The notes under the pieces were generated by a model. It was not told where the DNA came from, made no database searches, and saw nothing but the letters and a program-made list of their open reading frames with translations. A stretch of 64,000 bases of DNA from an uncultured Candidatus Rokubacteria bacterium. Lineage in GTDB: Bacteria; Methylomirabilota; Methylomirabilia; Rokubacteriales; DASRDR01. Shown here piece by piece: positions 1-64,000 of the stretch. Position 1 is the stretch's first letter, and each line of letters opens with the position of its first letter. Location of the stretch: contig CAWDVE010000017.1 in NCBI GenBank assembly GCA_963805625.1, positions 640,001-704,000 of the forward strand, written 5' to 3'. The position numbers and the translations under genes are program-made.

Positions 1-2028
<2,028 letters not shown>

Positions 2029-2032
<4 letters not shown>

Positions 2033-3051
2033 TTCCCCGAGCCGGTGCCGACCGGCTCGGTCAGGCGGTCCAGCCACGGGGGCCTGATGCCCAGGCGCTC
2101 GAGGCTCTCGACCACCCGGCGCGGCGATCCCCAGTCACACCAGGTCACGCCGGTCAGTGTCGTGACGGCGAGCATCGGGGTCAGGTTCTGCAAGACGTCG
2201 CGCGAGAAGTTGCCCACGGGGATTGCCGCGCTCACCCGCCGAATGGCTTCGGTTCGAGCTCCGCGTCCGACGGCATGCACCATGCGCTCGAGGCCGGAGT
2301 GGATCCGGGGGACGCACCGCCGGCCGGCCTCGACGAGGGTCCTCGCCTTGGCCACGAACACAAAGGTGTTCCACGATGCCCCGGCTGCCAGGCACGCGTG
2401 CGCTGCGTCCGGGGACGGTTTCTCGACGAATCGATGGACCGCCCGGACCTGGATCCCGCCGGCGCGGCCGAGCGTCGGCCCCGGCTCGATCCACCCGTAC
2501 TCCGTTTCCGCGGCCGTGGCCGGGACCCCCAGAAGGACGATGCGCCCGAAGTTCTCGTCCACGAAGGCGGCTGCCTGGGCGACCTGGGTCATGAAAGCCT
2601 CTTCCTCCAGGACGAGGTGGTCCGACGGAAACACGGCCACGGTGGCGCCGGGAGCCCGTCTCAGAATCCAGTGAGCCGGCAGGAGCACGCCCGCGGCCGT
2701 TCCGCGGTCGGCCGACTGAAGCAGGATGGTCGCGCCATGGCCGGGCATCGACCCCGCCAAGTGGGCTGCGTGGCTCTCGACACTGACGACAACGGTCCGC
2801 TGGGCGGGGATGCGGAGCGCCGCACGGTCCAGGGTCCGCTGGAGCAGGGAGCGGGATCCCGTCAGCGTCACATATTGCTTGGGCCGTTCGTCCCCGCAGA
2901 TGACACGCGTGAGAGGCCGGAGACGAATCCCCTCGCCACCGGCGAGGACGATCCCCCAGAGCTCCGCGGGAGGTGAGGCGAGCGGTGGGGACCCCGACGC
3001 GGCGTAGGTCTCGGGTCTGGCATAGGACGCGACCGCGGTGGGAGGAGTCAT
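2029..3051 (-). CDS. Sugar-phosphate nucleotidyltransferase (mannose-1-phosphate guanylyltransferase-like)
   Basis: Motifs [14 protein letters not shown]...RPKQY, DRGTA, FPSDH, EYGWIE, FVEKP and WCDWG. Start chosen at ATG 3051, just downstream of a sigma54 motif. Confidence 0.88.
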
Positions 3052-3063
3052 GCTGGACGCGGA

Positions 3064-3079
3064 TGCAACGCTGATTCCA
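3064..3079 (-). promoter_or_regulatory. sigma54 -24/-12 promoter
   Basis: Minus strand TGGAAT-CAGCG-TTGCA (GG-N10-GC), upstream of the nucleotidyltransferase-glgX unit. Confidence 0.75.
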
Positions 3080-3182
3080 CGGGATTTCGCCATCCCGCTG
3101 GAGAGACCTGTCGTGAATTTCGTGCAGCAACGCCAATCGCGAATCGGATCGACGCCGGCTAGAGTCCGCAGCTTGAATCCGA

Positions 3183-3214
3183 CGACATCATGTCGCGTGG
3201 GCGACATCCTGACG
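3183..3214. promoter_or_regulatory. 32-bp palindromic enhancer candidate, copy 1
   Basis: CGACA-tca-TGTCGC-gtgg-GCGACA-tcc-TGACG, centred about 146 bp upstream of the predicted start site. Confidence 0.75.
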
Positions 3215-3280
3215 GCGCCGGGCGACGCGACAGTCGTCGGATTTCGAGCTGGCGAGACTATCCCGCGCGGGTTACCGAGT

Positions 3281-3412
3281 TCAAGCGGATGGCCCCTTGG
3301 CGCACTCTGGACACACCTCCCTCTCGCTGTCGTACGCGATACCGTGCGCCTTACACCGAACCATTTGGACCTCGGAGCCCTTCGCCGGCTGGCTAGGCGT
3401 CGGGGTTGTCAC
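3281..3412 (-). CDS. Small hypothetical protein with CxxH...CxxC motif (43 aa)
   Basis: GTG start; sequence TTPTPSQPAKGSEVQMVRCKAHGIAYDSEREVCPECAKGPSA; co-oriented with neighbours. Confidence 0.5.
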   Translation of the reverse strand: MTTPTPSQPAKGSEVQMVRCKAHGIAYDSEREVCPECAKGPSA

Positions 3413-3491
3413 GGGGCAGGGTGGACAGGGTGTCCCCGCACCGGCGGAGGGCATCACACGACCCGGCGGCATGGACCGTGCACCCCTGCCG

Positions 3492-3803
3492 TCAGTTGTG
3501 ACGCCACTGCCCATCGACCCACACCGAGCCAGTCGCCTGTGTCTCCCAGTGGCCCGGCACCCAGACGAAGCCCTGTGGGGGGATGGTCCAATGTCCCGGC
3601 ACCCAGACGTACGTCCGGCTGGCCGGCTGCCACGTGTAGGACCCGGGGACCCAGACGTAGCTCGGGCCGGGCTGCGCCGGCACCGCTTCCACGGGAGCCG
3701 CGGGCGGCGGTGGCGGGGCCTGCATCGTCCTGGGCGGCATGTAGCAGCCGCCCAGGAGCAGGAGCGACATCAGGAGCCCTTCCAGGATGGACCGACTCTT
3801 CAT
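3492..3803 (-). CDS. YXWGXW (WXXGXW) repeat lipoprotein
   Basis: Lipobox LLGGC, Pro-rich linker, repeats YVWVPGSYTW / YVWVPGHW / FVWVPGHW / VWVDGQW. Confidence 0.88.
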   Translation of the reverse strand: MKSRSILEGLLMSLLLLGGCYMPPRTMQAPPPPPAAPVEAVPAQPGPSYVWVPGSYTWQPASRTYVWVPGHWTIPPQGFVWVPGHWETQATGSVWVDGQWRHN

Positions 3804-3966
3804 ATTCTGCTCCGTCCGTACTCGCGCGTTCGGTCGATCGAACGAGCGAGGCTGGCTGCGTCGTCAACGTTCGCCGCCCTCTTCCCCGCTACAGGCGATG
3901 CTGCGGTTCATGCGCTTCGTTCTCCCTGGCACTCGATCGATCCGCACCTTCTGAGTGGGCGAGCGG

Positions 3967-3982
3967 AGCAAGGCACGTGCCA
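3967..3982 (-). promoter_or_regulatory. sigma54 -24/-12 promoter
   Basis: Minus strand TGGCAC-GTGCC-TTGCT, a perfect consensus match. Confidence 0.85.
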
Positions 3983-4056
3983 GTGGAGTCGCCGCCCCGC
4001 ATGTGTCCGCGTGCGGCAACTACCCGCGAAATCGATGAGAATGCCTCGAGGCTCAA

Positions 4057-4088
4057 CGCCACCCTGTCGCCCGCACGCCGGGCTGTCG
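4057..4088. promoter_or_regulatory. 32-bp palindromic enhancer candidate, copy 2 (degenerate)
   Basis: CGCCA-ccc-TGTCGC-ccgc-ACGCCG-ggc-TGTCG, about 117 bp upstream of the predicted start of the 3967 promoter and just upstream of the kinase gene. Confidence 0.55.
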
Positions 4089-4119
4089 CGCGTCGGACGC
4101 GTGCTAAACTGAGGCCCCC

Positions 4120-5598
4120 GTGGGGCTGAGACTTCGCCTGTTCCTACTCCTCCTCGTGCCGATGGTGCTGGTCGTCGCCCTCTTCGCATACGTTCTAGTC
4201 CAGGATGAGCGCGCCCAGCGGCGGGCGGAGTTCGACCTGCGCGTGAGCGTCACGAGCGCGGCGATCCGACTCGCGGTGGAGAACGCGCTTCGCAGCGGCA
4301 CGCCGGTCGACGTGGAGCGTCTGGCCCGTGATCTGGTCGTAAAGCAAACCGAGATCGTCCGGATCCGATTGCTCGACCGGAGCCTTTCGCCACGCGTCGA
4401 CGCGAACCTTCTCACCGGCGACCCCGGCGTGCCCCTCGATCGACATCGCCAGGTCCGGGACACGGGCCAGCCTGCGGTCGTGGAGCACCAGAGTGGCGGC
4501 ATCCGGCTCCACACGATGCTGCTCCCGGTCCGGTCCTCCGGGAACGACGAAGGGGTGCTCGAGATCGCCTTCATCGCGGGCCGCCTGGAGGCCGAACTTC
4601 TGGGCGAGAGCTACAAGATCGCGCTGCGGGGCGGTGTCCTCGTCCTCTTGCTGGGCCTCGTTGTCTGGGTGGCCCTGCAGCGCCTCGTGTTCCGGCCGGT
4701 CGCCGACCTGATGCAGGGCATCGAGCGTGTCGCGGCCGGCGAGTCCCGCGCGCCCGTCCCGGTCCGGAGCCGCGACGAGCTGGGGAAGGTGGCGGCGGCC
4801 TTCAACCGGATGACAGAACGGCTGGAGGACGCTCGCGGGCGGGCGGAGACCGAGACGGACCGGTCGCTCGAGCTCATGCGCCGGCTACGACAGACCGAGT
4901 CGCTCGCGATCGCCGGCAAGCTCTGCTCGAGCATGGCCCACGAGGTGGGGACGCCGCTCAACATCATCGCCGGGCGCGCCGAGCTGACACTCCGCGCGCT
5001 GCCAACGGACTCGCCGCTCCGCGAAGACCTCAACGTCATCATCACCCAGATCGACCGGATCTCCCGGATGATCCGTGCGGCCCTGGATCCCTTCCGCCAG
5101 CGAGAGCCCGAGCGAGCGGCTGTCGCGCCCGCGTCGGTCACGGACGCGCTGCGGCCGCTTCTCCAGCACTTCGCCAAGGGTCGCGGCGTGACCCTCGCGG
5201 TCTCGATCCCGCCGGCCCTTCCGCAGGTGTGCGTCGACCCCGGGCACCTCCAGCAGGTCCTGATCAACCTCCTGACGAACGCCATCGAAGCGACTCCGGC
5301 GGGGGGGCGGGTCGAGGTCAAGGGTGCCCGCCGGGCCGACGAAGGTCGGCCCGGCGTTGTCATCACGGTGCGGGACACGGGCGCAGGGATCCCGGAGAAC
5401 GTCCTACCCCGGATCTTCGATCCCTTCTTCAGCACCAAGCCCGCTCGCGAAGGGGCCGGTCTCGGCCTCGCCATCTGTCGGGACCTCGTGAGGTCAAATG
5501 GAAGCGAGATCCACGTGGCGAGCACGCCCGGCGAGGGCACCACCTTCACCGTCTGGCTTCCAGAGGCCGGGCCTGAAGACAGGAAGGAGCAGTCATGA
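4120..5598 (+). CDS. Membrane sensor histidine kinase with HAMP domain
   Basis: Two TM segments, HAMP (SRDELGKVAAAFNRM), H-box AHEVGTPLN, N-box NLLTNAIEA, G boxes DTGAGI, FFSTK, GAGLGL. Confidence 0.95.
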   Translation: MGLRLRLFLLLLVPMVLVVALFAYVLVQDERAQRRAEFDLRVSVTSAAIRLAVENALRSGTPVDVERLARDLVVKQTEIVRIRLLDRSLSPRVDANLLTGDPGVPLDRHRQVRDTGQPAVVEHQSGGIRLHTMLLPVRSSGNDEGVLEIAFIAGRLEAELLGESYKIALRGGVLVLLLGLVVWVALQRLVFRPVADLMQGIERVAAGESRAPVPVRSRDELGKVAAAFNRMTERLEDARGRAETETDRSLELMRRLRQTESLAIAGKLCSSMAHEVGTPLNIIAGRAELTLRALPTDSPLREDLNVIITQIDRISRMIRAALDPFRQREPERAAVAPASVTDALRPLLQHFAKGRGVTLAVSIPPALPQVCVDPGHLQQVLINLLTNAIEATPAGGRVEVKGARRADEGRPGVVITVRDTGAGIPENVLPRIFDPFFSTKPAREGAGLGLAICRDLVRSNGSEIHVASTPGEGTTFTVWLPEAGPEDRKEQS

Positions 5599-6962
5599 AG
5601 CCCCGAATCCTCGTGGTGGACAACGATCCCGATATGGTGGCGCTTCTCCGGCGTCATCTGGAGGTGGAAGGCTGGGCGGTGACGGCCGTGACGGGAGGGG
5701 AGGACGCCCAGACCGCGCTCGGGCGCGAGGAGTACGCGGTCGTCCTGACTGACCTCGTCATGGAGCCGGTGGACGGCCTGGCCGTGCTTCGAGAGGCCCA
5801 GCGCGTCCAGCCACGGGCGCGCGTGATCCTCATGACCGCGTTCGGGAGCCTCGAGAGCGCGATCGATGCCATGCGTCAGGGCGCGTACGACTACCTGACC
5901 AAGCCCTTCAAGCTTCCGGAGCTGTCGCTGGTCGTCAAGCGGGCCGTGGAGGACCAGCAGATCCGGGAGGAAAACCGTCGGCTCCGGGCCGAGGTCGAGC
6001 GCCGCTACAGCTTCGACAATATCCTCGGCCGGTCGAAGGCGATGGAGGCCGTGTTCGAGCAGATCCGGGTGGTGGCGGACACCGATGCTCCGGTCCTGCT
6101 CCTGGGCGACAGCGGCTCGGGCAAGGAGCTCGTGTCGCGGGCGATCCACTGGCACAGCGGCCGGCGCGAGGGTCGGTTCGTCGCCGTCAACTGTGCGGCC
6201 ATTCCTGAGACCCTGCTGGAATCCGAGCTGTTTGGCCACGAGAGGGGAGCCTTCACCGGCGCTGACCGGAAGCGGCGGGGCCTCTTCGTTGAGGCCCAGG
6301 GTGGCACCCTCCTTCTCGATGAGATCGCCGAGATGCCCCAGTCACTGCAGGTCAAACTGCTCCGTGCCCTCCAGGACCGCGTCGTCCGGCCTGTGGGCGG
6401 CAACGAGGAGATCAAGGTGGATCTGCGTCTCATCAGCGCGACCAACCGGGATCTGCCGGCCTTCGTGCGGCAGGGGAAGTTCCGGGAGGACCTCTACTAC
6501 CGTCTGGCCGTCATCCCCATCCGGATCCCCAGCCTCAAGGAACGGCCGGAGGACATCCCGCTTCTCGCCGAGCACTTCCTGAAGCGGGCGGCGGCCGGGA
6601 TGGGCAAGGAGATCGAAGGCTTTGACGAGGAGGCACTCAAGTGGCTCCTCGAGCACAACTGGCCGGGGAACGTCCGCGAGTTGGAGAACGTCGTCGAGCG
6701 GGCGGCGACCCTCGCCAAGGGCCGGCACATCACGCGGGACGACCTCCGGATCGAGTTCACCCCCGGCTCGACCGGCGAGCTGGGGGTGCGCCCATCCCTG
6801 GCCGAGGTGGAGAGCCAGTACATCCGCCGCGTCCTCGACGAGGTCCGAGGCGACAAGCGGGCCGCGGCCCGTATCCTCGGGATCAGCGTACGGACACTTC
6901 AGCGGATGCAGGCCAACATGATGCGCGTGGGCCCAGGGTTCACGGACCAGCAGTCGTCATGA
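5595..6962 (+). CDS. sigma54-dependent response regulator / enhancer-binding protein (NtrC/AtoC family)
   Basis: REC domain, Walker A GDSGSGKE, GAFTGA loop, LLLDEI, WPGNVRELEN, and a C-terminal Fis-type HTH (AAARILGISVRTL). Confidence 0.96.
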   Translation: MKPRILVVDNDPDMVALLRRHLEVEGWAVTAVTGGEDAQTALGREEYAVVLTDLVMEPVDGLAVLREAQRVQPRARVILMTAFGSLESAIDAMRQGAYDYLTKPFKLPELSLVVKRAVEDQQIREENRRLRAEVERRYSFDNILGRSKAMEAVFEQIRVVADTDAPVLLLGDSGSGKELVSRAIHWHSGRREGRFVAVNCAAIPETLLESELFGHERGAFTGADRKRRGLFVEAQGGTLLLDEIAEMPQSLQVKLLRALQDRVVRPVGGNEEIKVDLRLISATNRDLPAFVRQGKFREDLYYRLAVIPIRIPSLKERPEDIPLLAEHFLKRAAAGMGKEIEGFDEEALKWLLEHNWPGNVRELENVVERAATLAKGRHITRDDLRIEFTPGSTGELGVRPSLAEVESQYIRRVLDEVRGDKRAAARILGISVRTLQRMQANMMRVGPGFTDQQSS

Positions 6963-6964
6963 TC

Positions 6965-6980
6965 TGGCACGCGCTTTGCT
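6965..6980 (+). promoter_or_regulatory. sigma54 -24/-12 promoter
   Basis: TGGCAC-GCGCT-TTGCT, a perfect consensus match immediately after the regulator stop codon. Confidence 0.85.
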
Positions 6981-7028
6981 ACATTCAGTGGCATGGGAGT
7001 CTCCTGGTTCGGCAGAAGGGAGGTAGTC

Positions 7029-7442
7029 GTGCGTGAGGCCGACGACCGTCCGGGGCCGACCGCGCGGGTGCTCGTCGTCGATGACGACGACGAGATGCGG
7101 GCTCTCCTGCGCAGAACGCTCGAAGCCGACGGATTCCAGGTGACGGAGCGGGATCGTGGCACGCGCGTGGTGGAGACGCTCCGCGGGGCGCCGTTCGATC
7201 TGATCATCCTGGACAAGGAGATGCCTGGGCTCACTGGTCTCGACCTCCTGCCGGTGCTGCATCGCGAGTTTCCGCAGGTGCCCGTGGTGCTCGTGACCGC
7301 GTTCGGCGGCGGTCAGGTCGCGGCGAGCGCGCTGCGGCTCGGCGCGGCCAGCTATCTCGAGAAACCCTTCAAACTCGGGCAGCTCCGCGATGCCATCGAT
7401 GGCCTCGTCTCGCGGTCAGGAGACGAGCCCCGAGCGAGCTGA
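7029..7442 (+). CDS. Single-domain response regulator receiver protein
   Basis: VLVVDDD, DLIILDKEMPGLTG, VTAFG, YLEKPF. GTG start after an AGGGAGG RBS. Confidence 0.9.
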   Translation: MREADDRPGPTARVLVVDDDDEMRALLRRTLEADGFQVTERDRGTRVVETLRGAPFDLIILDKEMPGLTGLDLLPVLHREFPQVPVVLVTAFGGGQVAASALRLGAASYLEKPFKLGQLRDAIDGLVSRSGDEPRAS

Positions 7443-7454
7443 CAGGCACGCCCC

Positions 7455-8393
7455 GTGCCGCGAAATCTCGCTGTGAACGCGGCGAGCTTCCCCCCGGAGG
7501 GTGCGGCCTTGGCCGGGTCCGATGCCGCCCTCGACCAGGAAACGCGGCGTGTGTATCTCGAGGCGCTGGCAGCGCTCCGCCAGGGCGGCGTGGAGTTCCT
7601 GATCGGTGGAGCTCACGCTCTCGCCCCGTACACCGGCATTGTCCGGGACACGAAGGACCTGGACGTCTTCCTCCGGAAGGAGGACTGCGAGTCGGCGCTC
7701 GCCGTGCTTGGTGAGGCCGGCTTCGCGACCGAGCTCACGTTCCCGCACTGGCTGGGCAAGGCGTATGCCGGGGATCGCTTCATCGATCTCATCTTCGGCG
7801 CGGGCAACGGCGTTGCCATGGTCGACGACCTCTGGTTCACGCATGCCGCCCCCGGCCGTGTGCTCGGTGTCCCGGTCCGGCTCTGCCCGCCCGAGGAGAT
7901 GATCTGGTCCAAGGCTTTCATCATGGAGCGCGAACGTTACGACGGTGCCGACGTCGCCCACCTGATGCTGGCCTGCGGGGGGGAGCTGGACTGGCGCCGG
8001 CTACTGTGGCGCTTCGGCGGGCGGTGGCGCGTGCTCTTGAGCCACCTCGTCCTCTTTGGCTTCATCTATCCGGGCGAGCGAGCCGTCATCCCCGACGCGG
8101 TGATGGCCCATCTCCTGCACCGGCTCGACCGGGAGCGAGTCGGGGCACAGGACGCCCGCGTGTGCGATGGGACCTTGCTCTCCCGGCAGCAGTACCTGTT
8201 CGACGTCACCGGACGCGGGTACTCGGACGGCCGCCTCACACCCCGCGGCGAGATGACGGCGGCCGAGGTCGCACACTGGACGGCGGCGATCCCGACGAGT
8301 CCCGCGTCTCCACTGCCGGATCTGCCCCCCGGTCTCTCCGTCATCCGTCGGAATGGACGTCCGGCTCCCCGTGCGCGTCGCCGCCGTCGGTGA
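7455..8393 (+). CDS. Nucleotidyltransferase family protein (Pol-beta-like superfamily)
   Basis: FLIGGAHAL...RDTKDLDVF (GG...DxD signature), ERERYDGADV. The 3' end may be extended by an indel. Confidence 0.82.
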   Translation: MPRNLAVNAASFPPEGAALAGSDAALDQETRRVYLEALAALRQGGVEFLIGGAHALAPYTGIVRDTKDLDVFLRKEDCESALAVLGEAGFATELTFPHWLGKAYAGDRFIDLIFGAGNGVAMVDDLWFTHAAPGRVLGVPVRLCPPEEMIWSKAFIMERERYDGADVAHLMLACGGELDWRRLLWRFGGRWRVLLSHLVLFGFIYPGERAVIPDAVMAHLLHRLDRERVGAQDARVCDGTLLSRQQYLFDVTGRGYSDGRLTPRGEMTAAEVAHWTAAIPTSPASPLPDLPPGLSVIRRNGRPAPRARRRRR

Positions 8394-9105
8394 TCTGCAC
8401 TGTACGAAGACGTCGCAGGGGGCGTTCCAGCCCCTCTTCGCCGCCGCGAGTGCGAACGCCGACGTCCTGCTACTGTGCGGGGATCTCACGGACTACGGGC
8501 TTCCGGAGGAGGCGCGCGTGCTAGCGCGCGAGCTGGGCACGGCGCTCCGCATCCCGGCGGTCGGAGTCCTCGGCAACCACGACTACGAGTCGGGACAGCA
8601 CGAGGAGGTCGTGCAGATCCTCCGGGACGCCGGCGTCGTCATCCTCGACGGAGACGGGTGCGAGGTCGCGGGCCTCGGCATCGGGGGCGTGAAGGGGCTC
8701 GGTGGCGGCTTCGGGGAACGGGCGCTTCAGCCGTGGGGCGAGGACATCATGAAGCGCTTCGTCCGGGAGACGGTGGACGAAGCGCTCAAGCTCGAGTCCG
8801 CCCTCGCCCGCCTCCGCACGCCCCAGCGGGTGGCGCTCCTGCACTACTCGCCGATACAGGCCACGGTGGAGGGAGAGCCGCCCGAGCTGTACCCGTTCCT
8901 GGGGTCGAGCCGGCTCGAGGAGCCGCTGAACCGGTATCCGGTGAGCCTCGTCTTCCATGGCCACGCGCATCGCGGCCAGGCGGAAGGCCGGACGCGCGGC
9001 GGGGTCCCGGTGTACAACGTGTGCCTGCCAGCTTCTCCGCGATCTCGATCCGGAGCAGCCGCCCGTCCGGATCGTCGAGCTGCCCGCCGCGTCCGCGCCG
9101 GATGA
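8353..9105 (+). CDS. Calcineurin-like metallophosphoesterase (probable indel near 9028)
   Basis: Motifs VGDLH, CGDLTD, LGNHD, LLHY, FHGHAH. A more plausible C-terminus (QLLRDLDPEQPPVRIVEL) lies in another frame. Confidence 0.9.
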   Translation: MDVRLPVRVAAVGDLHCTKTSQGAFQPLFAAASANADVLLLCGDLTDYGLPEEARVLARELGTALRIPAVGVLGNHDYESGQHEEVVQILRDAGVVILDGDGCEVAGLGIGGVKGLGGGFGERALQPWGEDIMKRFVRETVDEALKLESALARLRTPQRVALLHYSPIQATVEGEPPELYPFLGSSRLEEPLNRYPVSLVFHGHAHRGQAEGRTRGGVPVYNVCLPASPRSRSGAAARPDRRAARRVRAG

Positions 9106-9119
9106 TCAGCCCGCGGTGC

Positions 9120-9540
9120 GGGCTCAGCCCTTCGCGTCAGCTCGAGTGACCCGAACCGGGCCGGCACGTCCGGGCCGCCGGCGAACTCCCCCGTGAGTCG
9201 ACGGCCGGACTCGAGCGTCAGCACCAGCGCGCCGCCTCCGACCAGGTCGAAGAAGAGGCCCCGGCGCGTGAGCCGTCCTTCACGGCGCACCGTGTCCGAG
9301 AGGCCTCCGTCGACGAAGGTCACCTGGGCGACGACGGTGGGGAGACCCGGCTCCCGGGCGAAGATCATCTCGACGGCGCCGCCGCGCGTCCCGTCGTCCG
9401 CGGTCCACCGTCCGGTCCACACCCCGACCAGGTCATCCGACCGCGCGGGGGCAGCGGGGGCGGCCGGGGACGTTCGAGCCGCGGGCCCCGCCACGGCGAA
9501 CGCCGCGAGGGAGAGACGCGGGGATGATTCGCAGTCGCAT
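9120..9540 (-). CDS. Hypothetical exported protein (frameshifted)
   Basis: ATG at 9540 with GGAGG RBS and a hydrophobic leader broken by an indel; core DDLVGVWTGRW...FGSLELTR. The end is approximate. Confidence 0.55.
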
Positions 9541-9579
9541 GGTCTGCCTCCAGAGTCCGCGGGGTGGCGCGGCTCGCCG

Positions 9580-9750
9580 TCACTGGCCCTTGCGGTGGCC
9601 CTTCCGCGCGTGCTGCTTCAGGACTGTCCGCGCCGCCACCTCGGCGGCTCGCCGGCCGTAGCGGCCCTCCTTCTGCGCCTGTTCCTTGATGTGCTCGTAC
9701 TGCCGCTGCTCCTTCGCACCCACCCCTTGGAGATGCCGTCGTCCGGGCAT
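9580..9750 (-). CDS. Small basic protein of the RQYEHIKE...AARTV family (56 aa; not in the ORF track)
   Basis: Manual translation MPGRRHLQGVGAKEQRQYEHIKEQAQKEGRYGRRAAEVAARTVLKQHARKGHRKGQ; GGAGG RBS. Confidence 0.8.
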   Translation of the reverse strand: MPGRRHLQGVGAKEQRQYEHIKEQAQKEGRYGRRAAEVAARTVLKQHARKGHRKGQ

Positions 9751-9771
9751 GGATTCGTCCTCCGTTCTCGC

Positions 9772-10002
9772 TCAGGCGCGAAGCTGTGACACCCCGACCT
9801 TGCGCGCGCAGTGGGCGCAGCAGTACAGGCGGCCCTCCGAGTCTTCCACTCCGTGGCCGATGATCCGGCACCCGCAGTGATCGCAGGTGGGCGCCAGCAG
9901 ATGAATGGCACACTCGAAGCAGTCGAAGGTGTGCCGGCGCCCCCAGGCGTCTATCGACAGGGTCTTGTCATAGTCGTTTCCGCAGACGTCACATCGAGCC
10001 AT
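9772..10002 (-). CDS. Prokaryotic metallothionein-like Cys-rich protein
   Basis: CDVC...FDCFECAIH..APTCDHCGCRIIGHG...YCCAHCA. Confidence 0.85.
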   Translation of the reverse strand: MARCDVCGNDYDKTLSIDAWGRRHTFDCFECAIHLLAPTCDHCGCRIIGHGVEDSEGRLYCCAHCARKVGVSQLRA

Positions 10003-10444
10003 CTCGGACCTCCTCGACGTCGATGAGAGCCAGCTTCGACCGGGGGTCGAAGCGCCGCCGCAGGTGCCCGGGCGGCTGGATCAGGATGACCTCCAGGGTT
10101 GGCCGGACGCGCGCCTCCAGGAGGTGTCCACCGTGCGCTGTCCCGTCGCGCTTGCCCACGACGACGTGCGCGTGAACCTTGGGGACGGCGCCCTCGAGCG
10201 CCACGTCCCCCACCAGGGACAGCACCTCGACCTGCTCGCGGATGGCGACCCGTACGTAGTCCTTCTGGGACCAGTCGAAATAGCCCAGCGCCACGTGCTC
10301 GAAGGCGCCGATCGCCGTGAAGTGCCCCGACGTGAGCCGCTCGCGCTTCGCGAAATCGAGGAGGCCCTGCATGGGCTCCTCGCCGGCCTCGAACACGAGG
10401 GCGATCGTGCGGGTGCCGTCAGCGTGCAGGACCTTCGCCTTCAT
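9989..10444 (-). CDS. PPC domain (DUF296) protein
   Basis: FTAIG, EVLSLVG, HAHVVVG, GGHL, TLEV motifs. Confidence 0.9.
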   Translation of the reverse strand: MKAKVLHADGTRTIALVFEAGEEPMQGLLDFAKRERLTSGHFTAIGAFEHVALGYFDWSQKDYVRVAIREQVEVLSLVGDVALEGAVPKVHAHVVVGKRDGTAHGGHLLEARVRPTLEVILIQPPGHLRRRFDPRSKLALIDVEEVRDGSM

Positions 10445-10474
10445 GAGGTCTTCATGGTCTGACGGGTCGCGCCG

Positions 10475-10726
10475 TCAGGCGGCACCCGTGAGGCCAGTCT
10501 CGCGCTCGAGCATCTCCCGCACCACCCACAGCCGGCCGCACGTGCCGCACAGCACCCCGGGGCCCAAGCGGCGCGTGACGAGCCCGTCGCAGTGACGGCA
10601 CCGGCCACTCACGTCCGTGGCCCGGTCGAACGTCACGTGCGCGTCCGACCAGCGACGCGCCCGTTCCAGAAGGGCTTCAGGGCCGTAGGGGTCGCGACCT
10701 CGGCGGGAGCGCGGGTGCCGGGGCAT
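10475..10726 (-). CDS. Hypothetical zinc-ribbon protein
   Basis: CRHC...CGTC; AAGGAG RBS; first gene after a sigma54 promoter. Confidence 0.65.
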   Translation of the reverse strand: MPRHPRSRRGRDPYGPEALLERARRWSDAHVTFDRATDVSGRCRHCDGLVTRRLGPGVLCGTCGRLWVVREMLERETGLTGAA

Positions 10727-10782
10727 CGGGTGTCTCCTTTCGCTAGGGGACCGACACGTTTCATCGTCGACACCCTGGAGTG

Positions 10783-10798
10783 AGCAAGCTCTGTGCCG
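10783..10798 (-). promoter_or_regulatory. sigma54 -24/-12 promoter
   Basis: Minus strand CGGCAC-AGAGC-TTGCT. Confidence 0.8.
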
Positions 10799-10886
10799 GA
10801 CAGCGATCCCGGCCTCAATTCGCGAGGATCAGCGGATCTCTGGTCGAGGGGACAGGCCTCACGCTCGATGCGTGCGGGGGAGGCGC

Positions 10887-10918
10887 CGACACGGTGTCGT
10901 CCCTCCGACAGCCTGACG
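10887..10918. promoter_or_regulatory. 32-bp palindromic enhancer candidate, copy 3
   Basis: CGACA-cgg-TGTCGT-ccct-CCGACA-gcc-TGACG, about 131 bp upstream of the predicted start site. Confidence 0.72.
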
Positions 10919-10935
10919 CGGGAAAGGATCCGCGA

Positions 10936-12555
10936 TCAGGCGCGGCGGATGCGGTCGATCTCTCGATCGAATCCCGGGAGAATGGCCTGGAAGAACGCGT
11001 TCTGGATCAGCCGGACGATGGTTTCCGCGGTGCTGGTCTGCGGGTTTTCGATGCGGCCGCTGACCGAGGTCTTCGTGGCGACCTCGTCCCGGGGCGCGTT
11101 CTCGAGGAGCTTCGCCACGCCGCCGACCAGGCCCTCGTAGAGTTTCCGGAAGAGACTCTTGTCACGGTCCTGGCGCTCGTCATAGACGTCCATGTCGCGG
11201 AACAGAGGCTTCACGTACCCCACAATCTGCCGATCTTTGATACGCAGCTGCGAATAGAAGGAGAACCAGCCGCCCTTCACGTCGAACTTCCCGTAGGTGC
11301 GCAGAAGCTCGTTCATCGTGCGCATCTCCGTGTCGTCGATGCGGACGTCGATGTCGAAGTCCGGCCCTGAGGTCTCCGGACGGAACGTGGCGCGCACGAC
11401 GCTGGCCCCGCTACCCATGAACTTCCCGGTCAGCACCGCCACCGCGGTGCCCTCCGTGAAGTGGTTGCTCAGGTTCTCGAGCGCCAGGTCACCCTCTGTG
11501 ATGAAAACGCGGTAGCTCGAGGTGGTGGCCTTGTTGACGTAGCCCACACTGGCGCGGGATGCGTGGGCGCGATCGACGCGGAGCAGCAGCCCTGACACGT
11601 TCGTCGCGCGCTCGGCGGCCTTGCCGACCTTCTCCCTGATGACCCGTTCGGTTGGCGCCGTCCGCGGCGTATGGACGAAGTCGGCGTGCAGGCCATCCAG
11701 CTGTACCTCGTGCAAGTGCAGCATCTTGAACCAGGGAGCGTACTCGACCTCGCCGGCCGCCGACATCGTGCCTTCGTTCAGAATGAGGTTGTAGCGGGCT
11801 GCGATCGGCTTGAAGTAGTCGAGGGCCACGCGCTCGAGGGCCAGGGTGGCGCGCAGCCCCGGATGCGGCTCAGCGAGAAAGTCGGCGCGGCCATCGAGCA
11901 CGAGCCTCCCGGAGTCGAAGACGATGGCCTCCAGCCAGAGGCTGGAGGGGTACGTATGGTCCTGCAGGCGGATGTTCCGGATGTTCTCGGCTCGGAACGT
12001 GACCTGCCGGAGGTGCAACGGGCGACCGCTATCCTCCACGTAGGTCAGGTCTCCTTCGGCCACCCGGAGCACGTTGATCTTGAAGGGGTAGATCGCCTCG
12101 AGCGCTTCCTGCCATCCCCGGGTCTGGACGGGCACCGGGTCTTCCGCCTCGGTCTTGAGCTGCCGGCGGTTGACGTTGATGATCGGCCGGTCGATCAGGA
12201 AGTCGGCGACGAGGTGGCCACGCGCGAGCTGTCTCCACTGGATGCTCGCGCTGAGCCTCGGGATCCGCGCCACGGGAGGATCCGGATTGAGATCCTGGAT
12301 CACGACCAGATCGAGAAGATCGACCGAGCCTCCCATGACGTGGAAATCGAGTCCGCGCAGGGTGACGGCGTATCCGCGCAACCGCTCGTTCAGCCGGTGC
12401 TCCGTCTGGCGGCGGAGCGGCTCGTCGAGGAGGCGATCGAGTGCCGCAAGCGTGAGGGCGATCACCGCGACGGGGATGACGAGCCACTTCCAGCGCCGCC
12501 GTCCGAACCCGGCGGCGCTCCACGCGCCGGCGGACGGTGCTTCACCATCGTCCAC
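10936..12555 (-). CDS. DUF748 domain protein (AsmA-like repeated beta structure)
   Basis: N-terminal TM anchor; GYVKPLF, LYEGLVG, DEVAT, IQNAFFQAILPGF C-terminal motifs. The start is uncertain (ORF open to 12684). Confidence 0.8.
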   Translation of the reverse strand: MDDGEAPSAGAWSAAGFGRRRWKWLVIPVAVIALTLAALDRLLDEPLRRQTEHRLNERLRGYAVTLRGLDFHVMGGSVDLLDLVVIQDLNPDPPVARIPRLSASIQWRQLARGHLVADFLIDRPIINVNRRQLKTEAEDPVPVQTRGWQEALEAIYPFKINVLRVAEGDLTYVEDSGRPLHLRQVTFRAENIRNIRLQDHTYPSSLWLEAIVFDSGRLVLDGRADFLAEPHPGLRATLALERVALDYFKPIAARYNLILNEGTMSAAGEVEYAPWFKMLHLHEVQLDGLHADFVHTPRTAPTERVIREKVGKAAERATNVSGLLLRVDRAHASRASVGYVNKATTSSYRVFITEGDLALENLSNHFTEGTAVAVLTGKFMGSGASVVRATFRPETSGPDFDIDVRIDDTEMRTMNELLRTYGKFDVKGGWFSFYSQLRIKDRQIVGYVKPLFRDMDVYDERQDRDKSLFRKLYEGLVGGVAKLLENAPRDEVATKTSVSGRIENPQTSTAETIVRLIQNAFFQAILPGFDREIDRIRRA

Positions 12556-12592
12556 CCATTCGGGCCTCCCGGCGCTCGACGGCGATCGAGCC

Positions 12593-13015
12593 TCAGGCGG
12601 CTTCGAGGGGAATCTCGCGCGGGAGTTTGCGGACCAGGATCGCGTCTTGACGGGCTCGACGCTCCACCTGCCCTTGGCAGTCACGGCAACGCAAGGCGAA
12701 GGGAAGCGCGCGAAGACGAGGCAGACCGATGAACGCGTCGCACTCCTGACAGAAGCCGTACCGGCCGTCAGATAGCCGCGCGAGCGCGTCCTGGATCTGG
12801 ACGACCTGTTGAGTCCGCTGATCCATGAGAGTCACCTGGATCTCCGTGTGGAGGGTCTCCGCGGCATGGACGGAGATGTCCGTCAGGCTCGTGCTCTCGG
12901 CGGTCCGGGCCTCCGTGACGACGGCCCGCAAGGACCCCTGAAGGCGTGTCAGCTCGTCCCGCAGGAACCGCTCCAGCTCAGCGATGATGCGCCGATCGAG
13001 CTTCACTGGGCTCAT
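12593..13015 (-). CDS. TraR/DksA C4-type zinc finger protein
   Basis: Coiled coil plus GRYGFCQEC...RLRALPFALRCRDCQ; AAGGAG RBS before ATG 13015. Confidence 0.88.
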   Translation of the reverse strand: MSPVKLDRRIIAELERFLRDELTRLQGSLRAVVTEARTAESTSLTDISVHAAETLHTEIQVTLMDQRTQQVVQIQDALARLSDGRYGFCQECDAFIGLPRLRALPFALRCRDCQGQVERRARQDAILVRKLPREIPLEAA

Positions 13016-13554
13016 GTCTGATCTCCTTCTCCCATGCCTGGGGCGGACGTGCGCATTCGGCGGGGCCGGTCGGGACGCAGGTCGCGCGGCCCTGCCTTCG
13101 AAGAAGGCTTCGACGCCGGCGACGAGGGCGGGCACGAGCGCTCGCTCCGCCGCGTCGGCGACGTCGTCGATCATCCGGTTCACCAGCCCTTCGATGCGCG
13201 AGCCGAGCTTCTGCCACGAGGCGGTGATCGCCGCGAGGTGGTCGACTTGCGGCTCCAGCCGCGCCGGGATCCGGGCAACGGTATCCATGCCCGCGGCGGC
13301 AGATGTCCACTGACGTCCGTTGGCTGCTGGTGGCCGTTGCGTTGGATCCCGCGCGCGATTCGGCGGCCGACGGCGACCCCGAGCAGGGCGGCCGCCGCCA
13401 GGATCGTGGCGGGGTATCGCTCGACGTAGGTCTGCCACTGCATGGCCTCACCCGCTTTCCAGCGCAGCTCGCCTGCCGTCCGGGAGATGGAGGCGCGAGT
13501 CGCCTCGATGTCACGGCGCAGACGGTCGATGTCTACACTCCGTTGCGAATCCAT
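13012..13554 (-). CDS. DUF3618 domain protein (frameshifted near 13320)
   Basis: IDRLRRDIEATRASISRTAGEL...YVERYP plus a TM segment, continuing in the adjacent frame. The end is inferred. Confidence 0.72.
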
Positions 13555-13913
13555 TCCGCGTCCCTTCGCAGCTCGCGGACCGTCTCTCGGGCGAGCCGCT
13601 GGCGTTCCAGGCTCCTGATCGCCAGGAGGCCGAGTCCCACGCCGGTCACGACGAGACCTCCGCCGACGATGGCCAGACCTCCTGGCGTCGAGCCGACGAG
13701 ATGTCCGACCCACAGTCCCAGGGCGAGCAGCAGGAAGGCGACTCCGACGCCCGCTCCGACGACCCCCGCGACCAGCACGCCGACGTTCTTCGCGGCGCGC
13801 GTCGCCTCCTGCGTGAGCTCGGCCCTGAGGAGCTCGAGCCGCTGATCGATGAGCCGGCGGAGGTCGGCGACGAGTCGGGTCGCCAGCTCCAAGAGGCTTA
13901 CCGATTCGCCCAC
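13533..13913 (-). CDS. YqjE-like membrane protein (Phage_holin_3_6 family)
   Basis: SLLELATRLVADLRRLIDQRLELLRAEL, two TM helices, and ETVRELRRDAEWI. Confidence 0.82.
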   Translation of the reverse strand: MGESVSLLELATRLVADLRRLIDQRLELLRAELTQEATRAAKNVGVLVAGVVGAGVGVAFLLLALGLWVGHLVGSTPGGLAIVGGGLVVTGVGLGLLAIRSLERQRLARETVRELRRDAEWIRNGV

Positions 13914-13954
13914 GCGTCGGGTCGTCACGGGCGCCCTCGTCGCCCTCTGGAGCG

Positions 13955-14338
13955 TCAGCGACGGCCCGCGGCGCTCAGCCAGCCGAGCACGAGCCCGGCG
14001 CCTGCCGCGATGAGCAGCGCGGTCATCGGTTGCTCGCCGCGTATACCCCACGACGTCGTGCCGCACCTTCTCCACGCCGCCGTCGCGGTACTCGCTCATC
14101 TTGTCGCGAGCCTGCTGAACGGCGTCCCCGACGTACTCCCGGGCGCCTTCGACGTACTCCTTCGTCTGCTCCACGGCCCCCTGGACGTAATCCTTCGCCT
14201 CGGTGGCGTAGTCCTTGGATCGCCCTTGGCGCCGTGCATGCGCTGGCGAGCGGTGTCGGCGAGGTCGCGCATCCGGACCTCGCCACTCGCCCACCGGCGC
14301 CTCTCTGCGACGTTTCCTCAGCGAACGCGATCTTCCAT
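13955..14338 (-). CDS. DUF883 / ElaB-YqjD family tail-anchored protein (frameshifted)
   Basis: AGGAGG RBS; helical repeats (AKDYVQGAVEQTKEYV); C-terminal EQPMTALLIAAGAGLVLGWLS lies in a shifted frame. Confidence 0.8.
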
Positions 14339-14380
14339 GGTGTCCTCCTGGTCCGAGATTGCTTCGTTGCCACGGACTTA

Positions 14381-14396
14381 CGCGAGCCGTGTGCCA
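14381..14396 (-). promoter_or_regulatory. sigma54 -24/-12 promoter
   Basis: Minus strand TGGCAC-ACGGC-TCGCG, upstream of the DUF883 operon. Confidence 0.7.
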
Positions 14397-14454
14397 CGTC
14401 GCGACGATCGGCGCCCCGCGATCACGCCATGCCGCAGCGTACGAGCCGGCCGCG

Positions 14455-14486
14455 GTGTCATGTGTCGTGACGCTGACAGCGTGACG
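14455..14486. promoter_or_regulatory. 32-bp palindromic enhancer candidate, copy 4 (between divergent promoters)
   Basis: gTGTCA-tg-TGTCGT-gacg-CTGACA-gcg-TGACG, about 101 and 112 bp from the two predicted start sites. Confidence 0.68.
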
Positions 14487-14555
14487 TCGGAAGTGCATCG
14501 CGATCGGAGGATTCGATCCGGGCGACGGCGACGGGCGAACCACGATCGAGGACCG

Positions 14556-14571
14556 AGGCACATGCCTTGCA
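14556..14571 (+). promoter_or_regulatory. sigma54 -24/-12 promoter
   Basis: AGGCAC-ATGCC-TTGCA. Confidence 0.78.
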
Positions 14572-14641
14572 CTCAGGAACCCACAGCGGCGACCCGGGGA
14601 GGAGCCGCAGAGCTTCGGCATCACCGCAAGGAGGAAGACAG

Positions 14642-15019
14642 ATGAACAAGAAGGGGGCCGATCGCCGACCGGACGAGAAGCCGGCGGAGCAGGGACAGGG
14701 CAAGCACGATCCCAGCACGCCGGAGTCTGGGCGGCGGATGACCGAGGTTTCCGAGGCCAGCAAGAATTCGGGAAGGCCGAGGGTCATCCCATCGACAAGC
14801 AGGTCTCCAGGCCCGGAAGGGCGGGGCGGGGGGAAGGACATCCTCGAGGGCGATCGGAGCGACCGGGAGTCGGGGCGCCCCATCCAGCTCGAGGATGACG
14901 ACGAGAGCGAGATCGTCTACCCGGCCAGCCCGGGCGGGCTGATGCGCGGCGTGGTCTGCGGCCGTCCTCAGGGGGTCGCGAGATCGGAAGCCTTGCGAGG
15001 CCGAGAAGACCAGCGCTGA
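14642..15019 (+). CDS. Hydrophilic low-complexity hypothetical protein (hydrophilin-like)
   Basis: AGGAGG RBS; MNKKGADRRPDEKPAEQGQGKHDPSTPESG; rich in charged residues, Gly and Pro. The 3' frame is uncertain. Confidence 0.6.
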   Translation: MNKKGADRRPDEKPAEQGQGKHDPSTPESGRRMTEVSEASKNSGRPRVIPSTSRSPGPEGRGGGKDILEGDRSDRESGRPIQLEDDDESEIVYPASPGGLMRGVVCGRPQGVARSEALRGREDQR

Positions 15020-15038
15020 TCCTCGTTCGGTATGGGTG

Positions 15039-15089
15039 CTGAAACGCGACGGCCCTGGCGGATCTTCCTCCAGGGCCGTTTCGTTTCAG
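15039..15089. terminator. Bidirectional intrinsic terminator between convergent genes
   Basis: Stem ctgaaacg..acggccctgg / ccagggccgt..cgtttcag. Confidence 0.7.
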
Positions 15090-15098
15090 GGGGCCGCG

Positions 15099-15245
15099 TC
15101 AGATACGTCCGTCAGGAACAGGATCAGCAGGATGATGAGGACCAAGCCCAGCCCGCCGCTGGGGAAGTAACCCCAGCCCTGCTGTGGGGCCACGTCGGCA
15201 GGCCCTGACGATCAGGATTAGCAGGATCAGCAGAAGGGTCATCAT
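15099..15245 (-). CDS. DUF3309 family small membrane protein (frameshifted)
   Basis: MMTLLLILLILIV..LPTWPHS.GWGYFPSGGLGLVLIILLILFLTGRI when read across indels. Confidence 0.8.
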   Translation of the reverse strand: MMTLLLILLILIVRACRRGPTAGLGLLPQRRAGLGPHHPADPVPDGRI

Positions 15246-15325
15246 CGGTCTCACCTCCCTGTGCCACGGTTCGCCCGACGGGCCGTCTGGCCGCGAGGAC
15301 GGGACGGCCTGCTCTCCGGAGGGAC

Positions 15326-15629
15326 CTACTGGACCTTCAGGTTGTTGACGACCTCGTGGACCCCCGAGACCTCGCGCGCGAGCTCGGTTGCCCGCGCCTT
15401 GAGGGCCGGGTTGTCGACGTTGCCGGTGAGGTAGACGGTGCCCTTGTTCGTGTCGACGTCGACCTTCGTCAGGGTCGCGGGCTTCTCGCCGGCGAGCTTG
15501 CTCTTCACCGACGCGGTGATCTTGGCGTCGTCGACGCTCGCCGGCCGACTTGCCCGTCATCGCCGTGCAGCCGGCGGTGACGGCCACCAGCATGGCCAGC
15601 ACGAGCACGGAACGGAACAGGTGTCGCAT
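15326..15629 (-). CDS. BON domain lipoprotein (frameshift near 15540)
   Basis: Lipobox TAGC; DDAKITASVKSKL...VDVDTNKGTVYLTG...GVHEVVNNLKV. Confidence 0.88.
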
Positions 15630-15688
15630 GTGTGTCACCTTCCTCTTTCTCTTTGGTCTCCTTCGGTTGTTGAAGCGCGGCGCGCGCC

Positions 15689-15927
15689 CTACTGTCGGCT
15701 TGAGCCGGCCGGCGCGAAGGCGTCGCCGCGTCGATCTCACGGAACCGTCGCGCCACCTCGTCCTCCGCATCACGCTTGGCCCAGCCGTACTTCTCCTGGA
15801 GCCTGCCGACGAGCTTGTCCTTCTTGCCGTCGATCACGTCGAAGTCATCGTCGGTAAGCCTGCCCCACCATTCCTTCATCTGACCGCGCATCTGCTTCCA
15901 CTTCCCTTCCATGATGTCCGCGTTCAC
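15689..15927 (-). CDS. csbD: CsbD family general stress protein
   Basis: NADIMEGKWKQMRGQMKEWWGRLTDDD...GRLQEKYG; AGGAGG RBS and GTG start. The stop is inferred across an indel. Confidence 0.88.
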
Positions 15928-16006
15928 TTGTGCCTCCTGTCTTGACATGGCCGCGCCGCGCGTGCGGACCGCGCGACGCGGTTTGCTGAGTCCCTGGGAA
16001 TGCTGT

Positions 16007-16022
16007 AGCAACTTAGTTGCCC
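16007..16022 (-). promoter_or_regulatory. sigma54 -24/-12 promoter
   Basis: Minus strand GGGCAA-CTAAG-TTGCT, upstream of csbD-BON-DUF3309. Confidence 0.72.
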
Positions 16023-16135
16023 GTTCCCGCGAACCTGGAACCGGTCGGACACGAAACTCTCGATATGCCCAGCACATGGGCGAGTCTCAACGGCGGCCAT
16101 GTCTCGATGACGCACGCGTCGATCCCACTCGAAAT

Positions 16136-16167
16136 AGTCATGTCGTCGCGCCGGTGACACCATGACG
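16136..16167. promoter_or_regulatory. 32-bp palindromic enhancer candidate, copy 5
   Basis: AGTCA-tgt-CGTCGC-gccg-GTGACA-cca-TGACG, about 156 bp upstream of the predicted start site. Confidence 0.68.
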
Positions 16168-16246
16168 ACGTGGTGAACGGCCCTGGCGTGGCTGCCTCCG
16201 CACCGTTGTCGTGATGGGCACTGGCCTGGAAAGTCCCGCGCGCCGG

Positions 16247-17957
16247 TCAGCGCAGAGCGAGCCGCCGCCGCGGTCGGCTCGGGCACCCGCCGGAGCAACG
16301 CCAGCTCCTGGAGCTGGGCGCACGCATCCGCGAGGCTCACGGTCACTCGGTCGGCTCCCGCCGCCACCATGGCGTCACGGGCAGCCTCGTCGCCTCCGTC
16401 GGCGCCCCACCACCCCACCACGATCGGAAGGTCGGGGAAGCGCGCGCGCAGGCGCTTGCAGAGGTACCGGAGATGCAAAGGGTGGCCCGCACCCGCCAAG
16501 GCGCCGATGAGGACCGTCGCCGGCGCGCGAGCCTCCACGACCGCAATGGCCTCGCTGACCAGGAGATCGGGCGAGGCGACGTCCACGGTGAAGCGACTGG
16601 GATCGAGGCGTTGCCTCAGCATCTGTAGGGCGATCTCATCTGCCTCCTCGTGCGCGGGAAGACCGAGGACGGAGGTGGCCGGGCGGAGCGCCGGTTCGGC
16701 CGGCGGCTCCGAGAGGTCGAGCTCCTCGATGAGCTCACGGGTCGTCCGCTCGACGAAGCGCGCGTCCACATCCGTGATGCGGCCCCGCCCGTGGTCGCGT
16801 TGCGCGTGGTTGAGGGCGGGCACGAGGACCTCGTCGTAGACGTCCTGACCCGGGTGCGACGCGACGTAGTCTTGGACCAGCGTCGCCGCCTCGCTCTCGT
16901 CTCGGGCCACCAGGCGTTGGTAGTAGCTCCGGGCCGGCCCCATGACGGGCTCGTCCGACATGAGGACGGACACGATCTCCAGATCTGGCACGTACTTCGC
17001 GAGGACCACGAGGCAGACGGTCAGCGGCGTCGCCAGCGCGAGCCCGACCGGCCCCAGACCCACGTCCAGAAGGCCACCGCCACCAGGAGCCCCACCTGGG
17101 ACACGCCGGCACTCTGGCTGTAGAGATACGTCTCCAGGACAAGATTGGAGAAGAGCTCGAGCGCGACGAAAAGCCCCGCGATCAGGACCGGCTGGAGCCA
17201 GCCGTCGAACACCGCGAGACCGACGAGCGAGACGATGAGGGCGGCCGCCCAGGGGCCGACGTACGGGATGAAGCGGAGGACCGCGGCTAGGGAATGACGC
17301 GGATCAGGCGATCTCGCAGTTGGAGCCGCTCCAGGAGCATGAAGATCACCAGCACGAGCACCAGGCCGACATTGCCGAGCGCGCCCAGCACGACGGGAAG
17401 CTGCCAGAAGGCCGAGGCCTGGGGCTTCACCACCACGGGCACGGGCTTCTCGGCCGGCTTGACCGGCTTGTCTTCCTTTTGGAGTTCTTCGACGACCTCC
17501 TTCGTGGCCGATTGCACCTTCTCGATCACGCCGCCCCGGCTCGCCCCGCGGACCTCGGCGATCTTCTGCTTGAGGTTGTCCCGATAGCTCGGGATCTCTT
17601 CGCCAAGGCTGGCGGCCTGGAGCGCGAGCGCCCAGGTGAAGGCGCCCAGGACCGAGAACGTCAGGATCACGACGAGGACGACCGCCGCGGCGCGGGGTAA
17701 CCGTCGCTCGAACACGCGGACGATCGGGTTCAGGACGAAGGTGAGGAGGCCCGCGACCGCCAGGGGGACCAGAAACCCGCGCCCGAGGTAGAGGGCGCCG
17801 ACGGTCATCAGCACGCCGGCCAGCAAGATGACCGACCGGACCCACGGAGGGCGGGAGCCTGCCCGCGGCTGGCTCCGATGCCGTGGCCCCGTGTTGGGAC
17901 CGCCTGTGGCTCGGTACTGGCAGCGCGGCGACCTGAAGGGGACACGGATTCGCTCAT
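16247..17957 (-). CDS. AI-2E (PerM) family transporter with a C-terminal cytoplasmic Rossmann-like domain; frameshifts and an internal gap near 17290
   Basis: LYLGRGFLVPLAVA, LRDRLIR, LRFIPYVG, FWTWVWG, LATPLTVCLVV, YYQRL, RYLCKRLRARFP spread over three ORFs. Confidence 0.82.
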
Positions 17958-17969
17958 CTGACTGTCCGG

Positions 17970-17985
17970 TGCGAAAGCCATGCCG
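17970..17985 (-). promoter_or_regulatory. sigma54 -24/-12 promoter
   Basis: Minus strand CGGCAT-GGCTT-TCGCA; predicted +1 at about 17959, ATG at 17957. Confidence 0.65.
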
Positions 17986-18027
17986 TCACCACCCGAACGC
18001 GCAGCACGCGGTTGAGCACTTGTCGCG

Positions 18028-18059
18028 CGTCGGAGTGTCGCGGCGGCGACACCATGGCG
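18028..18059. promoter_or_regulatory. 32-bp palindromic enhancer candidate, copy 6 (between divergent promoters)
   Basis: CGTCG-gag-TGTCGC-ggcg-GCGACA-cca-TGGCG, about 85 and 122 bp from the two predicted start sites. Confidence 0.75.
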
Positions 18060-18138
18060 TGACGCGTCGCGTCGGTCGTCACGGCCGCCGCACATCGTAT
18101 ACGGCCGACATTCGAAGAGGCCGCTCCGCGCTCGCGGC

Positions 18139-18154
18139 CGGCACAGAGATTGCC
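18139..18154 (+). promoter_or_regulatory. sigma54 -24/-12 promoter
   Basis: CGGCAC-AGAGA-TTGCC. Confidence 0.78.
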
Positions 18155-18193
18155 TGTGTGAATCGGCACCCGTCGCGAGAGGAGGTGTTCGGG

Positions 18194-18299
18194 ATGCGCG
18201 CGGTGGGTCTCTACAGCCGGGGTCCCCGTGTTCTTGATCGTCGTCCTCTGGCTGTTCGGGGTCGTGGAGGTTGGGATCATGATGGTATCCATGCACTAG
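18194..18299 (+). CDS. Membrane micro-protein MRAVGLY..GVPVFLIVVLWLFGVV (indel near 18215)
   Basis: GGAGGT RBS; similar to the 24-aa peptide at 27863. Confidence 0.55.
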
Positions 18300-18358
18300 T
18301 CCGACGGGCGGGGGGCCGCCTCCGCATGTCGCCGCCGGGCGACGGGCCTGAGTGACCG

Positions 18359-19661
18359 ATGATGGGCACACCGCCGCCGCGGATGACTCTCGACGATCTG
18401 TTTCTTCGCGCCCAGGCGACGATCGACCGGATCATCCGGCGTCTCCGGCTGGGCGCCCCGCCCGTGGCCGGGTCGGCGGCGCCTCCTGATCGTCCAGATC
18501 GACGGACTCTCGCGCGCCGTCCTCGAGCAGGCACTGGCCCGGGGGCACATGCCGGTCCTCCGGCGTCTCGTCGGCCGCGACGGGCACCGGCTGCTCCCCG
18601 ATGACCGTGGGGATTCCGACGTCCACGCCGGCCTTCCACATGGCGGCGATGTACGGCGTCCAGCCGGACATTCCCGGGTTCCACTACCACGACAAGCGGC
18701 GGCGGACCGACATTCACTTCCCGCGCGGCGGCCATGCGGCGTTCGTCGAGGCCAGTCAGGCCGCGAACCGCCCGGGCATCCTGCAGGGGGCAGCGTCTAC
18801 GGGTGCGCGTTCACCGGCGGGGCGGAGCACGACTTCTTCAGCTTCGCCCGGCTCACACGCCCGCGGGTGCCGGGTCTCGTCCGGATCCTCTCGGCGTTCG
18901 TGCTGGTCGCGTGGGTCGCGGCCAAGTGCGCGGTGCTCACCGGCGGGGAGCTCATTCGGGTGCTCGGCCGTCTCGCGCGGCGCCCGAGTCAGCGCGGATC
19001 GGCGTGGAGATGGTTCACGAAGAAGGTCGGCGTGTCGGTGTGGACACGCCAGTGGTTCACGTTTGCGGTCGCCCGCGACGTCTATGACGGCGTGCCGGCG
19101 TTCTACGTCGACTACCTCCGACCACGACTGAGGCGGCCCACGCCTTCGGGCCGCGAAACCGCCGGGCCTTCGCCGGGCTCCGAGCGGTCGACCGATCACT
19201 TCGGCAGATCCGGCGCGCGCTCCGCCGCGTGCCCGAGCACATCGGTACGACCTTTATATCCTCGCGGACCACGGGCCAGGCGTCCTGCACGCCATATTCG
19301 GCGATGACCGGCGGCCGGCGGTTCGAGCGTGCGTTCTTCGACGAGGTTCTCGGGGAGGTGTCCGGCGTCAGCGCCGCGGGCGGTTCGCGTCCGAGGGCCG
19401 TCGGCGGCGGTGACCGCGGCGATCGCAGGCCGTGCGCGGAGTCTCGGCGATGGGCTTCGCGTGGTTCCAGCTCCGCGACGCTCGGGCACGGAGCACGAGG
19501 TCGCGATCCAGATCCTGGCGACCGACAAGGATCCGGGAGAGGTGGAGGTCGACCCGGGCGCGCCGCCGGCACCTCCGGACGCGTCGACGGACGACGGGAA
19601 CGCGACCAAGGAGCCTGGCTCCGGCGCGCCGATCGCCGAGGCGTCACGCCTCCACATCTGA
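18359..19661 (+). CDS. Alkaline phosphatase superfamily / type I phosphodiesterase-like protein (multiple frameshifts)
   Basis: LLIVQIDGLS, GIPTSTPAF..AMYG..PDIPGFHY, FYVDY, and a degenerate DHG motif, read across frames. Confidence 0.72.
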
Positions 19662-19730
19662 GGCGAGCGCGCCGCACAGCACGCGCGTCCCGCCCGCGCC
19701 GGGCCGGCGGGCACGGCGGGTTCACCGCCG

Positions 19731-21029
<1,299 letters not shown>

Positions 21030-21032
21030 GGA

Positions 21033-21330
21033 GTCAGGGGGCCGGATCAGGCCCGCCGGGCGCGCGATGACCGGGGGCGGCCGTCCGGGTCCACCGGCTC
21101 GGGACGCGGTCCGGAACCGGCCGCCAGCGCCCGCTCCGATCCTCCGGTGTGACGTAGGCCGTCAGCGCCACCGCGGGCACACGGCCGACCCGATCGCGGG
21201 GCAGGCCCGAACGCGCTGGATGAGCGCATAGCCGTCCTCTCGCGGCATCCCGATGTCGGACACTAGCACGTCGGGCGTCCACTGCGCGAGATGGTTGAGG
21301 GCCTGGGCGCTCCCGGCGGTGGTCCGCTCT
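21033..21330 (-). pseudogene. Receiver-domain fragment of hybrid-kinase type; N-terminus not found
   Basis: [19 protein letters not shown]...VPAVALTAY...RALAAG...PVDP across frames. Confidence 0.62.
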
Positions 21331-21359
21331 CGGCGCCGCGGAGGGCGCGTCCCGACGGC

Positions 21360-21375
21360 GGCGAATCCACGTCCA
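21360..21375 (-). promoter_or_regulatory. Possible weak sigma54 promoter (not counted in the 17)
   Basis: Minus strand TGGACG-TGGAT-TCGCC (GG-N10-GC) with no enhancer copy nearby. Confidence 0.3.
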
Positions 21376-21491
21376 CGCGCGACGTCTGACGCCCCGGCCG
21401 CGGCGTCACGGGCCGGCGCGCGCCGTCCGCTCTCGGGCCGGCCGGCCCCGAGACGGCCCGGGCCGAGGAGGAGGTCCCCGATGCCCTTCGC

Positions 21492-21869
21492 TCAGCGCCG
21501 AGTCGTGACCGGACTGGGCCGGTCCAGGAAGCCGACGGCCGCCAGGACGCCGCCGAGTACCGCGTGGAGCCAGATGTCGTGGCCCCCGAGAGGGACGAGA
21601 CCGAACCCCGTCGGCGTCAGGACCCCCACCACGGCCAGCGTGAGGTACGCGATCCCGCCGATCCGGCAGTACGCGGTTGCCCGGTTCGGAGTGCCGCCGG
21701 CGACCAGCCCCCACCCGCCGAAGGCGAGGTGCACGAGGTTATGCAGCACGTTGACGGGGAAGAGGCCGAGGAGGAGCTCGCTGGACATCGAGAACGGGGT
21801 CGTGACGAGACCGAGGACCCCGACCAGCAGGAACACGACGCCGAACGCGCGCGCCGTCGTCTGAGTCAT
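21492..21869 (-). CDS. DUF4383 domain membrane protein
   Basis: FGVVFLLVGVLG, LLGLFPVNVLHNLVHL, DIWLH. Confidence 0.85.
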   Translation of the reverse strand: MTQTTARAFGVVFLLVGVLGLVTTPFSMSSELLLGLFPVNVLHNLVHLAFGGWGLVAGGTPNRATAYCRIGGIAYLTLAVVGVLTPTGFGLVPLGGHDIWLHAVLGGVLAAVGFLDRPSPVTTRR

Positions 21870-23957
21870 GGTTGTCCTTCCTGCCGGGGAGGGGTCGATT
21901 CCGGCGGCCCCGGCTCCGCAGTCAGGATCACGGCGCGGAGCACCTCGGCCACGCTCCAGGCCTGGGCGATGCAGCCGCGGGGCGTGAACGGCGGCTCGGC
22001 GTCGAAGATCTCGCTGATGGTGCCGACGCACGCCTCGTCGAGATGGGACCAGAAGCGATCGAGGAGCTGGCGGGCGTGCGCGCGGTCCTCGGGGTGAGCC
22101 CGGAGCCACGCGTCGACGAAGGGGCCGATCAGCCAGGCCCAGACCGTGCCCTGGTGGTAGGCGGCATCGCGCGCCCGCAGGTCGCCGTAGTACGTCGCCT
22201 TGTAGTCGGGATGGCCCGGGGCGAGCGAGCGCAGGCCGACCGGCGTGAGCAGGCGCTCGCGGACCACCTCCAGCACCGACGCCCAGCGCGTCTCGGTCGA
22301 GCACCGGATGAGCGAGCGAGATGGCGAGCAGCTGGTTGGGCCGGCAGGCGGGATCGTCACCGCTCTCGCCGTCGACCACGTCGTACAGGTAGCCGCCGTC
22401 GGCGTACCAGAAGCGCGCGTTGAACGACCGTGCGGACCTGGTCCGCGCGTGGTCGACAGCGGCCGCCGCCGCGTCGTCGCCCTGCTCCTCGCGCATCCAC
22501 CCCTCGAGCAGCCGCAGCGCGTTGTACCAGAGCGCGTTGATCTCGACCGCCTTGCCGCGCCGCGGCGTCACGACCCAGTCGTCGACCTTGGCGTCCATCC
22601 AGGTGAGCTGGTACCCCTCCGCGCCCTGGCGGAGCAGGCCGTCCGCCGGATCGACGCCGATGCCGAAGCGCGTGCCGCGCACGTGGTGGTCGACGATGTC
22701 GACGCAGCGTCGGGCAGGAGGAGCCGGAGCGTCTCGCGGTCGCCGGTCGCCCGGAGGTAGCGGTCGAGGGCGTGGAAGAACCAGAGGTGGCGTCGGCCGT
22801 GTGGTAGAGGCCCTCGCGCTGTGCCCTCGGGGAACATGTTCGGAATCAGGCCGTCGCGGACGTAGTGGGCGAAGGTGCGCAGGATGTAGCCGGCCTCCAC
22901 GTGGCGCCCGGTCAGCAGGGTCAGCCCTTCGAGGCTGATCATGGTGTCGCGGCCCCAGTCGGTGAACCAGTGATAGCCGGCGATGATCGTGCGCACCTCG
23001 TCGCCCGTGGCCCGGACGCGCGCGGTGTCGGCCACGCGACCGGCCGGCGTGACGACGAACTGGTCGGCCGCCAGCACGAGCTCGGCCGCCGGGCCCGGTG
23101 CGGGCCCGGGGATGGGCGGCCGCGAGGAGTCGCCGCCGGCGCTCCTGCTCGGCCCGCAACGCGGTCTCCGGATCGAGCGCGTCGATGGCCTCCCAGGGCT
23201 CGGTCGAGGCGACGATCGTGCCCGTGCCCTCCGGCTCGAGCGTCATGCGGAAGTAGCCCGGGCTCCAGAGGTCGCCGGTCGCCTCGTATCCGCGACTCCG
23301 CTCCGAGGGATACAGGACATGCTGGATCGTGTGACCCGAGACGCGGAAGGCGGCCGGCGGGCCGTGTGTCCGCAGGCGCAGCCGCGGGAACTCCGGGCTC
23401 CCGAACAGCTCGTAGCGGTCCCCCAGGACCGTGAGGCCATAGGGACCGGCGAGGGGATCGCTCACCGGGCGTTCGTGCGGGCGGAAGTGGACGGCCGGCC
23501 GCACCTGGAGACTGACCGGCCCCGGGGCCGAGACGAGTCGATAGCTGACGTGGACGGTGTTCTGGCGGTACGGAACGAGTAGGCGCTTCTCCAGGACGAG
23601 CTGGCCCAGCTCGTACCGCCACACGGGCAGGCCCAGCTCGAGGCGGAACTCGGCAAGATCCAGCACCTCCGCGGGCTTTCCGGCCCCGGTGGCCTCCCAG
23701 CCAGCGGTCGTGGCGGCGACGCCGCCGTCCGGCAGGCCGAGCCGCTCGTGCAGGTGGCTCAGCATGTTCATCCGGCCGAGCGGCGCCGGCAGGGCGGCGA
23801 TCAGGAGCCCGTGGTAGCGCCGCGTCATCAGGGTGGACACCGTGCCCGACGCGTAGCCGCCGAGCCCGTTCGTGACCAGCCATTCGCGAGTCGCCGACCG
23901 GCCCCGCTCGGGATCGTCGCGACCGGGCCACGGGATCCGGCGGATCAGATCGCTCAT
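21866..23957 (-). CDS. Amylo-alpha-1,6-glucosidase (GDE N- and C-terminal domains), frameshifted
   Basis: REWLVTNGLGGYASGT, RRYHGLL, IAGYHWFTDWGRDTMI, LTWMDAK, AYHQGTVWAWL, GCIAQAWSVAE. Confidence 0.92.
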
Positions 23958-25836
23958 CGCGAGGGCCGAAGACGAGGGCGGTGTGGCCCGGCAGGACCCA
24001 GCCGTCGGCGGGATCGACCTCGGGCGTGCCGGCGCCGCCGTAGCGGATGGCCTCGCTGGACCAGAGGAGGCTCCAGCGCATGCCCTCGGGCGGCGCGAGC
24101 AGGGGCTCGGCGACCGCCGGGAGGGCGAGATCGCGCCCCAGGTTGAGGCAGAGCAGCCGATCGTCGGGATCGAGGCCCACGCCGAAGAACCGGAGGACGA
24201 GCGCCTCGGGTCCGAGGACGGCGCCGTCCACGCCGCCGCTGCCCTGCGTGCGGAACACCGGGTCCTCCCGCCGCAATCGGAGGAGGTCGACGTGGAGAGC
24301 ATAGGCTGCGCCGTTGCGCTCGCGCTCGCCGAGGTCGAGCTTCGAGCGCTCGAAGGTGAGGCGATCGGCCGGATCGGGTAGCGCTGCCTGCGCCTCGGCC
24401 CCGGCCAGGCTCGGAAACTGGGCCAGGAACTCCGCGCGGCCCACCCGCGCCAGCTTCGCCAGCTCGGGCGGGAGGTCGGCGAAGTAGAGGAAGGGGCTCG
24501 AGGCGGCGAACTCCTGACCCTGGAACAGCATCGGGGTCGCCGGGCCCAGCAAGAGCAGCGCGGTCATGGCCCGGTATCGGCCGGGGCTGGTCAGCCGATG
24601 GCAGCGGAGCCCTGCCGCGAGTTGGCGACCTGGTCGTGGTTCTGGAGGAAGTTGACGAAGGACGTCGGCCCGCACGTCCCAGCGCGGGCGTGCCGCGCGG
24701 CTTCCCCTGCCATGCGTATCACTGCCCCTGGTAGAGATAGCCGCACTTGACGGCCGAGATCAGCTCCTGGGGCGTCCCGGCGTAGTCGCTGAAGTACGCC
24801 TCGTCGCGCCCGGTCAGGGCCACCGTGGCGGAGTGGTGGAAGTCGTCGTTCCACAGGGCGTCGAGCCCGTAGCCGCCGGCCGCCACCGCGCGGACGAGCC
24901 TCACGTCCTGCGGCTCGTTCTCGGCGACGAGGAACACCGATCGGCGGCCGGCGCTCTCCCGCGCCCGGCGCGCGATCGCCGTCAACATGTGCTCCGGGGA
25001 ATCGTCGTGGATGTCCTGCGTGGCATCCAGCCGCAGCCCGTCGAGGTGAAACTCGTCGATCCAGTAGCCGGCGTTCGAGACGAAGAACTCGCGGACCGGC
25101 CCGGAGTCCTCGCCGTCGAAGTTGATCGCCTCGCCCCAGTCCGTCGGTGACGCGTGGCTGAGATAGTCGGCGAGCGAACTGGCCGAGGTAGTTGCCGTCC
25201 GGGCCGAAGTGGTTGTAGACGACGTCGAGGATCACGCCGAGGCCGACCGCGTGGGCCCGATCGACGAAGCGCGCGGAAGTCGTCGGGCCGGCCGTAGAGC
25301 CGCGTCGGGGCGAACAGGTCGACGCCGTCGTAGCCCCAGCCGAATCGCCCGCGAAATCGGCGACCGGCATCACCTCGATCACCGTGATCCCAGCTCGCGC
25401 CAGCTCCGGCAGCTCGCGGCGGCCGCGTCCCAGGTGCCCTCGGGCGTGAACGTGCCGATGTGCATCTCGTAGAGGACCTGGCCCTCGCGGCGTGACGCCC
25501 GGCCACCGGTCATCGGTCCAGGAAAAGGCGGCCGGATCGACGACCTCGGACGGGCCGTGGGGTCCGTCGGGCTGGAACCGCGACGCCGGATCGGGGCAGG
25601 CCGGCCCGCCGTCGAGGCGGTACGCGTACCTCATCCCGACTTCGACGGCGGGAACGAGGCCGGAGTGGTACCCGTGGGGCTCCGCGTCGAGGCAAACCCG
25701 CCGGTCGTCCAGCTCGACCTCGACCTGCGCGGCCCCTCGGTGCCCACACGCGAAAGTGCACGCCCCCCGTGGGGGCGAGCTCTGCTCCAATCGGCAGGCG
25801 TCGCCAGGTCGGAGGCGAGCTGCTTCGCGTTCGCAC
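23954..25836 (-). CDS. treZ: Malto-oligosyltrehalose trehalohydrolase TreZ (GH13), frameshifted
   Basis: FRVWAP, DPASRFQPDGPHGPS, WGYDGV, DVVYNHFGPDGNYL, DGLRLDA, VAENE, WNDDFHH, LQNHDQ, PMLFQGQE. Confidence 0.9.
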
Positions 25837-25850
25837 GGATGGTCCTGGAG

Positions 25851-25866
25851 GGCAACTTCCGTACCA
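25851..25866 (-). promoter_or_regulatory. sigma54 -24/-12 promoter
   Basis: Minus strand TGGTAC-GGAAG-TTGCC, upstream of treZ. Confidence 0.78.
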
Positions 25867-25962
25867 GACCACCGGACCGTGGTCAGACGACCGGCACACG
25901 AAACACTCTTCCGCATTCGCGTCGTCGGCGCTCCAGCGTCGAGCCGGTGCCGAACCGAGGGG

Positions 25963-25994
25963 CGCCATGGTGTCGTCGCCGCGACAGCGTGACG
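25963..25994. promoter_or_regulatory. 32-bp palindromic enhancer candidate, copy 7 (between divergent promoters)
   Basis: CGCCA-tgg-TGTCGT-cgcc-GCGACA-gcg-TGACG, about 139 and 159 bp from the two predicted start sites. Confidence 0.78.
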
Positions 25995-26110
25995 CACGGG
26001 CGGCGAACGCGGGCGCATCGGGATCGCCGAGAGTCTGGTCATCCGTCGCGTCCTCGGTGATGGCGGGCGCGGCAACCCGACGTGGTCAGCCCGCGAAATT
26101 CACGGACGAC

Positions 26111-26126
26111 TGGCATCTCGATTGCT
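26111..26126 (+). promoter_or_regulatory. sigma54 -24/-12 promoter
   Basis: TGGCAT-CTCGA-TTGCT. Confidence 0.83.
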
Positions 26127-26182
26127 CCTTCTGACTCGCAGAGCTTGCGCACTACACCGTGAAGCACCGAGGAGGATGGAGC

Positions 26183-26873
26183 ATGAAGAGTCGAATCTGT
26201 GCCTTTCATCAGCGCCGTGGCCCTCGCGGGCGCGTTCGGGGCGACGCACGCCAACGCCCAGTCGCCGCCCAAGCCCGTCGCCGCCACGGGACAGCCCGCG
26301 AAGAACGCCGAGCAGATCAATGACACGAAGCGCTTTGCCGAGCACACGGGGCTGTACCGCGCCAGCTCGGTCGTCGGGAGCGGCGTCAAGGACCTGGCCG
26401 GCAAGGACGCCGGGAAGATCGAGGATCTGCTCCTCGACCACCGTGGCCACGTCGGGTACGCCGTCGTGTCGTTCGGCGGCTTCATGGGCATCGGCGACAA
26501 GCTGTTCGCGGTGCCGTGGGACGCGGTCATCGTCGATCGCGAGAAGCGAACCGTCTACGTCGACGTGAAGAAGGAGACCCTCGAGCGGTCGCCGAGCTTC
26601 ACGGCAGACAAGTACCCCGATCCCAATGACCGGGAGTGGGGTCGCGACGTCCGCAAGGCCTGGAGCGACGCGTCCATCACCGCTGCGGTGAAGACGAAGC
26701 TCGCGGGGACGTCGCCCGCCACGCTGCTGAAGGTCAATGTCGACACGACCAACGGCATCGTGCAGCTCAACGGCACCGTCGACAACGACAAGACGCGACA
26801 GCGCGCGACGGAGCTCGCCCGGCAGGTCGACGGCGTGCGCCGCGTGGTGAACAACCTCAAGGTGCAGGGCTAA
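26183..26873 (+). CDS. Secreted PRC-barrel + BON domain protein (indel in the signal peptide)
   Basis: GAGGAGG RBS and ATG 26183. PRC motifs GKIEDLLLD, YAVVSFGGFMGIGDKLFAVPW; BON motif DASITAAVKTKL...GVRRVVNNL. Confidence 0.88.
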
Positions 26874-26993
26874 CGCCCGGCGCCGCGAGGCCTCTCCCGC
26901 GGTCTCGGCAGGGCCCGGGCCACGCCGCGAGGCGTCCCGGGCCCTGTCCGCTCCTTTCCATCGGTCGTCACTCGCCGTCGAAGGAGGTCCTCG

Positions 26994-27641
26994 ATGGCAG
27001 CGCACACCACTCCCAAGACTCCGAAGGCCTACCGGAAGCGCGAGTTCGACCTCAAGGGGCTCGCCGGCATCTCGGACGCCCAGATCGAGGAGCACCTGAC
27101 TCTCTACGCCGGCTACGTCAAGCAGGTCAACGCGCTGAACGAGGAGCTGGCCGAGATGCTCGCTCGCGGCAAGGCGTCGGGCAAGAGCCCGGAGTTCGCC
27201 GAGCTGACGCGACGCCTGGGCTTCGAGTACAACGGAATGATCCTTCACGAGTACTACTTCGGTAACCTCCGGGCCGCCGCCAATCCGAAGCCCCCGGCGG
27301 GATCGGGGCTGACGGAGGCCCTCGTCGGGTCCTTCGGATCGGCCGATCAGTGGCGGACCGACTTCCAGGCAATCGGCGAGATGCGCGGGGTCGGGTGGGT
27401 GATCCTGTTCCAGGATCCCGTGACCGATCGCCTCACGAATCACTGGATCACGCTCCACCAGGACGGCGTGCCCGCGGGGTTCAAGCCGCTCCTGGTCATG
27501 GACGTCTGGGAGCACGCCTTCATGCGGGACTACAAGGCGACCGAGCGCGACCAGTACATCGAGGCGTTCTTCCGGAACATCGACTGGTCCATCGTCGAGA
27601 CCCGGCTCCAGGAAGAGCGCGCCGTCCGGCCCGCAGCCTGA
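26994..27641 (+). CDS. Fe/Mn superoxide dismutase family protein
   Basis: EEHLTLYAGY, ILHEYYF, GVGW, MDVWEHAF carry the four expected metal ligands. Confidence 0.9.
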   Translation: MAAHTTPKTPKAYRKREFDLKGLAGISDAQIEEHLTLYAGYVKQVNALNEELAEMLARGKASGKSPEFAELTRRLGFEYNGMILHEYYFGNLRAAANPKPPAGSGLTEALVGSFGSADQWRTDFQAIGEMRGVGWVILFQDPVTDRLTNHWITLHQDGVPAGFKPLLVMDVWEHAFMRDYKATERDQYIEAFFRNIDWSIVETRLQEERAVRPAA

Positions 27642-27667
27642 GCATCCGTCACGGTATTCCCTCGACT

Positions 27668-27699
27668 CGTCACGGTGTCGCCGCGGCGACACCGTGACG
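27668..27699. promoter_or_regulatory. 32-bp palindromic enhancer candidate, copy 8 (perfect palindrome)
   Basis: CGTCACGGTGTCGCCG|CGGCGACACCGTGACG, about 118 bp upstream of the predicted start site. Confidence 0.82.
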
Positions 27700-27774
27700 G
27701 AGGTGCGGCTCTCCGGACCGTTGGAATCCGGCCCGTTTCCGGCCGCCGGACGCCCGATCTCGGGCGAACTGGCT

Positions 27775-27790
27775 CGGCACGCGACTTGCC
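27775..27790 (+). promoter_or_regulatory. sigma54 -24/-12 promoter
   Basis: CGGCAC-GCGAC-TTGCC. Confidence 0.8.
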
Positions 27791-27862
27791 CTGACAAGTA
27801 CACAGAGGGGCCGCGCCAGTGCTCGTGGCCGACCGACGAAAAACAGGAGGGGGGCGACAGCA

Positions 27863-27937
27863 ATGCCGTTGATCCTGTGGCTTCTGGGAGTGCCGCTCAG
27901 TCTGATCGTCATCCTGTGGCTCATGGGCGTGATGTAG
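27863..27937 (+). CDS. 24-aa membrane micro-protein
   Basis: Manual translation MPLILWLLGVPLSLIVILWLMGVM; AGGAGG RBS; first ORF after the promoter. Confidence 0.75.
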   Translation: MPLILWLLGVPLSLIVILWLMGVM

Positions 27938-27988
27938 GCGTGCCGCGACCGCTGTTCTCGGGGAGGGAATCGATGCGGCGAATGTGAG

Positions 27989-28168
27989 ATGGGAAGCCTG
28001 ATCGGGATCGCATTGCTCATGGGCACCGTGCTCACGGGGTGCGATCAGGGCCCGGCACAGAAGGCGGGCTCGAAGATCGACCGGGCCCTGGACCGGCTGA
28101 GCGGCAAGGGGCCCGTCGAGAAGGCCGGAGAACGGATCGACAAGGCGGTGGAAGAGCTCAAGAAGTAG
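27989..28168 (+). CDS. Small lipoprotein (59 aa)
   Basis: MGSLIGIALLMGTVLTGC-DQGPAQKAGSKIDRALDRLSGKGPVEKAGERIDKAVEELKK, with an internal GPxxKAGxxID repeat. Confidence 0.8.
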   Translation: MGSLIGIALLMGTVLTGCDQGPAQKAGSKIDRALDRLSGKGPVEKAGERIDKAVEELKK

Positions 28169-28237
28169 CGGAGCCTGATCGGACGCCCGCCCGTGGGGCG
28201 GCGCCCGGGGCGACTACCGACCGGTAGAAGGGAGGGA

Positions 28238-28414
28238 ATGGCGATGATGTCGTTGGCGCTGACGTTCCTGATCGTGGGACTCGTGGCCGGGCTCCTTGGG
28301 CTCTACGGAGTCGCGGCCGTGGCCTCACAGATCGCGTGGGTGCTGTTCCTGGTGGGGGTGGTGCTGCTCGTGCTCCACATGGCCAGGACGCGGCGATTGC
28401 CGCCCGCAGTCTGA
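28238..28414 (+). CDS. DUF1328 (UPF0391) small membrane protein
   Basis: LALTFLIVGLVAGLLGLYGVAAVASQIAWVLF. Confidence 0.85.
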   Translation: MAMMSLALTFLIVGLVAGLLGLYGVAAVASQIAWVLFLVGVVLLVLHMARTRRLPPAV

Positions 28415-28433
28415 CGACGGCGGAGGGCGTGCC

Positions 28434-28751
28434 ATGAAGGAGAGCCTCGTCGCGGCGATTGGCATCTGGCTCGTGTTCGTGCTCGTGTTCGCTTCGCTCG
28501 TCGGGGCTCAGACCGGACAGGCTCCGGTGCCGGCCTCGAAGGTCGCGCCGATCGCGAAGACCGAGGTCAGCGGGAAGATCAAGAGCGTGGATCCGGCCGG
28601 CACAACGGTTCTCCTCGAGGACGGCACCCGATTGATGATCCCGGGTTCCGTCAACGTCAACCCTGCCGCGCTGAAGGCCGGCGCGACGGTGAAGGCGAGC
28701 ATCGAGGAGAAGGGCGGTCAGAAGATGGTGACCGCGATCCAGGTCAACTGA
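28434..28751 (+). CDS. Small secreted OB-fold-like protein (DUF1344-like)
   Basis: Signal peptide; GKIKSVD...LEDG...LKAGATVKASIEEKGGQKMVT. Confidence 0.72.
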   Translation: MKESLVAAIGIWLVFVLVFASLVGAQTGQAPVPASKVAPIAKTEVSGKIKSVDPAGTTVLLEDGTRLMIPGSVNVNPAALKAGATVKASIEEKGGQKMVTAIQVN

Positions 28752-28764
28752 GGAGGTGAAACTC

Positions 28765-28854
28765 GTGGCGCATCAATATCGCTGTGAGAAGTGCGGACAC
28801 CTGTCGGACAGACCGGGCAACTGCTGCGGTCAGCCGATGAAGGAGATTTCCTAG
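28765..28854 (+). CDS. 29-aa Cys-rich micro-protein (desulforedoxin/zinc-ribbon-like)
   Basis: Manual translation MAHQYRCEKCGHLSDRPGNCCGQPMKEIS; AGGAGGTG RBS. Confidence 0.75.
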   Translation: MAHQYRCEKCGHLSDRPGNCCGQPMKEIS

Positions 28855-28861
28855 CCACACT

Positions 28862-28910
28862 GCGGGGAGCGGGCGGTCGGGCCCGCTCGCCGCTTCCCGT
28901 TCCCTTTCTC
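28862..28910 (+). terminator. Probable terminator hairpin after the micro-protein operon
   Basis: Stem gcggggagcgggc / gcccgctcgccgc followed by a pyrimidine-rich tract. Confidence 0.45.
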
Positions 28911-29117
28911 TCACTCTCCTCACTCGTGTGTCCGAGGCACCTCCGCTGGGCGGCGGCGCTCAATCCGGAACGCTCGATCGGAACGCGCAGACCGATCCCC
29001 TGGTGTCGACTTGGCCTGGCGGAGAGCGCGCCCGCTGACTCCGCCGGAGTCGATGGGTGTGCTCGAGCAGCACGGTCGCCGCCGGGGCCTCGGAACCCGC
29101 ATGGTACGCTCGAGCAC

Positions 29118-30222
29118 ATGTGGCGGTCTTCACTCAGCGTGGCCGCGGGCTCGCCCGCAGGAAGTCGCCGCCGCGGGCTTCGAGCGACTCGCCTGGTCTT
29201 CGTGCTCGCGCTGCTCGCGCTCACCCTGGTTCCGACGACGCCCCTGGATGTGGAGTCGGCCGGGGTGGAGCGGAAGCCCGCCCATCATCTCCGGCGAGGC
29301 TTCCGGAACCTCGACGATGGGTACCACTACGACATGGGCGTCCGGATGCGCCATTTCGTCCGGGGCGCCTTCACGTCGCACCCGCCGAGGGGCGCCGCGA
29401 CGCCCGTCATCGGAAACGACGGCGCCGCCCTGCGCGCCAACGGAACGCATCCGACCGTCACCTGGGTCGGCCATTCCACGTTTCTCGTGCAGCTCGATGG
29501 GGTGAACATCCTGACGGATCCCCACTGGGGGGACCGGGCGAGCCCGGTCGGATTCGCCGGACCGCGGCGGCTCGTGCCGCCGGGTCTCAGATTCGAGGAC
29601 CTGCCGCCGATCCACGCGGTCGTCATCTCCCACGACCACTACGACCACCTCGACGCGGGCACCGTCGAGCGGCTGGCGCGCGAGCATCGGCCACGCTTCT
29701 TCGTGCCGCTCGGTCTGAGGGCGTGGCTCGGGGAGCGAGGGATCTCGGACGTGGTCGAGCTGGACTGGTGGGACACTGTCCGGTTCCGGGGGTTGACCCT
29801 CGTGTGCACGCCGGCGCAGCATTCCTCGGGGCGCACCCTGACCGACCAGTACCTACGCCTCTGGTCGTCGTGGGTCGTCGTCGGGCCGACGCGGCGATTC
29901 TTCTTCGCCGGAGACACCGGATACGACTCGCGACTCAGGACGATCGGCAATCGCTTCGGACCCTTCGATCTCGCAGCGATCCCGATCGGGGGCTATACCA
30001 CCTTCAGACGAGGGACACCCGAACCACGTGAACCCGGAGGAGGCGATACAGCTCTATGAGGACGTTCAGGGCCGCCTGCTGGTGCCCATGCACTGGGGGA
30101 CGTTCGGGATGAACCGCGAGCCGTTCCGGGAGCCGCCCGAGCGGCTCTTGCGGGAGGCGCTCCGGCGGGGTCTCGAGGAGCAGATCGCGATCCTGAGCCC
30201 TGGCCAGACCGTTTCCTGGTAG
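29118..30222 (+). CDS. Secreted MBL-fold metallohydrolase (NAPE-PLD/RomA-like), frameshift near 30005
   Basis: TWVGHST, LTDP, ISHDHYDHLD, PAQHSSGR, FAGDTGY, IPIGGY, HVNPEEA, PMHWGTF. Confidence 0.88.
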
Positions 30223-30234
30223 CAGTCCCGGCCG

Positions 30235-31540
30235 TCAGAAGCTGGACTCGAAGGGTATCGCCAGCAGCTCGAAGAAGCGCCCCTCGGATTCCCCGATGCC
30301 GCCAGGCCTCGAGGTCCATCCGCTCCGCGTACTGCAGATCGTCCTGGAAGGCTTTCTCGAGCCGAGCCGCAAAGTCCGTGTCGTAGGCCACGACGTTCAG
30401 CTCGTCGTTCAGCTTGAAAGAGCGGTGGTCGAGGTTCGTGCTGCCGACGGTGGCCCAGATGCCGTCGATGACCATCGTCTTGGCGTGGAGGAGCGCTGGC
30501 TTGTACTCGTAGATCTCGATGCCCGCCTCCAGCAAGCGACCGAACTGCCGCCGTCCTGCGTGGCGCACGAGCGGGTGATCACTCACCGCGGGTACGAGGA
30601 AACTGATCTGGATGCCTCGCCGGGCGGCGTTCACCAGCGTCTCGATCATCTGTTCGTCGAGAAGGACGTATGGGTTGGTGATCTTGATCGACCGACGGGC
30701 GGAGGACAGGGCCAGGAGGAACGTGGTGTACATCGCGTAGCCTCCGCCCGCGGGGCCGCTACGAATGACCTGCGCGTGGATCTTGCCTTTCGCCTCGACC
30801 GGGCCGGGAAAGTAATCCGCTCCGCCGAGGACGACCCCCGTGGCCTCGACCCAGTTCTCGGCGAACGCGCCCTGGAGGTACTCGACGACGGGCCCTTCGA
30901 TGCGGACGTCGGTGTCACGCCAGTGATCGGCCACCCGACCGTTCCCCATCCACTTGTGGCTGACGCCGGAGCCACCCGTGAAGCCTACGCGGCCGTCGAC
31001 GACGAGGATGCGACGGTGGTTCCGGTTGTTCGCGCGGTTGAGACCGAAGGGGCCGATCGGCCGGAACGAGACCACCTGGCAGCCGTCCTTGGACATGAGC
31101 TTCGTGTATTCCCGCGGCATGGCAAGGGTCCCCACGCTGTCGAGCAGGACGTGCACCCGCACTCCGGCCCGGCATCGCTCGGCCAGCGTCTCGGCGACTT
31201 GGCGCGCGATCTGTCCGTCCTCGTAGCTGTACTGGGCATACGTGATCGTCGTCTGGGCTCCTCGGATCGCCTCGAGGATGGCGGGGTAGATCTGCTCGCC
31301 GTTCAGGAGGATCGTCAGGCGGTTGCCTCCGACGATTGGCGCCTGCGCGTGAGCCTCGAGGGTGGGAAAGAATGCCGGCTCGCCGAGATTCATGGGGGGC
31401 AGCGTCCGGTGGACCGGGACGTTGGAGCAGGCGCCGCCCGACATGGCGACGGCCAGCAGCAGGATCGTCGGCAAGGCTCGCCCGGCCCGGCGACGCGGGG
31501 TTCCCACGAGCGGTCGGAGGTGCGTGGCATCACCGATCAC
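30235..31540 (-). CDS. Cardiolipin synthase-like phospholipase D (ClsB-like), indel near the 3' end
   Basis: NHRRILVVDG and LHAKTMVIDG PLD motifs, WRDTD, GSTNLD. Confidence 0.88.
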
Positions 31541-31713
31541 TTGGACTGTCTCGGAACTCTGGCGCCCTTCTCCCGCGCCTCGGACAGGCCGATGGCGATG
31601 GCCTGCTTTCGGCTCGTCACCCGCTGGCCGCTTCCGCTTCTCAGCGTGCCCTTCTTCCGGCGTCGCATCGCGGACTTGACGGCCTTGCCCGCGCCCTTGC
31701 CGTAACGAGCCAT
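31537..31713 (-). CDS. DUF6496 small basic protein
   Basis: MARYGKGAGKAVKSAMRRRKKGTLRSGSGQRVTSRKQAIAIGLSEAREKGARVP; GGAGG RBS. Confidence 0.85.
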   Translation of the reverse strand: MARYGKGAGKAVKSAMRRRKKGTLRSGSGQRVTSRKQAIAIGLSEAREKGARVPRQSK

Positions 31714-31898
31714 GGTGTCCTCCCGGCCGAAGCCATCGCGTCGTGAGTCTTCAATCGCGAAGACTCGTTTCCGAACGGCTGCGCCCCGTAAAGGGCCCGC
31801 GAAGCGAGCCCTGCGACGTCCGCACCGGACGAGCAGTGCGGCCACCCTGGCCGAGGGACCGTATTCTCGGCTTTCCGCGATCACGACGAGAGGTCCGG

Positions 31899-32597
31899 TC
31901 ACGACACGCTGACGCGGCCGGCGAAACGGCGGCGGGCGAGTACGCTGATGACGGCGCTGGCGGCCCCCAGAATGCCGACAATCGTGAGGGTCCCGACGAG
32001 TTCACTCCCTGACGTCAGGGTCCCAACAGTCCGGCCGAGCCACACGAACCCCGTGACCCACAGGAGAGCGCCCAGGAGGTCGAACGCTACGAAGCGCACA
32101 TACGACATGCCGCGCGATATTGCGAGCGGCGCCACCAGCACTCGAAGCGTCACGGCCACTCTGGCGAACAGCAACGCCACGCCGCCGAAGCGCCGCAGGA
32201 AGCGGTCCGCCGCGTCCATCCGCGAGGTCGTGAGACGGAAGACACGACAGTAGAGCTCGAACAGCCGTCGACCCTTCAGCCGTCCGACCAAGTACCAGGC
32301 GTGGTCGCCGGCCACGGTGCCGAGCGTCGCGAGCCCGATCAGGACCCACGCGCTGGCGCCCGTGCCCGAAACGGGGTTGGAGATGGATCCCACCGCTATC
32401 AGCATGAGCCGACCGGGAAAGGGGATCCCGACCGCATCGACGATGGCGCCCAGGAACACGACGGCATAGAGATGCTCCCGAAACCAACCATCGATGAGAG
32501 TGAGAACATTGCTATTTTCCCAGGAGGACGGGGCGTGGCTCTCAAGTGTCGAAGGCCGCGCCCCGTCCCCCGATCGCCTGCGCCTGTCGACCGGCAA
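31899..32597 (-). CDS. DedA/VTT family membrane protein (start uncertain)
   Basis: GIPFPG, GTVAGDHAWYLVGR, FLRRFG, LFARV, FVAFDLLGALLW. Confidence 0.85.
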   Translation of the reverse strand: MPVDRRRRSGDGARPSTLESHAPSSWENSNVLTLIDGWFREHLYAVVFLGAIVDAVGIPFPGRLMLIAVGSISNPVSGTGASAWVLIGLATLGTVAGDHAWYLVGRLKGRRLFELYCRVFRLTTSRMDAADRFLRRFGGVALLFARVAVTLRVLVAPLAISRGMSYVRFVAFDLLGALLWVTGFVWLGRTVGTLTSGSELVGTLTIVGILGAASAVISVLARRRFAGRVSVS

Positions 32598-32622
32598 CCG
32601 GCTGGCTGGGTCCAGCCAGCCG

Positions 32623-32895
32623 CTACGGCTGGCGGAGCCGGGCCTCGATGGGATCGCCCTCCTTCAGATCCTGGAGGGTCTCCTTCGAGGCCTGGAACTC
32701 ATGCATCGTGCCGTCGGCGGCTCGGATCGTCACCCGTCCCTGGGTCCGGTCGATCTTGACGATGTGACCCTCCACCGTCCGGGGGGTCGCGCCCTGGTGC
32801 GCCGGAGGGTTCGCAGACTGCCCGAGGGCCATCCCACTCCACAGCAGGATCGGGGCGGCGATGGTCATGCTGAACCGTGTCCAGATCTTCATCAC
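32623..32895 (-). CDS. Small secreted beta-barrel (OB-fold-like) protein
   Basis: Signal peptide; VEGHIVKID...LKEGDPIEARLR. Confidence 0.7.
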   Translation of the reverse strand: MMKIWTRFSMTIAAPILLWSGMALGQSANPPAHQGATPRTVEGHIVKIDRTQGRVTIRAADGTMHEFQASKETLQDLKEGDPIEARLRQP

Positions 32896-32901
32896 GCCCC
32901 C

Positions 32902-33120
32902 TCACTTCTTCATGATGTCGTAGATTGCCCCCGCGGCCGCGCCGACGCCCGTGCCGATGAGCGCGCCCTTGCCGGCGCCATAACCGGTCCCGGCTCCTAT
33001 CGCCGCGCCGGAACCCGCGCCCACTGCGGCGCCACCCACCGTGCCGCACGCCGCGAGGAGTGTCGAGGCGAGCACGAGGCCCGCGAGTGGGGTCGTCCAT
33101 CCGATGTCAGTCTTCGTCAT
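32902..33120 (-). CDS. Glycine-zipper lipoprotein
   Basis: Lipobox LAAC; GAAVGAGSGAAIGAG...GALIGTGVGAAAGA; GGAGG RBS. Confidence 0.85.
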   Translation of the reverse strand: MTKTDIGWTTPLAGLVLASTLLAACGTVGGAAVGAGSGAAIGAGTGYGAGKGALIGTGVGAAAGAIYDIMKK

Positions 33121-33156
33121 TGAAACCTCCCTTGCCAGTGCTTGAGACGAATGACG

Positions 33157-33172
33157 GGCAAGTTCCATGCCG
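33157..33172 (-). promoter_or_regulatory. sigma54 -24/-12 promoter
   Basis: Minus strand CGGCAT-GGAAC-TTGCC. Confidence 0.78.
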
Positions 33173-33247
33173 CCGGGGCGTCGCTCGCGGAGAGGCGGAA
33201 AGACCGACCGAACGTTCCACTCTTCGGCGCGGAGCGCAAGATTCTCG

Positions 33248-33279
33248 CGTCAGGTTGTCGTCGGCGCGACATTGCGACG
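33248..33279. promoter_or_regulatory. 32-bp palindromic enhancer candidate, copy 9
   Basis: CGTCA-ggt-TGTCGT-cggc-GCGACA-ttg-CGACG, about 118 bp upstream of the predicted start site. Confidence 0.78.
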
Positions 33280-33329
33280 AAAGGCTGAAGAGCCGGAGCG
33301 ATAACAGTCCCGGGACGCAGACGGGAGCT

Positions 33330-33812
33330 TCAGGCCAGGGCCAAGGAAGTCAGGGTTGCCCGCCCTACGCGACCTCCCTTGTCGGGCTTGATCTCCAGCC
33401 GCAGATGCGTCACTCCCTCCGCCAAGATGGACCAGAGCTCCCGCTCAAAGCTCGTGCCGGGCGGGCTAAAGGTGAACTCCTGCCGCACGAGCTCACGATA
33501 TGTCTGCCCTCCATTCGAGGAGACGGACACGGACAACTCTTGCGTTCGGCTCACATCAAGCTCCTCGACCTCCACGGCGATCTGTCGGATCGTCTGTGGG
33601 CTGTCGAAGAGCAGGATCAGCGTCTGCTTGCCGGGACCGTCGGCGATCCAGCGACTGCCTCCGGGTCCTCGATTGTGATCGAAGGCATTGTCGATGGGAT
33701 GATCAGCCTGTTCGGCTGTCACCTGCACCGTGGCGACGTCAGCAACCGAGATTTCGCCTTCCAAGGATGCTGATGCGCTGGAATGCCTTGGAATGATCTG
33801 CTTTCTCAGCAT
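33330..33812 (-). CDS. Galactose-binding-domain-like (discoidin/APC10-like) protein
   Basis: HPIDNAFD, SRW, PGKQTLILLFD, RTQEL, VRQEFTFSPPGT, LRLEIKPD. Confidence 0.72.
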   Translation of the reverse strand: MLRKQIIPRHSSASASLEGEISVADVATVQVTAEQADHPIDNAFDHNRGPGGSRWIADGPGKQTLILLFDSPQTIRQIAVEVEELDVSRTQELSVSVSSNGGQTYRELVRQEFTFSPPGTSFERELWSILAEGVTHLRLEIKPDKGGRVGRATLTSLALA

Positions 33813-34169
33813 TGTGGGGCCTCCAATCGGAGAGAACATCGGCGCCCGACGACCAGAGCCAGGACGCACGAGGCCCCCGAGTCGAGCGCGGAGCTTCGGG
33901 CTCTGAGGCTTCGATCGTCCCACCCGTCCACTGCTACTCCATCTCGTCCTGCCTGCAAGCTACCGTGACGGGGCGCTGGCGCGGGGCGTGAATGTCAAGC
34001 GAGCACCATCAGGACCGACGGCGACCCCGTGCTCGGTCCTGAACGAGACGACGAGGAAGCTGGTCCTCGCACTGCTCCGAGACATCGACGGCCAACAAGG
34101 CGGGCGCTCCCCGGCGTCGTCAGGTTCGACCGGCGGCTCCATCGGGTTCACTTGTCGCACGGGACCATG

Positions 34170-36194
34170 TCACCGAGATTGGCTCCGATGCGCGAGGTTC
34201 GCCACGACGGCGGCCAGCTCGCCGGGGTCAACCGGCTTGGTCACGAATGCATCGAATCCCGTGCCGAGCGCCTGGATGCGGGTCTGGGTCCCAGCGTGCG
34301 CCGTCAGCGCGATCAGAGGGATCCGGCCGCCACGATCGGTCGGTCGGGCTCGAATCTGTTCGGCCAATGCGAACCCGTCCACGTTGGGCATGGCCAGATC
34401 GCTGACCACCACATCGAATGGCTGGCAGTCGAGTGATTCAAGGGCGCCCTGCACCGTAGTCGCCGCAGTCACCGTGGCACCGTAGCCCTCGAGAAAGTGG
34501 GTCAACAGGAGGCGCGAGTCCCTCTCGTCATCCACGACGAGGACGCGGATGCTGTCGCACCGTGGTCCGTGGAGCATCGGCCGTGAAAACAGGGCCGCTC
34601 GTGACCGGTCGTCAACGTCCGCGGGACGCAGGGGCAACGCTACCGTAAAGGTCGCCCCGAGGCCCTTCCCCGGGCTCTCGGCCGTGACGCTTCCCCCCTG
34701 GAGTTCGACGAGATATCGCACGATGGCGAGCCCGAGGCCCAGGCCGCCGTGGGTCCGCGTGAGAGACGGGTCCGCCTGGCGAAAGCGCTCGAAGATGTAA
34801 GGCAAGGCGTCGGGGCTGATGCCCTGTCCGCTGTCGCTCACTCGGATCGACGCGGTGGCCTGAGTCCGATCAACGGCGACCGTGACTTCCCCCTGAGGCG
34901 GAGTGAACTTGACCGCGTTCGAAAGCAGATTCCAGCAGACCTGCTGAAGCCGGGCGGGGTCTCCCACGACGACGGTCGCGCCCGGTTGGATGTGGCTTCC
35001 AAGGCGAATGGCCTTCGCCTCCGCCGCCGGGCGGACGGTTTCGAGCGCGGCGACGATCACCGGCCCAAGGTCGACGGGCTGGATCTCCAGGCGCAGCTTT
35101 CCGGCAGTGATCCGGGATAGATCGAGCAGGTCTTCGATGAGCTGGACCTGATGGCGCGCATTGCGCTCGATGCTTTCGAACGCCCGCGCGAGCGTGTCCG
35201 AATCGCCCTTCAGCCGTATGACCTGGGCCCAACCGAGAATGGCACTCAGAGGGGTCCGCAGCTCGTGGGAGACGGTCGCCAGGAATTCATCCTTGGCGCG
35301 GTTGGCCGCCTCCGCCTCGCTTCGGGCGTGTTGCTCACGGGCGAGCAGGTCCGCGCGTTCGCGTTCGAGGCGCTTGGTCAGGCTGATGTCGCGCGCGATT
35401 TTCGATACCCCGATGATGCCGCCCGCCCGATTCCTCACTGGGGAGACTGTCAACGAGATGTTGACGAGGGTGCCATCCTTTCGGATCCGCATGGTGTCAA
35501 AGTGATCCACGACATCGCCCCGGCGGATTCGCGAGAGCACCTCATCCTCCTCGCCCCGACGGTCGGCCGGAATGATCAGCGTGATGTGGTGTCCGATCGC
35601 TTCGCTCGCGGTGAATCCGAAGATGCGTTCGGCCGCGGGGTTCCACGACGTGATCACGCCGTCCAGCGTCTTGCTGACGATGGCGTCGTCCGAGGAACGG
35701 ACAATGGCGGCCAAATACGAGGAGTCCGCAGTCATCGCCTCGTACGCCGTGATATCCCTGGAGATCCCGATGACCCCGATGACGTGCCCGGCGGCGTTTC
35801 GGTGCGGTGACTTCGTCGAGAGGTATGTCGTCTTCTCGCCACTCCGTTCCACACTCAACTGGAACCGACGCGGCTCTCCCGTTTCCATCACCACGGTGTC
35901 GTGTGCCTGGATCTGGGCGGCTGTTTCGGTCGGAAAGAGATCACGATCGTCGTGACCGAGGATCTGTTCCCGAGAAAGCCCGATGGCCCGACAGCAGGCG
36001 AGATTCACCAGCACGTACTGGCCGGCCCGGTTCTTCAGATAGATCGCATCGTCGGCGCCGTCAAAGGCGGCCTGAATCAGGTCTTGCATCGACTCACGCA
36101 CGTTCTCCCGAGCATAGGAGAGCGTTCGGGCTGCGTCAACCAGCGGCCGGTCCGGCCTCGCCTCGTGATCGACGGGTCGCCGATTCGCGCCCAC
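34170..36194 (-). CDS. Cytoplasmic PAS-PAS hybrid histidine kinase with receiver domain
   Basis: Two PAS domains, KDEFLATVSHELRTPL, NLLSNAVKFT, GGLGLGL, and REC VLVVDDE..SDLAMP..ALTA..TKP. Confidence 0.95.
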   Translation of the reverse strand: MGANRRPVDHEARPDRPLVDAARTLSYARENVRESMQDLIQAAFDGADDAIYLKNRAGQYVLVNLACCRAIGLSREQILGHDDRDLFPTETAAQIQAHDTVVMETGEPRRFQLSVERSGEKTTYLSTKSPHRNAAGHVIGVIGISRDITAYEAMTADSSYLAAIVRSSDDAIVSKTLDGVITSWNPAAERIFGFTASEAIGHHITLIIPADRRGEEDEVLSRIRRGDVVDHFDTMRIRKDGTLVNISLTVSPVRNRAGGIIGVSKIARDISLTKRLERERADLLAREQHARSEAEAANRAKDEFLATVSHELRTPLSAILGWAQVIRLKGDSDTLARAFESIERNARHQVQLIEDLLDLSRITAGKLRLEIQPVDLGPVIVAALETVRPAAEAKAIRLGSHIQPGATVVVGDPARLQQVCWNLLSNAVKFTPPQGEVTVAVDRTQATASIRVSDSGQGISPDALPYIFERFRQADPSLTRTHGGLGLGLAIVRYLVELQGGSVTAESPGKGLGATFTVALPLRPADVDDRSRAALFSRPMLHGPRCDSIRVLVVDDERDSRLLLTHFLEGYGATVTAATTVQGALESLDCQPFDVVVSDLAMPNVDGFALAEQIRARPTDRGGRIPLIALTAHAGTQTRIQALGTGFDAFVTKPVDPGELAAVVANLAHRSQSR

Positions 36195-36335
36195 CCATCG
36201 GCTCCATTTCCCGCTTCAGTCTACCCCGGCCATCTCAACGCACCACACCGGGCCGTTCAGGAACATGGCGCCCTCGAATCGGACGAACGCGGGAATCTCG
36301 CCGAGGGCATGCTTGGTCAGGTCGGTTAGTGATCA

Positions 36336-36351
36336 GGCAACATGCGTGCCA
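36336..36351 (-). promoter_or_regulatory. sigma54 -24/-12 promoter
   Basis: Minus strand TGGCAC-GCATG-TTGCC, upstream of the hybrid kinase. Confidence 0.8.
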
Positions 36352-36615
36352 ATTCTTAGGAGAGGCGACGGGGAACTGTGGTCGGGTGGGCGGCTGACCG
36401 CACACCAAGCAAGAACGATCGCGCTCGTGATTCCCGGTAGCCTTCGGGAAGCCGGTGGCTGGCGTCTGCCACGAGTGGGTGGCTCTCGGAACACCCGGGT
36501 CACACCGGTTCGTTGGCCTGGTGCCACGTTGCCGGGACGAGACGCCTGGCCGGCGATAGTCGGGTGCACCTGAGCAGGGCCGCGACGTAGAGGACAAAGC
36601 GTTGTCGGACACGGG

Positions 36616-37014
36616 TCAAGTCGCCTCAACGTCGAGGTCTAGGCGGTCGATGTCGTCGATGGTGGCGCAACTGACAGGGGGGATGAATGCACTCGAAGAC
36701 GGCTGGCCCTGGCTGTTCTGCACGGAGTTCGCGAAATCGAAGTTCGAGAACGGGGCGACCTCGAACTCGGCGGTAGATGTGGCAATCACGTTGCCAGAGT
36801 TCTTGGCTTCGTAGGTGATTCGGACCGTCGCGCGGCGGTTTCCGGTATTGGTGGCGTGGCCCTTGACCGCGCAGCGGTTGCCCGCCACACTCTCCTCTCC
36901 CTCACCGGTGATAGTCACGCTGGAGAGCCCCTTTGAGCTCGTATCACTCTCGCAGCTGGCGAGAAGAAGCACGGTCAAGCTCGCCATCGCCGCGCCGCCC
37001 AGCCAGTGGCGCAT
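36616..37014 (-). CDS. Hypothetical lipoprotein
   Basis: AGGAGG RBS; lipobox LASC; beta-rich body. Confidence 0.75.
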   Translation of the reverse strand: MRHWLGGAAMASLTVLLLASCESDTSSKGLSSVTITGEGEESVAGNRCAVKGHATNTGNRRATVRITYEAKNSGNVIATSTAEFEVAPFSNFDFANSVQNSQGQPSSSAFIPPVSCATIDDIDRLDLDVEAT

Positions 37015-37333
37015 CGGGGTCTCCTCCTGAGGTTCGTATCGTGCCGTTGGACGCCCTCGGAAGCTCCGTGAGGCGCCCCGCCCAAGGCGACATCGGGTCG
37101 TTGAATCGTCATCCTGTCGCGAACGGCCCTGGCGACCGTCCGCCGAGCCGCGCCACTGGAGACCGCGTTCTTCCGCGGTCATGCCGGAAATGGCTACAGC
37201 AAGCCGTGGGCCACCCCCCGAGACCTCAAGATTCTCGACTCAAGATTCTCAAGATGTCTGACCGAATGCCTCTGGGCATCCTCCATGCGCCCGCTGGGTC
37301 GAATAGTCTGCTCGGCCTTACTGCGGCTAGCTC

Positions 37334-37365
37334 CGTCACGGTGTCGTCCAAGCGCCAGCCTGTCC
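37334..37365. promoter_or_regulatory. 32-bp palindromic enhancer candidate, copy 10
   Basis: CGTCA-cgg-TGTCGT-ccaa-GCGCCA-gcc-TGTCC, about 87 bp upstream of the predicted start site. Confidence 0.62.
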
Positions 37366-37409
37366 ATGCGAGGCCACGGCCAACGTCCTCCATTGCTCGA
37401 TTTGGCCGC

Positions 37410-37425
37410 CGGCACGACGCTTGCT
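37410..37425 (+). promoter_or_regulatory. sigma54 -24/-12 promoter
   Basis: CGGCAC-GACGC-TTGCT. Confidence 0.8.
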
Positions 37426-37438
37426 CTCGTTGACGTAC

Positions 37439-37999
37439 GTGACTCGCGCGGCCAAACCGGAGTCGAGGAGCACGACGGCCGAGTACCACGACGAGTACTC
37501 GGAGACTCTCGGGGCGGAGTTCCGCAAGCTGCAGGACGCCCTCCTCAGCGACACCGTGAGCATTCTCGCCACGCGCGAGCCCATTCGACTCGCCGAGACG
37601 GCGCGTATCGAGGAAGCCCTAGAGGCAATGCTGGCGCAGGATCACGTGGCGGTGGTCGTGGTCGATGGGGAAGGTCGGCTGTGTGGCATCGCCACCGACC
37701 GGGACTTGCTGAAACGCGCCCGTGCTAGCGATCGCGATTCAGGTCAGATAGATCTGGCAACGGTGATGACGCGTGATCCGGAGACGCTGCGGCCGGACGA
37801 TCGGCTCTGCTACGCAGTGAACCGAATGATGGCGATGAGCTGCCGTACTGTGCCTGTCGTCGATGAGGAGCGCCATCCCGTCGGGATCGTGACCGTCGAC
37901 GACATCGCCAAGTGGCTGGCCGCGCTCTTCCCGGAAGCCATCCTGAACCTGCGACCGGGAGACCGGCTGAAGCGGCCGGCGGATCGTGACGGTGGTTAG
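37439..37999 (+). CDS. CBS domain pair protein
   Basis: VVVVDGEGRLCGIATDRD, VMTRDP, VPVVD..PVGIVTVDDI. The TTG at 37421 lies inside the promoter, so GTG 37439 is preferred. Confidence 0.88.
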   Translation: MTRAAKPESRSTTAEYHDEYSETLGAEFRKLQDALLSDTVSILATREPIRLAETARIEEALEAMLAQDHVAVVVVDGEGRLCGIATDRDLLKRARASDRDSGQIDLATVMTRDPETLRPDDRLCYAVNRMMAMSCRTVPVVDEERHPVGIVTVDDIAKWLAALFPEAILNLRPGDRLKRPADRDGG

Positions 38000-38189
38000 C
38001 ACGCTCCGCCGGCCGGAACGAAGCATGGTCCTGAGTGTGCCGATGATAGCGTCGGCGCTGGTTCTCGAGCCGGGCGTGAGGGAGTTGCCCGCGAGCACAA
38101 GCTCCAGCGGGGCCTGCCACTCACGGGCGTCTCCCGTTGGAGCGACCAACCCCTGGCCGATGGCGACGCGCCATCGTGCAGCACGCTGG

Positions 38190-38626
38190 CGGATCCTCTC
38201 TTTCTCTCGCTGAGATCGCCCGGGCGGGCCGCGAGGCCGCACTGATGAGGACCGCGAAGCCCTTCTGGTCCGGATCACGATCCTTCTCGGGCTGGACGAG
38301 ACGGCGCCAGACCTCCTCGTAGGCCTGGCCCGATCGGTGAATGGTGGCGATCCCGTAGAAGCGAGCGATGCCGCCCCTGGGAAGGAGCCCGCCTCCCGGA
38401 ATGGCGGCTTTCTCAGGAACACCGTGACCTTGCTGCCGTCCTTGAGATTCGTAGTCGTGGAGCCCTTGCCGCGCTCCCAGAGGGCCAGGTGTTCGTCGTC
38501 GAGGACCATCGTGCTGCCCCGGGGGTCACCTGGGCGAATCCGTTGGGGAGGACGGTGGCGACCAGGCATGTGAACGGGAAAGACCGACTTGATGTGCTCG
38601 TGAAGCGCCTTGGGGATCGTGGCCAC
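38190..38626 (-). CDS. Pyridoxamine 5'-phosphate oxidase-like FMN-binding protein (frameshifted; end approximate)
   Basis: CLVATVLPNGFAQVTP-RGSTMVLDDEHLALWERGKGST...ARFYG...DRDPDQKGFAVLI across frames. Confidence 0.72.
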
Positions 38627-39022
38627 GCTATCCTCCCTGTCGAGCAGGAATCGTTCGCATGGCCGCGCTCGTCGGAGGCCTGGGCTTCCTCAAGGCTCGC
38701 TGTCTGATCCCGGCGTTCTTCCTGGTCCCGCTGTACGGGTTGTGGCGCCTCGAGCGTCACGGCGTGCCCGAGATGCGCGCCGCCGGAATCGCCGGATGGT
38801 TCATGATCGAGTCTCCTCTCGCCTCGGAGGCCACTATGATCCTCGCCGAATGGGGCCCTCTGTCAAGCTCGGGCCGGCGCTCCGGGAGCCTCGCGGCGCC
38901 CCTTGAACGACCGGCCGGGCTCGGGCAGAATCGCGCCGGTGTTGAAGGAGCCGGACGCCGAGGTCGGGGGTCCCGTCGGACCTGAGGGTACCCGATCGCG
39001 GGCCGAGGGAGCTCGATCACCA

Positions 39023-39858
39023 GTGGGTCCGCCGCCGCCGTTTCGCGCCGAGCACATCGGGAGTCTCCTCCGGCCGCCCGCGCTGCTGGCGGCGCGCCAG
39101 ACGGCGGAGGAGGGGCGCCTCTCGGCGGATGCGCTCCGGGCCGACGAGGACCGGCACATCCGGGACGCCGTCCGTCTCCAGGAGGACGTGGGACTCGAGG
39201 TCGTGACTGACGGAGAGTACCGGCGCGGCATCTACTTCGGCCATTTCGGGGCGGCGGTGAGCGGCTTCACGGAGATGGACGCCGAGATGAGCTTCCGCGG
39301 CGCCGGCGGCGAGCCGCTGCGCTATCGCGCGGCCGTCGTGACCGGCCGGCTCGTCCGCCATGGCGGCATCGCGGCGATCTACCAGGCCGAGCTCGCCGAC
39401 CTGGCGGCACTCGGCGCCACCTACGTCCAGCTCGACGACGTGCCGCGCGGACTCCTGTGCGACCCGCATCATCGTGCGGCGTTCGCGGCGAAGGGCAAGT
39501 GGCTCGGGGAGGGGCGTACGACTACGTGGCCGCCCACGCCTTCGCCCGGCTGGACGTCGACGCGTACTTCTTCGAGTACGATTCGCCGCGGGCCGGGGGG
39601 TTCGAGCCGCTTCGCCACGTCGCGCCCGATCGCTCGGTCGTCCTCGGCCTCGTGTCGACCAAGACGCCCGTGCTCGAGGCTTCCGACGATCTGCGCCGGC
39701 GAATCGATGCCGCGGCGCGGCTCATGCCCATCGAGCGGCTGGCGCTCAGTCCCCAGTGTGGCTTCGCGAGCACCGCGCCCGGCAACCCGCTGTCCTCGGC
39801 CGAGCAGCGGCGGAAGCTCGAGCTGGTGGTCGACGTCGCCCGTCTTGTCTGGGGCTGA
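39023..39858 (+). pseudogene. Cobalamin-independent methionine synthase II-like (catalytic domain only) with two internal deletions
   Basis: FRAEHIGSLLRP, TDGEYRR, YVQLDD, FEYDS, SPQCGF are present. The segments containing KVTxP and HxCRGN, present in the paralog at 44857, are missing. Confidence 0.78.
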
Positions 39859-39888
39859 TGCGCCCATGCCGCAAGAGAGAGGCCAGCG

Positions 39889-40161
39889 ATGCTCTACATG
39901 ATCGTCGAGCACTTCAAGAACGGGGACCCCGTTCCTGTGTATCAACGGTTTCGGGACAAGGGCCGGATGGCGCCGGAGGCGCTCCGGTACGTCTCGAGCT
40001 GGGTGACGCCCGACATGACGACGTGCTACCAGCTGATGGAGTGCGAGAATCGCGATGTCCTCGATCAGTGGATGACGCGCTGGCAGGATCTCGCCGACTT
40101 CGAGGTGGTGCCCGTCATCACCTCGGCCGAGGCGGTCGAGCGCGTCGCGCCGCGGCTGTAG
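39889..40161 (+). CDS. DUF3303 family protein
   Basis: MLYMIVEHF..PVYQRF..GR..YVSSWV..CYQLME..W..W.DL.DFEVVPV. Confidence 0.85.
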   Translation: MLYMIVEHFKNGDPVPVYQRFRDKGRMAPEALRYVSSWVTPDMTTCYQLMECENRDVLDQWMTRWQDLADFEVVPVITSAEAVERVAPRL

Positions 40162-40197
40162 GCTCGAGCGCCCGGGCCGATCGCCGGGCGCCGAACG

Positions 40198-41496
40198 TCA
40201 GCGCATCAGGCTCGGCAGCCAGAGGCTCAGCCAGGGGACCGCGATCAGGATGGCGAGCCGCAACACGTCGGCCCACATGAACGGCAGGACGCCGCTGAAC
40301 ACCGTCCCCGTCGAGACCTCGGGGAGCAGGGTCTTGAGGACGAACATGTTCATCCCGACCGGCGGGCTGATCAAGCCGATCTCGACCACGCACACGATGA
40401 TGATCCCGAACCAGATCGGATCGAAGCCCAGATGCACGATCACCGGGAAGAAGACCGGCATCGTGAGGAGCACCATCGACAGCTCCTCCATCGCCGTGCC
40501 GAGGACCACGTAGATGGCCGCGATCGCGAGCACCACTACGAGCGGGTTCACCTCGAAGCGCGTGACGAACGCCTTCATGTCGGCCGGCATGCTCGTGATG
40601 TTGATGAACTCCGCGAACATCAGCGCGCCGATGAGGATCATGAACAGCATGGCGGTGGTGCGCGCGCTCTCGAGGAGCGCGACGTAGAGGGTCTGCCAGC
40701 TGAGGGCGCGCCGCCACAGCGCGAACAGCAGGGCGCCGAACGCGCCCATGCCCGCGCCCTCGGTGGCGGTGAAGAGCCCGCCGTAGATGCCGCCCATCAC
40801 GAACAGGAACAGCACGGCGACGGCCCAGACGTCCTGGAGGGCCACAAGGCGCTCCGCCCAGCTCGAGCGCTCACCCGGTGGCCCCGAGGCCGGGTCGCGC
40901 CAGGTCATGTACTGGACGGCGCCGCAGAGCAGGATGACGCCCACGATGCCCGGCAGGATCCCGGCCGCGAAGAGCTTCGCAATGTTGGTCTCGGTGAAGA
41001 CCCCGTAGATCACCATGATCGTGGACGGCGGGATCATGATGCCCAGCGTGCCGCCGCCGGCCACGACCCCCGCGGCCAGGCGGTCGGAGTAGCCGAAGCG
41101 CTTCATCGACGGGTACGCCACCTTGGCGAACGTGGCCGTCGTCGCGATGGACGAGCCGCAGATCCCGCCGAATCCCGCCGAGGCCCAGATGGTGGCCATG
41201 GCCAGACCTCCGCGCAGGTGGCCGATGAACGCGTAGGCGGCGCGGAACAGCTCCTGGGACATCCCCGCGCGCGTCACGAGGTTACCCATCAGGATGAAGA
41301 GGGGCACCACCGACAGGGTGTAGTTGCGGCCCGTCTCGTAGAGCTTCGTCTGGGTCATCGCGAACGCGACGGTCCAGTTCCAGTCACGCATGTAGGCGTA
41401 GCCGCAGATGCCGACGGCAGCCATGGCGAACGAGATGGGTACCCGCAGGAAGGCGATCGCCATCATCAGGGTGAGGCCGATCAGCCCTTCGATCAT
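40198..41496 (-). CDS. dctM: TRAP transporter large permease
   Basis: VPLFILMG, GGLAMAT, GSSIAT, GGTLGIMIPPS, FTATEGA, IGLISPPVG. Confidence 0.94.
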   Translation of the reverse strand: MIEGLIGLTLMMAIAFLRVPISFAMAAVGICGYAYMRDWNWTVAFAMTQTKLYETGRNYTLSVVPLFILMGNLVTRAGMSQELFRAAYAFIGHLRGGLAMATIWASAGFGGICGSSIATTATFAKVAYPSMKRFGYSDRLAAGVVAGGGTLGIMIPPSTIMVIYGVFTETNIAKLFAAGILPGIVGVILLCGAVQYMTWRDPASGPPGERSSWAERLVALQDVWAVAVLFLFVMGGIYGGLFTATEGAGMGAFGALLFALWRRALSWQTLYVALLESARTTAMLFMILIGALMFAEFINITSMPADMKAFVTRFEVNPLVVVLAIAAIYVVLGTAMEELSMVLLTMPVFFPVIVHLGFDPIWFGIIIVCVVEIGLISPPVGMNMFVLKTLLPEVSTGTVFSGVLPFMWADVLRLAILIAVPWLSLWLPSLMR

Positions 41497-41966
41497 CGGC
41501 GCTCCACCGCCCTGTAGAGATGAAGGGCACCGGCGAACGCGATCATGACGGCCATGAAGTAGACGAAGGGCCCGTAGACGATGCGGAGCACGTCGGTGGC
41601 GTCCCGGTAGGCCCAGATCCGGTCGGCCTTGAGCCAGACCAGCCAGGCGAGCAGGAACATGAACGCGGCGCACACCAATTGCACCGCCCGCCGAAGCGCG
41701 CGCTGCGCGCCCGGCCAAAGCAGACGGTCGATGAAGTCCATGACGGCGTGCTCGTCGGCGTACGAGACGAGGGGCAGCCCGGCGAAGATCAGCACCACCA
41801 GCATGAGCTCGGTGATCTCGAACGCGCCGCGCAGCGGGCGGTTGAAAACGTACCGGGCCACGACATCGACCACCGTGAGGAGCATCATGGCCAGGAGGAT
41901 CGCGGAAGCGGCGCCGCCGAGGACGGCGTCGGCGTGCCGCTTCCGCGCGTTGTCGGGCCGGCTCAC
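41493..41966 (-). CDS. dctQ: TRAP transporter small permease
   Basis: Four TM segments; DVVARYVFNRPL.GAFEI..H..MD. Confidence 0.92.
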   Translation of the reverse strand: MSRPDNARKRHADAVLGGAASAILLAMMLLTVVDVVARYVFNRPLRGAFEITELMLVVLIFAGLPLVSYADEHAVMDFIDRLLWPGAQRALRRAVQLVCAAFMFLLAWLVWLKADRIWAYRDATDVLRIVYGPFVYFMAVMIAFAGALHLYRAVERR

Positions 41967-42997
41967 TGGCCGGCAGCGACCTTCTTGAGCTCGGCGTGGA
42001 ACTCGGCGAGGATCTTGGCTGCGTCCACGCCCTTGGCGTTCGCCTCCTTGGTCCAGTCGGCGATGATCGGGGCGGAACGCTTCTGTACCTCTGCGACGAA
42101 GGCGGCGTCGGCATTGACGATCTTCATGCCGGCCTTCTTCATCGCCTCCATGCCCTTCCGATCCGCCTCATCCCAGGAACCCCCGGCGAGGCGCGCGATG
42201 TGTTCACCGGAGAGCTTCTCGATCGCGGCCTGGTCTTCCTTCGGCAGCTTCGCCCACTTGTCCTCGTTCATGAAGAAGCCGAATGCGGAGCTGTACATCC
42301 CACCCGGAAACAGCGTGGCTTGCTCGAGCACCGTTTCGAGCTTGAACGAGACGATCGACTCGATCGGGAAGAAGACACCGTCGGCGACGCCCGACTTCAA
42401 GAGCTCGAAGGACTCAGGCGCGGGCTTCACGAACGCCGAGGTGCCCAGCGCCTTCGCAACCCCCTCGGCGACGCCGCCGCCGGTGCGAATCTTGAGCCCC
42501 TGCACGTCGGCGATGCTCCGGACCGGCTTCTTGGTGAACATCTGGCCCGGACCATGCGTGAAGACGCCCAGGAGCTTGACGCCCTTGTACTCGCCGACCT
42601 GCTGCAAGTATTTCCAGTGGATGCGCGAGTAGGCCACGGAATTCACGAGGGCGGTGTCGCCCGAGCCGGGCAGCTCCGGCATGAGCGGGAGGATGTGGCG
42701 TGCCGGTGTGTAGCTGGCCGTGACGTACGAAACGTCCACGAGGCCGTCTTTGACCGCGTCGAAGGTGCCGGGCGGCGCCGAGGGATGCTTCGGCAGCATG
42801 GTGAATTTCACACGGCCGTTGGTGGCCTTCTCGACCTCGGTCGCCCACCCCTGCAAGACGACGCTGGTCAGGTGGTGCTGTGGCGACACCCACGAGGACA
42901 TCGTCAGCGTCGTCTGGGCGGGCGAGGGCTGGACCGTGGCAAGGACGGCGGCCAGACCGGCGAGCACGAGGGTCGCCAGCTTCAGCAGCTTCCGCAT
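41963..42997 (-). CDS. dctP: TRAP transporter substrate-binding protein
   Basis: Signal peptide; VEKATNGRV, DGLVD, GLKIRT, FFMNEDKW. Confidence 0.93.
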   Translation of the reverse strand: MRKLLKLATLVLAGLAAVLATVQPSPAQTTLTMSSWVSPQHHLTSVVLQGWATEVEKATNGRVKFTMLPKHPSAPPGTFDAVKDGLVDVSYVTASYTPARHILPLMPELPGSGDTALVNSVAYSRIHWKYLQQVGEYKGVKLLGVFTHGPGQMFTKKPVRSIADVQGLKIRTGGGVAEGVAKALGTSAFVKPAPESFELLKSGVADGVFFPIESIVSFKLETVLEQATLFPGGMYSSAFGFFMNEDKWAKLPKEDQAAIEKLSGEHIARLAGGSWDEADRKGMEAMKKAGMKIVNADAAFVAEVQKRSAPIIADWTKEANAKGVDAAKILAEFHAELKKVAAGQ

Positions 42998-43061
42998 GCG
43001 GGCCTCCTTGTCGTGGACATGACGGTCGATTCTCGCCCGGTAGTGTAGCAGGGGAGCCGCG

Positions 43062-44423
43062 TCACCCGATCACGGGCCACTTCGACTCGACGACGAGGCC
43101 CGCGCGGGCGATCTGCTGCCGTGCCAGGGTCTCGGCCCGCTCGTAGAGGGCCCGCTCGTCGAGCATGGTCAGGTGCCCCTCGTCGAGCACGACCCGCCCG
43201 TCGATCAGCACCGTCCGGACGCTGGCGCCCGTGGCCGCGTAGACGAGGTTGTTGACCGGGTTGAGGAGCGGGCGCCACTCGGGCACGTCGCGGTCGTAGA
43301 GAACGAGATCGGCGCGCTTCCCGGGTTCGATCGAGCCGATGGCGGTCTCCAGCAGGAGGGCCTCGGCCCCCCGGATCGTCGCCATCTCGAGCGCCCGCTC
43401 GGGCGGCATCACGGAGACGTCGAGCCGCGCGTCCTTGTAGAGGGTCGCGGCGAGGTACATGAGCCGCAGCATGTCGAAGTGGTTCGAGCCGTTGCCGCTG
43501 TCGCCGCCGAGCGAGACGCACACCCCCGCGTCGAGCATCTCGACGAACCGCCCGTGGGCCGCCAGGCCCTTGGTGTGCTTCAGCCCCGCCGTCGGACAGT
43601 GGGAGACCTTCACGCCCCGCCGCGCCAGGAGGGCGATGTCCTCGTCGTCGACGTACACCATGTGGGCGAGCTTCGTCGCGGGGGTCAGGACGCCCAGCGC
43701 CTCGAGCTCGGCCAGCGGGACGCGATCGGCCGTGCGCCGCGAAGGATGCGAGGCGAACTGCATCATGCCCCAGCCCACGCCGTAGCGCTCGGCCAGGGCC
43801 CGCGCCCCCTGCATGAGAGCCGGCGAGCACGTGCCGAAGCCCAGGAGGAGCGGCCACGCCGCGATCCGACCGCTCGCCCGGCCGTGCACGGTCTCGAGCA
43901 TCGCCTCGTTGAGCCGGAGGGCGTCGCCGGTCGTCTGCCGCATCGGCCCCGGCCCCGTGGCGAGGTCCCAGGACCACCGGCCGAGCACGGCCCGCATGCC
44001 GACGGCCTCGACCACGTTCGCGACCGCCGCCACGTCGAAGAGCGTGCCCGCCTCGCAGAACGTTGTCGTTCCGGTCCGGATCATCTCGATGCAGGCGAGG
44101 AGAGCGGACACCTGCTCTTCCTCCGGCGTGATCACGGAGTAGAGCGGGATCAGCCAATCCGGGAGATAGCGATCGACGGGGATGTCGTCGAGGAGGAGGC
44201 CCCGGTTTAGGTGCTCCGAGAGGTGAACGTGGGTGTCCACGAAGCCGGGGAGCACGACCCGGCGCCGGGCATCGATGATGCGGGCGGGCGGCCGAGGTGG
44301 GCGCACGATCCGGGCTGGCCCGACCTGGACGATGTTCCGGCCGTCCACGAGGATCGAGCCGTCGGTCAGGATCCGACGGTCCCGATCCAGGGTGATGACC
44401 GTGGCGTGCTCGATCAGGATCAT
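43062..44423 (-). CDS. Amidohydrolase family protein (MtaD/SsnA-like deaminase)
   Basis: PGFVDTHVH, GTTTF, LAHMV, SHCP, LGGD, GSIEPGKRADL. Confidence 0.92.
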   Translation of the reverse strand: MILIEHATVITLDRDRRILTDGSILVDGRNIVQVGPARIVRPPRPPARIIDARRRVVLPGFVDTHVHLSEHLNRGLLLDDIPVDRYLPDWLIPLYSVITPEEEQVSALLACIEMIRTGTTTFCEAGTLFDVAAVANVVEAVGMRAVLGRWSWDLATGPGPMRQTTGDALRLNEAMLETVHGRASGRIAAWPLLLGFGTCSPALMQGARALAERYGVGWGMMQFASHPSRRTADRVPLAELEALGVLTPATKLAHMVYVDDEDIALLARRGVKVSHCPTAGLKHTKGLAAHGRFVEMLDAGVCVSLGGDSGNGSNHFDMLRLMYLAATLYKDARLDVSVMPPERALEMATIRGAEALLLETAIGSIEPGKRADLVLYDRDVPEWRPLLNPVNNLVYAATGASVRTVLIDGRVVLDEGHLTMLDERALYERAETLARQQIARAGLVVESKWPVIG

Positions 44424-44504
44424 GACACCCGCCGGGCGCGACCGAGCTGGCGCGGGACGTGCCGGCGAGGACGGCCGGGCGCGGGGTCGCGCATGATCGG
44501 GCCG

Positions 44505-44533
44505 GGTATAGCGAATCGTCGCCGTGAGGTCAA
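44505..44533 (-). promoter_or_regulatory. sigma70-type promoter for the amidohydrolase-TRAP operon
   Basis: Minus strand TTGACC-N17-TATACC. Confidence 0.6.
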
Positions 44534-44599
44534 GGGTGGAGCATAGCCATCCGGTGGCCGGCATCGTGCCTCGCGCTGCCTCCAGCCGTGACTACGCCC

Positions 44600-44840
44600 C
44601 GGGATCCACGGTCAACGCGGTCAACCGCTACATGCACACGGGGCCGGAGGACCGCCTACTGCACGTTGCCGCTCTTTCACGTCGCGGCCCAGAACGTCCT
44701 CATGATTGGGGGCTTCGCCGCCGCCGCCGCGCTCGTGCTCCATCGCCGCTTCGACGTCGAGCGCTGCGCCGAGGGGATCGAGGATCATCGGGCCACGGTG
44801 GTAACGGGCGTCCCGACCATCTACATCGGCCTTCCTCAAT
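44600..44840 (+). pseudogene. Internal fragment of an AMP-binding acyl-CoA ligase
   Basis: PEDRLL/CTLPLFHVAAQNVLM...LHRRFD...HRATVVTGVPTIYIGL, with no start or end of the parent gene. Confidence 0.68.
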
Positions 44841-44856
44841 GCCGGCGTGCGATCCG

Positions 44857-45972
44857 ATGACGAGGGCCGCACCCCTGTTCCGCGCCGAGCATGTCGGGAG
44901 CTTTCTCCGGCCCGACCGCCTGCTGGCCGCCGCGCGCGAGGCTCGGGCCGGCGCGCTCACCGCCGAGCGGTTTCGGGCCGTCCAGGACGAGTGCATCCGG
45001 GACGTGGTCGCGTTCCAGGAGGGCCTCGGGCTCCGGACCGTGACCGACGGCGAGTTCCGTCGGCGCAGCTGGTCGGCGGGATTCATCGACGCGGTCGACG
45101 GGTTCGGACTCCGGGAGGCTGCGCTCGGCTTCCGGGATGACACGGGCGAGCGGGGCGTCCTGCCGTCGCCTTACGCGCGGGCCCCGCTCCGGCGCGCCCG
45201 CGGCATCGCGACCGACGAGTTCGGGTTCCTGAAGGGCGCGGTGACGACGGGGCTGCCCAAGGTGACGATCCCGGCGCCCGACGTGATGCACTTCTTCCTC
45301 GGCCCCCGGAGCGTCGACCCCGAGGTGTACCCCGACCTCGAGCGGTATTATGCGGATCTCGTCGCCATCTACCGGGCGGAGCTGCGGGATCTGGTGGGGC
45401 TGGGCTGCACCGCCCTCCAGCTCGACGACACGGCGCTGCCTTGCAACTGCGATGACCGGGTGCGCGCCGACGTTCGGGCTCGCGGAGAGGATCCGGACGC
45501 GCTCACCCTGCGCTACGTGGGCCTCATCAACGACGCGCTGGCGGCGTGTCCGCCCGGCGTCGTGCGGTCCGTACACATGTGCCGCGGCAATCTCAAGGGC
45601 GCCTGGATGGCCCAGGGAGGCTACGAGCCGATCGCCGAGGCGGTGTTCGGCAGCCTGGCCGTCGACGCCTTCCTCCTCGAGTTCGACAGCCCGCGCGCGG
45701 GTGATTTCCGGGCGCTCCGCTTCGTCCCCGCGCCGAGGCGCGTCGTCCTCGGGCTGGTCAGCACGAAGACGCCCGCGCTCAAATCGGCTGACGCGCTCAA
45801 GCGCCGGATCGACGAGGCCGCGCGCTATGTGCCCCTCGAGCGGCTCGGGCTCTCACCGCAGTGCGGATTCAGCTCGGCTCCCGGGTCGGGCCAGCCCATC
45901 ACCCCCGACGACCAGCGCCGGAAGCTGGAGCTCGTGCTCGCCGTGGCCCGGGACGTGTGGGGGACGGACTGA
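44857..45972 (+). CDS. Cobalamin-independent methionine synthase II family protein (catalytic domain only, YxjG/YxjH-like)
   Basis: FRAEHVGSFLRP, TDGEFRR, PKVTIP, HMCRGN, LEFDS, SPQCGF (zinc ligands). Confidence 0.92.
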   Translation: MTRAAPLFRAEHVGSFLRPDRLLAAAREARAGALTAERFRAVQDECIRDVVAFQEGLGLRTVTDGEFRRRSWSAGFIDAVDGFGLREAALGFRDDTGERGVLPSPYARAPLRRARGIATDEFGFLKGAVTTGLPKVTIPAPDVMHFFLGPRSVDPEVYPDLERYYADLVAIYRAELRDLVGLGCTALQLDDTALPCNCDDRVRADVRARGEDPDALTLRYVGLINDALAACPPGVVRSVHMCRGNLKGAWMAQGGYEPIAEAVFGSLAVDAFLLEFDSPRAGDFRALRFVPAPRRVVLGLVSTKTPALKSADALKRRIDEAARYVPLERLGLSPQCGFSSAPGSGQPITPDDQRRKLELVLAVARDVWGTD

Positions 45973-46002
45973 GCCCTCGAGGTCGCAGGCCCGCGTAGCT
46001 CT

Positions 46003-46506
46003 CTAGATCGGAGCGGGCTGACGCCGACGCGGCCGGACCACCCGCACGGTCTCCCGGTCGACGCTCGGGCGAGGCGGGCTCTCCGGCTTCGCGGCTGCGG
46101 CCGACTGCTGGTACACGGCCGCGCTCGGCCGCGGACGTCGGCGGTCAGTGCGGCGACGCTCCTCGGCCGTCGGCCCGGCGGCGGTGCGGCGGCGTTGGCC
46201 GACGCGCCGCTCGTAGACAACCTCCACCCCGGTGCCCGCCAGCGCCTGCCGCAGGACCCGGTAGAGATCCCGCTGATGGTGCTGGACGATGAGGATCCAT
46301 TGGCTGGCGGCCGGCGTCGTCGCCTCTCCGTGACGCGACGCGTCGACCTTGCCGTCGTCCATTGGACGGAACCAGCTTGCGAGCGGGACCGTGCCGTCCC
46401 GATCACACCAGGGGCAGGTCAGGTCGTCGGTCAGACAGTCACAATCCAAGCACAGCCGCGCCCGTTTGAGGGGCAGAGCCATGGATCGAACGAGCCCTCC
46501 GGTCAT
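46003..46506 (-). CDS. Hypothetical protein with an N-terminal zinc ribbon and an ERR..QRR..ERR.DRR motif
   Basis: CLDC..CPWC; VEVVYERRVGQRRR...EERRRTDRRR. Confidence 0.72.
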   Translation of the reverse strand: MTGGLVRSMALPLKRARLCLDCDCLTDDLTCPWCDRDGTVPLASWFRPMDDGKVDASRHGEATTPAASQWILIVQHHQRDLYRVLRQALAGTGVEVVYERRVGQRRRTAAGPTAEERRRTDRRRPRPSAAVYQQSAAAAKPESPPRPSVDRETVRVVRPRRRQPAPI

Positions 46507-46532
46507 TGGGCTGCCAGTGTCCCTATCCAGAA

Positions 46533-46548
46533 TGCAAGGGCGGGGCCA
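46533..46548 (-). promoter_or_regulatory. sigma54 -24/-12 promoter
   Basis: Minus strand TGGCCC-CGCCC-TTGCA; no 32-bp enhancer copy seen. Confidence 0.68.
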
Positions 46549-46621
46549 CGGAGGGGATGTCCGCAACCCGTCGGAATCATGGCCGTGCCGCCAGGTAGAA
46601 GGACGGGGAGCGCTCGCAGGT

Positions 46622-46637
46622 TGGCTCGGTCGTTGCC
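46622..46637 (+). promoter_or_regulatory. Possible sigma54 promoter
   Basis: TGGCTC-GGTCG-TTGCC, divergent from the 46533 promoter. Confidence 0.5.
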
Positions 46638-47232
46638 AGAATCCGTCAGTGGAGTGGCGTGAACCGGATCGACCGGACGAAGATCTCGCTTTCTCCGTCC
46701 GCGCGGGCCGAGGGGGGGCCTTCCGGCGGGCCGCTTGCTCCAGCCGATGATGACGATGCGCCCGGGTCGGGGGGATACCGACAGTCGAACCCGCGCGTGG
46801 TCATCATCGGGACGTGTTGACGCAGGGTGGCTCCGCCTTCCTTTTCACTGGCGTGCTCGGTCTTGAGCTCCCTCATCCCGATCACGCATTCGGGCTCCCG
46901 GCGTTGGACCTGGTCGAGAGCGTGCTGTTTGAACCCGACGAGGCTCTCCGCTCGGGTGGTCGTGCCTTCACGTCGGGGATCCAAACCGTGCCTGGACCGA
47001 GAGCCTCGGAGGAGTATCGGGCCAGATCCACCCGCGAGATCCGTGTCCAGCCGTCGAGTGGGCTTGACGCCCCTCGGGTGAGCGTGGTCTGTTCCCTGGA
47101 GGAGCCGATCCCGAGGGTCGAGGCGCGGTGCGGGAACATTCGGGCGCCGACGGCCGTTGCCTCAGCAGAGGCCCTGGCCTCCACGTCGCAAAAGCGCGAA
47201 AACCATCAAACCCTAAACCGGGAGGGGACACT

Positions 47233-48039
47233 ATGGCGATCGGATGGCGCTGGGTATTCGGCGGGGTACTGGCCACAATGCTGGCCGCGTGGGCGGGCCA
47301 GGCGCCCGCGCAGTCGGGCGCGGTCAAGATGGAGTGGCTGTCGTGGTCCATCTTCCGGTTCACGTCACCGGGCGGCAAGATCATCGTGACGAACCCGTTC
47401 GTCACGAACCCGGACAGCCCGGTGAAGGTGCCGGACTTCCCGAAGGTCGACGTCATCCTCGTCGCCGACGGACACCCCGACGAGGTCGGCTCCACCCACG
47501 AGATCGCGATCCAGACCGGGGCGAAGATCGTCACGCCCCACGAGATGTGGTTCAACTACTTCCAGCCGCGCAACGTTCCCGAGGCGCAGATGTTCCGGAG
47601 CCAGCCCGGTGACTGGCTCAAGCTCGACGGCCTGACGATCCGCAATGTCAACTCCGTGCACGGGGCGGGGGGGCCGGACAAGCTGTCCGGCGGACCGGCC
47701 ATGGGGTTCATGATCCAGTTCGAGAATGGCCTGACGGTCTACTTCGCGGGTAGCACGGCCCTGACCATGGACATGCAGCTCTGGGGCATGCTCTACAAGC
47801 CCGACGTGGCGATCCTTCCCCTGAACGCAAACCGGGATCCACAGGACATGGTCCACATGGTCCGGCTCCTCCGCACGGAGAACCCGAACCTGAAGACGAT
47901 CATCCCCCACCACCATCGGCTCCAGCCGCCTCCCGGCGCGCCGACGCCGGCGGTGCTGGAGGCCACGCTCAAAGCGGCCGGGCTCCCGGTGACCGTGCTC
48001 AACCCCGATCTCAGGAAGGTGTACGAGCTGACGAAGTAG
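47233..48039 (+). CDS. Secreted MBL-fold protein (UPF0173-like), paralog 1
   Basis: Signal peptide; VTNPF, ILVADGHPDE, SVHG, YFAGST, IPHHH. Confidence 0.85.
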   Translation: MAIGWRWVFGGVLATMLAAWAGQAPAQSGAVKMEWLSWSIFRFTSPGGKIIVTNPFVTNPDSPVKVPDFPKVDVILVADGHPDEVGSTHEIAIQTGAKIVTPHEMWFNYFQPRNVPEAQMFRSQPGDWLKLDGLTIRNVNSVHGAGGPDKLSGGPAMGFMIQFENGLTVYFAGSTALTMDMQLWGMLYKPDVAILPLNANRDPQDMVHMVRLLRTENPNLKTIIPHHHRLQPPPGAPTPAVLEATLKAAGLPVTVLNPDLRKVYELTK

Positions 48040-48047
48040 AGGAGGAC

Positions 48048-48123
48048 GGGGTCAGGCCTTGACTTTGACTTCGCGGCTATGCTTCGCGCGAACCTGCCGA
48101 CGACAAAGTCAAGGCCTGAGCCC
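48048..48123. repeat. REP/MITE-like element with terminal inverted repeats, copy 1
   Basis: GGGGTCAGGCCTTGACTTTG...CAAAGTCAAGGCCTGAGCCC. Confidence 0.82.
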
Positions 48124-48146
48124 ATTCACTGCCAGGAGGGGAGATC

Positions 48147-48953
48147 ATGTCGAACGGATGGCGTTGGGCGATCGGCGGAGCACTAGCCGTGATGCTGGCT
48201 GCGTGGGCAGGTCAGGCGCCGGCGCAGTCGGGCGCGGTCAAGATGGAGTGGCTGTCGTGGTCCATCTTCCGGTTCACGTCGCCGGGCGGCAAGGTCATCG
48301 TGACGAATCCGTTCGTCACGAACCCGGACAGCCCGGTCAAGGTGCCAGACTTCCCGAAGGTCGACGTCATCCTGGTCGCCGACGGGCATGGCGACGAGGT
48401 CGGCTCCACCCACGAGATCGCGATCCAGACCGGGGCGAGGATCGTCACGCCTGGCGAGATGTGGACCACCTACTTCCAGCCGCGCAACGTCCCCGAGGCG
48501 CAGGTGTACCGGAGCAACCCCGGCGACTGGCTCAAGCTCGATGGCCTGACCGTTCGTAACGTAGGCGCGGTGCACGGGTCGGGGACGCCCGACAAGCTGT
48601 ACGGCGGGCCGGCCATGGGGTTCATGATCCACTTCGAGAACGGCCTGACCGTCTACTTCGCTGGCAGCACGGCCTTGACCATGGACATGCAACTCTGGGG
48701 GATGCTCTACAAGCCCGACGTGGCGATCCTCCCCCTGAAGGCCAACAGCGATCCGCAGGACGTCGTCCACATGGTCCGGCTCCTCCGCACCGAGAACCCG
48801 AACCTGAAGACCGTGATCCCCCACCACCACCGGCTCCAGGTGCCGCCGGGGGGGACGACGCCGGCGATGATGGAGGCCGCGCTCAAAGCGGCCGGGCTCC
48901 CCGTGACCGTGCTCAACCCCGATCTCAGGAAGGTGTATGAGCTGACCAAGTAG
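48147..48953 (+). CDS. Secreted MBL-fold protein (UPF0173-like), paralog 2
   Basis: Highly similar tandem copy; ILVADGHGDE, AVHG, YFAGST, IPHHH. Confidence 0.85.
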   Translation: MSNGWRWAIGGALAVMLAAWAGQAPAQSGAVKMEWLSWSIFRFTSPGGKVIVTNPFVTNPDSPVKVPDFPKVDVILVADGHGDEVGSTHEIAIQTGARIVTPGEMWTTYFQPRNVPEAQVYRSNPGDWLKLDGLTVRNVGAVHGSGTPDKLYGGPAMGFMIHFENGLTVYFAGSTALTMDMQLWGMLYKPDVAILPLKANSDPQDVVHMVRLLRTENPNLKTVIPHHHRLQVPPGGTTPAMMEAALKAAGLPVTVLNPDLRKVYELTK

Positions 48954-48959
48954 CGACAC

Positions 48960-49037
48960 GGGGTCAGGCCTTGACTTTGACTTCGGGCGGCTACCCGCCG
49001 CGCAAACCGGCCAACGACAACGTCAAGGCCTGACCCC
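48960..49037. repeat. REP/MITE-like element with terminal inverted repeats, copy 2
   Basis: GGGGTCAGGCCTTGACTTTG...CAACGTCAAGGCCTGACCCC. Confidence 0.82.
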
Positions 49038-49039
49038 GC

Positions 49040-49381
49040 TCAGTCGCAGCGCTTCAGGAAGATGTCCCACAGCTTGGCCGGGCGCCCGCTCTCGTTGCGG
49101 ACGTCGTGGGGAGTGAGGCCCGGCATCCAGTAGACGCCGCCGGGGGCGAGCTGCTGCCGCCCCGTCGGGCTCTCCACGGTCAGGTCGCCCTCGACGACGA
49201 TCCCGATCTCCGACTCGATCCCCTGATGCCGGCCGGTGGCGCCGCCGGGCGTGAAAGTCAGGAGCGTCACGCGGATCGACGCGTTCTCCAGTATCACCTG
49301 GCTCGTGGGCAGCTGCGCCGACGCGACCAGCGGGAACAGCGCGCCCGCGAGGATTGCGAGCGCCACGAAGGCCGTCTTCAT
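49040..49381 (-). CDS. Secreted cupin domain protein
   Basis: Signal peptide; PGGATGRH...EG.L...PG....PGLTPHDVRN. Confidence 0.85.
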   Translation of the reverse strand: MKTAFVALAILAGALFPLVASAQLPTSQVILENASIRVTLLTFTPGGATGRHQGIESEIGIVVEGDLTVESPTGRQQLAPGGVYWMPGLTPHDVRNESGRPAKLWDIFLKRCD

Positions 49382-49476
49382 CTTGTCTCTCTCCTTTGTT
49401 GGTGCGGTCGTCGCGCTCCGGGCTGGGCCGCGCGGATGCCCTGCGGCCGTGGAGCGCGTGGTCGCCTGAGGGCAAC

Positions 49477-51006
49477 CTACCTCGATTCGACGATGGGTTG
49501 GGCGATGATCCAGAGGCTCACCACCGTGTACCCCACCATGAGCACGAGCATCGGCAGCTGGCTGCGGAGCGCCGCCCGCCGGTCCCGGAACTCGCGGAGG
49601 GCGACGACGTGGGCGACGTACACCGCGATGACGTGACCGATGACGATCGCGACGACCGCCGTGTACCAGACGGCACGGGCGCCCACGATCCCGATGTCGG
49701 GCCGGTACCGCGCGGTGCCGAAGAGGTCCCAGCCCCATCCGAAGGGATCGGAAGCGAGCCGGATCAGGAGCTGGCCCTGGATCAGGAGATACGTGAAGTA
49801 GTGGGCCAGGTGGTACGCGATCGCGATCGGCACCAGCGAGAGCACGAAGAGGCGGGCCACCGTGCCCGTGGAGAGCTGATCCTCGCCCATCCACGCCATC
49901 CAGCGCGCGAACCCCAGGTACACGAGCACGAAGAGGAGCGGGAAGGCCAGGAGGCCGAGCGTGCCGATGACGGTGAGCCGCGCCTCGCCGAGCGGCGCCA
50001 GCACCGCGTAGAGGGCGCCCTCCAGGTTCGCCCACGCCGGCGTTGCGGTGAATCCGTCGAACGTCACCGTCGAGAGCAGGACCAGCACGAACACGACCAT
50101 CGACGGCGACACGTCCGCGGTGTTGAGCAGTCCGGCCGCGAAGGGGCGCACGTTCCACTCGCGGCGGGCGGGGGCGGCTCGCTCGAAGCACGACCCGCAA
50201 TCGAGGCACTCGTCGTCTCGCCCGGCGCAGGAGAGCTCGCATCGCCGGCAGGCCTCGCGGTCCAGGACGCGGATCTCGGTCGGGGCGAAGCGGGCGAGGA
50301 CCCCGAAGGCCGTCGCGAAAGGGTCCCCGTAACGCAGCCATGTCGCGCGGCCAAAGAGCGCCATGCCGATCCAGGTGAGCACTGAGTATGCGATGATCAG
50401 CTTTCCGAGCTGGGCGGGGATACTCCGGCCCGTATACACCAGCTCGACCCAGGCGAAGGCTAGGAAGAGCCCGACCGCCGGCCAGACGCCCGATCCCGCC
50501 GGATAGCGGCGTGTCACCCGTCGCGATCCGAGAAGCGCTTCGCCCCAGCCGAAAAGCGCGGCCCAGGGGTTGACCACCGCCCACAGGTTCCCGACGAGCG
50601 CCGAGAGATAGGCGAACCCCACCCACCATGCCACCCAGATGAACGTCGGGGCGATGTTGCGAGTCGGGCTCTGGTCGCCGACCAAGCTCGCGGCCAGGAT
50701 CAGGGCGAGCACGCCGACCGAGACCAGGCGGGCGGCGAGCCGGACCCGGCTGCAGGCCAGGACGCGTCCGAGGGGAAAGCGCAGCAGGTTCAGCCGCCAG
50801 TAGCCGCGCACGCCGGGGCTTGCCTTGACGAAGAGCCCGATGACCACGAACGAGAGGGCGACGGCGGCGGCCGCCGCCGCGGCCCAGAGCCAGAGCGGGA
50901 CGGGCAGGTCGTAGCGCTGGCCGAATCCGTGCGCCAGGGCCTCCCCGGGCTGAAGCGTGAGGAGGGCCGACCCTCCCCAGGCCAGGCGGCGTCGACGCGC
51001 GGTCAC
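49477..51006 (-). CDS. Polytopic membrane protein with an N-terminal AHG motif and a Cys-rich loop (FedB-like)
   Basis: ALA-HGFGQRYDLPVP, VNPW, FDGF, PIAIAYHLAHY, SDPFGWGWDLFGT, GHVIAV..AH, MVGYT. Confidence 0.8.
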   Translation of the reverse strand: MTARRRRLAWGGSALLTLQPGEALAHGFGQRYDLPVPLWLWAAAAAAAVALSFVVIGLFVKASPGVRGYWRLNLLRFPLGRVLACSRVRLAARLVSVGVLALILAASLVGDQSPTRNIAPTFIWVAWWVGFAYLSALVGNLWAVVNPWAALFGWGEALLGSRRVTRRYPAGSGVWPAVGLFLAFAWVELVYTGRSIPAQLGKLIIAYSVLTWIGMALFGRATWLRYGDPFATAFGVLARFAPTEIRVLDREACRRCELSCAGRDDECLDCGSCFERAAPARREWNVRPFAAGLLNTADVSPSMVVFVLVLLSTVTFDGFTATPAWANLEGALYAVLAPLGEARLTVIGTLGLLAFPLLFVLVYLGFARWMAWMGEDQLSTGTVARLFVLSLVPIAIAYHLAHYFTYLLIQGQLLIRLASDPFGWGWDLFGTARYRPDIGIVGARAVWYTAVVAIVIGHVIAVYVAHVVALREFRDRRAALRSQLPMLVLMVGYTVVSLWIIAQPIVESR

Positions 51007-51028
51007 CGAAGTCCGGTGGGGGAGGAGG

Positions 51029-51379
51029 TCAGCGGGGATGAACTTCGAGATGGCCGACCGTGCGCTCGGTGCCGGGCCCGTGAATCTCGAGCGGGAAGCG
51101 CCCGGTCGCGCGGGCGGTGAAGCGCAGCTCGGTCGGCGTCTGGGGCACGAGCCGGGCCTCGAGGTCGTAGCCGTGGAGGTGCAGCGTGAACGGCTTGTCA
51201 GTCGTCCACTTGAGCGTGACCTCGTCGCCCTGCCGGACCCGGACGAGCCGCTGGCTCTCCGGAAGCCGGCCGTCCTTGAGCGCGAGATCGAAGAGACGCG
51301 GCTCGGCCACGGCCCCGCCGATCGCGATGAGGGCGACCACCGCGGTGGGGAGCATCGACCAGGCGCGCCGTCTCGTCAC
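51029..51379 (-). CDS. Small secreted cupredoxin-fold-like protein
   Basis: VRVRQGDEVTL, LHLHGYD, ATGRFPLEIH. Confidence 0.75.
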   Translation of the reverse strand: MTRRRAWSMLPTAVVALIAIGGAVAEPRLFDLALKDGRLPESQRLVRVRQGDEVTLKWTTDKPFTLHLHGYDLEARLVPQTPTELRFTARATGRFPLEIHGPGTERTVGHLEVHPR

Positions 51380-51399
51380 GATGGCTCCCTCGCCCCGGC

Positions 51400-52074
51400 T
51401 CAGTTGCCCCGTACCTGCTCGATCCTGGCCGCGGCTTGGTTCAGGGCGGTCGCGATGCCGGGCAGGTCCTTCACCGGCAGGTAGAGCGTCGTGGGCACCT
51501 CCCAGACCGCTCGCTGCAACAGAACCGGCAGGTCGCCCGTCTGGATGTAGCCGACGGCGTCCCCGCGGATCTGCAGCACGCCGACCCGGAGCGTGCCGCC
51601 GTGGAAATCGGTATCGACGGTCTCCGCGCGAGGCTCTCCCGGGGGGGCTGTCGCGATCCGGGCCATGTCCCCCACCGCCTGAGCGAGGGCCCGCACGTCG
51701 GCGCCGTCCAGGAGTCCCGAGCCGAGCCGGAACAGGTCCCCCCCGGGGCCTGTCGACACCGACAGTGTCACCTTCAGCGCCAGGGACTTCCAGTCGGGCC
51801 GACCCGGCTGGTGGGCGCGCAGCACTTCGATCGCGATCTCTCCGGGTCGCGCCACGCTGGTGGTCGCCGAGCGCGGGAACCCCGGCAAGGGGAGCGGAGC
51901 GATCGGCAGGGTGGCGATCGGATACGATTCCCTGACGCAGGGCGAGCAGGCCGACAGGACGAAGCGCTCGAACACGGTCGGTGGCCCCGTCCCGGTGCCG
52001 TCGCCGTTGGACCGAGCGGTCGACGGTGCCGACGCGAGCGCGACCAGCAAGACGAACGTGAGCGATCGCGGCAT
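51400..52074 (-). CDS. Hypothetical secreted protein
   Basis: Signal peptide MPRSLTFVLLVALASA; CSPC; open frame co-oriented with downstream genes. Confidence 0.68.
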   Translation of the reverse strand: MPRSLTFVLLVALASAPSTARSNGDGTGTGPPTVFERFVLSACSPCVRESYPIATLPIAPLPLPGFPRSATTSVARPGEIAIEVLRAHQPGRPDWKSLALKVTLSVSTGPGGDLFRLGSGLLDGADVRALAQAVGDMARIATAPPGEPRAETVDTDFHGGTLRVGVLQIRGDAVGYIQTGDLPVLLQRAVWEVPTTLYLPVKDLPGIATALNQAAARIEQVRGN

Positions 52075-52309
52075 CGGCCCCCCGGCTCTCGACGTCGCGC
52101 GGGCCAGGGCCCGCGCCAGGACGATCTTACCGCGTCTCGGGCTGGCTAGGTTTCTGGGCTGGCCGCAGGGTGCCGAATGGCGGGCGACGGTCGAAGACGC
52201 GCGTCTAACGGGGCGGGCGCGAACCGGCTCCGCCCAACAGACGCGCACGGACGCGCTAGGCTACAGGGAGCGCAGGAACTTCAGAAGATCCTGCTTGTCA
52301 GACTCCCTC

Positions 52310-52506
52310 AGCTGGTTGTCACCCAGGCCGGGGCCGGCCAATCGCCCATCTACGCGAACCTCCAGAAGCAGTCCGGCGAGCTGCCGAGCTGGAACTTCGC
52401 CAAGTACCTGGTGGGCAAGGACGGCAAGGTTGTGAAATTCTACAAGAGCGGCGTCAAGCCGGACGACGCCGGTCTGCGGAAGGACATCGAGCCCGCCCTG
52501 CGATAG
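52310..52506 (+). pseudogene. C-terminal fragment of a glutathione peroxidase
   Basis: QSPIYANL...PSWNFAKYLVGKDGKVV...VKPDD; the N-terminal catalytic half is absent. Confidence 0.75.
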
Positions 52507-52618
52507 CACCGTTAGCCGCGGCGGACCGAGCACCCGACTTTTCGCGGCGCATCCGCGAGGGGCTGGCGGGTATGGACGGAGGCCGCGCTCCCGGATCCTG
52601 ACCGATCTTCGACGCCGC

Positions 52619-53203
52619 CTATCGTCCGGGAGCGCCGAGCTGGCCACGCGTGGCCATCGCGTCGAACCAGTGCCCGTAGGGGTGCAGGAGGCCGGTCTGG
52701 AGGAGGTACCACCCCCGGGAATGCCCCCTGGCCCAGAACTCCTCCACCCAGCGGCCTGCGTCCACCAGGAGCGCCTCGTCCGCCACCACGCCACGGATCC
52801 GCTCCGCCGAGACGATCTCGTCCCAGGCAGCCGGCGCCAGCGAGCCGGCCACGGATCGCGTCCGGTCCGCGACGTCGCGCGCGTAGCCTCGAAGCGCCGT
52901 GGTGTCGATCCGGTCGCTCACCGACTCCACCTCCGTGCCGGTCATGCCGGAGCCGACATCGCGCCGCTCCACCCCGAGCCGGTGACGCCAGTTCCCCTCC
53001 GTCAGGATCTGTGGCCGATCGGTGACGAAGCGGCTCACCGCCGCGTCCTCGACTCGCGTGGCGTGCCAGACGAGCCAGGCGACCGAGTTCAGCCCGTGCG
53101 GCCGCGCCCGGACCTGGGCGTCGGTCAGTCCGGCGAAGAGCTCGTCGACGAACCCCCCGTGGATGGCGTTGTAGCGCGACAGAAATAACCCGAGCGCGTC
53201 CAT
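52619..53203 (-). CDS. DinB family protein
   Basis: NSVAWLVWHATRVED ... HPYGHW. Confidence 0.85.
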   Translation of the reverse strand: MDALGLFLSRYNAIHGGFVDELFAGLTDAQVRARPHGLNSVAWLVWHATRVEDAAVSRFVTDRPQILTEGNWRHRLGVERRDVGSGMTGTEVESVSDRIDTTALRGYARDVADRTRSVAGSLAPAAWDEIVSAERIRGVVADEALLVDAGRWVEEFWARGHSRGWYLLQTGLLHPYGHWFDAMATRGQLGAPGR

Positions 53204-53440
53204 CGTGTCTCTCTCCCCGATCCGGCGGCCGAGGTGGAGCCGGTCGCCGGTGGTCTCCGGGCGATCTCGCCTCGTGCGGCCGGCCCTTCCGCCGACCTCG
53301 CGCGAAGCCGACCATACGCCAGCATAGGGTGCCACAACCCCACGACCCCACGGCCAAGGGAAGCGCCATGGGGGCCAGGCACCGATCCGTCGGGCAGCCG
53401 GGGCCACGTCGGCCCCCAAGGGCAAGGGTCGACCGCGCGG

Positions 53441-53469
53441 TTGCCGACCGAAAAGCGACCGGCTATGCT
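53441..53469 (+). promoter_or_regulatory. sigma70-type promoter
   Basis: TTGCCG-N17-TATGCT. Confidence 0.55.
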
Positions 53470-53535
53470 CCTCGCACGGTGGTGTGTGTGTCGGCTCGCA
53501 GCTGAGCGGGCGCCGTTTCTTCGATGGAGGGGTTC

Positions 53536-53778
53536 ATGAGCCAAGAGCATCTCGAGAGCGAGGTGGCCCGCCTGCGGGCCGAGAACGAAGCTCTGAAGGC
53601 CCGGGCGCAGCGAGGCGGGCAGCTGCGCGTCAGCGACAAGGGCGGGGTCTCCGTGTACGGGCTGGGGCGCTTTCCCGTGACGCTCTACAAGGAGCAGTGG
53701 CGCCGGTTGCTCGACATGGCCGACGAGATCCGCGCGTTCATCCGCGAGCACGAGAGCGAGCTGAAGAGCAAAGACTGA
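53536..53778 (+). CDS. Small conserved hypothetical protein
   Basis: Coiled coil plus LRVSDKGGVSVYGLGRFPVTLYKEQW; GGAGG RBS. Confidence 0.85.
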   Translation: MSQEHLESEVARLRAENEALKARAQRGGQLRVSDKGGVSVYGLGRFPVTLYKEQWRRLLDMADEIRAFIREHESELKSKD

Positions 53779-53876
53779 CGCGCGCGGCGCGTGCCGGCGT
53801 CCCCGTCGGCGCCGCGTCCGGCAAGCGCCGCCGGCCGCACCTCAGACCGGGTACCTGGACGAGCCCGGGGGCGCGG

Positions 53877-54653
53877 TCAGAAGCGGATGCTCAGCCCCAG
53901 GATGGGACCGTGCATCGTCGTGTCCCACCTGAACCGGTTAATGCCGGATCCGGTCGTGTAGTCCTGGTAGAGCGCCTTGTACCCCGCCAGGATGGCCCAC
54001 TCGAGCCCCGCCCCCTGCCACTTGTATCCGAACAGGCCCATGACGGACCAGGCGAGGTCGGAGCCCACGCCGAAGCCGCCGACATCTCCCGCGAAGAGCA
54101 GGAACACGTGCTTCGAGAAGTGCACGCCCAGTCGCCCACCGACGATCGGGTCGATCCAGTCGACCTGCTGATTGCGCGACGGTTCGCCGCGGGTGTCCAG
54201 ATCGACGTCGAGGTACGAGTAGCGCCCGCCCGCGTAGACGTCGAGCGTGATCCCCGGGACCCGGTCGACCGTGGTGTCGACGAGCCGGTACTGCGCGCCG
54301 AACTCGACGAACCACGTCCGCTCCGTGATGTCGAGCCCGGTGCTGCCGGCGTCCTCCACCTTCATTTTCACGTAGAAGAAGTCGCCGTAGACCCCCAACC
54401 GGCCCCGTGTCACCTCGACGTGCCCCTGAAGGCCGACCAGGGTGTCCGTGTTGTCCAGGAGGTCGAGGAAGCTGGCGTCGGGGCTCGCGGTGACCCCTTT
54501 GACGGTCACGTCACCGTAGAGGCCCGCGGCCCACAGATAGGGTGTGAAGGTCAGGTGCCAGGCGCTCGGGTCGTCGTCCTCGGCCCGGGCGACCGAGGCG
54601 GTCGCGACAACCAGCAGTCCGACTCCGAGCACCGCGGCGAGTCGCAATCTCAT
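53877..54653 (-). CDS. Outer membrane beta-barrel protein
   Basis: Signal peptide, TPYLW, WIDPIVG, GDVGGFGVGS, C-terminal Phe (GPILGLSIRF). Confidence 0.85.
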   Translation of the reverse strand: MRLRLAAVLGVGLLVVATASVARAEDDDPSAWHLTFTPYLWAAGLYGDVTVKGVTASPDASFLDLLDNTDTLVGLQGHVEVTRGRLGVYGDFFYVKMKVEDAGSTGLDITERTWFVEFGAQYRLVDTTVDRVPGITLDVYAGGRYSYLDVDLDTRGEPSRNQQVDWIDPIVGGRLGVHFSKHVFLLFAGDVGGFGVGSDLAWSVMGLFGYKWQGAGLEWAILAGYKALYQDYTTGSGINRFRWDTTMHGPILGLSIRF

Positions 54654-54849
54654 CACGTCGGCGTCTCCTCTGTCACGGTCGCTGCCTCGATCGCCCGGAG
54701 GGGCGGATGGGACCCGGCGAGCTCTCGGCTCGGAGCCTGCCTCCCTCGAAAACGATAGTAGTGTACTTGTACCATGCCGGAGGGGTTGCCCAGCAGCGGA
54801 TCCCCGCCGCCGGCGCGCCGCGCCTTCGACCGGCCGCCGATCTCGCTCG

Positions 54850-55294
54850 CGCTGGTCGGAGCCCGTGACCGTGTACGCGCTCCGGGGCGTGACCGGCGAG
54901 GAAGCGATGGACGGGGCCGACGAGGATGAGGGGCTGGCGCAGGTCGACCTGCCCGCCGTCGCGCACGTCGTCGGAGAAGGGAAGCGTGTCGACGGGACCT
55001 CTCACCCCAATCCGCGTCACCCGCATCGGTCGCACGGTCGTGGAGTTCGTCGCGAACGCGGCCTTGCCGACGACCCACTCGGACCTGAAGCTGGTCGTCG
55101 ACTTCGGGGACGGCGGGGCGACCGACGCGAGCTACGTCCGCGTCGCCGCCCGCGAGCCCTCCGACCGCCTCGGGCCGGCCGGCGCCCGGATTCGCGCCGT
55201 GTTCACGTCTCTGGCCGAGGCAGACCTCCTGCGCATCGACCGTCTGGTCGACGCCCAGCCGACGCCGACCGGCGCGGGCAGCCTGTCCCCCTAG
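54850..55294 (+). pseudogene. Fragment resembling the C-terminal extension of class III adenylate/guanylate cyclases
   Basis: SEPVTVYALRGV ... EGKRV ... SDLKL ... YVRV ... AVFTSL across frames; no cyclase core upstream. Confidence 0.4.
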
Positions 55295-55418
55295 GCCGGC
55301 CGTCACCGGGACGCGCCCGGCGGGATGCAGTAGGATGGCCGGGTCGGATCGTGGACGGGCCCGGACCGGGTGCGTCGGCGGCCGGCGCGCCGTGCCCTCC
55401 GGTTCCGAGAGGACCCCT

Positions 55419-57653
55419 ATGAACGCTGGTCACCCGTGGAGCCGGCTCGCGGCCTTGGTCTGCGTCCTCGCCCTTCTGCCGGCGGTCGTGGCGGCGGCGG
55501 CCCAGCCGGCCGGATCGGAGAAGCCGGTCTCGGTGAAGCTGCCCGAGCCGCTGACCCGGGAGGCGATCCGTGAGCTGGTGGCCCGGCTCAGCGACGCGGA
55601 GGTCCGCGGGCTGCTGCTCGCCCAGCTCGACAAGGCCGCCGCGCCCGAGGCCGGCGAGGCCGCCCCGCCCATGGCTGCGGGCCTCGCGGGGAACGTCGAT
55701 CGCGCCCGGACCGAGATCGGGGCTGTGCTCCGGGCCGCGCCCGATCTGCCCGCCGCGCTGGGTGCGGCGGTCGGCCGGTTCTCCGAGGGACGCTCTCCGT
55801 ACCACTTGCTGCTCGTCGCCGCTCTCTTCGTCGTCCTGCTGGCGCTCGGCTGGATCGCCGAGCGCCTGGTGGGGCGCCTGCTCGCCGGCGTCCGTGGCCG
55901 GTTTGACCGCAGCCCGGGCGACGGCCTCGGCGTCGATGCCGGGAGCCTCGTGATCCGCGTGGTCCTGGACCTCCTGCTCCTGGCGGTCTTCGCCGCCACG
56001 ATATTCGCGGGGTTCCTGGCCCTCTACCAGGGCCACGAGGCCACCCGCGAGCTGATCGTGAGCGCGCTCGTGGCCATCATCCAGGTGCGGCTCGCCATGC
56101 TGGTGGCGCGCTTCCTGCTTGCGCCGCACAGCCCCGCGCTGCGGCTCCTGCCGTTCGATGACGCAGCGGCGGGAGTCCTCTATCGGGGCGTGGTCACCCT
56201 CGCCTGGCTCTACGGCTGTCTCGATGTCCTCACCTTCTTCCTCCAGCGCTTCGGTGTGCCGCGTGAGCCGTTCCTCTTCGTGGGCCTGGTCGGCAAGCTC
56301 GTATTCGCCTTCATCTACCTTCGCCTGGTGTGGCGCGTCCGTGCCCCGATCGCCGCCAAGATCCGAGGCGACGGGCAGAGCACGCTCCGCCGGCTGCTCG
56401 CCGATCTCTGGCCGGCCCTGATGACGGCCTACGTCCTGTGCCTCGTGGTGGTCTTGACGGTCGAACAGCTGGCCGGCCGTCTCCGCACCGGCCGGGCGGG
56501 GATCTTGAGCCTCCTGGTGGTGCTCGCCATGCCGCTCGTCGACATGGCGCTCTGCCGGCTGCTGGCCCGGCGGGCGAGGAGAATCCAGCCGGACGGAGTG
56601 GCGAGGTCCGGCGCGAGCTTTCTGCCGGTGCTGCAACGGGGCTACCACATCGTGGTCACCGCCGCGGGCGCCCTGGTGATCGTCCACCTCTGGAATCTCG
56701 ATCTGGTGGACCTGGCGACCCGCGGCGTCGGGGCGCGCGTGGCCGGCGCGCTGATCGACATTGGCCTGACCCTCATGCTCGCGTACCTGGTGTGGCAGCT
56801 CGCGAAGACGGCCATCGACCAGCGGCTGGAGCGGGAAGCCCGGCCCCGGGGCGTGAGCGACCCGGGCGAAGCCGGGGGGACGGGCGGGTCGCGGCTCCGG
56901 ACTCTCCTACCGCTGGCGCGCGGGACGGTCTTTGCGGTGGTCTGCGTCATGAGCGTCTTGTCCGTGCTTGCCGCCCTCGGCGTCAACATCGGTCCGCTGC
57001 TGGCGGGCGCCGGGGTCGTCGGGCTCGCGGTCGGCTTCGGCGCGCAGACGCTGGTCCGGGACATCTTCTCGGGCGCCTTCTATCTCGTGGACGACGCGTT
57101 CCGCGTGGGTGAGTACATCAACGTCGGCGACGCCAAGGGCACGGTGGAGAAGATCGGCATCCGCTCCATGCAGCTCCGCCACCACCGGGGCGCGGTCAAT
57201 ATCGTCCCGTACGGCGGGATCAAGAAGATGACCAACGAGAGCCGCGACTGGGTTATCGAGAAGCTCGAGTTCCGGCTGACCTACGACACGGACATCACAA
57301 AGGTCAAGAAGATCGTCAAGCGCATCGGCCAGGAGCTCATGGCGGACCCGGAGCTGGGCCCGCACATCCTCGAGCCCCTCAAGTCGCAGGGGGTCATGGC
57401 CATGGAGGACAGCGCCCTGCTCGTCAAGGCGAAGTTCACCGCCAAGCCGGGCGAGCAATTCGTGATCCGCCGGGAGGCCTACCAGCGAATCAAGCAGGCG
57501 TTCGACGAGGCAGGCATCCACTTCGCCCACCGGCAGGTGACGGTATTCGTCCCGCCGGGCGCGACCGATGCCACGGCGGCGGCTGCTGCCGCGACCGGCG
57601 CCGCCGCCGCCGCGGTTCTCGCGGCCGAGCAGCCGGCGGAGGGTGCTTCCTGA
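55419..57653 (+). CDS. Large MscS family mechanosensitive channel
   Basis: Multiple TM segments; PLLAGAGVVGLAVGFGAQTLVRDIFSG, FRVGEYI, GTVEKI, PGEQF. Confidence 0.93.
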   Translation: MNAGHPWSRLAALVCVLALLPAVVAAAAQPAGSEKPVSVKLPEPLTREAIRELVARLSDAEVRGLLLAQLDKAAAPEAGEAAPPMAAGLAGNVDRARTEIGAVLRAAPDLPAALGAAVGRFSEGRSPYHLLLVAALFVVLLALGWIAERLVGRLLAGVRGRFDRSPGDGLGVDAGSLVIRVVLDLLLLAVFAATIFAGFLALYQGHEATRELIVSALVAIIQVRLAMLVARFLLAPHSPALRLLPFDDAAAGVLYRGVVTLAWLYGCLDVLTFFLQRFGVPREPFLFVGLVGKLVFAFIYLRLVWRVRAPIAAKIRGDGQSTLRRLLADLWPALMTAYVLCLVVVLTVEQLAGRLRTGRAGILSLLVVLAMPLVDMALCRLLARRARRIQPDGVARSGASFLPVLQRGYHIVVTAAGALVIVHLWNLDLVDLATRGVGARVAGALIDIGLTLMLAYLVWQLAKTAIDQRLEREARPRGVSDPGEAGGTGGSRLRTLLPLARGTVFAVVCVMSVLSVLAALGVNIGPLLAGAGVVGLAVGFGAQTLVRDIFSGAFYLVDDAFRVGEYINVGDAKGTVEKIGIRSMQLRHHRGAVNIVPYGGIKKMTNESRDWVIEKLEFRLTYDTDITKVKKIVKRIGQELMADPELGPHILEPLKSQGVMAMEDSALLVKAKFTAKPGEQFVIRREAYQRIKQAFDEAGIHFAHRQVTVFVPPGATDATAAAAAATGAAAAAVLAAEQPAEGAS

Positions 57654-58030
57654 GCCTCCTCCGCGGTGCCAACGGCCTGATGGCGGCCCTGTTCCTGTTC
57701 GCCGCGGCCGGTCCAGTACAACGACCCCGACCCGCTCCGGTCGATGGCGATCTATGGGCTTGCCGCGTTGGCGTGTGTGCTGTCGCTGCTGCGACGCCTG
57801 CGCCCGTCCCGGGGCTCGTTGGACTGGGTGCCGGGGGCCTGGGCTGGCGGTCTCGCGCCGGGTGTCATCGGGCGGGTGTCGGCGGGCGAGCTCTTCCAGT
57901 CGTACGGCATGATGAGCGAAACCGTCGAGGAGGCGCGGGAGATGGGGTCTCCTGATCGTGGCGGTCTGGATGAGCCTGCTCGCCCTCCGCTCGGGCCCCT
58001 CCCGACAGGCCCGCCGGTCGCCGCCGTCCC
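57650..58030 (+). CDS. Transmembrane protein 220-like (frameshifted; ends approximate)
   Basis: LFLFAAA-VQYNDPDP..MAIYG ... EEAREMG-LLIVAVWM across frames. Confidence 0.68.
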
Positions 58031-58360
58031 GACGCTGGCCGGAGCCCGCGCTTGGCGCGGCCCGGGACTCACGGTGGCGGGGATCCCGACGGCACGACTG
58101 GCGGTCGGGGAAGCCAGCGGCGGGTCGTCGACCGGGCGAGAGGCGGCGGGAGAGGGACGCGTCGACTTCGCGATCGGAACCGGCGAGTAGACGGTCACGG
58201 CCCGCCTCGGCAGGTGGTCGCGGATCCCCCGCCGGCGCGGAGAGGTCGCCGGTCTCGTTCGTGGTCCGCGGGCCGCCGAGCTCACGGCGAGCCGGTGGAA
58301 CGCACCGCGGCGGGAATTCCTTCGCGGCTCGGTCGGCCCGGGGCTCATAATCGAGCCTAG

Positions 58361-60499
58361 ATGGCCGGTGTTCTGAGCGGGCTCGGGCGCGAGAGGTTCG
58401 GGTTCGTGCCTGTGCGATTCACGGAAACGACCGTGCGGATCGCGCTCCTGTCGATCGTGGCGCTAGCTGTTGCGGCCTGGAGTCCGGGCCCCCTCGATGC
58501 GGCGGCCGCTATCCCGGCACCCGGGGCCGCTGCCACCGGCGACCTGTCCGCGATCCAGAAGAGCGGCACGATCCGCCTCCTCGTCACCGGGTCCGAGCAC
58601 CTCCAGCGGGCCGGCGACCCGAAGCGCGAGGAGCTGGCGCTGGCGGTGGCCTTCGCGCGGAAGCTCGACCTCCACGCCGTCCCCGTCGTGATCTCGGACC
58701 GGAGCCAGCTGATCCCCGCGCTCCGGGCCGGGCAGGGAGACGTCATCGTCGGGTCGCTCGCCATCACGCCCGAGCGCGCCGTGGAGATCGCCTTCACGCG
58801 ACCGGTCCGCTTCGTGGCGCAGCAGGTCGTGGTCCCGAAGGGCGACCGGAGCCTCAAGCGGCCGGCGGACCTGGCGGGGAAGACCGTGACGGTCCGGGCC
58901 TCGAGCTCCTACGCCACCACGCTCACGCGGCTCCAGGCGCGGGTGAAGGGTCTCGAGATCAAGCCGGCCCGCGAGACCGAGGACACGTTCGACCTCATCC
59001 AGAAGGTGGCCCGGGGCGAGGAAGCCATCACGGTGGCGGACTCGGACATCCTGGCCGCGGCGCTCACGTTCGAGCCCGGCGTGAAGGCGGCATTCACGCT
59101 GAGCGAGCGGGACTCGATCGCCTGGGGCGTTCGCAAGGAGAACCCCGCCCTCAAGGCGGCGCTCGACGCCTTCCTGGTCGAGCGGGCGCTGACCGGCTAC
59201 AAGGACCGCCCGACGCGGGCGGACCTCGATGCCATCCGCAAGCGCGGCGTGCTCCGGGTCCTTACCCGCAACTCGAGCACGACGTACTTCCTCCATCGCG
59301 GGGAGGAGCTCGGCTTCGAGTACGAGCTGGTCCGCGAGTTCGCGCGGACGCTGGGGGTGCGGCTCGAGCTGGTGATCCCTCCGTCGCGCGAGGCGCTCGG
59401 CACCTACCTCCGGGAGGGCAAGGGTGACCTGGTCGCGGCGGGGCTCGCGGTGACACCCGAGCGCCGTCAGGAGTTCGCCTTCACCGCGCCCTACAACCGG
59501 GTGAGCGAGATCCTCGTCGTGCCGGCGAAGGACCGCGCCACCCGTGGCCTTGGAGATCTTCGCGGCCGGAAGATCAGCGTGCGGCGCTCGTCGAGCTACT
59601 ACCAGGCGCTCGCGCCGCTCCAGGCCCAGCACGGGTTCGAGCTGGACCTCGTGTCGGAGGACGACGAAACCGAGGACATCCTGGAGGTGGTGGGTGACGG
59701 CAAGCTCGCCGCCACGGTGGCCGACTCGAACATCGTCGACGTCCAGCTCACCTACAGCGACAGTATCCGCGGCGCGGGCCCGATCGGCGAGCCCCGGGAG
59801 ATCGCCTGGATGCTCCGGAAGGACCAACCGCAGCTCAAGGCGGCCGCGGACCGGTTCATCCGGCGGATCTATCGAGGCACGTTCTACAACATCACGATGA
59901 CCAAGTACTTCAAGAACCAGCGCCAGATGCGGACCGCGGCGAGCGAGGAGCGGTCGGACAAGGCAGACAAGCTTTCGCCCTACGACCCCCTGGTCAAGAA
60001 GTACGCGACGATGTACGAGTTCGACTGGCGGCTCGTCACGTCCCAGATGTTCCAGGAGTCGCGGTTCGACCCGAGCGTCCGGAGCTGGGCCGGGGCGCTG
60101 GGGCTGATGCAGGTCATGCCGAGGACGGCGGGGGAGCTCGGCGCCGGCGACGTCAGGAAGCCCGAGCAGGGGATCCAGGCCGGCGTGAAGCTGCTCGCGC
60201 GATACGGAGCCATGTATCGGGAGCCGGAGATCGGGGAGCAGGACCGCCTGCGCTTCACCCTCGCCGCGTACAACTGCGGCCCTGGGCACGTGGCCGACGG
60301 GCGCCGCCTCGCGGCCGACCTCAAGCTCGACCCGAACCGCTGGTTCGGCCACGTGGAGCAGGCGATGCCGCTCCTTGCCAAGCCGCGGTTCGCGCGGACG
60401 GCGCGGTACGGGTACTGCCGGTGCGGCGAGCCGGTCAAGTACGTCAGCGAGATCCAGCGCCGCTACGAGTCCTATTCCAACCTGATCGCCCTCAACTGA
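58361..60499 (+). CDS. mltF: MltF-like lytic transglycosylase with two tandem solute-binding (SBP_bac_3) domains
   Basis: Two SBP repeats (ITPER, VRASSSY, TVADS / VTPER, VRRSSSY, TVADS) plus SLT motifs QESRF, GLMQVMP, AAYNCG. Confidence 0.88.
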   Translation: MAGVLSGLGRERFGFVPVRFTETTVRIALLSIVALAVAAWSPGPLDAAAAIPAPGAAATGDLSAIQKSGTIRLLVTGSEHLQRAGDPKREELALAVAFARKLDLHAVPVVISDRSQLIPALRAGQGDVIVGSLAITPERAVEIAFTRPVRFVAQQVVVPKGDRSLKRPADLAGKTVTVRASSSYATTLTRLQARVKGLEIKPARETEDTFDLIQKVARGEEAITVADSDILAAALTFEPGVKAAFTLSERDSIAWGVRKENPALKAALDAFLVERALTGYKDRPTRADLDAIRKRGVLRVLTRNSSTTYFLHRGEELGFEYELVREFARTLGVRLELVIPPSREALGTYLREGKGDLVAAGLAVTPERRQEFAFTAPYNRVSEILVVPAKDRATRGLGDLRGRKISVRRSSSYYQALAPLQAQHGFELDLVSEDDETEDILEVVGDGKLAATVADSNIVDVQLTYSDSIRGAGPIGEPREIAWMLRKDQPQLKAAADRFIRRIYRGTFYNITMTKYFKNQRQMRTAASEERSDKADKLSPYDPLVKKYATMYEFDWRLVTSQMFQESRFDPSVRSWAGALGLMQVMPRTAGELGAGDVRKPEQGIQAGVKLLARYGAMYREPEIGEQDRLRFTLAAYNCGPGHVADGRRLAADLKLDPNRWFGHVEQAMPLLAKPRFARTARYGYCRCGEPVKYVSEIQRRYESYSNLIALN

Positions 60500-60546
60500 T
60501 GACCGTGCAGGGGCCGTCCGCCCGTCCAGTTCGGGAGGTCTGACCG

Positions 60547-61317
60547 GTGTTCCCGTACCGGGACGAGAACGAGACGATTCGCACACCGTACGCCACGTTC
60601 GTGCTGATCGCACTCAACGTGGGGGTGTGGCTTCTCATCCAGGGCGCAGGCTCGTCCATGGCCCTGGCACGGTCCATCTGCAACCTCGGCCTCATCCCAG
60701 GCGAGCTGACACTGAGCGTGCCTCCCGGGACGCGGTTCCCGATGGGCGACGGGCTCGTGTGCCTCACCGATCCGGGGCGGCAGACGGCGCACATCCTGAC
60801 GTCGATGTTCCTGCACGGCTCGTGGATGCACATCCTCGGGAACATGTGGTTCCTGTGGATCTTCGGGAACAACGTCGAGGACGCCATGGGCCGGCTCCGG
60901 TTCGTCGTCTTCTATCTCCTGACCGGCGTGGCTGCCGCGCTCGCCCAGGTCGTCCTCAATCCAGCCTCGGCGGTGCCGATGGTGGGTGCCTCCGGTGCCA
61001 TCAGTGGCGTGATGGGCGCCTACATCGTGCTGTACCCCCACGTGCGCGTGTTCATGATCGTGCCGCTCGGATTCATCCTCACCTCGATCGCCTGGCCGGC
61101 CTGGATGATGCTCGGCTACTGGTTCGTCCTCCAGTTCGTGAGCGGGCTGATCGTGCCGCAGGAGGGCGGGGGAGTCGCCTTCTGGGCGCACTTCGGCGGG
61201 TTCGTGGCCGGCGCGGTCCTCATCAAGCTCTTCACGCGGCCGGAGTACCTCGCCGCGCACCAGTCGGGACACTGGCGCCCGCGCCGCGTCGGATTCGGGC
61301 CCCCGCGCGATTCCTGA
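60547..61317 (+). CDS. Rhomboid family intramembrane serine protease
   Basis: MFLHGSWMHILGNM, GASG, AHFGGF. Confidence 0.94.
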   Translation: MFPYRDENETIRTPYATFVLIALNVGVWLLIQGAGSSMALARSICNLGLIPGELTLSVPPGTRFPMGDGLVCLTDPGRQTAHILTSMFLHGSWMHILGNMWFLWIFGNNVEDAMGRLRFVVFYLLTGVAAALAQVVLNPASAVPMVGASGAISGVMGAYIVLYPHVRVFMIVPLGFILTSIAWPAWMMLGYWFVLQFVSGLIVPQEGGGVAFWAHFGGFVAGAVLIKLFTRPEYLAAHQSGHWRPRRVGFGPPRDS

Positions 61318-61373
61318 GTCGCATTCCGGCGACCGCGGCGCCCTCGCCGCGCAGTCGGTCGGCTGTCGGTCGA

Positions 61374-61402
61374 TTGACGGTCCTCGGACCCGGCGCTAGA
61401 CT
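61374..61402 (+). promoter_or_regulatory. sigma70-type promoter
   Basis: TTGACG-N17-TAGACT. Confidence 0.62.
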
Positions 61403-61430
61403 GCTCTTGTCGCGAGCCCACGCGCGATCG

Positions 61431-62063
61431 ATGATGAACAACAGCCCTCGGCATGTGATCTCTGGCCTCGTGGCACTCGCCGTGCTCATCGCCCTCACCT
61501 CCTGCAGCGCCACGCGTCTCACCGACGTCTGGCGGGACCCGGGATACGCAGGCGGGCCCTTCCACCAGGTGGCAGTGTTCGTGCTCGGCGCCGACGAGGC
61601 CGTCCGGAAGCTCGTCGAGGACGAGATGGTGCGGCGCCTTCCCATGAGCACCCGCGGCATCGGGAGCTACGGGATCGTGCCCGAAGCCGAGCGGGGCGAC
61701 ATCGACAAGGCCCGAGAACGGCTTCGCACCGGCGGATTCGACGGCGCCATGATCGCGCGGGTGATCGGCGTCGAGGGCCCGGTACCCTGGGCGGCCGGCA
61801 GCCTCCAGCAAGTGCCGGTCTCGTACCGCACGCTCGGAAACTACTACGTCAACACGTACCAGGAGACTGAGCGCTCGAGCAGCCTCCGCGCTTCCACGGT
61901 CGTGCGCGTCCAGCTGAACGTGTACGCGGTCGCCTCCGAGGCGCTCGTCTGGTCGGCGGCCAGCCGGACGTCCAATCCCGAGGAAACGCGGGACGTGGCC
62001 GGGGACGTGGCGAAGCTCGCGGTCGAGGAGCTCCAGAAGGTCGGCATCCTGGCGGCGGAGTGA
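61431..62063 (+). CDS. Hypothetical lipoprotein
   Basis: Lipobox LTSC; WRDP, GFDG, LVWSA. Confidence 0.8.
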   Translation: MMNNSPRHVISGLVALAVLIALTSCSATRLTDVWRDPGYAGGPFHQVAVFVLGADEAVRKLVEDEMVRRLPMSTRGIGSYGIVPEAERGDIDKARERLRTGGFDGAMIARVIGVEGPVPWAAGSLQQVPVSYRTLGNYYVNTYQETERSSSLRASTVVRVQLNVYAVASEALVWSAASRTSNPEETRDVAGDVAKLAVEELQKVGILAAE

Positions 62064-62122
62064 GAGGTAGCAAGCCGGCCACGCCGTCGGACATCCTGAT
62101 CCGGGGTACGGTGGCGCGACGG

Positions 62123-63205
62123 CTACGCGGCGGCCAGACGCCGAGCTCGCGCGGTCCAGATGCGGCCGTCGAGCCAGTAGTGGCTGAGGAGCCCGGCCGC
62201 GAGGAAGGGCGAGAGCCAGTCGAGCCCTGACAGCGTGCACGCCGCCCAGCTGGCGAGGCCCACCGCAGGCCACACCGCGAAGGAGCCGAGCAGGTTCAGC
62301 TCTCCGCCGAGCCCCGGGCGCCGGGCCCTGCCGGCCTGCCGGGCCATCGCGTAGGTGAAGTAGAGGTACTGCACCTCGTGGTGGAGCACCAGCACCAGGA
62401 TGAAGGCGGTGCTCCAGGCGCCGACAACGTAGGCGCTCCCGAAGGCGACGGCGTTCGCCAGCACGAGCCATCGCTCGGCGGGATGCACGAGCGGCTGGCC
62501 GGCGGTGCGATCGGCCAGCCCGGCCGGGCGCATCCAGCTGGACGCCCACGCGAGGTAAGCGAGGACGCTCCCGAGTGCCAGGCCCCCGAGCGCGCCGAGC
62601 ACCGGCGCGGTCAGCGCCAGACCATGGAACGGCTCACCCTCGAGCGTCGACGCAGTGCTCGTGAAGTAGGCGACGGACGCCGCCATCGGCAGGTAGATGG
62701 CCGCCTGGAAGAGCCAGCGGTGGCAGGTGGACCGCGGCCCTCCCGCGCGTCTCTGGTAGTAGCCCGCAACCCCGAGGTTCTGGCGGCCCCGATGCCAGGC
62801 GCCCAGATATAGGATGGCGGTGGTGAGGAGTAGCGGCCGGTCGCTCATCGCCAGGGCATAGGTCGCGGCGAGGATGGCGAGCGGAACCACGAGCACGTCG
62901 AACGGCATGCGGCGCCAGAGGCGGCGCCGCCACACTGCGTCGTACGTCGCCCCGAGGTGGAGTTCGGACAGGAGCACGTCGGCCGCGCTGAGGTGGCGGT
63001 CGCCGAGGAGGAGCAGCGCGAGCGCCATCGCCACGAGCAGCGCGGCGCCGCCGGCGCAGGCAACCCAGAAGTCGGCGGTCTCGGAGATGAGCCACATGTT
63101 CTCGGTCGACGCGATCCACCCGGGCGCGGACGTCGCGACCGGCGCAGGGCCGATGGGGCGAAGGGGGGCGGCCGGGCTCGTCGTGTCGGGAGCGACCGAG
63201 CTCAT
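62123..63205 (-). CDS. Polytopic membrane protein with His motifs
   Basis: LHLGATY, WHRGRQNLG, HHEVQYL, HYWLDGRIW. Confidence 0.78.
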   Translation of the reverse strand: MSSVAPDTTSPAAPLRPIGPAPVATSAPGWIASTENMWLISETADFWVACAGGAALLVAMALALLLLGDRHLSAADVLLSELHLGATYDAVWRRRLWRRMPFDVLVVPLAILAATYALAMSDRPLLLTTAILYLGAWHRGRQNLGVAGYYQRRAGGPRSTCHRWLFQAAIYLPMAASVAYFTSTASTLEGEPFHGLALTAPVLGALGGLALGSVLAYLAWASSWMRPAGLADRTAGQPLVHPAERWLVLANAVAFGSAYVVGAWSTAFILVLVLHHEVQYLYFTYAMARQAGRARRPGLGGELNLLGSFAVWPAVGLASWAACTLSGLDWLSPFLAAGLLSHYWLDGRIWTARARRLAAA

Positions 63206-63359
63206 CTTGCAGGCATGGTACCGCCGGAGCCACGGGCTGTGCAGGGGACCGTGCGCAGAGAGCAGAGGTCAGGCAACTGGACCTGAGCGGCTTGACACCG
63301 CCCGCGCCGGCCGCGCACCATCGGGGTCGCGTGGGATCGGGCCGGCCTTTGTCCGCCAG

Positions 63360-63522
63360 CCCCCTTGGGGGAACGGGAGAAACGGCCGAGGCAGAACATC
63401 CTCCTGGCCTCCGGGTCACCGACCACGTCCGCGTACACTCGCGTGGCCGGACCGTCCACCCCTGCCCGTCGCACGCGCTTTGGGAGAACGAAGAGGTCAA
63501 AGCTCGATATCCCGGACTCTAG
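63360..63522 (+). pseudogene. C-terminal remnant of a LivF-type ABC ATPase
   Basis: GET..AEH..GLRVTDHVRVHSRGRTVH...LWENEEVKARYPGL resembles LivF-family C-termini. Confidence 0.55.
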
Positions 63523-63535
63523 GAGGGACGCCCCG

Positions 63536-64000
63536 ATGGACCGACGGACCTTCGTGATGAGAATGACCGGGCTCGGCGGCGTCGGCGTCGGAACTCTCTT
63601 CACACGCCGGGCCGCCACCGCGGCCGACCCGTTTCGACTCGGTTACCAGGTGAATATCTGGGGCAGCCTGTCGGTGGTCGCCCTCAAGTCGGGAGTCTTC
63701 GAGAAGCTGGGCCTGGCGGTCGAGGGGATCCAGGCGCCGGTCGGCAGGCAGACCCGCGATGCGATGGTCGCGGGACGGATCGACTTCGGGACCTTCGCCG
63801 TCCAGACCTTCATCCTCGGCGCGGAGAAGGGTGAGCTGGTCGCGGTGGCGCTCGCCGGCAACGCGGGTAAAACCGTCCACGTGCTCGTCCGACCGGACTC
63901 GCCGTACCAGAGCGTTGCCGAGCTCCGAGGGAAGAAGATCGCGACCGGCGTCGGCAGCAGCACGGACGCGGTGTTCCAGTCCCGGGTTGCCCCGAAGTTC
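63536..64000 (+). CDS. ABC transporter substrate-binding protein (SsuA/TauA/NMT1-like) with Tat signal, runs off the right edge
   Basis: MDRRTFV Tat motif; AMVAGRIDFG, DSPYQSVAELRGKKIA; AGGAGG RBS. Confidence 0.88.
   Translation, partial: MDRRTFVMRMTGLGGVGVGTLFTRRAATAADPFRLGYQVNIWGSLSVVALKSGVFEKLGLAVEGIQAPVGRQTRDAMVAGRIDFGTFAVQTFILGAEKGELVAVALAGNAGKTVHVLVRPDSPYQSVAELRGKKIATGVGSSTDAVFQSRVAPKF

Follow-up and report, generated by a model that had tools for sequence, protein, structure and literature searches.

The window, that is, the whole stretch of 64,000 nucleotides analysed here from an uncultured rokubacterial genome, contains a kinase-activator operon on the forward strand. Its first gene (4120..5598, +) encodes a membrane sensor histidine kinase with HAMP, HisKA and HATPase domains by Pfam and a periplasmic domain. 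The periplasmic part gave no Pfam match; Atlas features suggest a single-Cache-like fold, which we regard as a lead only. The second gene (5595..6962, +) encodes an NtrC-family sigma-54 activator with a receiver carrying D53, an AAA+ domain and a Fis-type helix-turn-helix (HTH) whose helix reads SVRTLQR. Its domains and catalytic motifs (GAFTGA, Walker A/B and HTH) are intact, and rpoN is encoded in the genome, over the cut-off. Directly after the activator stop lies a strong -24/-12 element (6965..6980, +), ahead of a single-domain response regulator assigned by Pfam (6993..7442, +). The genus has no motif upstream of this -24/-12 element, but in many genomes elsewhere in the phylum one occupies the corresponding position. 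A receiver gene adjoins the activator in many relatives.

The operon itself may be read from a sigma-70-family promoter element. An extended -10-like sequence, TGnTAAACT (4102..4110, +), is located 10-18 nt before the kinase start, and similar elements occur in L179, L120 and L098. A consensus scan of the upstream region of the operon found no full sigma-70 promoter. Of the four genus-level upstream regions listed, three carry in this -10-like element a C at -13, the base that RpoS prefers.

Sites in the window

Eleven copies of a 32-bp palindromic element lie in the window. The preliminary description had named ten; all ten places are sites, but the copy at 37088 had been overlooked. The described pattern gave eight matches with at most three mismatches in the window and none in each of 100 shuffles. 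The copies lie 84-162 bp from sigma-54-type -24/-12 elements, much as described, but they serve 14 such elements, not 13, and four of them (14455, 18028, 25963 and 37334), not three, stand between divergent promoters.

The site at 3183..3214 (one mismatch to the pattern) would serve the -24/-12 element 3064-3079 (-), ahead of a nucleotidyltransferase gene. The next, at 4057..4088 (four mismatches), faces 3967-3982 (-), ahead of a WXXGXW protein, and also overlaps what is likely to be the -35 region of the kinase-activator operon. At 10887..10918 (two mismatches) the element precedes 10783-10798 (-) and a small protein with a PCC/DUF296 gene. The copy reported at 14455 (seven mismatches) is a 31-bp site, 14456..14486, whose left 3-bp centre is one base short; the island has a second copy on contig C26, where the counterpart of this site has the full spacing. 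It lies between 14381-14396 (-), which precedes genes for a small protein, a holin-X/YqjE-type protein and a DksA/TraR protein, and 14556-14571 (+). The site at 16136..16167 (three mismatches) has a weak element, 16007-16022 (-), ahead of CsbD and a BON protein, and that at 18028..18059 (two mismatches) lies between 17970-17985 (-; AI-2E transporter) and 18139-18154 (+; phosphodiesterase-like gene).

Further to the right, the site at 25963..25994 (one mismatch) separates 25851-25866 (-), which precedes a TreZ-like hydrolase, a glycogen debranching enzyme and DUF4383, from 26111-26126 (+), which precedes a PRC-BON protein and an Fe/Mn superoxide dismutase. The perfect palindrome at 27668..27699 (no mismatch) would act on 27775-27790 (+), ahead of a small protein, DUF1328 and DUF1344, and the site at 33248..33279 (one mismatch) on 33157-33172 (-), ahead of glycine-zipper, VTT, DUF6496 and cardiolipin-synthase-type genes. 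The last site, 37334..37365 (three mismatches), lies between 37198-37213 (-) and 37410-37425 (+; CBS-domain protein); the eleventh, 37088..37119, lies past the predicted start of the 37198-37213 (-) promoter, 84 bp downstream of it. There is also a weak match at 13675 (19 bits) inside a gene. As previously noted, the right-hand 26 kb is empty, with no match above 12 bits beyond 37365.

With respect to the likely genes, all copies are intergenic, as had been stated. Those at 3183 and 14455 overlap only over-long upstream extensions of open reading frames, and that at 16136 falls where a frameshift prolongs the AI-2E reading frame; the intact copy of this gene on C26 can be aligned no further down than 16260. 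The frameshifted copy at 9.4-27 kb may reflect an assembly error, a second strain or a decaying duplicate. Neither an Rfam nor a tRNA scan of the window gave a match. Four public RNA runs compared with 9500-29000 matched only as contigs of relatives.

Architecture and promoter geometry of the element

The element had been parsed as nested inner and outer half-sites, held by interleaved dimers or covered by an unusually wide footprint. Natural variants speak against that parse, since they change the middle gap only (6 to 7 bp). As judged from these variants, the element is two tandem 13-bp palindromes with the unit (C/T)GWCA-N3-TGWC(G/A), whose centres are 19 bp apart in the 32-bp element. The 3-bp unit centres are constant, and the middle gap is 6 bp here, 7 bp at the matching promoters in 11 genomes of relatives and 5 bp at those of L222 and L048. 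The sole exception to the constant centres is site 14456, within an indel-rich part of this assembly. The two parses can be separated because syntenic promoters of relatives vary only in the middle gap; with both N3 centres kept, the nested symmetry would be a by-product of two adjacent ordinary palindromic dimer sites. Of the genomes examined, 4 rokubacterial ones and 7 of 10 sister-order ones have two units spaced 20 bp at the promoter behind the homologous activator, and the exact 20-bp-spaced pattern is present in 19 of 170 genomes. The shift from 19 to 20 bp accompanies a helix change in the activator from SVRTLQR to SKRTLYR.

In the pooled sites, information is limited to the four half-sites, and neither spacers nor flanks hold conserved sequence. 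A spacer scan of this genome and 20 regions of relatives gave only 3-6-3 as a prominent spacing (104, against at most 19 and at most 21 for other spacings), and half-site correlations ranged from -0.12 to 0.13 (88 sites), values that do not distinguish the two parses. Upstream of 618 promoters we counted 154 unit pairs at 19-bp spacing, against 0 with a reversed matrix. Lone 13-bp units were not enriched at sigma-54 elements (2 of 132), nor were lone 16-bp cores (1 of 27).

It is conceivable that the same activator binds with one dimer on the inner TGTCG-N6-CGACA, other subunits holding the outer half-sites. The NifA site has the consensus TGT-N10-ACA, which the inner 16 bp of the element fit; the inner half-sites are somewhat better conserved than the outer ones (mean 7.0 vs 5.7 bits), and one full motif match adjoins a nifA-like gene in Xanthobacter. 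TGT/ACA half-sites are also frequent in Desulfovibrio activator motifs (PMC4641369, excerpt), and the NifA site is printed as TGT-N10-TCA in an excerpt of PMC3916325. However, a single site of NifA or CRP/FNR type with a 6-bp centre should keep its inner spacing, whereas matching promoters have 7-bp and 5-bp gaps around fixed 3-bp centres. Nor is there any information outside the four half-sites. The conserved unit here is a 13-bp palindrome, and the activator carries a receiver and falls outside the branch of that Xanthobacter NifA in the tree. We consider this arrangement quite unlikely, and two dimers on two units the better description.

The genome-wide scan that the preliminary description had called for used a motif matrix refined on this same genome. 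It found 57 sites in the genome; all 57 scored above 17 bits, while the reversed matrix gave 0 above 18 bits. The regulon had been viewed as belonging to the island, yet 36 of the 57 are located in neither the window nor its C26 copy. Of the 57, 51 fall outside crude gene calls that span 81% of the genome. A sigma-54-type element is in range of 35 of the 57 sites, compared with 134 of 3000 random intergenic places, and with a matrix trained on other genomes one was found 60-200 bp off in 40 of 57 sites, compared with 77 of 1000.

When sites of this genome and its relatives were pooled, 145 of 184 had a sigma-54-type element in range. The 155 distances from these 184 sites peak near 85, 96, 107, 118, 129, 140 and 151 bp, with a period of 11.0 bp (R 0.56, n=155; maximum of 2000 jittered sets, 0.26). 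These are sequence statistics only, and they overstate the case since the pool includes orthologous promoters and the genomes are kin. The element shows several features of a sigma-54 upstream activator sequence: paired dyad-symmetric dimer sites, a place about 80-160 bp ahead of a -24/-12 element and, as far as the 11.0-bp period indicates, dependence on the face of the helix. A mobile or structural repeat (REP, MITE or terminator) unrelated to transcription activation could also be palindromic and multi-copy, but this explanation is contradicted because the promoter distances are helically phased and the spacers are free to vary. Flanks are likewise not conserved and Rfam gave no match, so that we attach almost no probability to it.

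Not every site has a visible promoter. For 17 of the 57, among them the sites that precede ligD, sodC and the stressosome operon, no sigma-54 element could be recognised at 60-200 bp downstream. A downstream-enhancer arrangement accounts for only 3 of 39 promoter-less sites and was rejected as a general explanation. An IHF site between enhancer and promoter is common, not universal, at sigma-54 promoters; an exact match to the E. coli IHF consensus was present in 0 of 155 enhancer-promoter linkers.

The enhancer design is ordinary and resembles those of NtrC, NmpR and NorR. NmpR of Myxococcus xanthus is likewise an NtrC-like response regulator with two palindromic sites per promoter at a preferred spacing, and its multi-operon sigma-54 regulon was mapped from its consensus (PMC11841059, excerpt). 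Its binding sequence is GCGCA-N5-TGCGC, the sites are separated by 14-15 bp, and its targets are oxygen-use genes (same excerpt), whereas in the rokubacterial element the unit reads CGWCA-N3-TGWCG, the gap is 6-7 bp and the targets are of general-stress type. In E. coli, NorR recognizes GT-N7-AC, which the rokubacterial unit contains when both variable bases fit (CGTCA-N3-TGACG), and several adjacent NorR sites act together (PMC2831303, excerpt); lone units are not enriched at promoters in the present case. Unlike the rokubacterial activator, which belongs to a two-component system and would have paired sites at about 40 promoters, NorR is a one-component GAF protein whose three sites all lie at a single operon (same excerpt).

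Candidate reader of the element

The NtrC-family activator 5595-6962 is the likely reader of the element. The earlier suggestion that this is the operator of the island's own activator appears very likely from phasing, co-occurrence, linkage and the activator tree. In a comparison of 124 genomes from the order, motif and orthologue occur together in 41, both are absent from 75, the motif alone is present in 3 and the orthologue alone in 5; the two co-vary even inside genera. All five orthologue-only genomes carry a degenerate or 20-bp-spaced site near the activator gene. In 27 of 30 family-f2 genomes the motif lies, among the matches listed, within about 7 kb of the orthologue (in one case, of a close paralogue). 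The SVRTLQR helix was found only in the 5595-6962 protein and its identical C26 copy among the genome's activator C-termini listed, and this protein is the sole paralogue of the genome within the orthologue clade (SH-aLRT 96), in a tree from a quick search, not a finished careful one.

It is also possible in principle that another sigma-54 activator or a CRP/FNR-family protein reads the site. The genome encodes about 35 further sigma-54 activators and at least two CRP-type HTH proteins, the inner half of the element resembles the CooA site, and in the three motif-only genomes, with one to three sites each, the orthologue was not detected. However, presence and absence follow the 5595-6962 orthologue even within genera, and sites adjoin its gene. 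CRP sites have a fixed 6-bp geometry, with which the 7-bp variants are incompatible, and the 79 window ORFs scanned gave no other HTH-family match. We judge a different reader unlikely.

A spread of the system beyond the phylum was considered and rejected. The exact pattern matched 95 stretches in 185,579 genomes. Titles accompanied 80 of these stretches: 43 belonged to Rokubacteria/Methylomirabilota, 22 to Pandoraea and 11 to other taxa, and 4 were unlabelled. The Pandoraea stretches represent one conserved site without a clear sigma-54 element, and five other labelled genomes have one or two sites each. In the phylum of a matched Polyangiaceae genome, 2 of 251 genomes matched. Only one of five genomes tested had an orthologue, on a Binatia-labelled contig.

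Predicted target genes and their proposed role in general stress

By family, the targets are general-stress genes, whose induction by stress we infer. They include CsbD, BON/OsmY-type and DUF1328 proteins, trehalose and glycogen enzymes, cardiolipin synthase, superoxide dismutases and a stressosome, together with several kinases and receivers, and extend over oxidative, osmotic, DNA, envelope or membrane and unknown-function genes, the breadth of a classical general stress response. OsmY/BON, YtjA/DUF1328, YqjE, trehalose enzymes, cardiolipin synthase and SodC are RpoS or SigB targets. General stress gene sets are known to be governed by three kinds of sigma-70-family factor and, in Acinetobacter, by a two-component system; BfmR is an OmpR-type regulator that acts with sigma-70, not a sigma-54 AAA+ activator. 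CsbD and ligD, targets here, are also among the EcfG targets of Sphingopyxis (PMC7083833, excerpt). EcfG, RpoS and SigB are sigma-70-family factors, whereas the promoters predicted here are of the -24/-12 type with an enhancer. BfmRS of A. baumannii likewise coordinates general-stress and desiccation genes, trehalose and sodC, in an organism without RpoS (PMC6181384, excerpt); in contrast, the genome studied here encodes an RpoS-like sigma factor at the customary surE-nlpD position, and no site precedes it. NepR was not found in the genome, and SigB/F/G gave no match over the cut-off.

The regulon may instead answer a narrow cue, osmotic or desiccation stress met by trehalose and membrane remodelling, and act either below RpoS or in parallel with it. 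The RpoS-like gene and the C at -13 ahead of the kinase are consistent with this. In several other families and sister orders, moreover, the genes adjoining the activator are mainly otsAB, treT, treZ and glgB, and in this genome no site was found in the 6 kb upstream of the otsA, treT, glgB, ku or usp homologues, which places at least ku, otsA and usp outside the regulon. The target set here is nevertheless broader than an osmotic regulon, and we regard the narrow cue as possible, though distinctly below an even chance.

We consider it quite probable that the paired 13-bp palindromes, 19 bp apart and in 11-bp phase upstream of sigma-54-type promoters, are bound by two dimers of the 5595-6962 activator and drive a general-stress-type regulon of about 40 promoters. 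The membrane kinase 4120-5598 would sense an envelope or water-stress cue and phosphorylate D53 of the activator. Two activator dimers bound side by side would nucleate the active ring, which would loop to the sigma-54 holoenzyme at -24/-12 on the same helix face and open the promoter. Our literature searches turned up no description of general-stress genes under sigma-54 control in Methylomirabilota, and this wiring appears to be the new part.

The activator, site and promoter are a ready pair for reconstitution in E. coli, and the 19 to 20 bp spacing shift with its helix change is a natural experiment on the packing of two activator dimers on DNA. The precise motif permits regulon calling across dozens of genomes, and unknown small proteins among the targets become stress-protein candidates. 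We tentatively propose, at somewhat less than even confidence, that Methylomirabilota hold a fourth general-stress wiring, in which a kinase and a sigma-54 AAA+ activator took over RpoS/SigB/EcfG targets, perhaps fed by the self-induced stressosome and hybrid kinases; the module, gained or lost as a unit within genera, would mark dry-soil-tolerant lineages. If this is true, sigma-54 with an ATP-driven activator would be a further solution to general stress, in one of the commonest uncultured groups of soil bacteria.

Occurrence and anatomy of the upstream element

The preliminary description named ten copies of a 32-bp element in the window. With up to three mismatches allowed, its pattern has 8 matches in the window and 0 in 100 shuffles. 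Nine of the named copies have 0-4 mismatches, and the one at 27668 is a perfect palindrome as claimed; the seven mismatches of the copy at 14455 stem from a left 3-bp centre that lacks one base. Its counterpart on contig C26 of the same genome, where the island occurs a second time, has the full spacing. An eleventh site, at 37088, had been missed. The proposed genome-wide scan, with a matrix refined on this genome without promoter information, found 57 sites that score above 17 bits, of which 11 lie in the window, 10 on C26 and the other 36 elsewhere, and the reversed matrix gave none above 18 bits in the whole genome. Of the 57, 51 lie outside crude gene calls that cover 81% of the genome.

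In the pooled sites, the information is limited to four 5-bp half-sites and the flanks carry none. These half-sites can be parsed as an inner TGTCG-N6-CGACA core plus outer halves, the nested reading given originally, or as a pair of 13-bp palindromes, CGWCA-N3-TGWCG, at a 19-bp spacing. A scan of this genome together with 20 regions from relatives singled out only the 3-6-3 spacing. Neither 13-bp units nor inner cores show enrichment at promoters when they stand alone, which suggests that the two units are required jointly. In 618 promoters, paired units occur 154 times at 19 bp, 5 at 20, 5 at 21 and 3 at 18, and the reversed control has none at 19 bp. The two parses are separated by syntenic promoters behind the activator orthologue, where two 13-bp units lie 20 bp apart in four genomes (G018, G096, G140 and G157) and in 7 of 10 examined genomes of sister orders (G043, G045, G046, G050, G051, G054 and G057), the 3-bp centres being unchanged in all of them. 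Since the gap varies while the centres are fixed, each dimer most likely binds one 13-bp palindrome, and the tandem arrangement of two such sites would explain the nested appearance. Among 170 genomes of the phylum, 19 have the exact 20-bp pattern, including 7 of 15 in family f7, all seven among the ten f7 genomes that have a homologous activator; two genomes of family f8 match it without a detected homologue. At four sister-order loci (L209, L214, L215 and L220), the distances of the two units from the predicted start are about 206 and 226 bp. In several sister-order genomes the units overlap the last codons of the activator gene and are read as D-S-V-S-like protein tails.

Sigma-54-type promoters and the predicted activator

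The genome encodes rpoN. With a -24/-12 matrix set by hand from the known consensus, an element with its predicted start 70-170 bp away was found for 35 of the 57 sites versus 134 of 3000 random intergenic places; with a matrix trained on other genomes, and at 60-200 bp, the figures were 40 of 57 versus 77 of 1000. Seventeen of the 57, including the ligD, sodC and stressosome sites, have no recognisable element in range. In the window, the 13 served promoters and three sites between divergent pairs reported earlier become 14 elements and four such sites on recounting. A near-palindromic stretch at 36780-36796 scores as a -24/-12 element on both strands, and the element at 36336-36351 (-), ahead of a PAS hybrid kinase, has no motif in range.

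Phasing was examined in 184 distinct sites from this genome and the fetched loci, after removal of one duplicate, 26 loci of the Pandoraea type and 8 from other taxa. The 155 site-to-start distances of 70-170 bp, which include orthologous promoters and are not 155 independent events, peak near 85, 96, 107, 118, 129, 140 and 151 bp. The period is 11.0 bp (R 0.56 versus a maximum of 0.26 among 2000 jittered sets), the trace that would be expected of a looping activator obliged to face the polymerase.

The activator gene at 5595-6962 (+), behind its upstream neighbour, a HAMP kinase gene (4120-5598, +), encodes a receiver-AAA+-Fis HTH protein with D53, GAFTGA and the Walker motifs intact. It is the sole HTH-family match among the 79 window ORFs scanned, and the closest solved HTH is that of an NtrC-family regulator (4L5E/4L4U). 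Besides this protein, the genome encodes about 35 sigma-54 activators; no C-terminus listed for them has the SVRTLQR helix, and none of them falls inside the activator clade of 29 rows (SH-aLRT 96, quick tree). With orthologues defined by E below 1e-160, 41 genomes of the window's order have motif and orthologue, 75 neither, 3 the motif only and 5 the orthologue only. Of these last five, G016, G121 and G140 have a site with 2-3 mismatches near the gene, and G096 and G157 a 20-bp-spaced site. The motif is patchy within genera (for example, 4 of 8, 2 of 15 and 3 of 6 genomes); therefore, the pattern does not reflect shared descent alone. In family f2, the motif is found no more than about 7 kb from the orthologue in 27 of the 30 genomes with matches listed; in G095 it is a close paralogue instead. 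Sister-order homologues (54-59% identity, mostly SKRTLYR) keep the order kinase, activator, -24/-12 element and downstream genes. Co-occurrence, adjacency and clade placement support the earlier proposal that the site is the operator of this activator. The motif is real, conserved and well assigned, and is predicted to act as a sigma-54 enhancer whose two-dimer design is ordinary.

Taxonomic spread and the duplicated island

A scan for exact matches, with one genome taken per species, returned 95 stretches. Titles accompany 80 of them and place 43 in Rokubacteria or Methylomirabilota. The activator's closest named homologues are likewise so labelled, and the window is taken to be rokubacterial. 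Within the phylum, 44 of 170 genomes carry the 19-bp-spaced pattern; all belong to the window's order (44 of 124), and 0 of 46 genomes of the other orders have it. In Pandoraea, many species share one conserved site (L051:2001-2032 and 21 other titled loci). It pairs two 17-bp palindromes (TGCGACA-N3-TGTCGCA-like) at a 19-bp spacing within a long intergenic region that shows no clear sigma-54 element. A full match in Xanthobacter (L100:2001-2032), between a nifA-like and a sufB-like gene, likely represents NifA sites that happen to extend. A Polyangiaceae genome that lacks an activator orthologue has three CGACA-N3-GTCG-type units with a 19-bp period (L186:1501-1551) and related copies elsewhere.

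The island is present again on C26 at 87-99% identity, and the two activators are identical. From about 9400 to 27000, the window copy is 87-92% identical to C26 (L178, L179) and frameshifted in genes that are whole there (TreZ-like, debranching, AI-2E, BON and others). Several site-to-promoter distances in this stretch are off phase, whereas their C26 counterparts are in phase. Genome contamination is 6%, and poor polishing of a second strain may account for the window copy; a second strain, an assembly error and a decaying duplicate are the three alternatives. Elsewhere in the window (47128-48953), two tandem metallo-beta-lactamase-fold genes are 88% identical at the DNA level.

The predicted regulon

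Predicted targets in the window encode CsbD, BON, PRC-BON, DUF1328, DUF1344, holin-X/YqjE-type, glycine-zipper and WXXGXW proteins, DksA/TraR, AI-2E, VTT, CBS, cardiolipin synthase, Fe/Mn superoxide dismutase, a TreZ-like enzyme and a glycogen-debranching enzyme. Outside the window, 92 genes read away from sites within 2.6 kb. They include LigD, a second cardiolipin synthase, SodC, YegS, BrkB/YihY, topoisomerase IB (L176:3495-4712, +), GH15 trehalase, a TreS-like alpha-amylase, aldo-keto reductases, two gas-vesicle proteins (L172:5254-5989, -), hemerythrin, several receivers and kinases, and an RsbR-RsbS-RsbT-RsbX stressosome operon followed by two hybrid histidine kinases (L168:3447-10186, -); many others are unrelated neighbours or have no family. 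The stressosome operon has a strong motif upstream and only a weak -24/-12 element, whose start places the motif downstream. In several other families and orders, the activator's neighbours are otsAB, treT, treZ, glgB and dksA. OsmY/BON, YtjA/DUF1328, YqjE, trehalose enzymes, cardiolipin synthase and SodC are RpoS or SigB targets in other bacteria. For Sphingopyxis, PMC7083833 names CsbD and ku-ligD as part of the EcfG regulon. The motif-bearing island of G029 contains, downstream of a served promoter, a group 1/2 sigma-70 gene (L146:3254-4582), whose best match in that genome (L195) has no site.

Several results, among them the 17 sites with no promoter element in range, count against the broadest view of the regulon. 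No site lies within 6 kb of otsA, treT, glgB, ku or usp, and the strong -24/-12 element at 6965 has no site in this genus. NepR was not found in the genome, and SigB/F/G gave no match over the cut-off. A group 2 sigma factor of 337 residues, scoring below the RpoS cut-off, is encoded behind surE and an M23 gene, the usual rpoS position. An extended -10-like element lies 10-18 nt before the start of the kinase operon, and in the genus the 4057 site overlies its -35 region; together they suggest sigma-70-family transcription with possible autorepression, perhaps within a cascade from RpoS.

In a literature search with subscription journals and RegPrecise outside its scope, neither the motif nor a sigma-54 general-stress regulon in Methylomirabilota was found; the main text of a 2025 cross-phylum sigma-54 survey (PMC12316311) does not mention Rokubacteria, Methylomirabilota, CsbD or OsmY. 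The interest of the system lies in its regulon: throughout an uncultured phylum of soil bacteria, general-stress genes are predicted to be controlled by a two-component activator that works with sigma-54.
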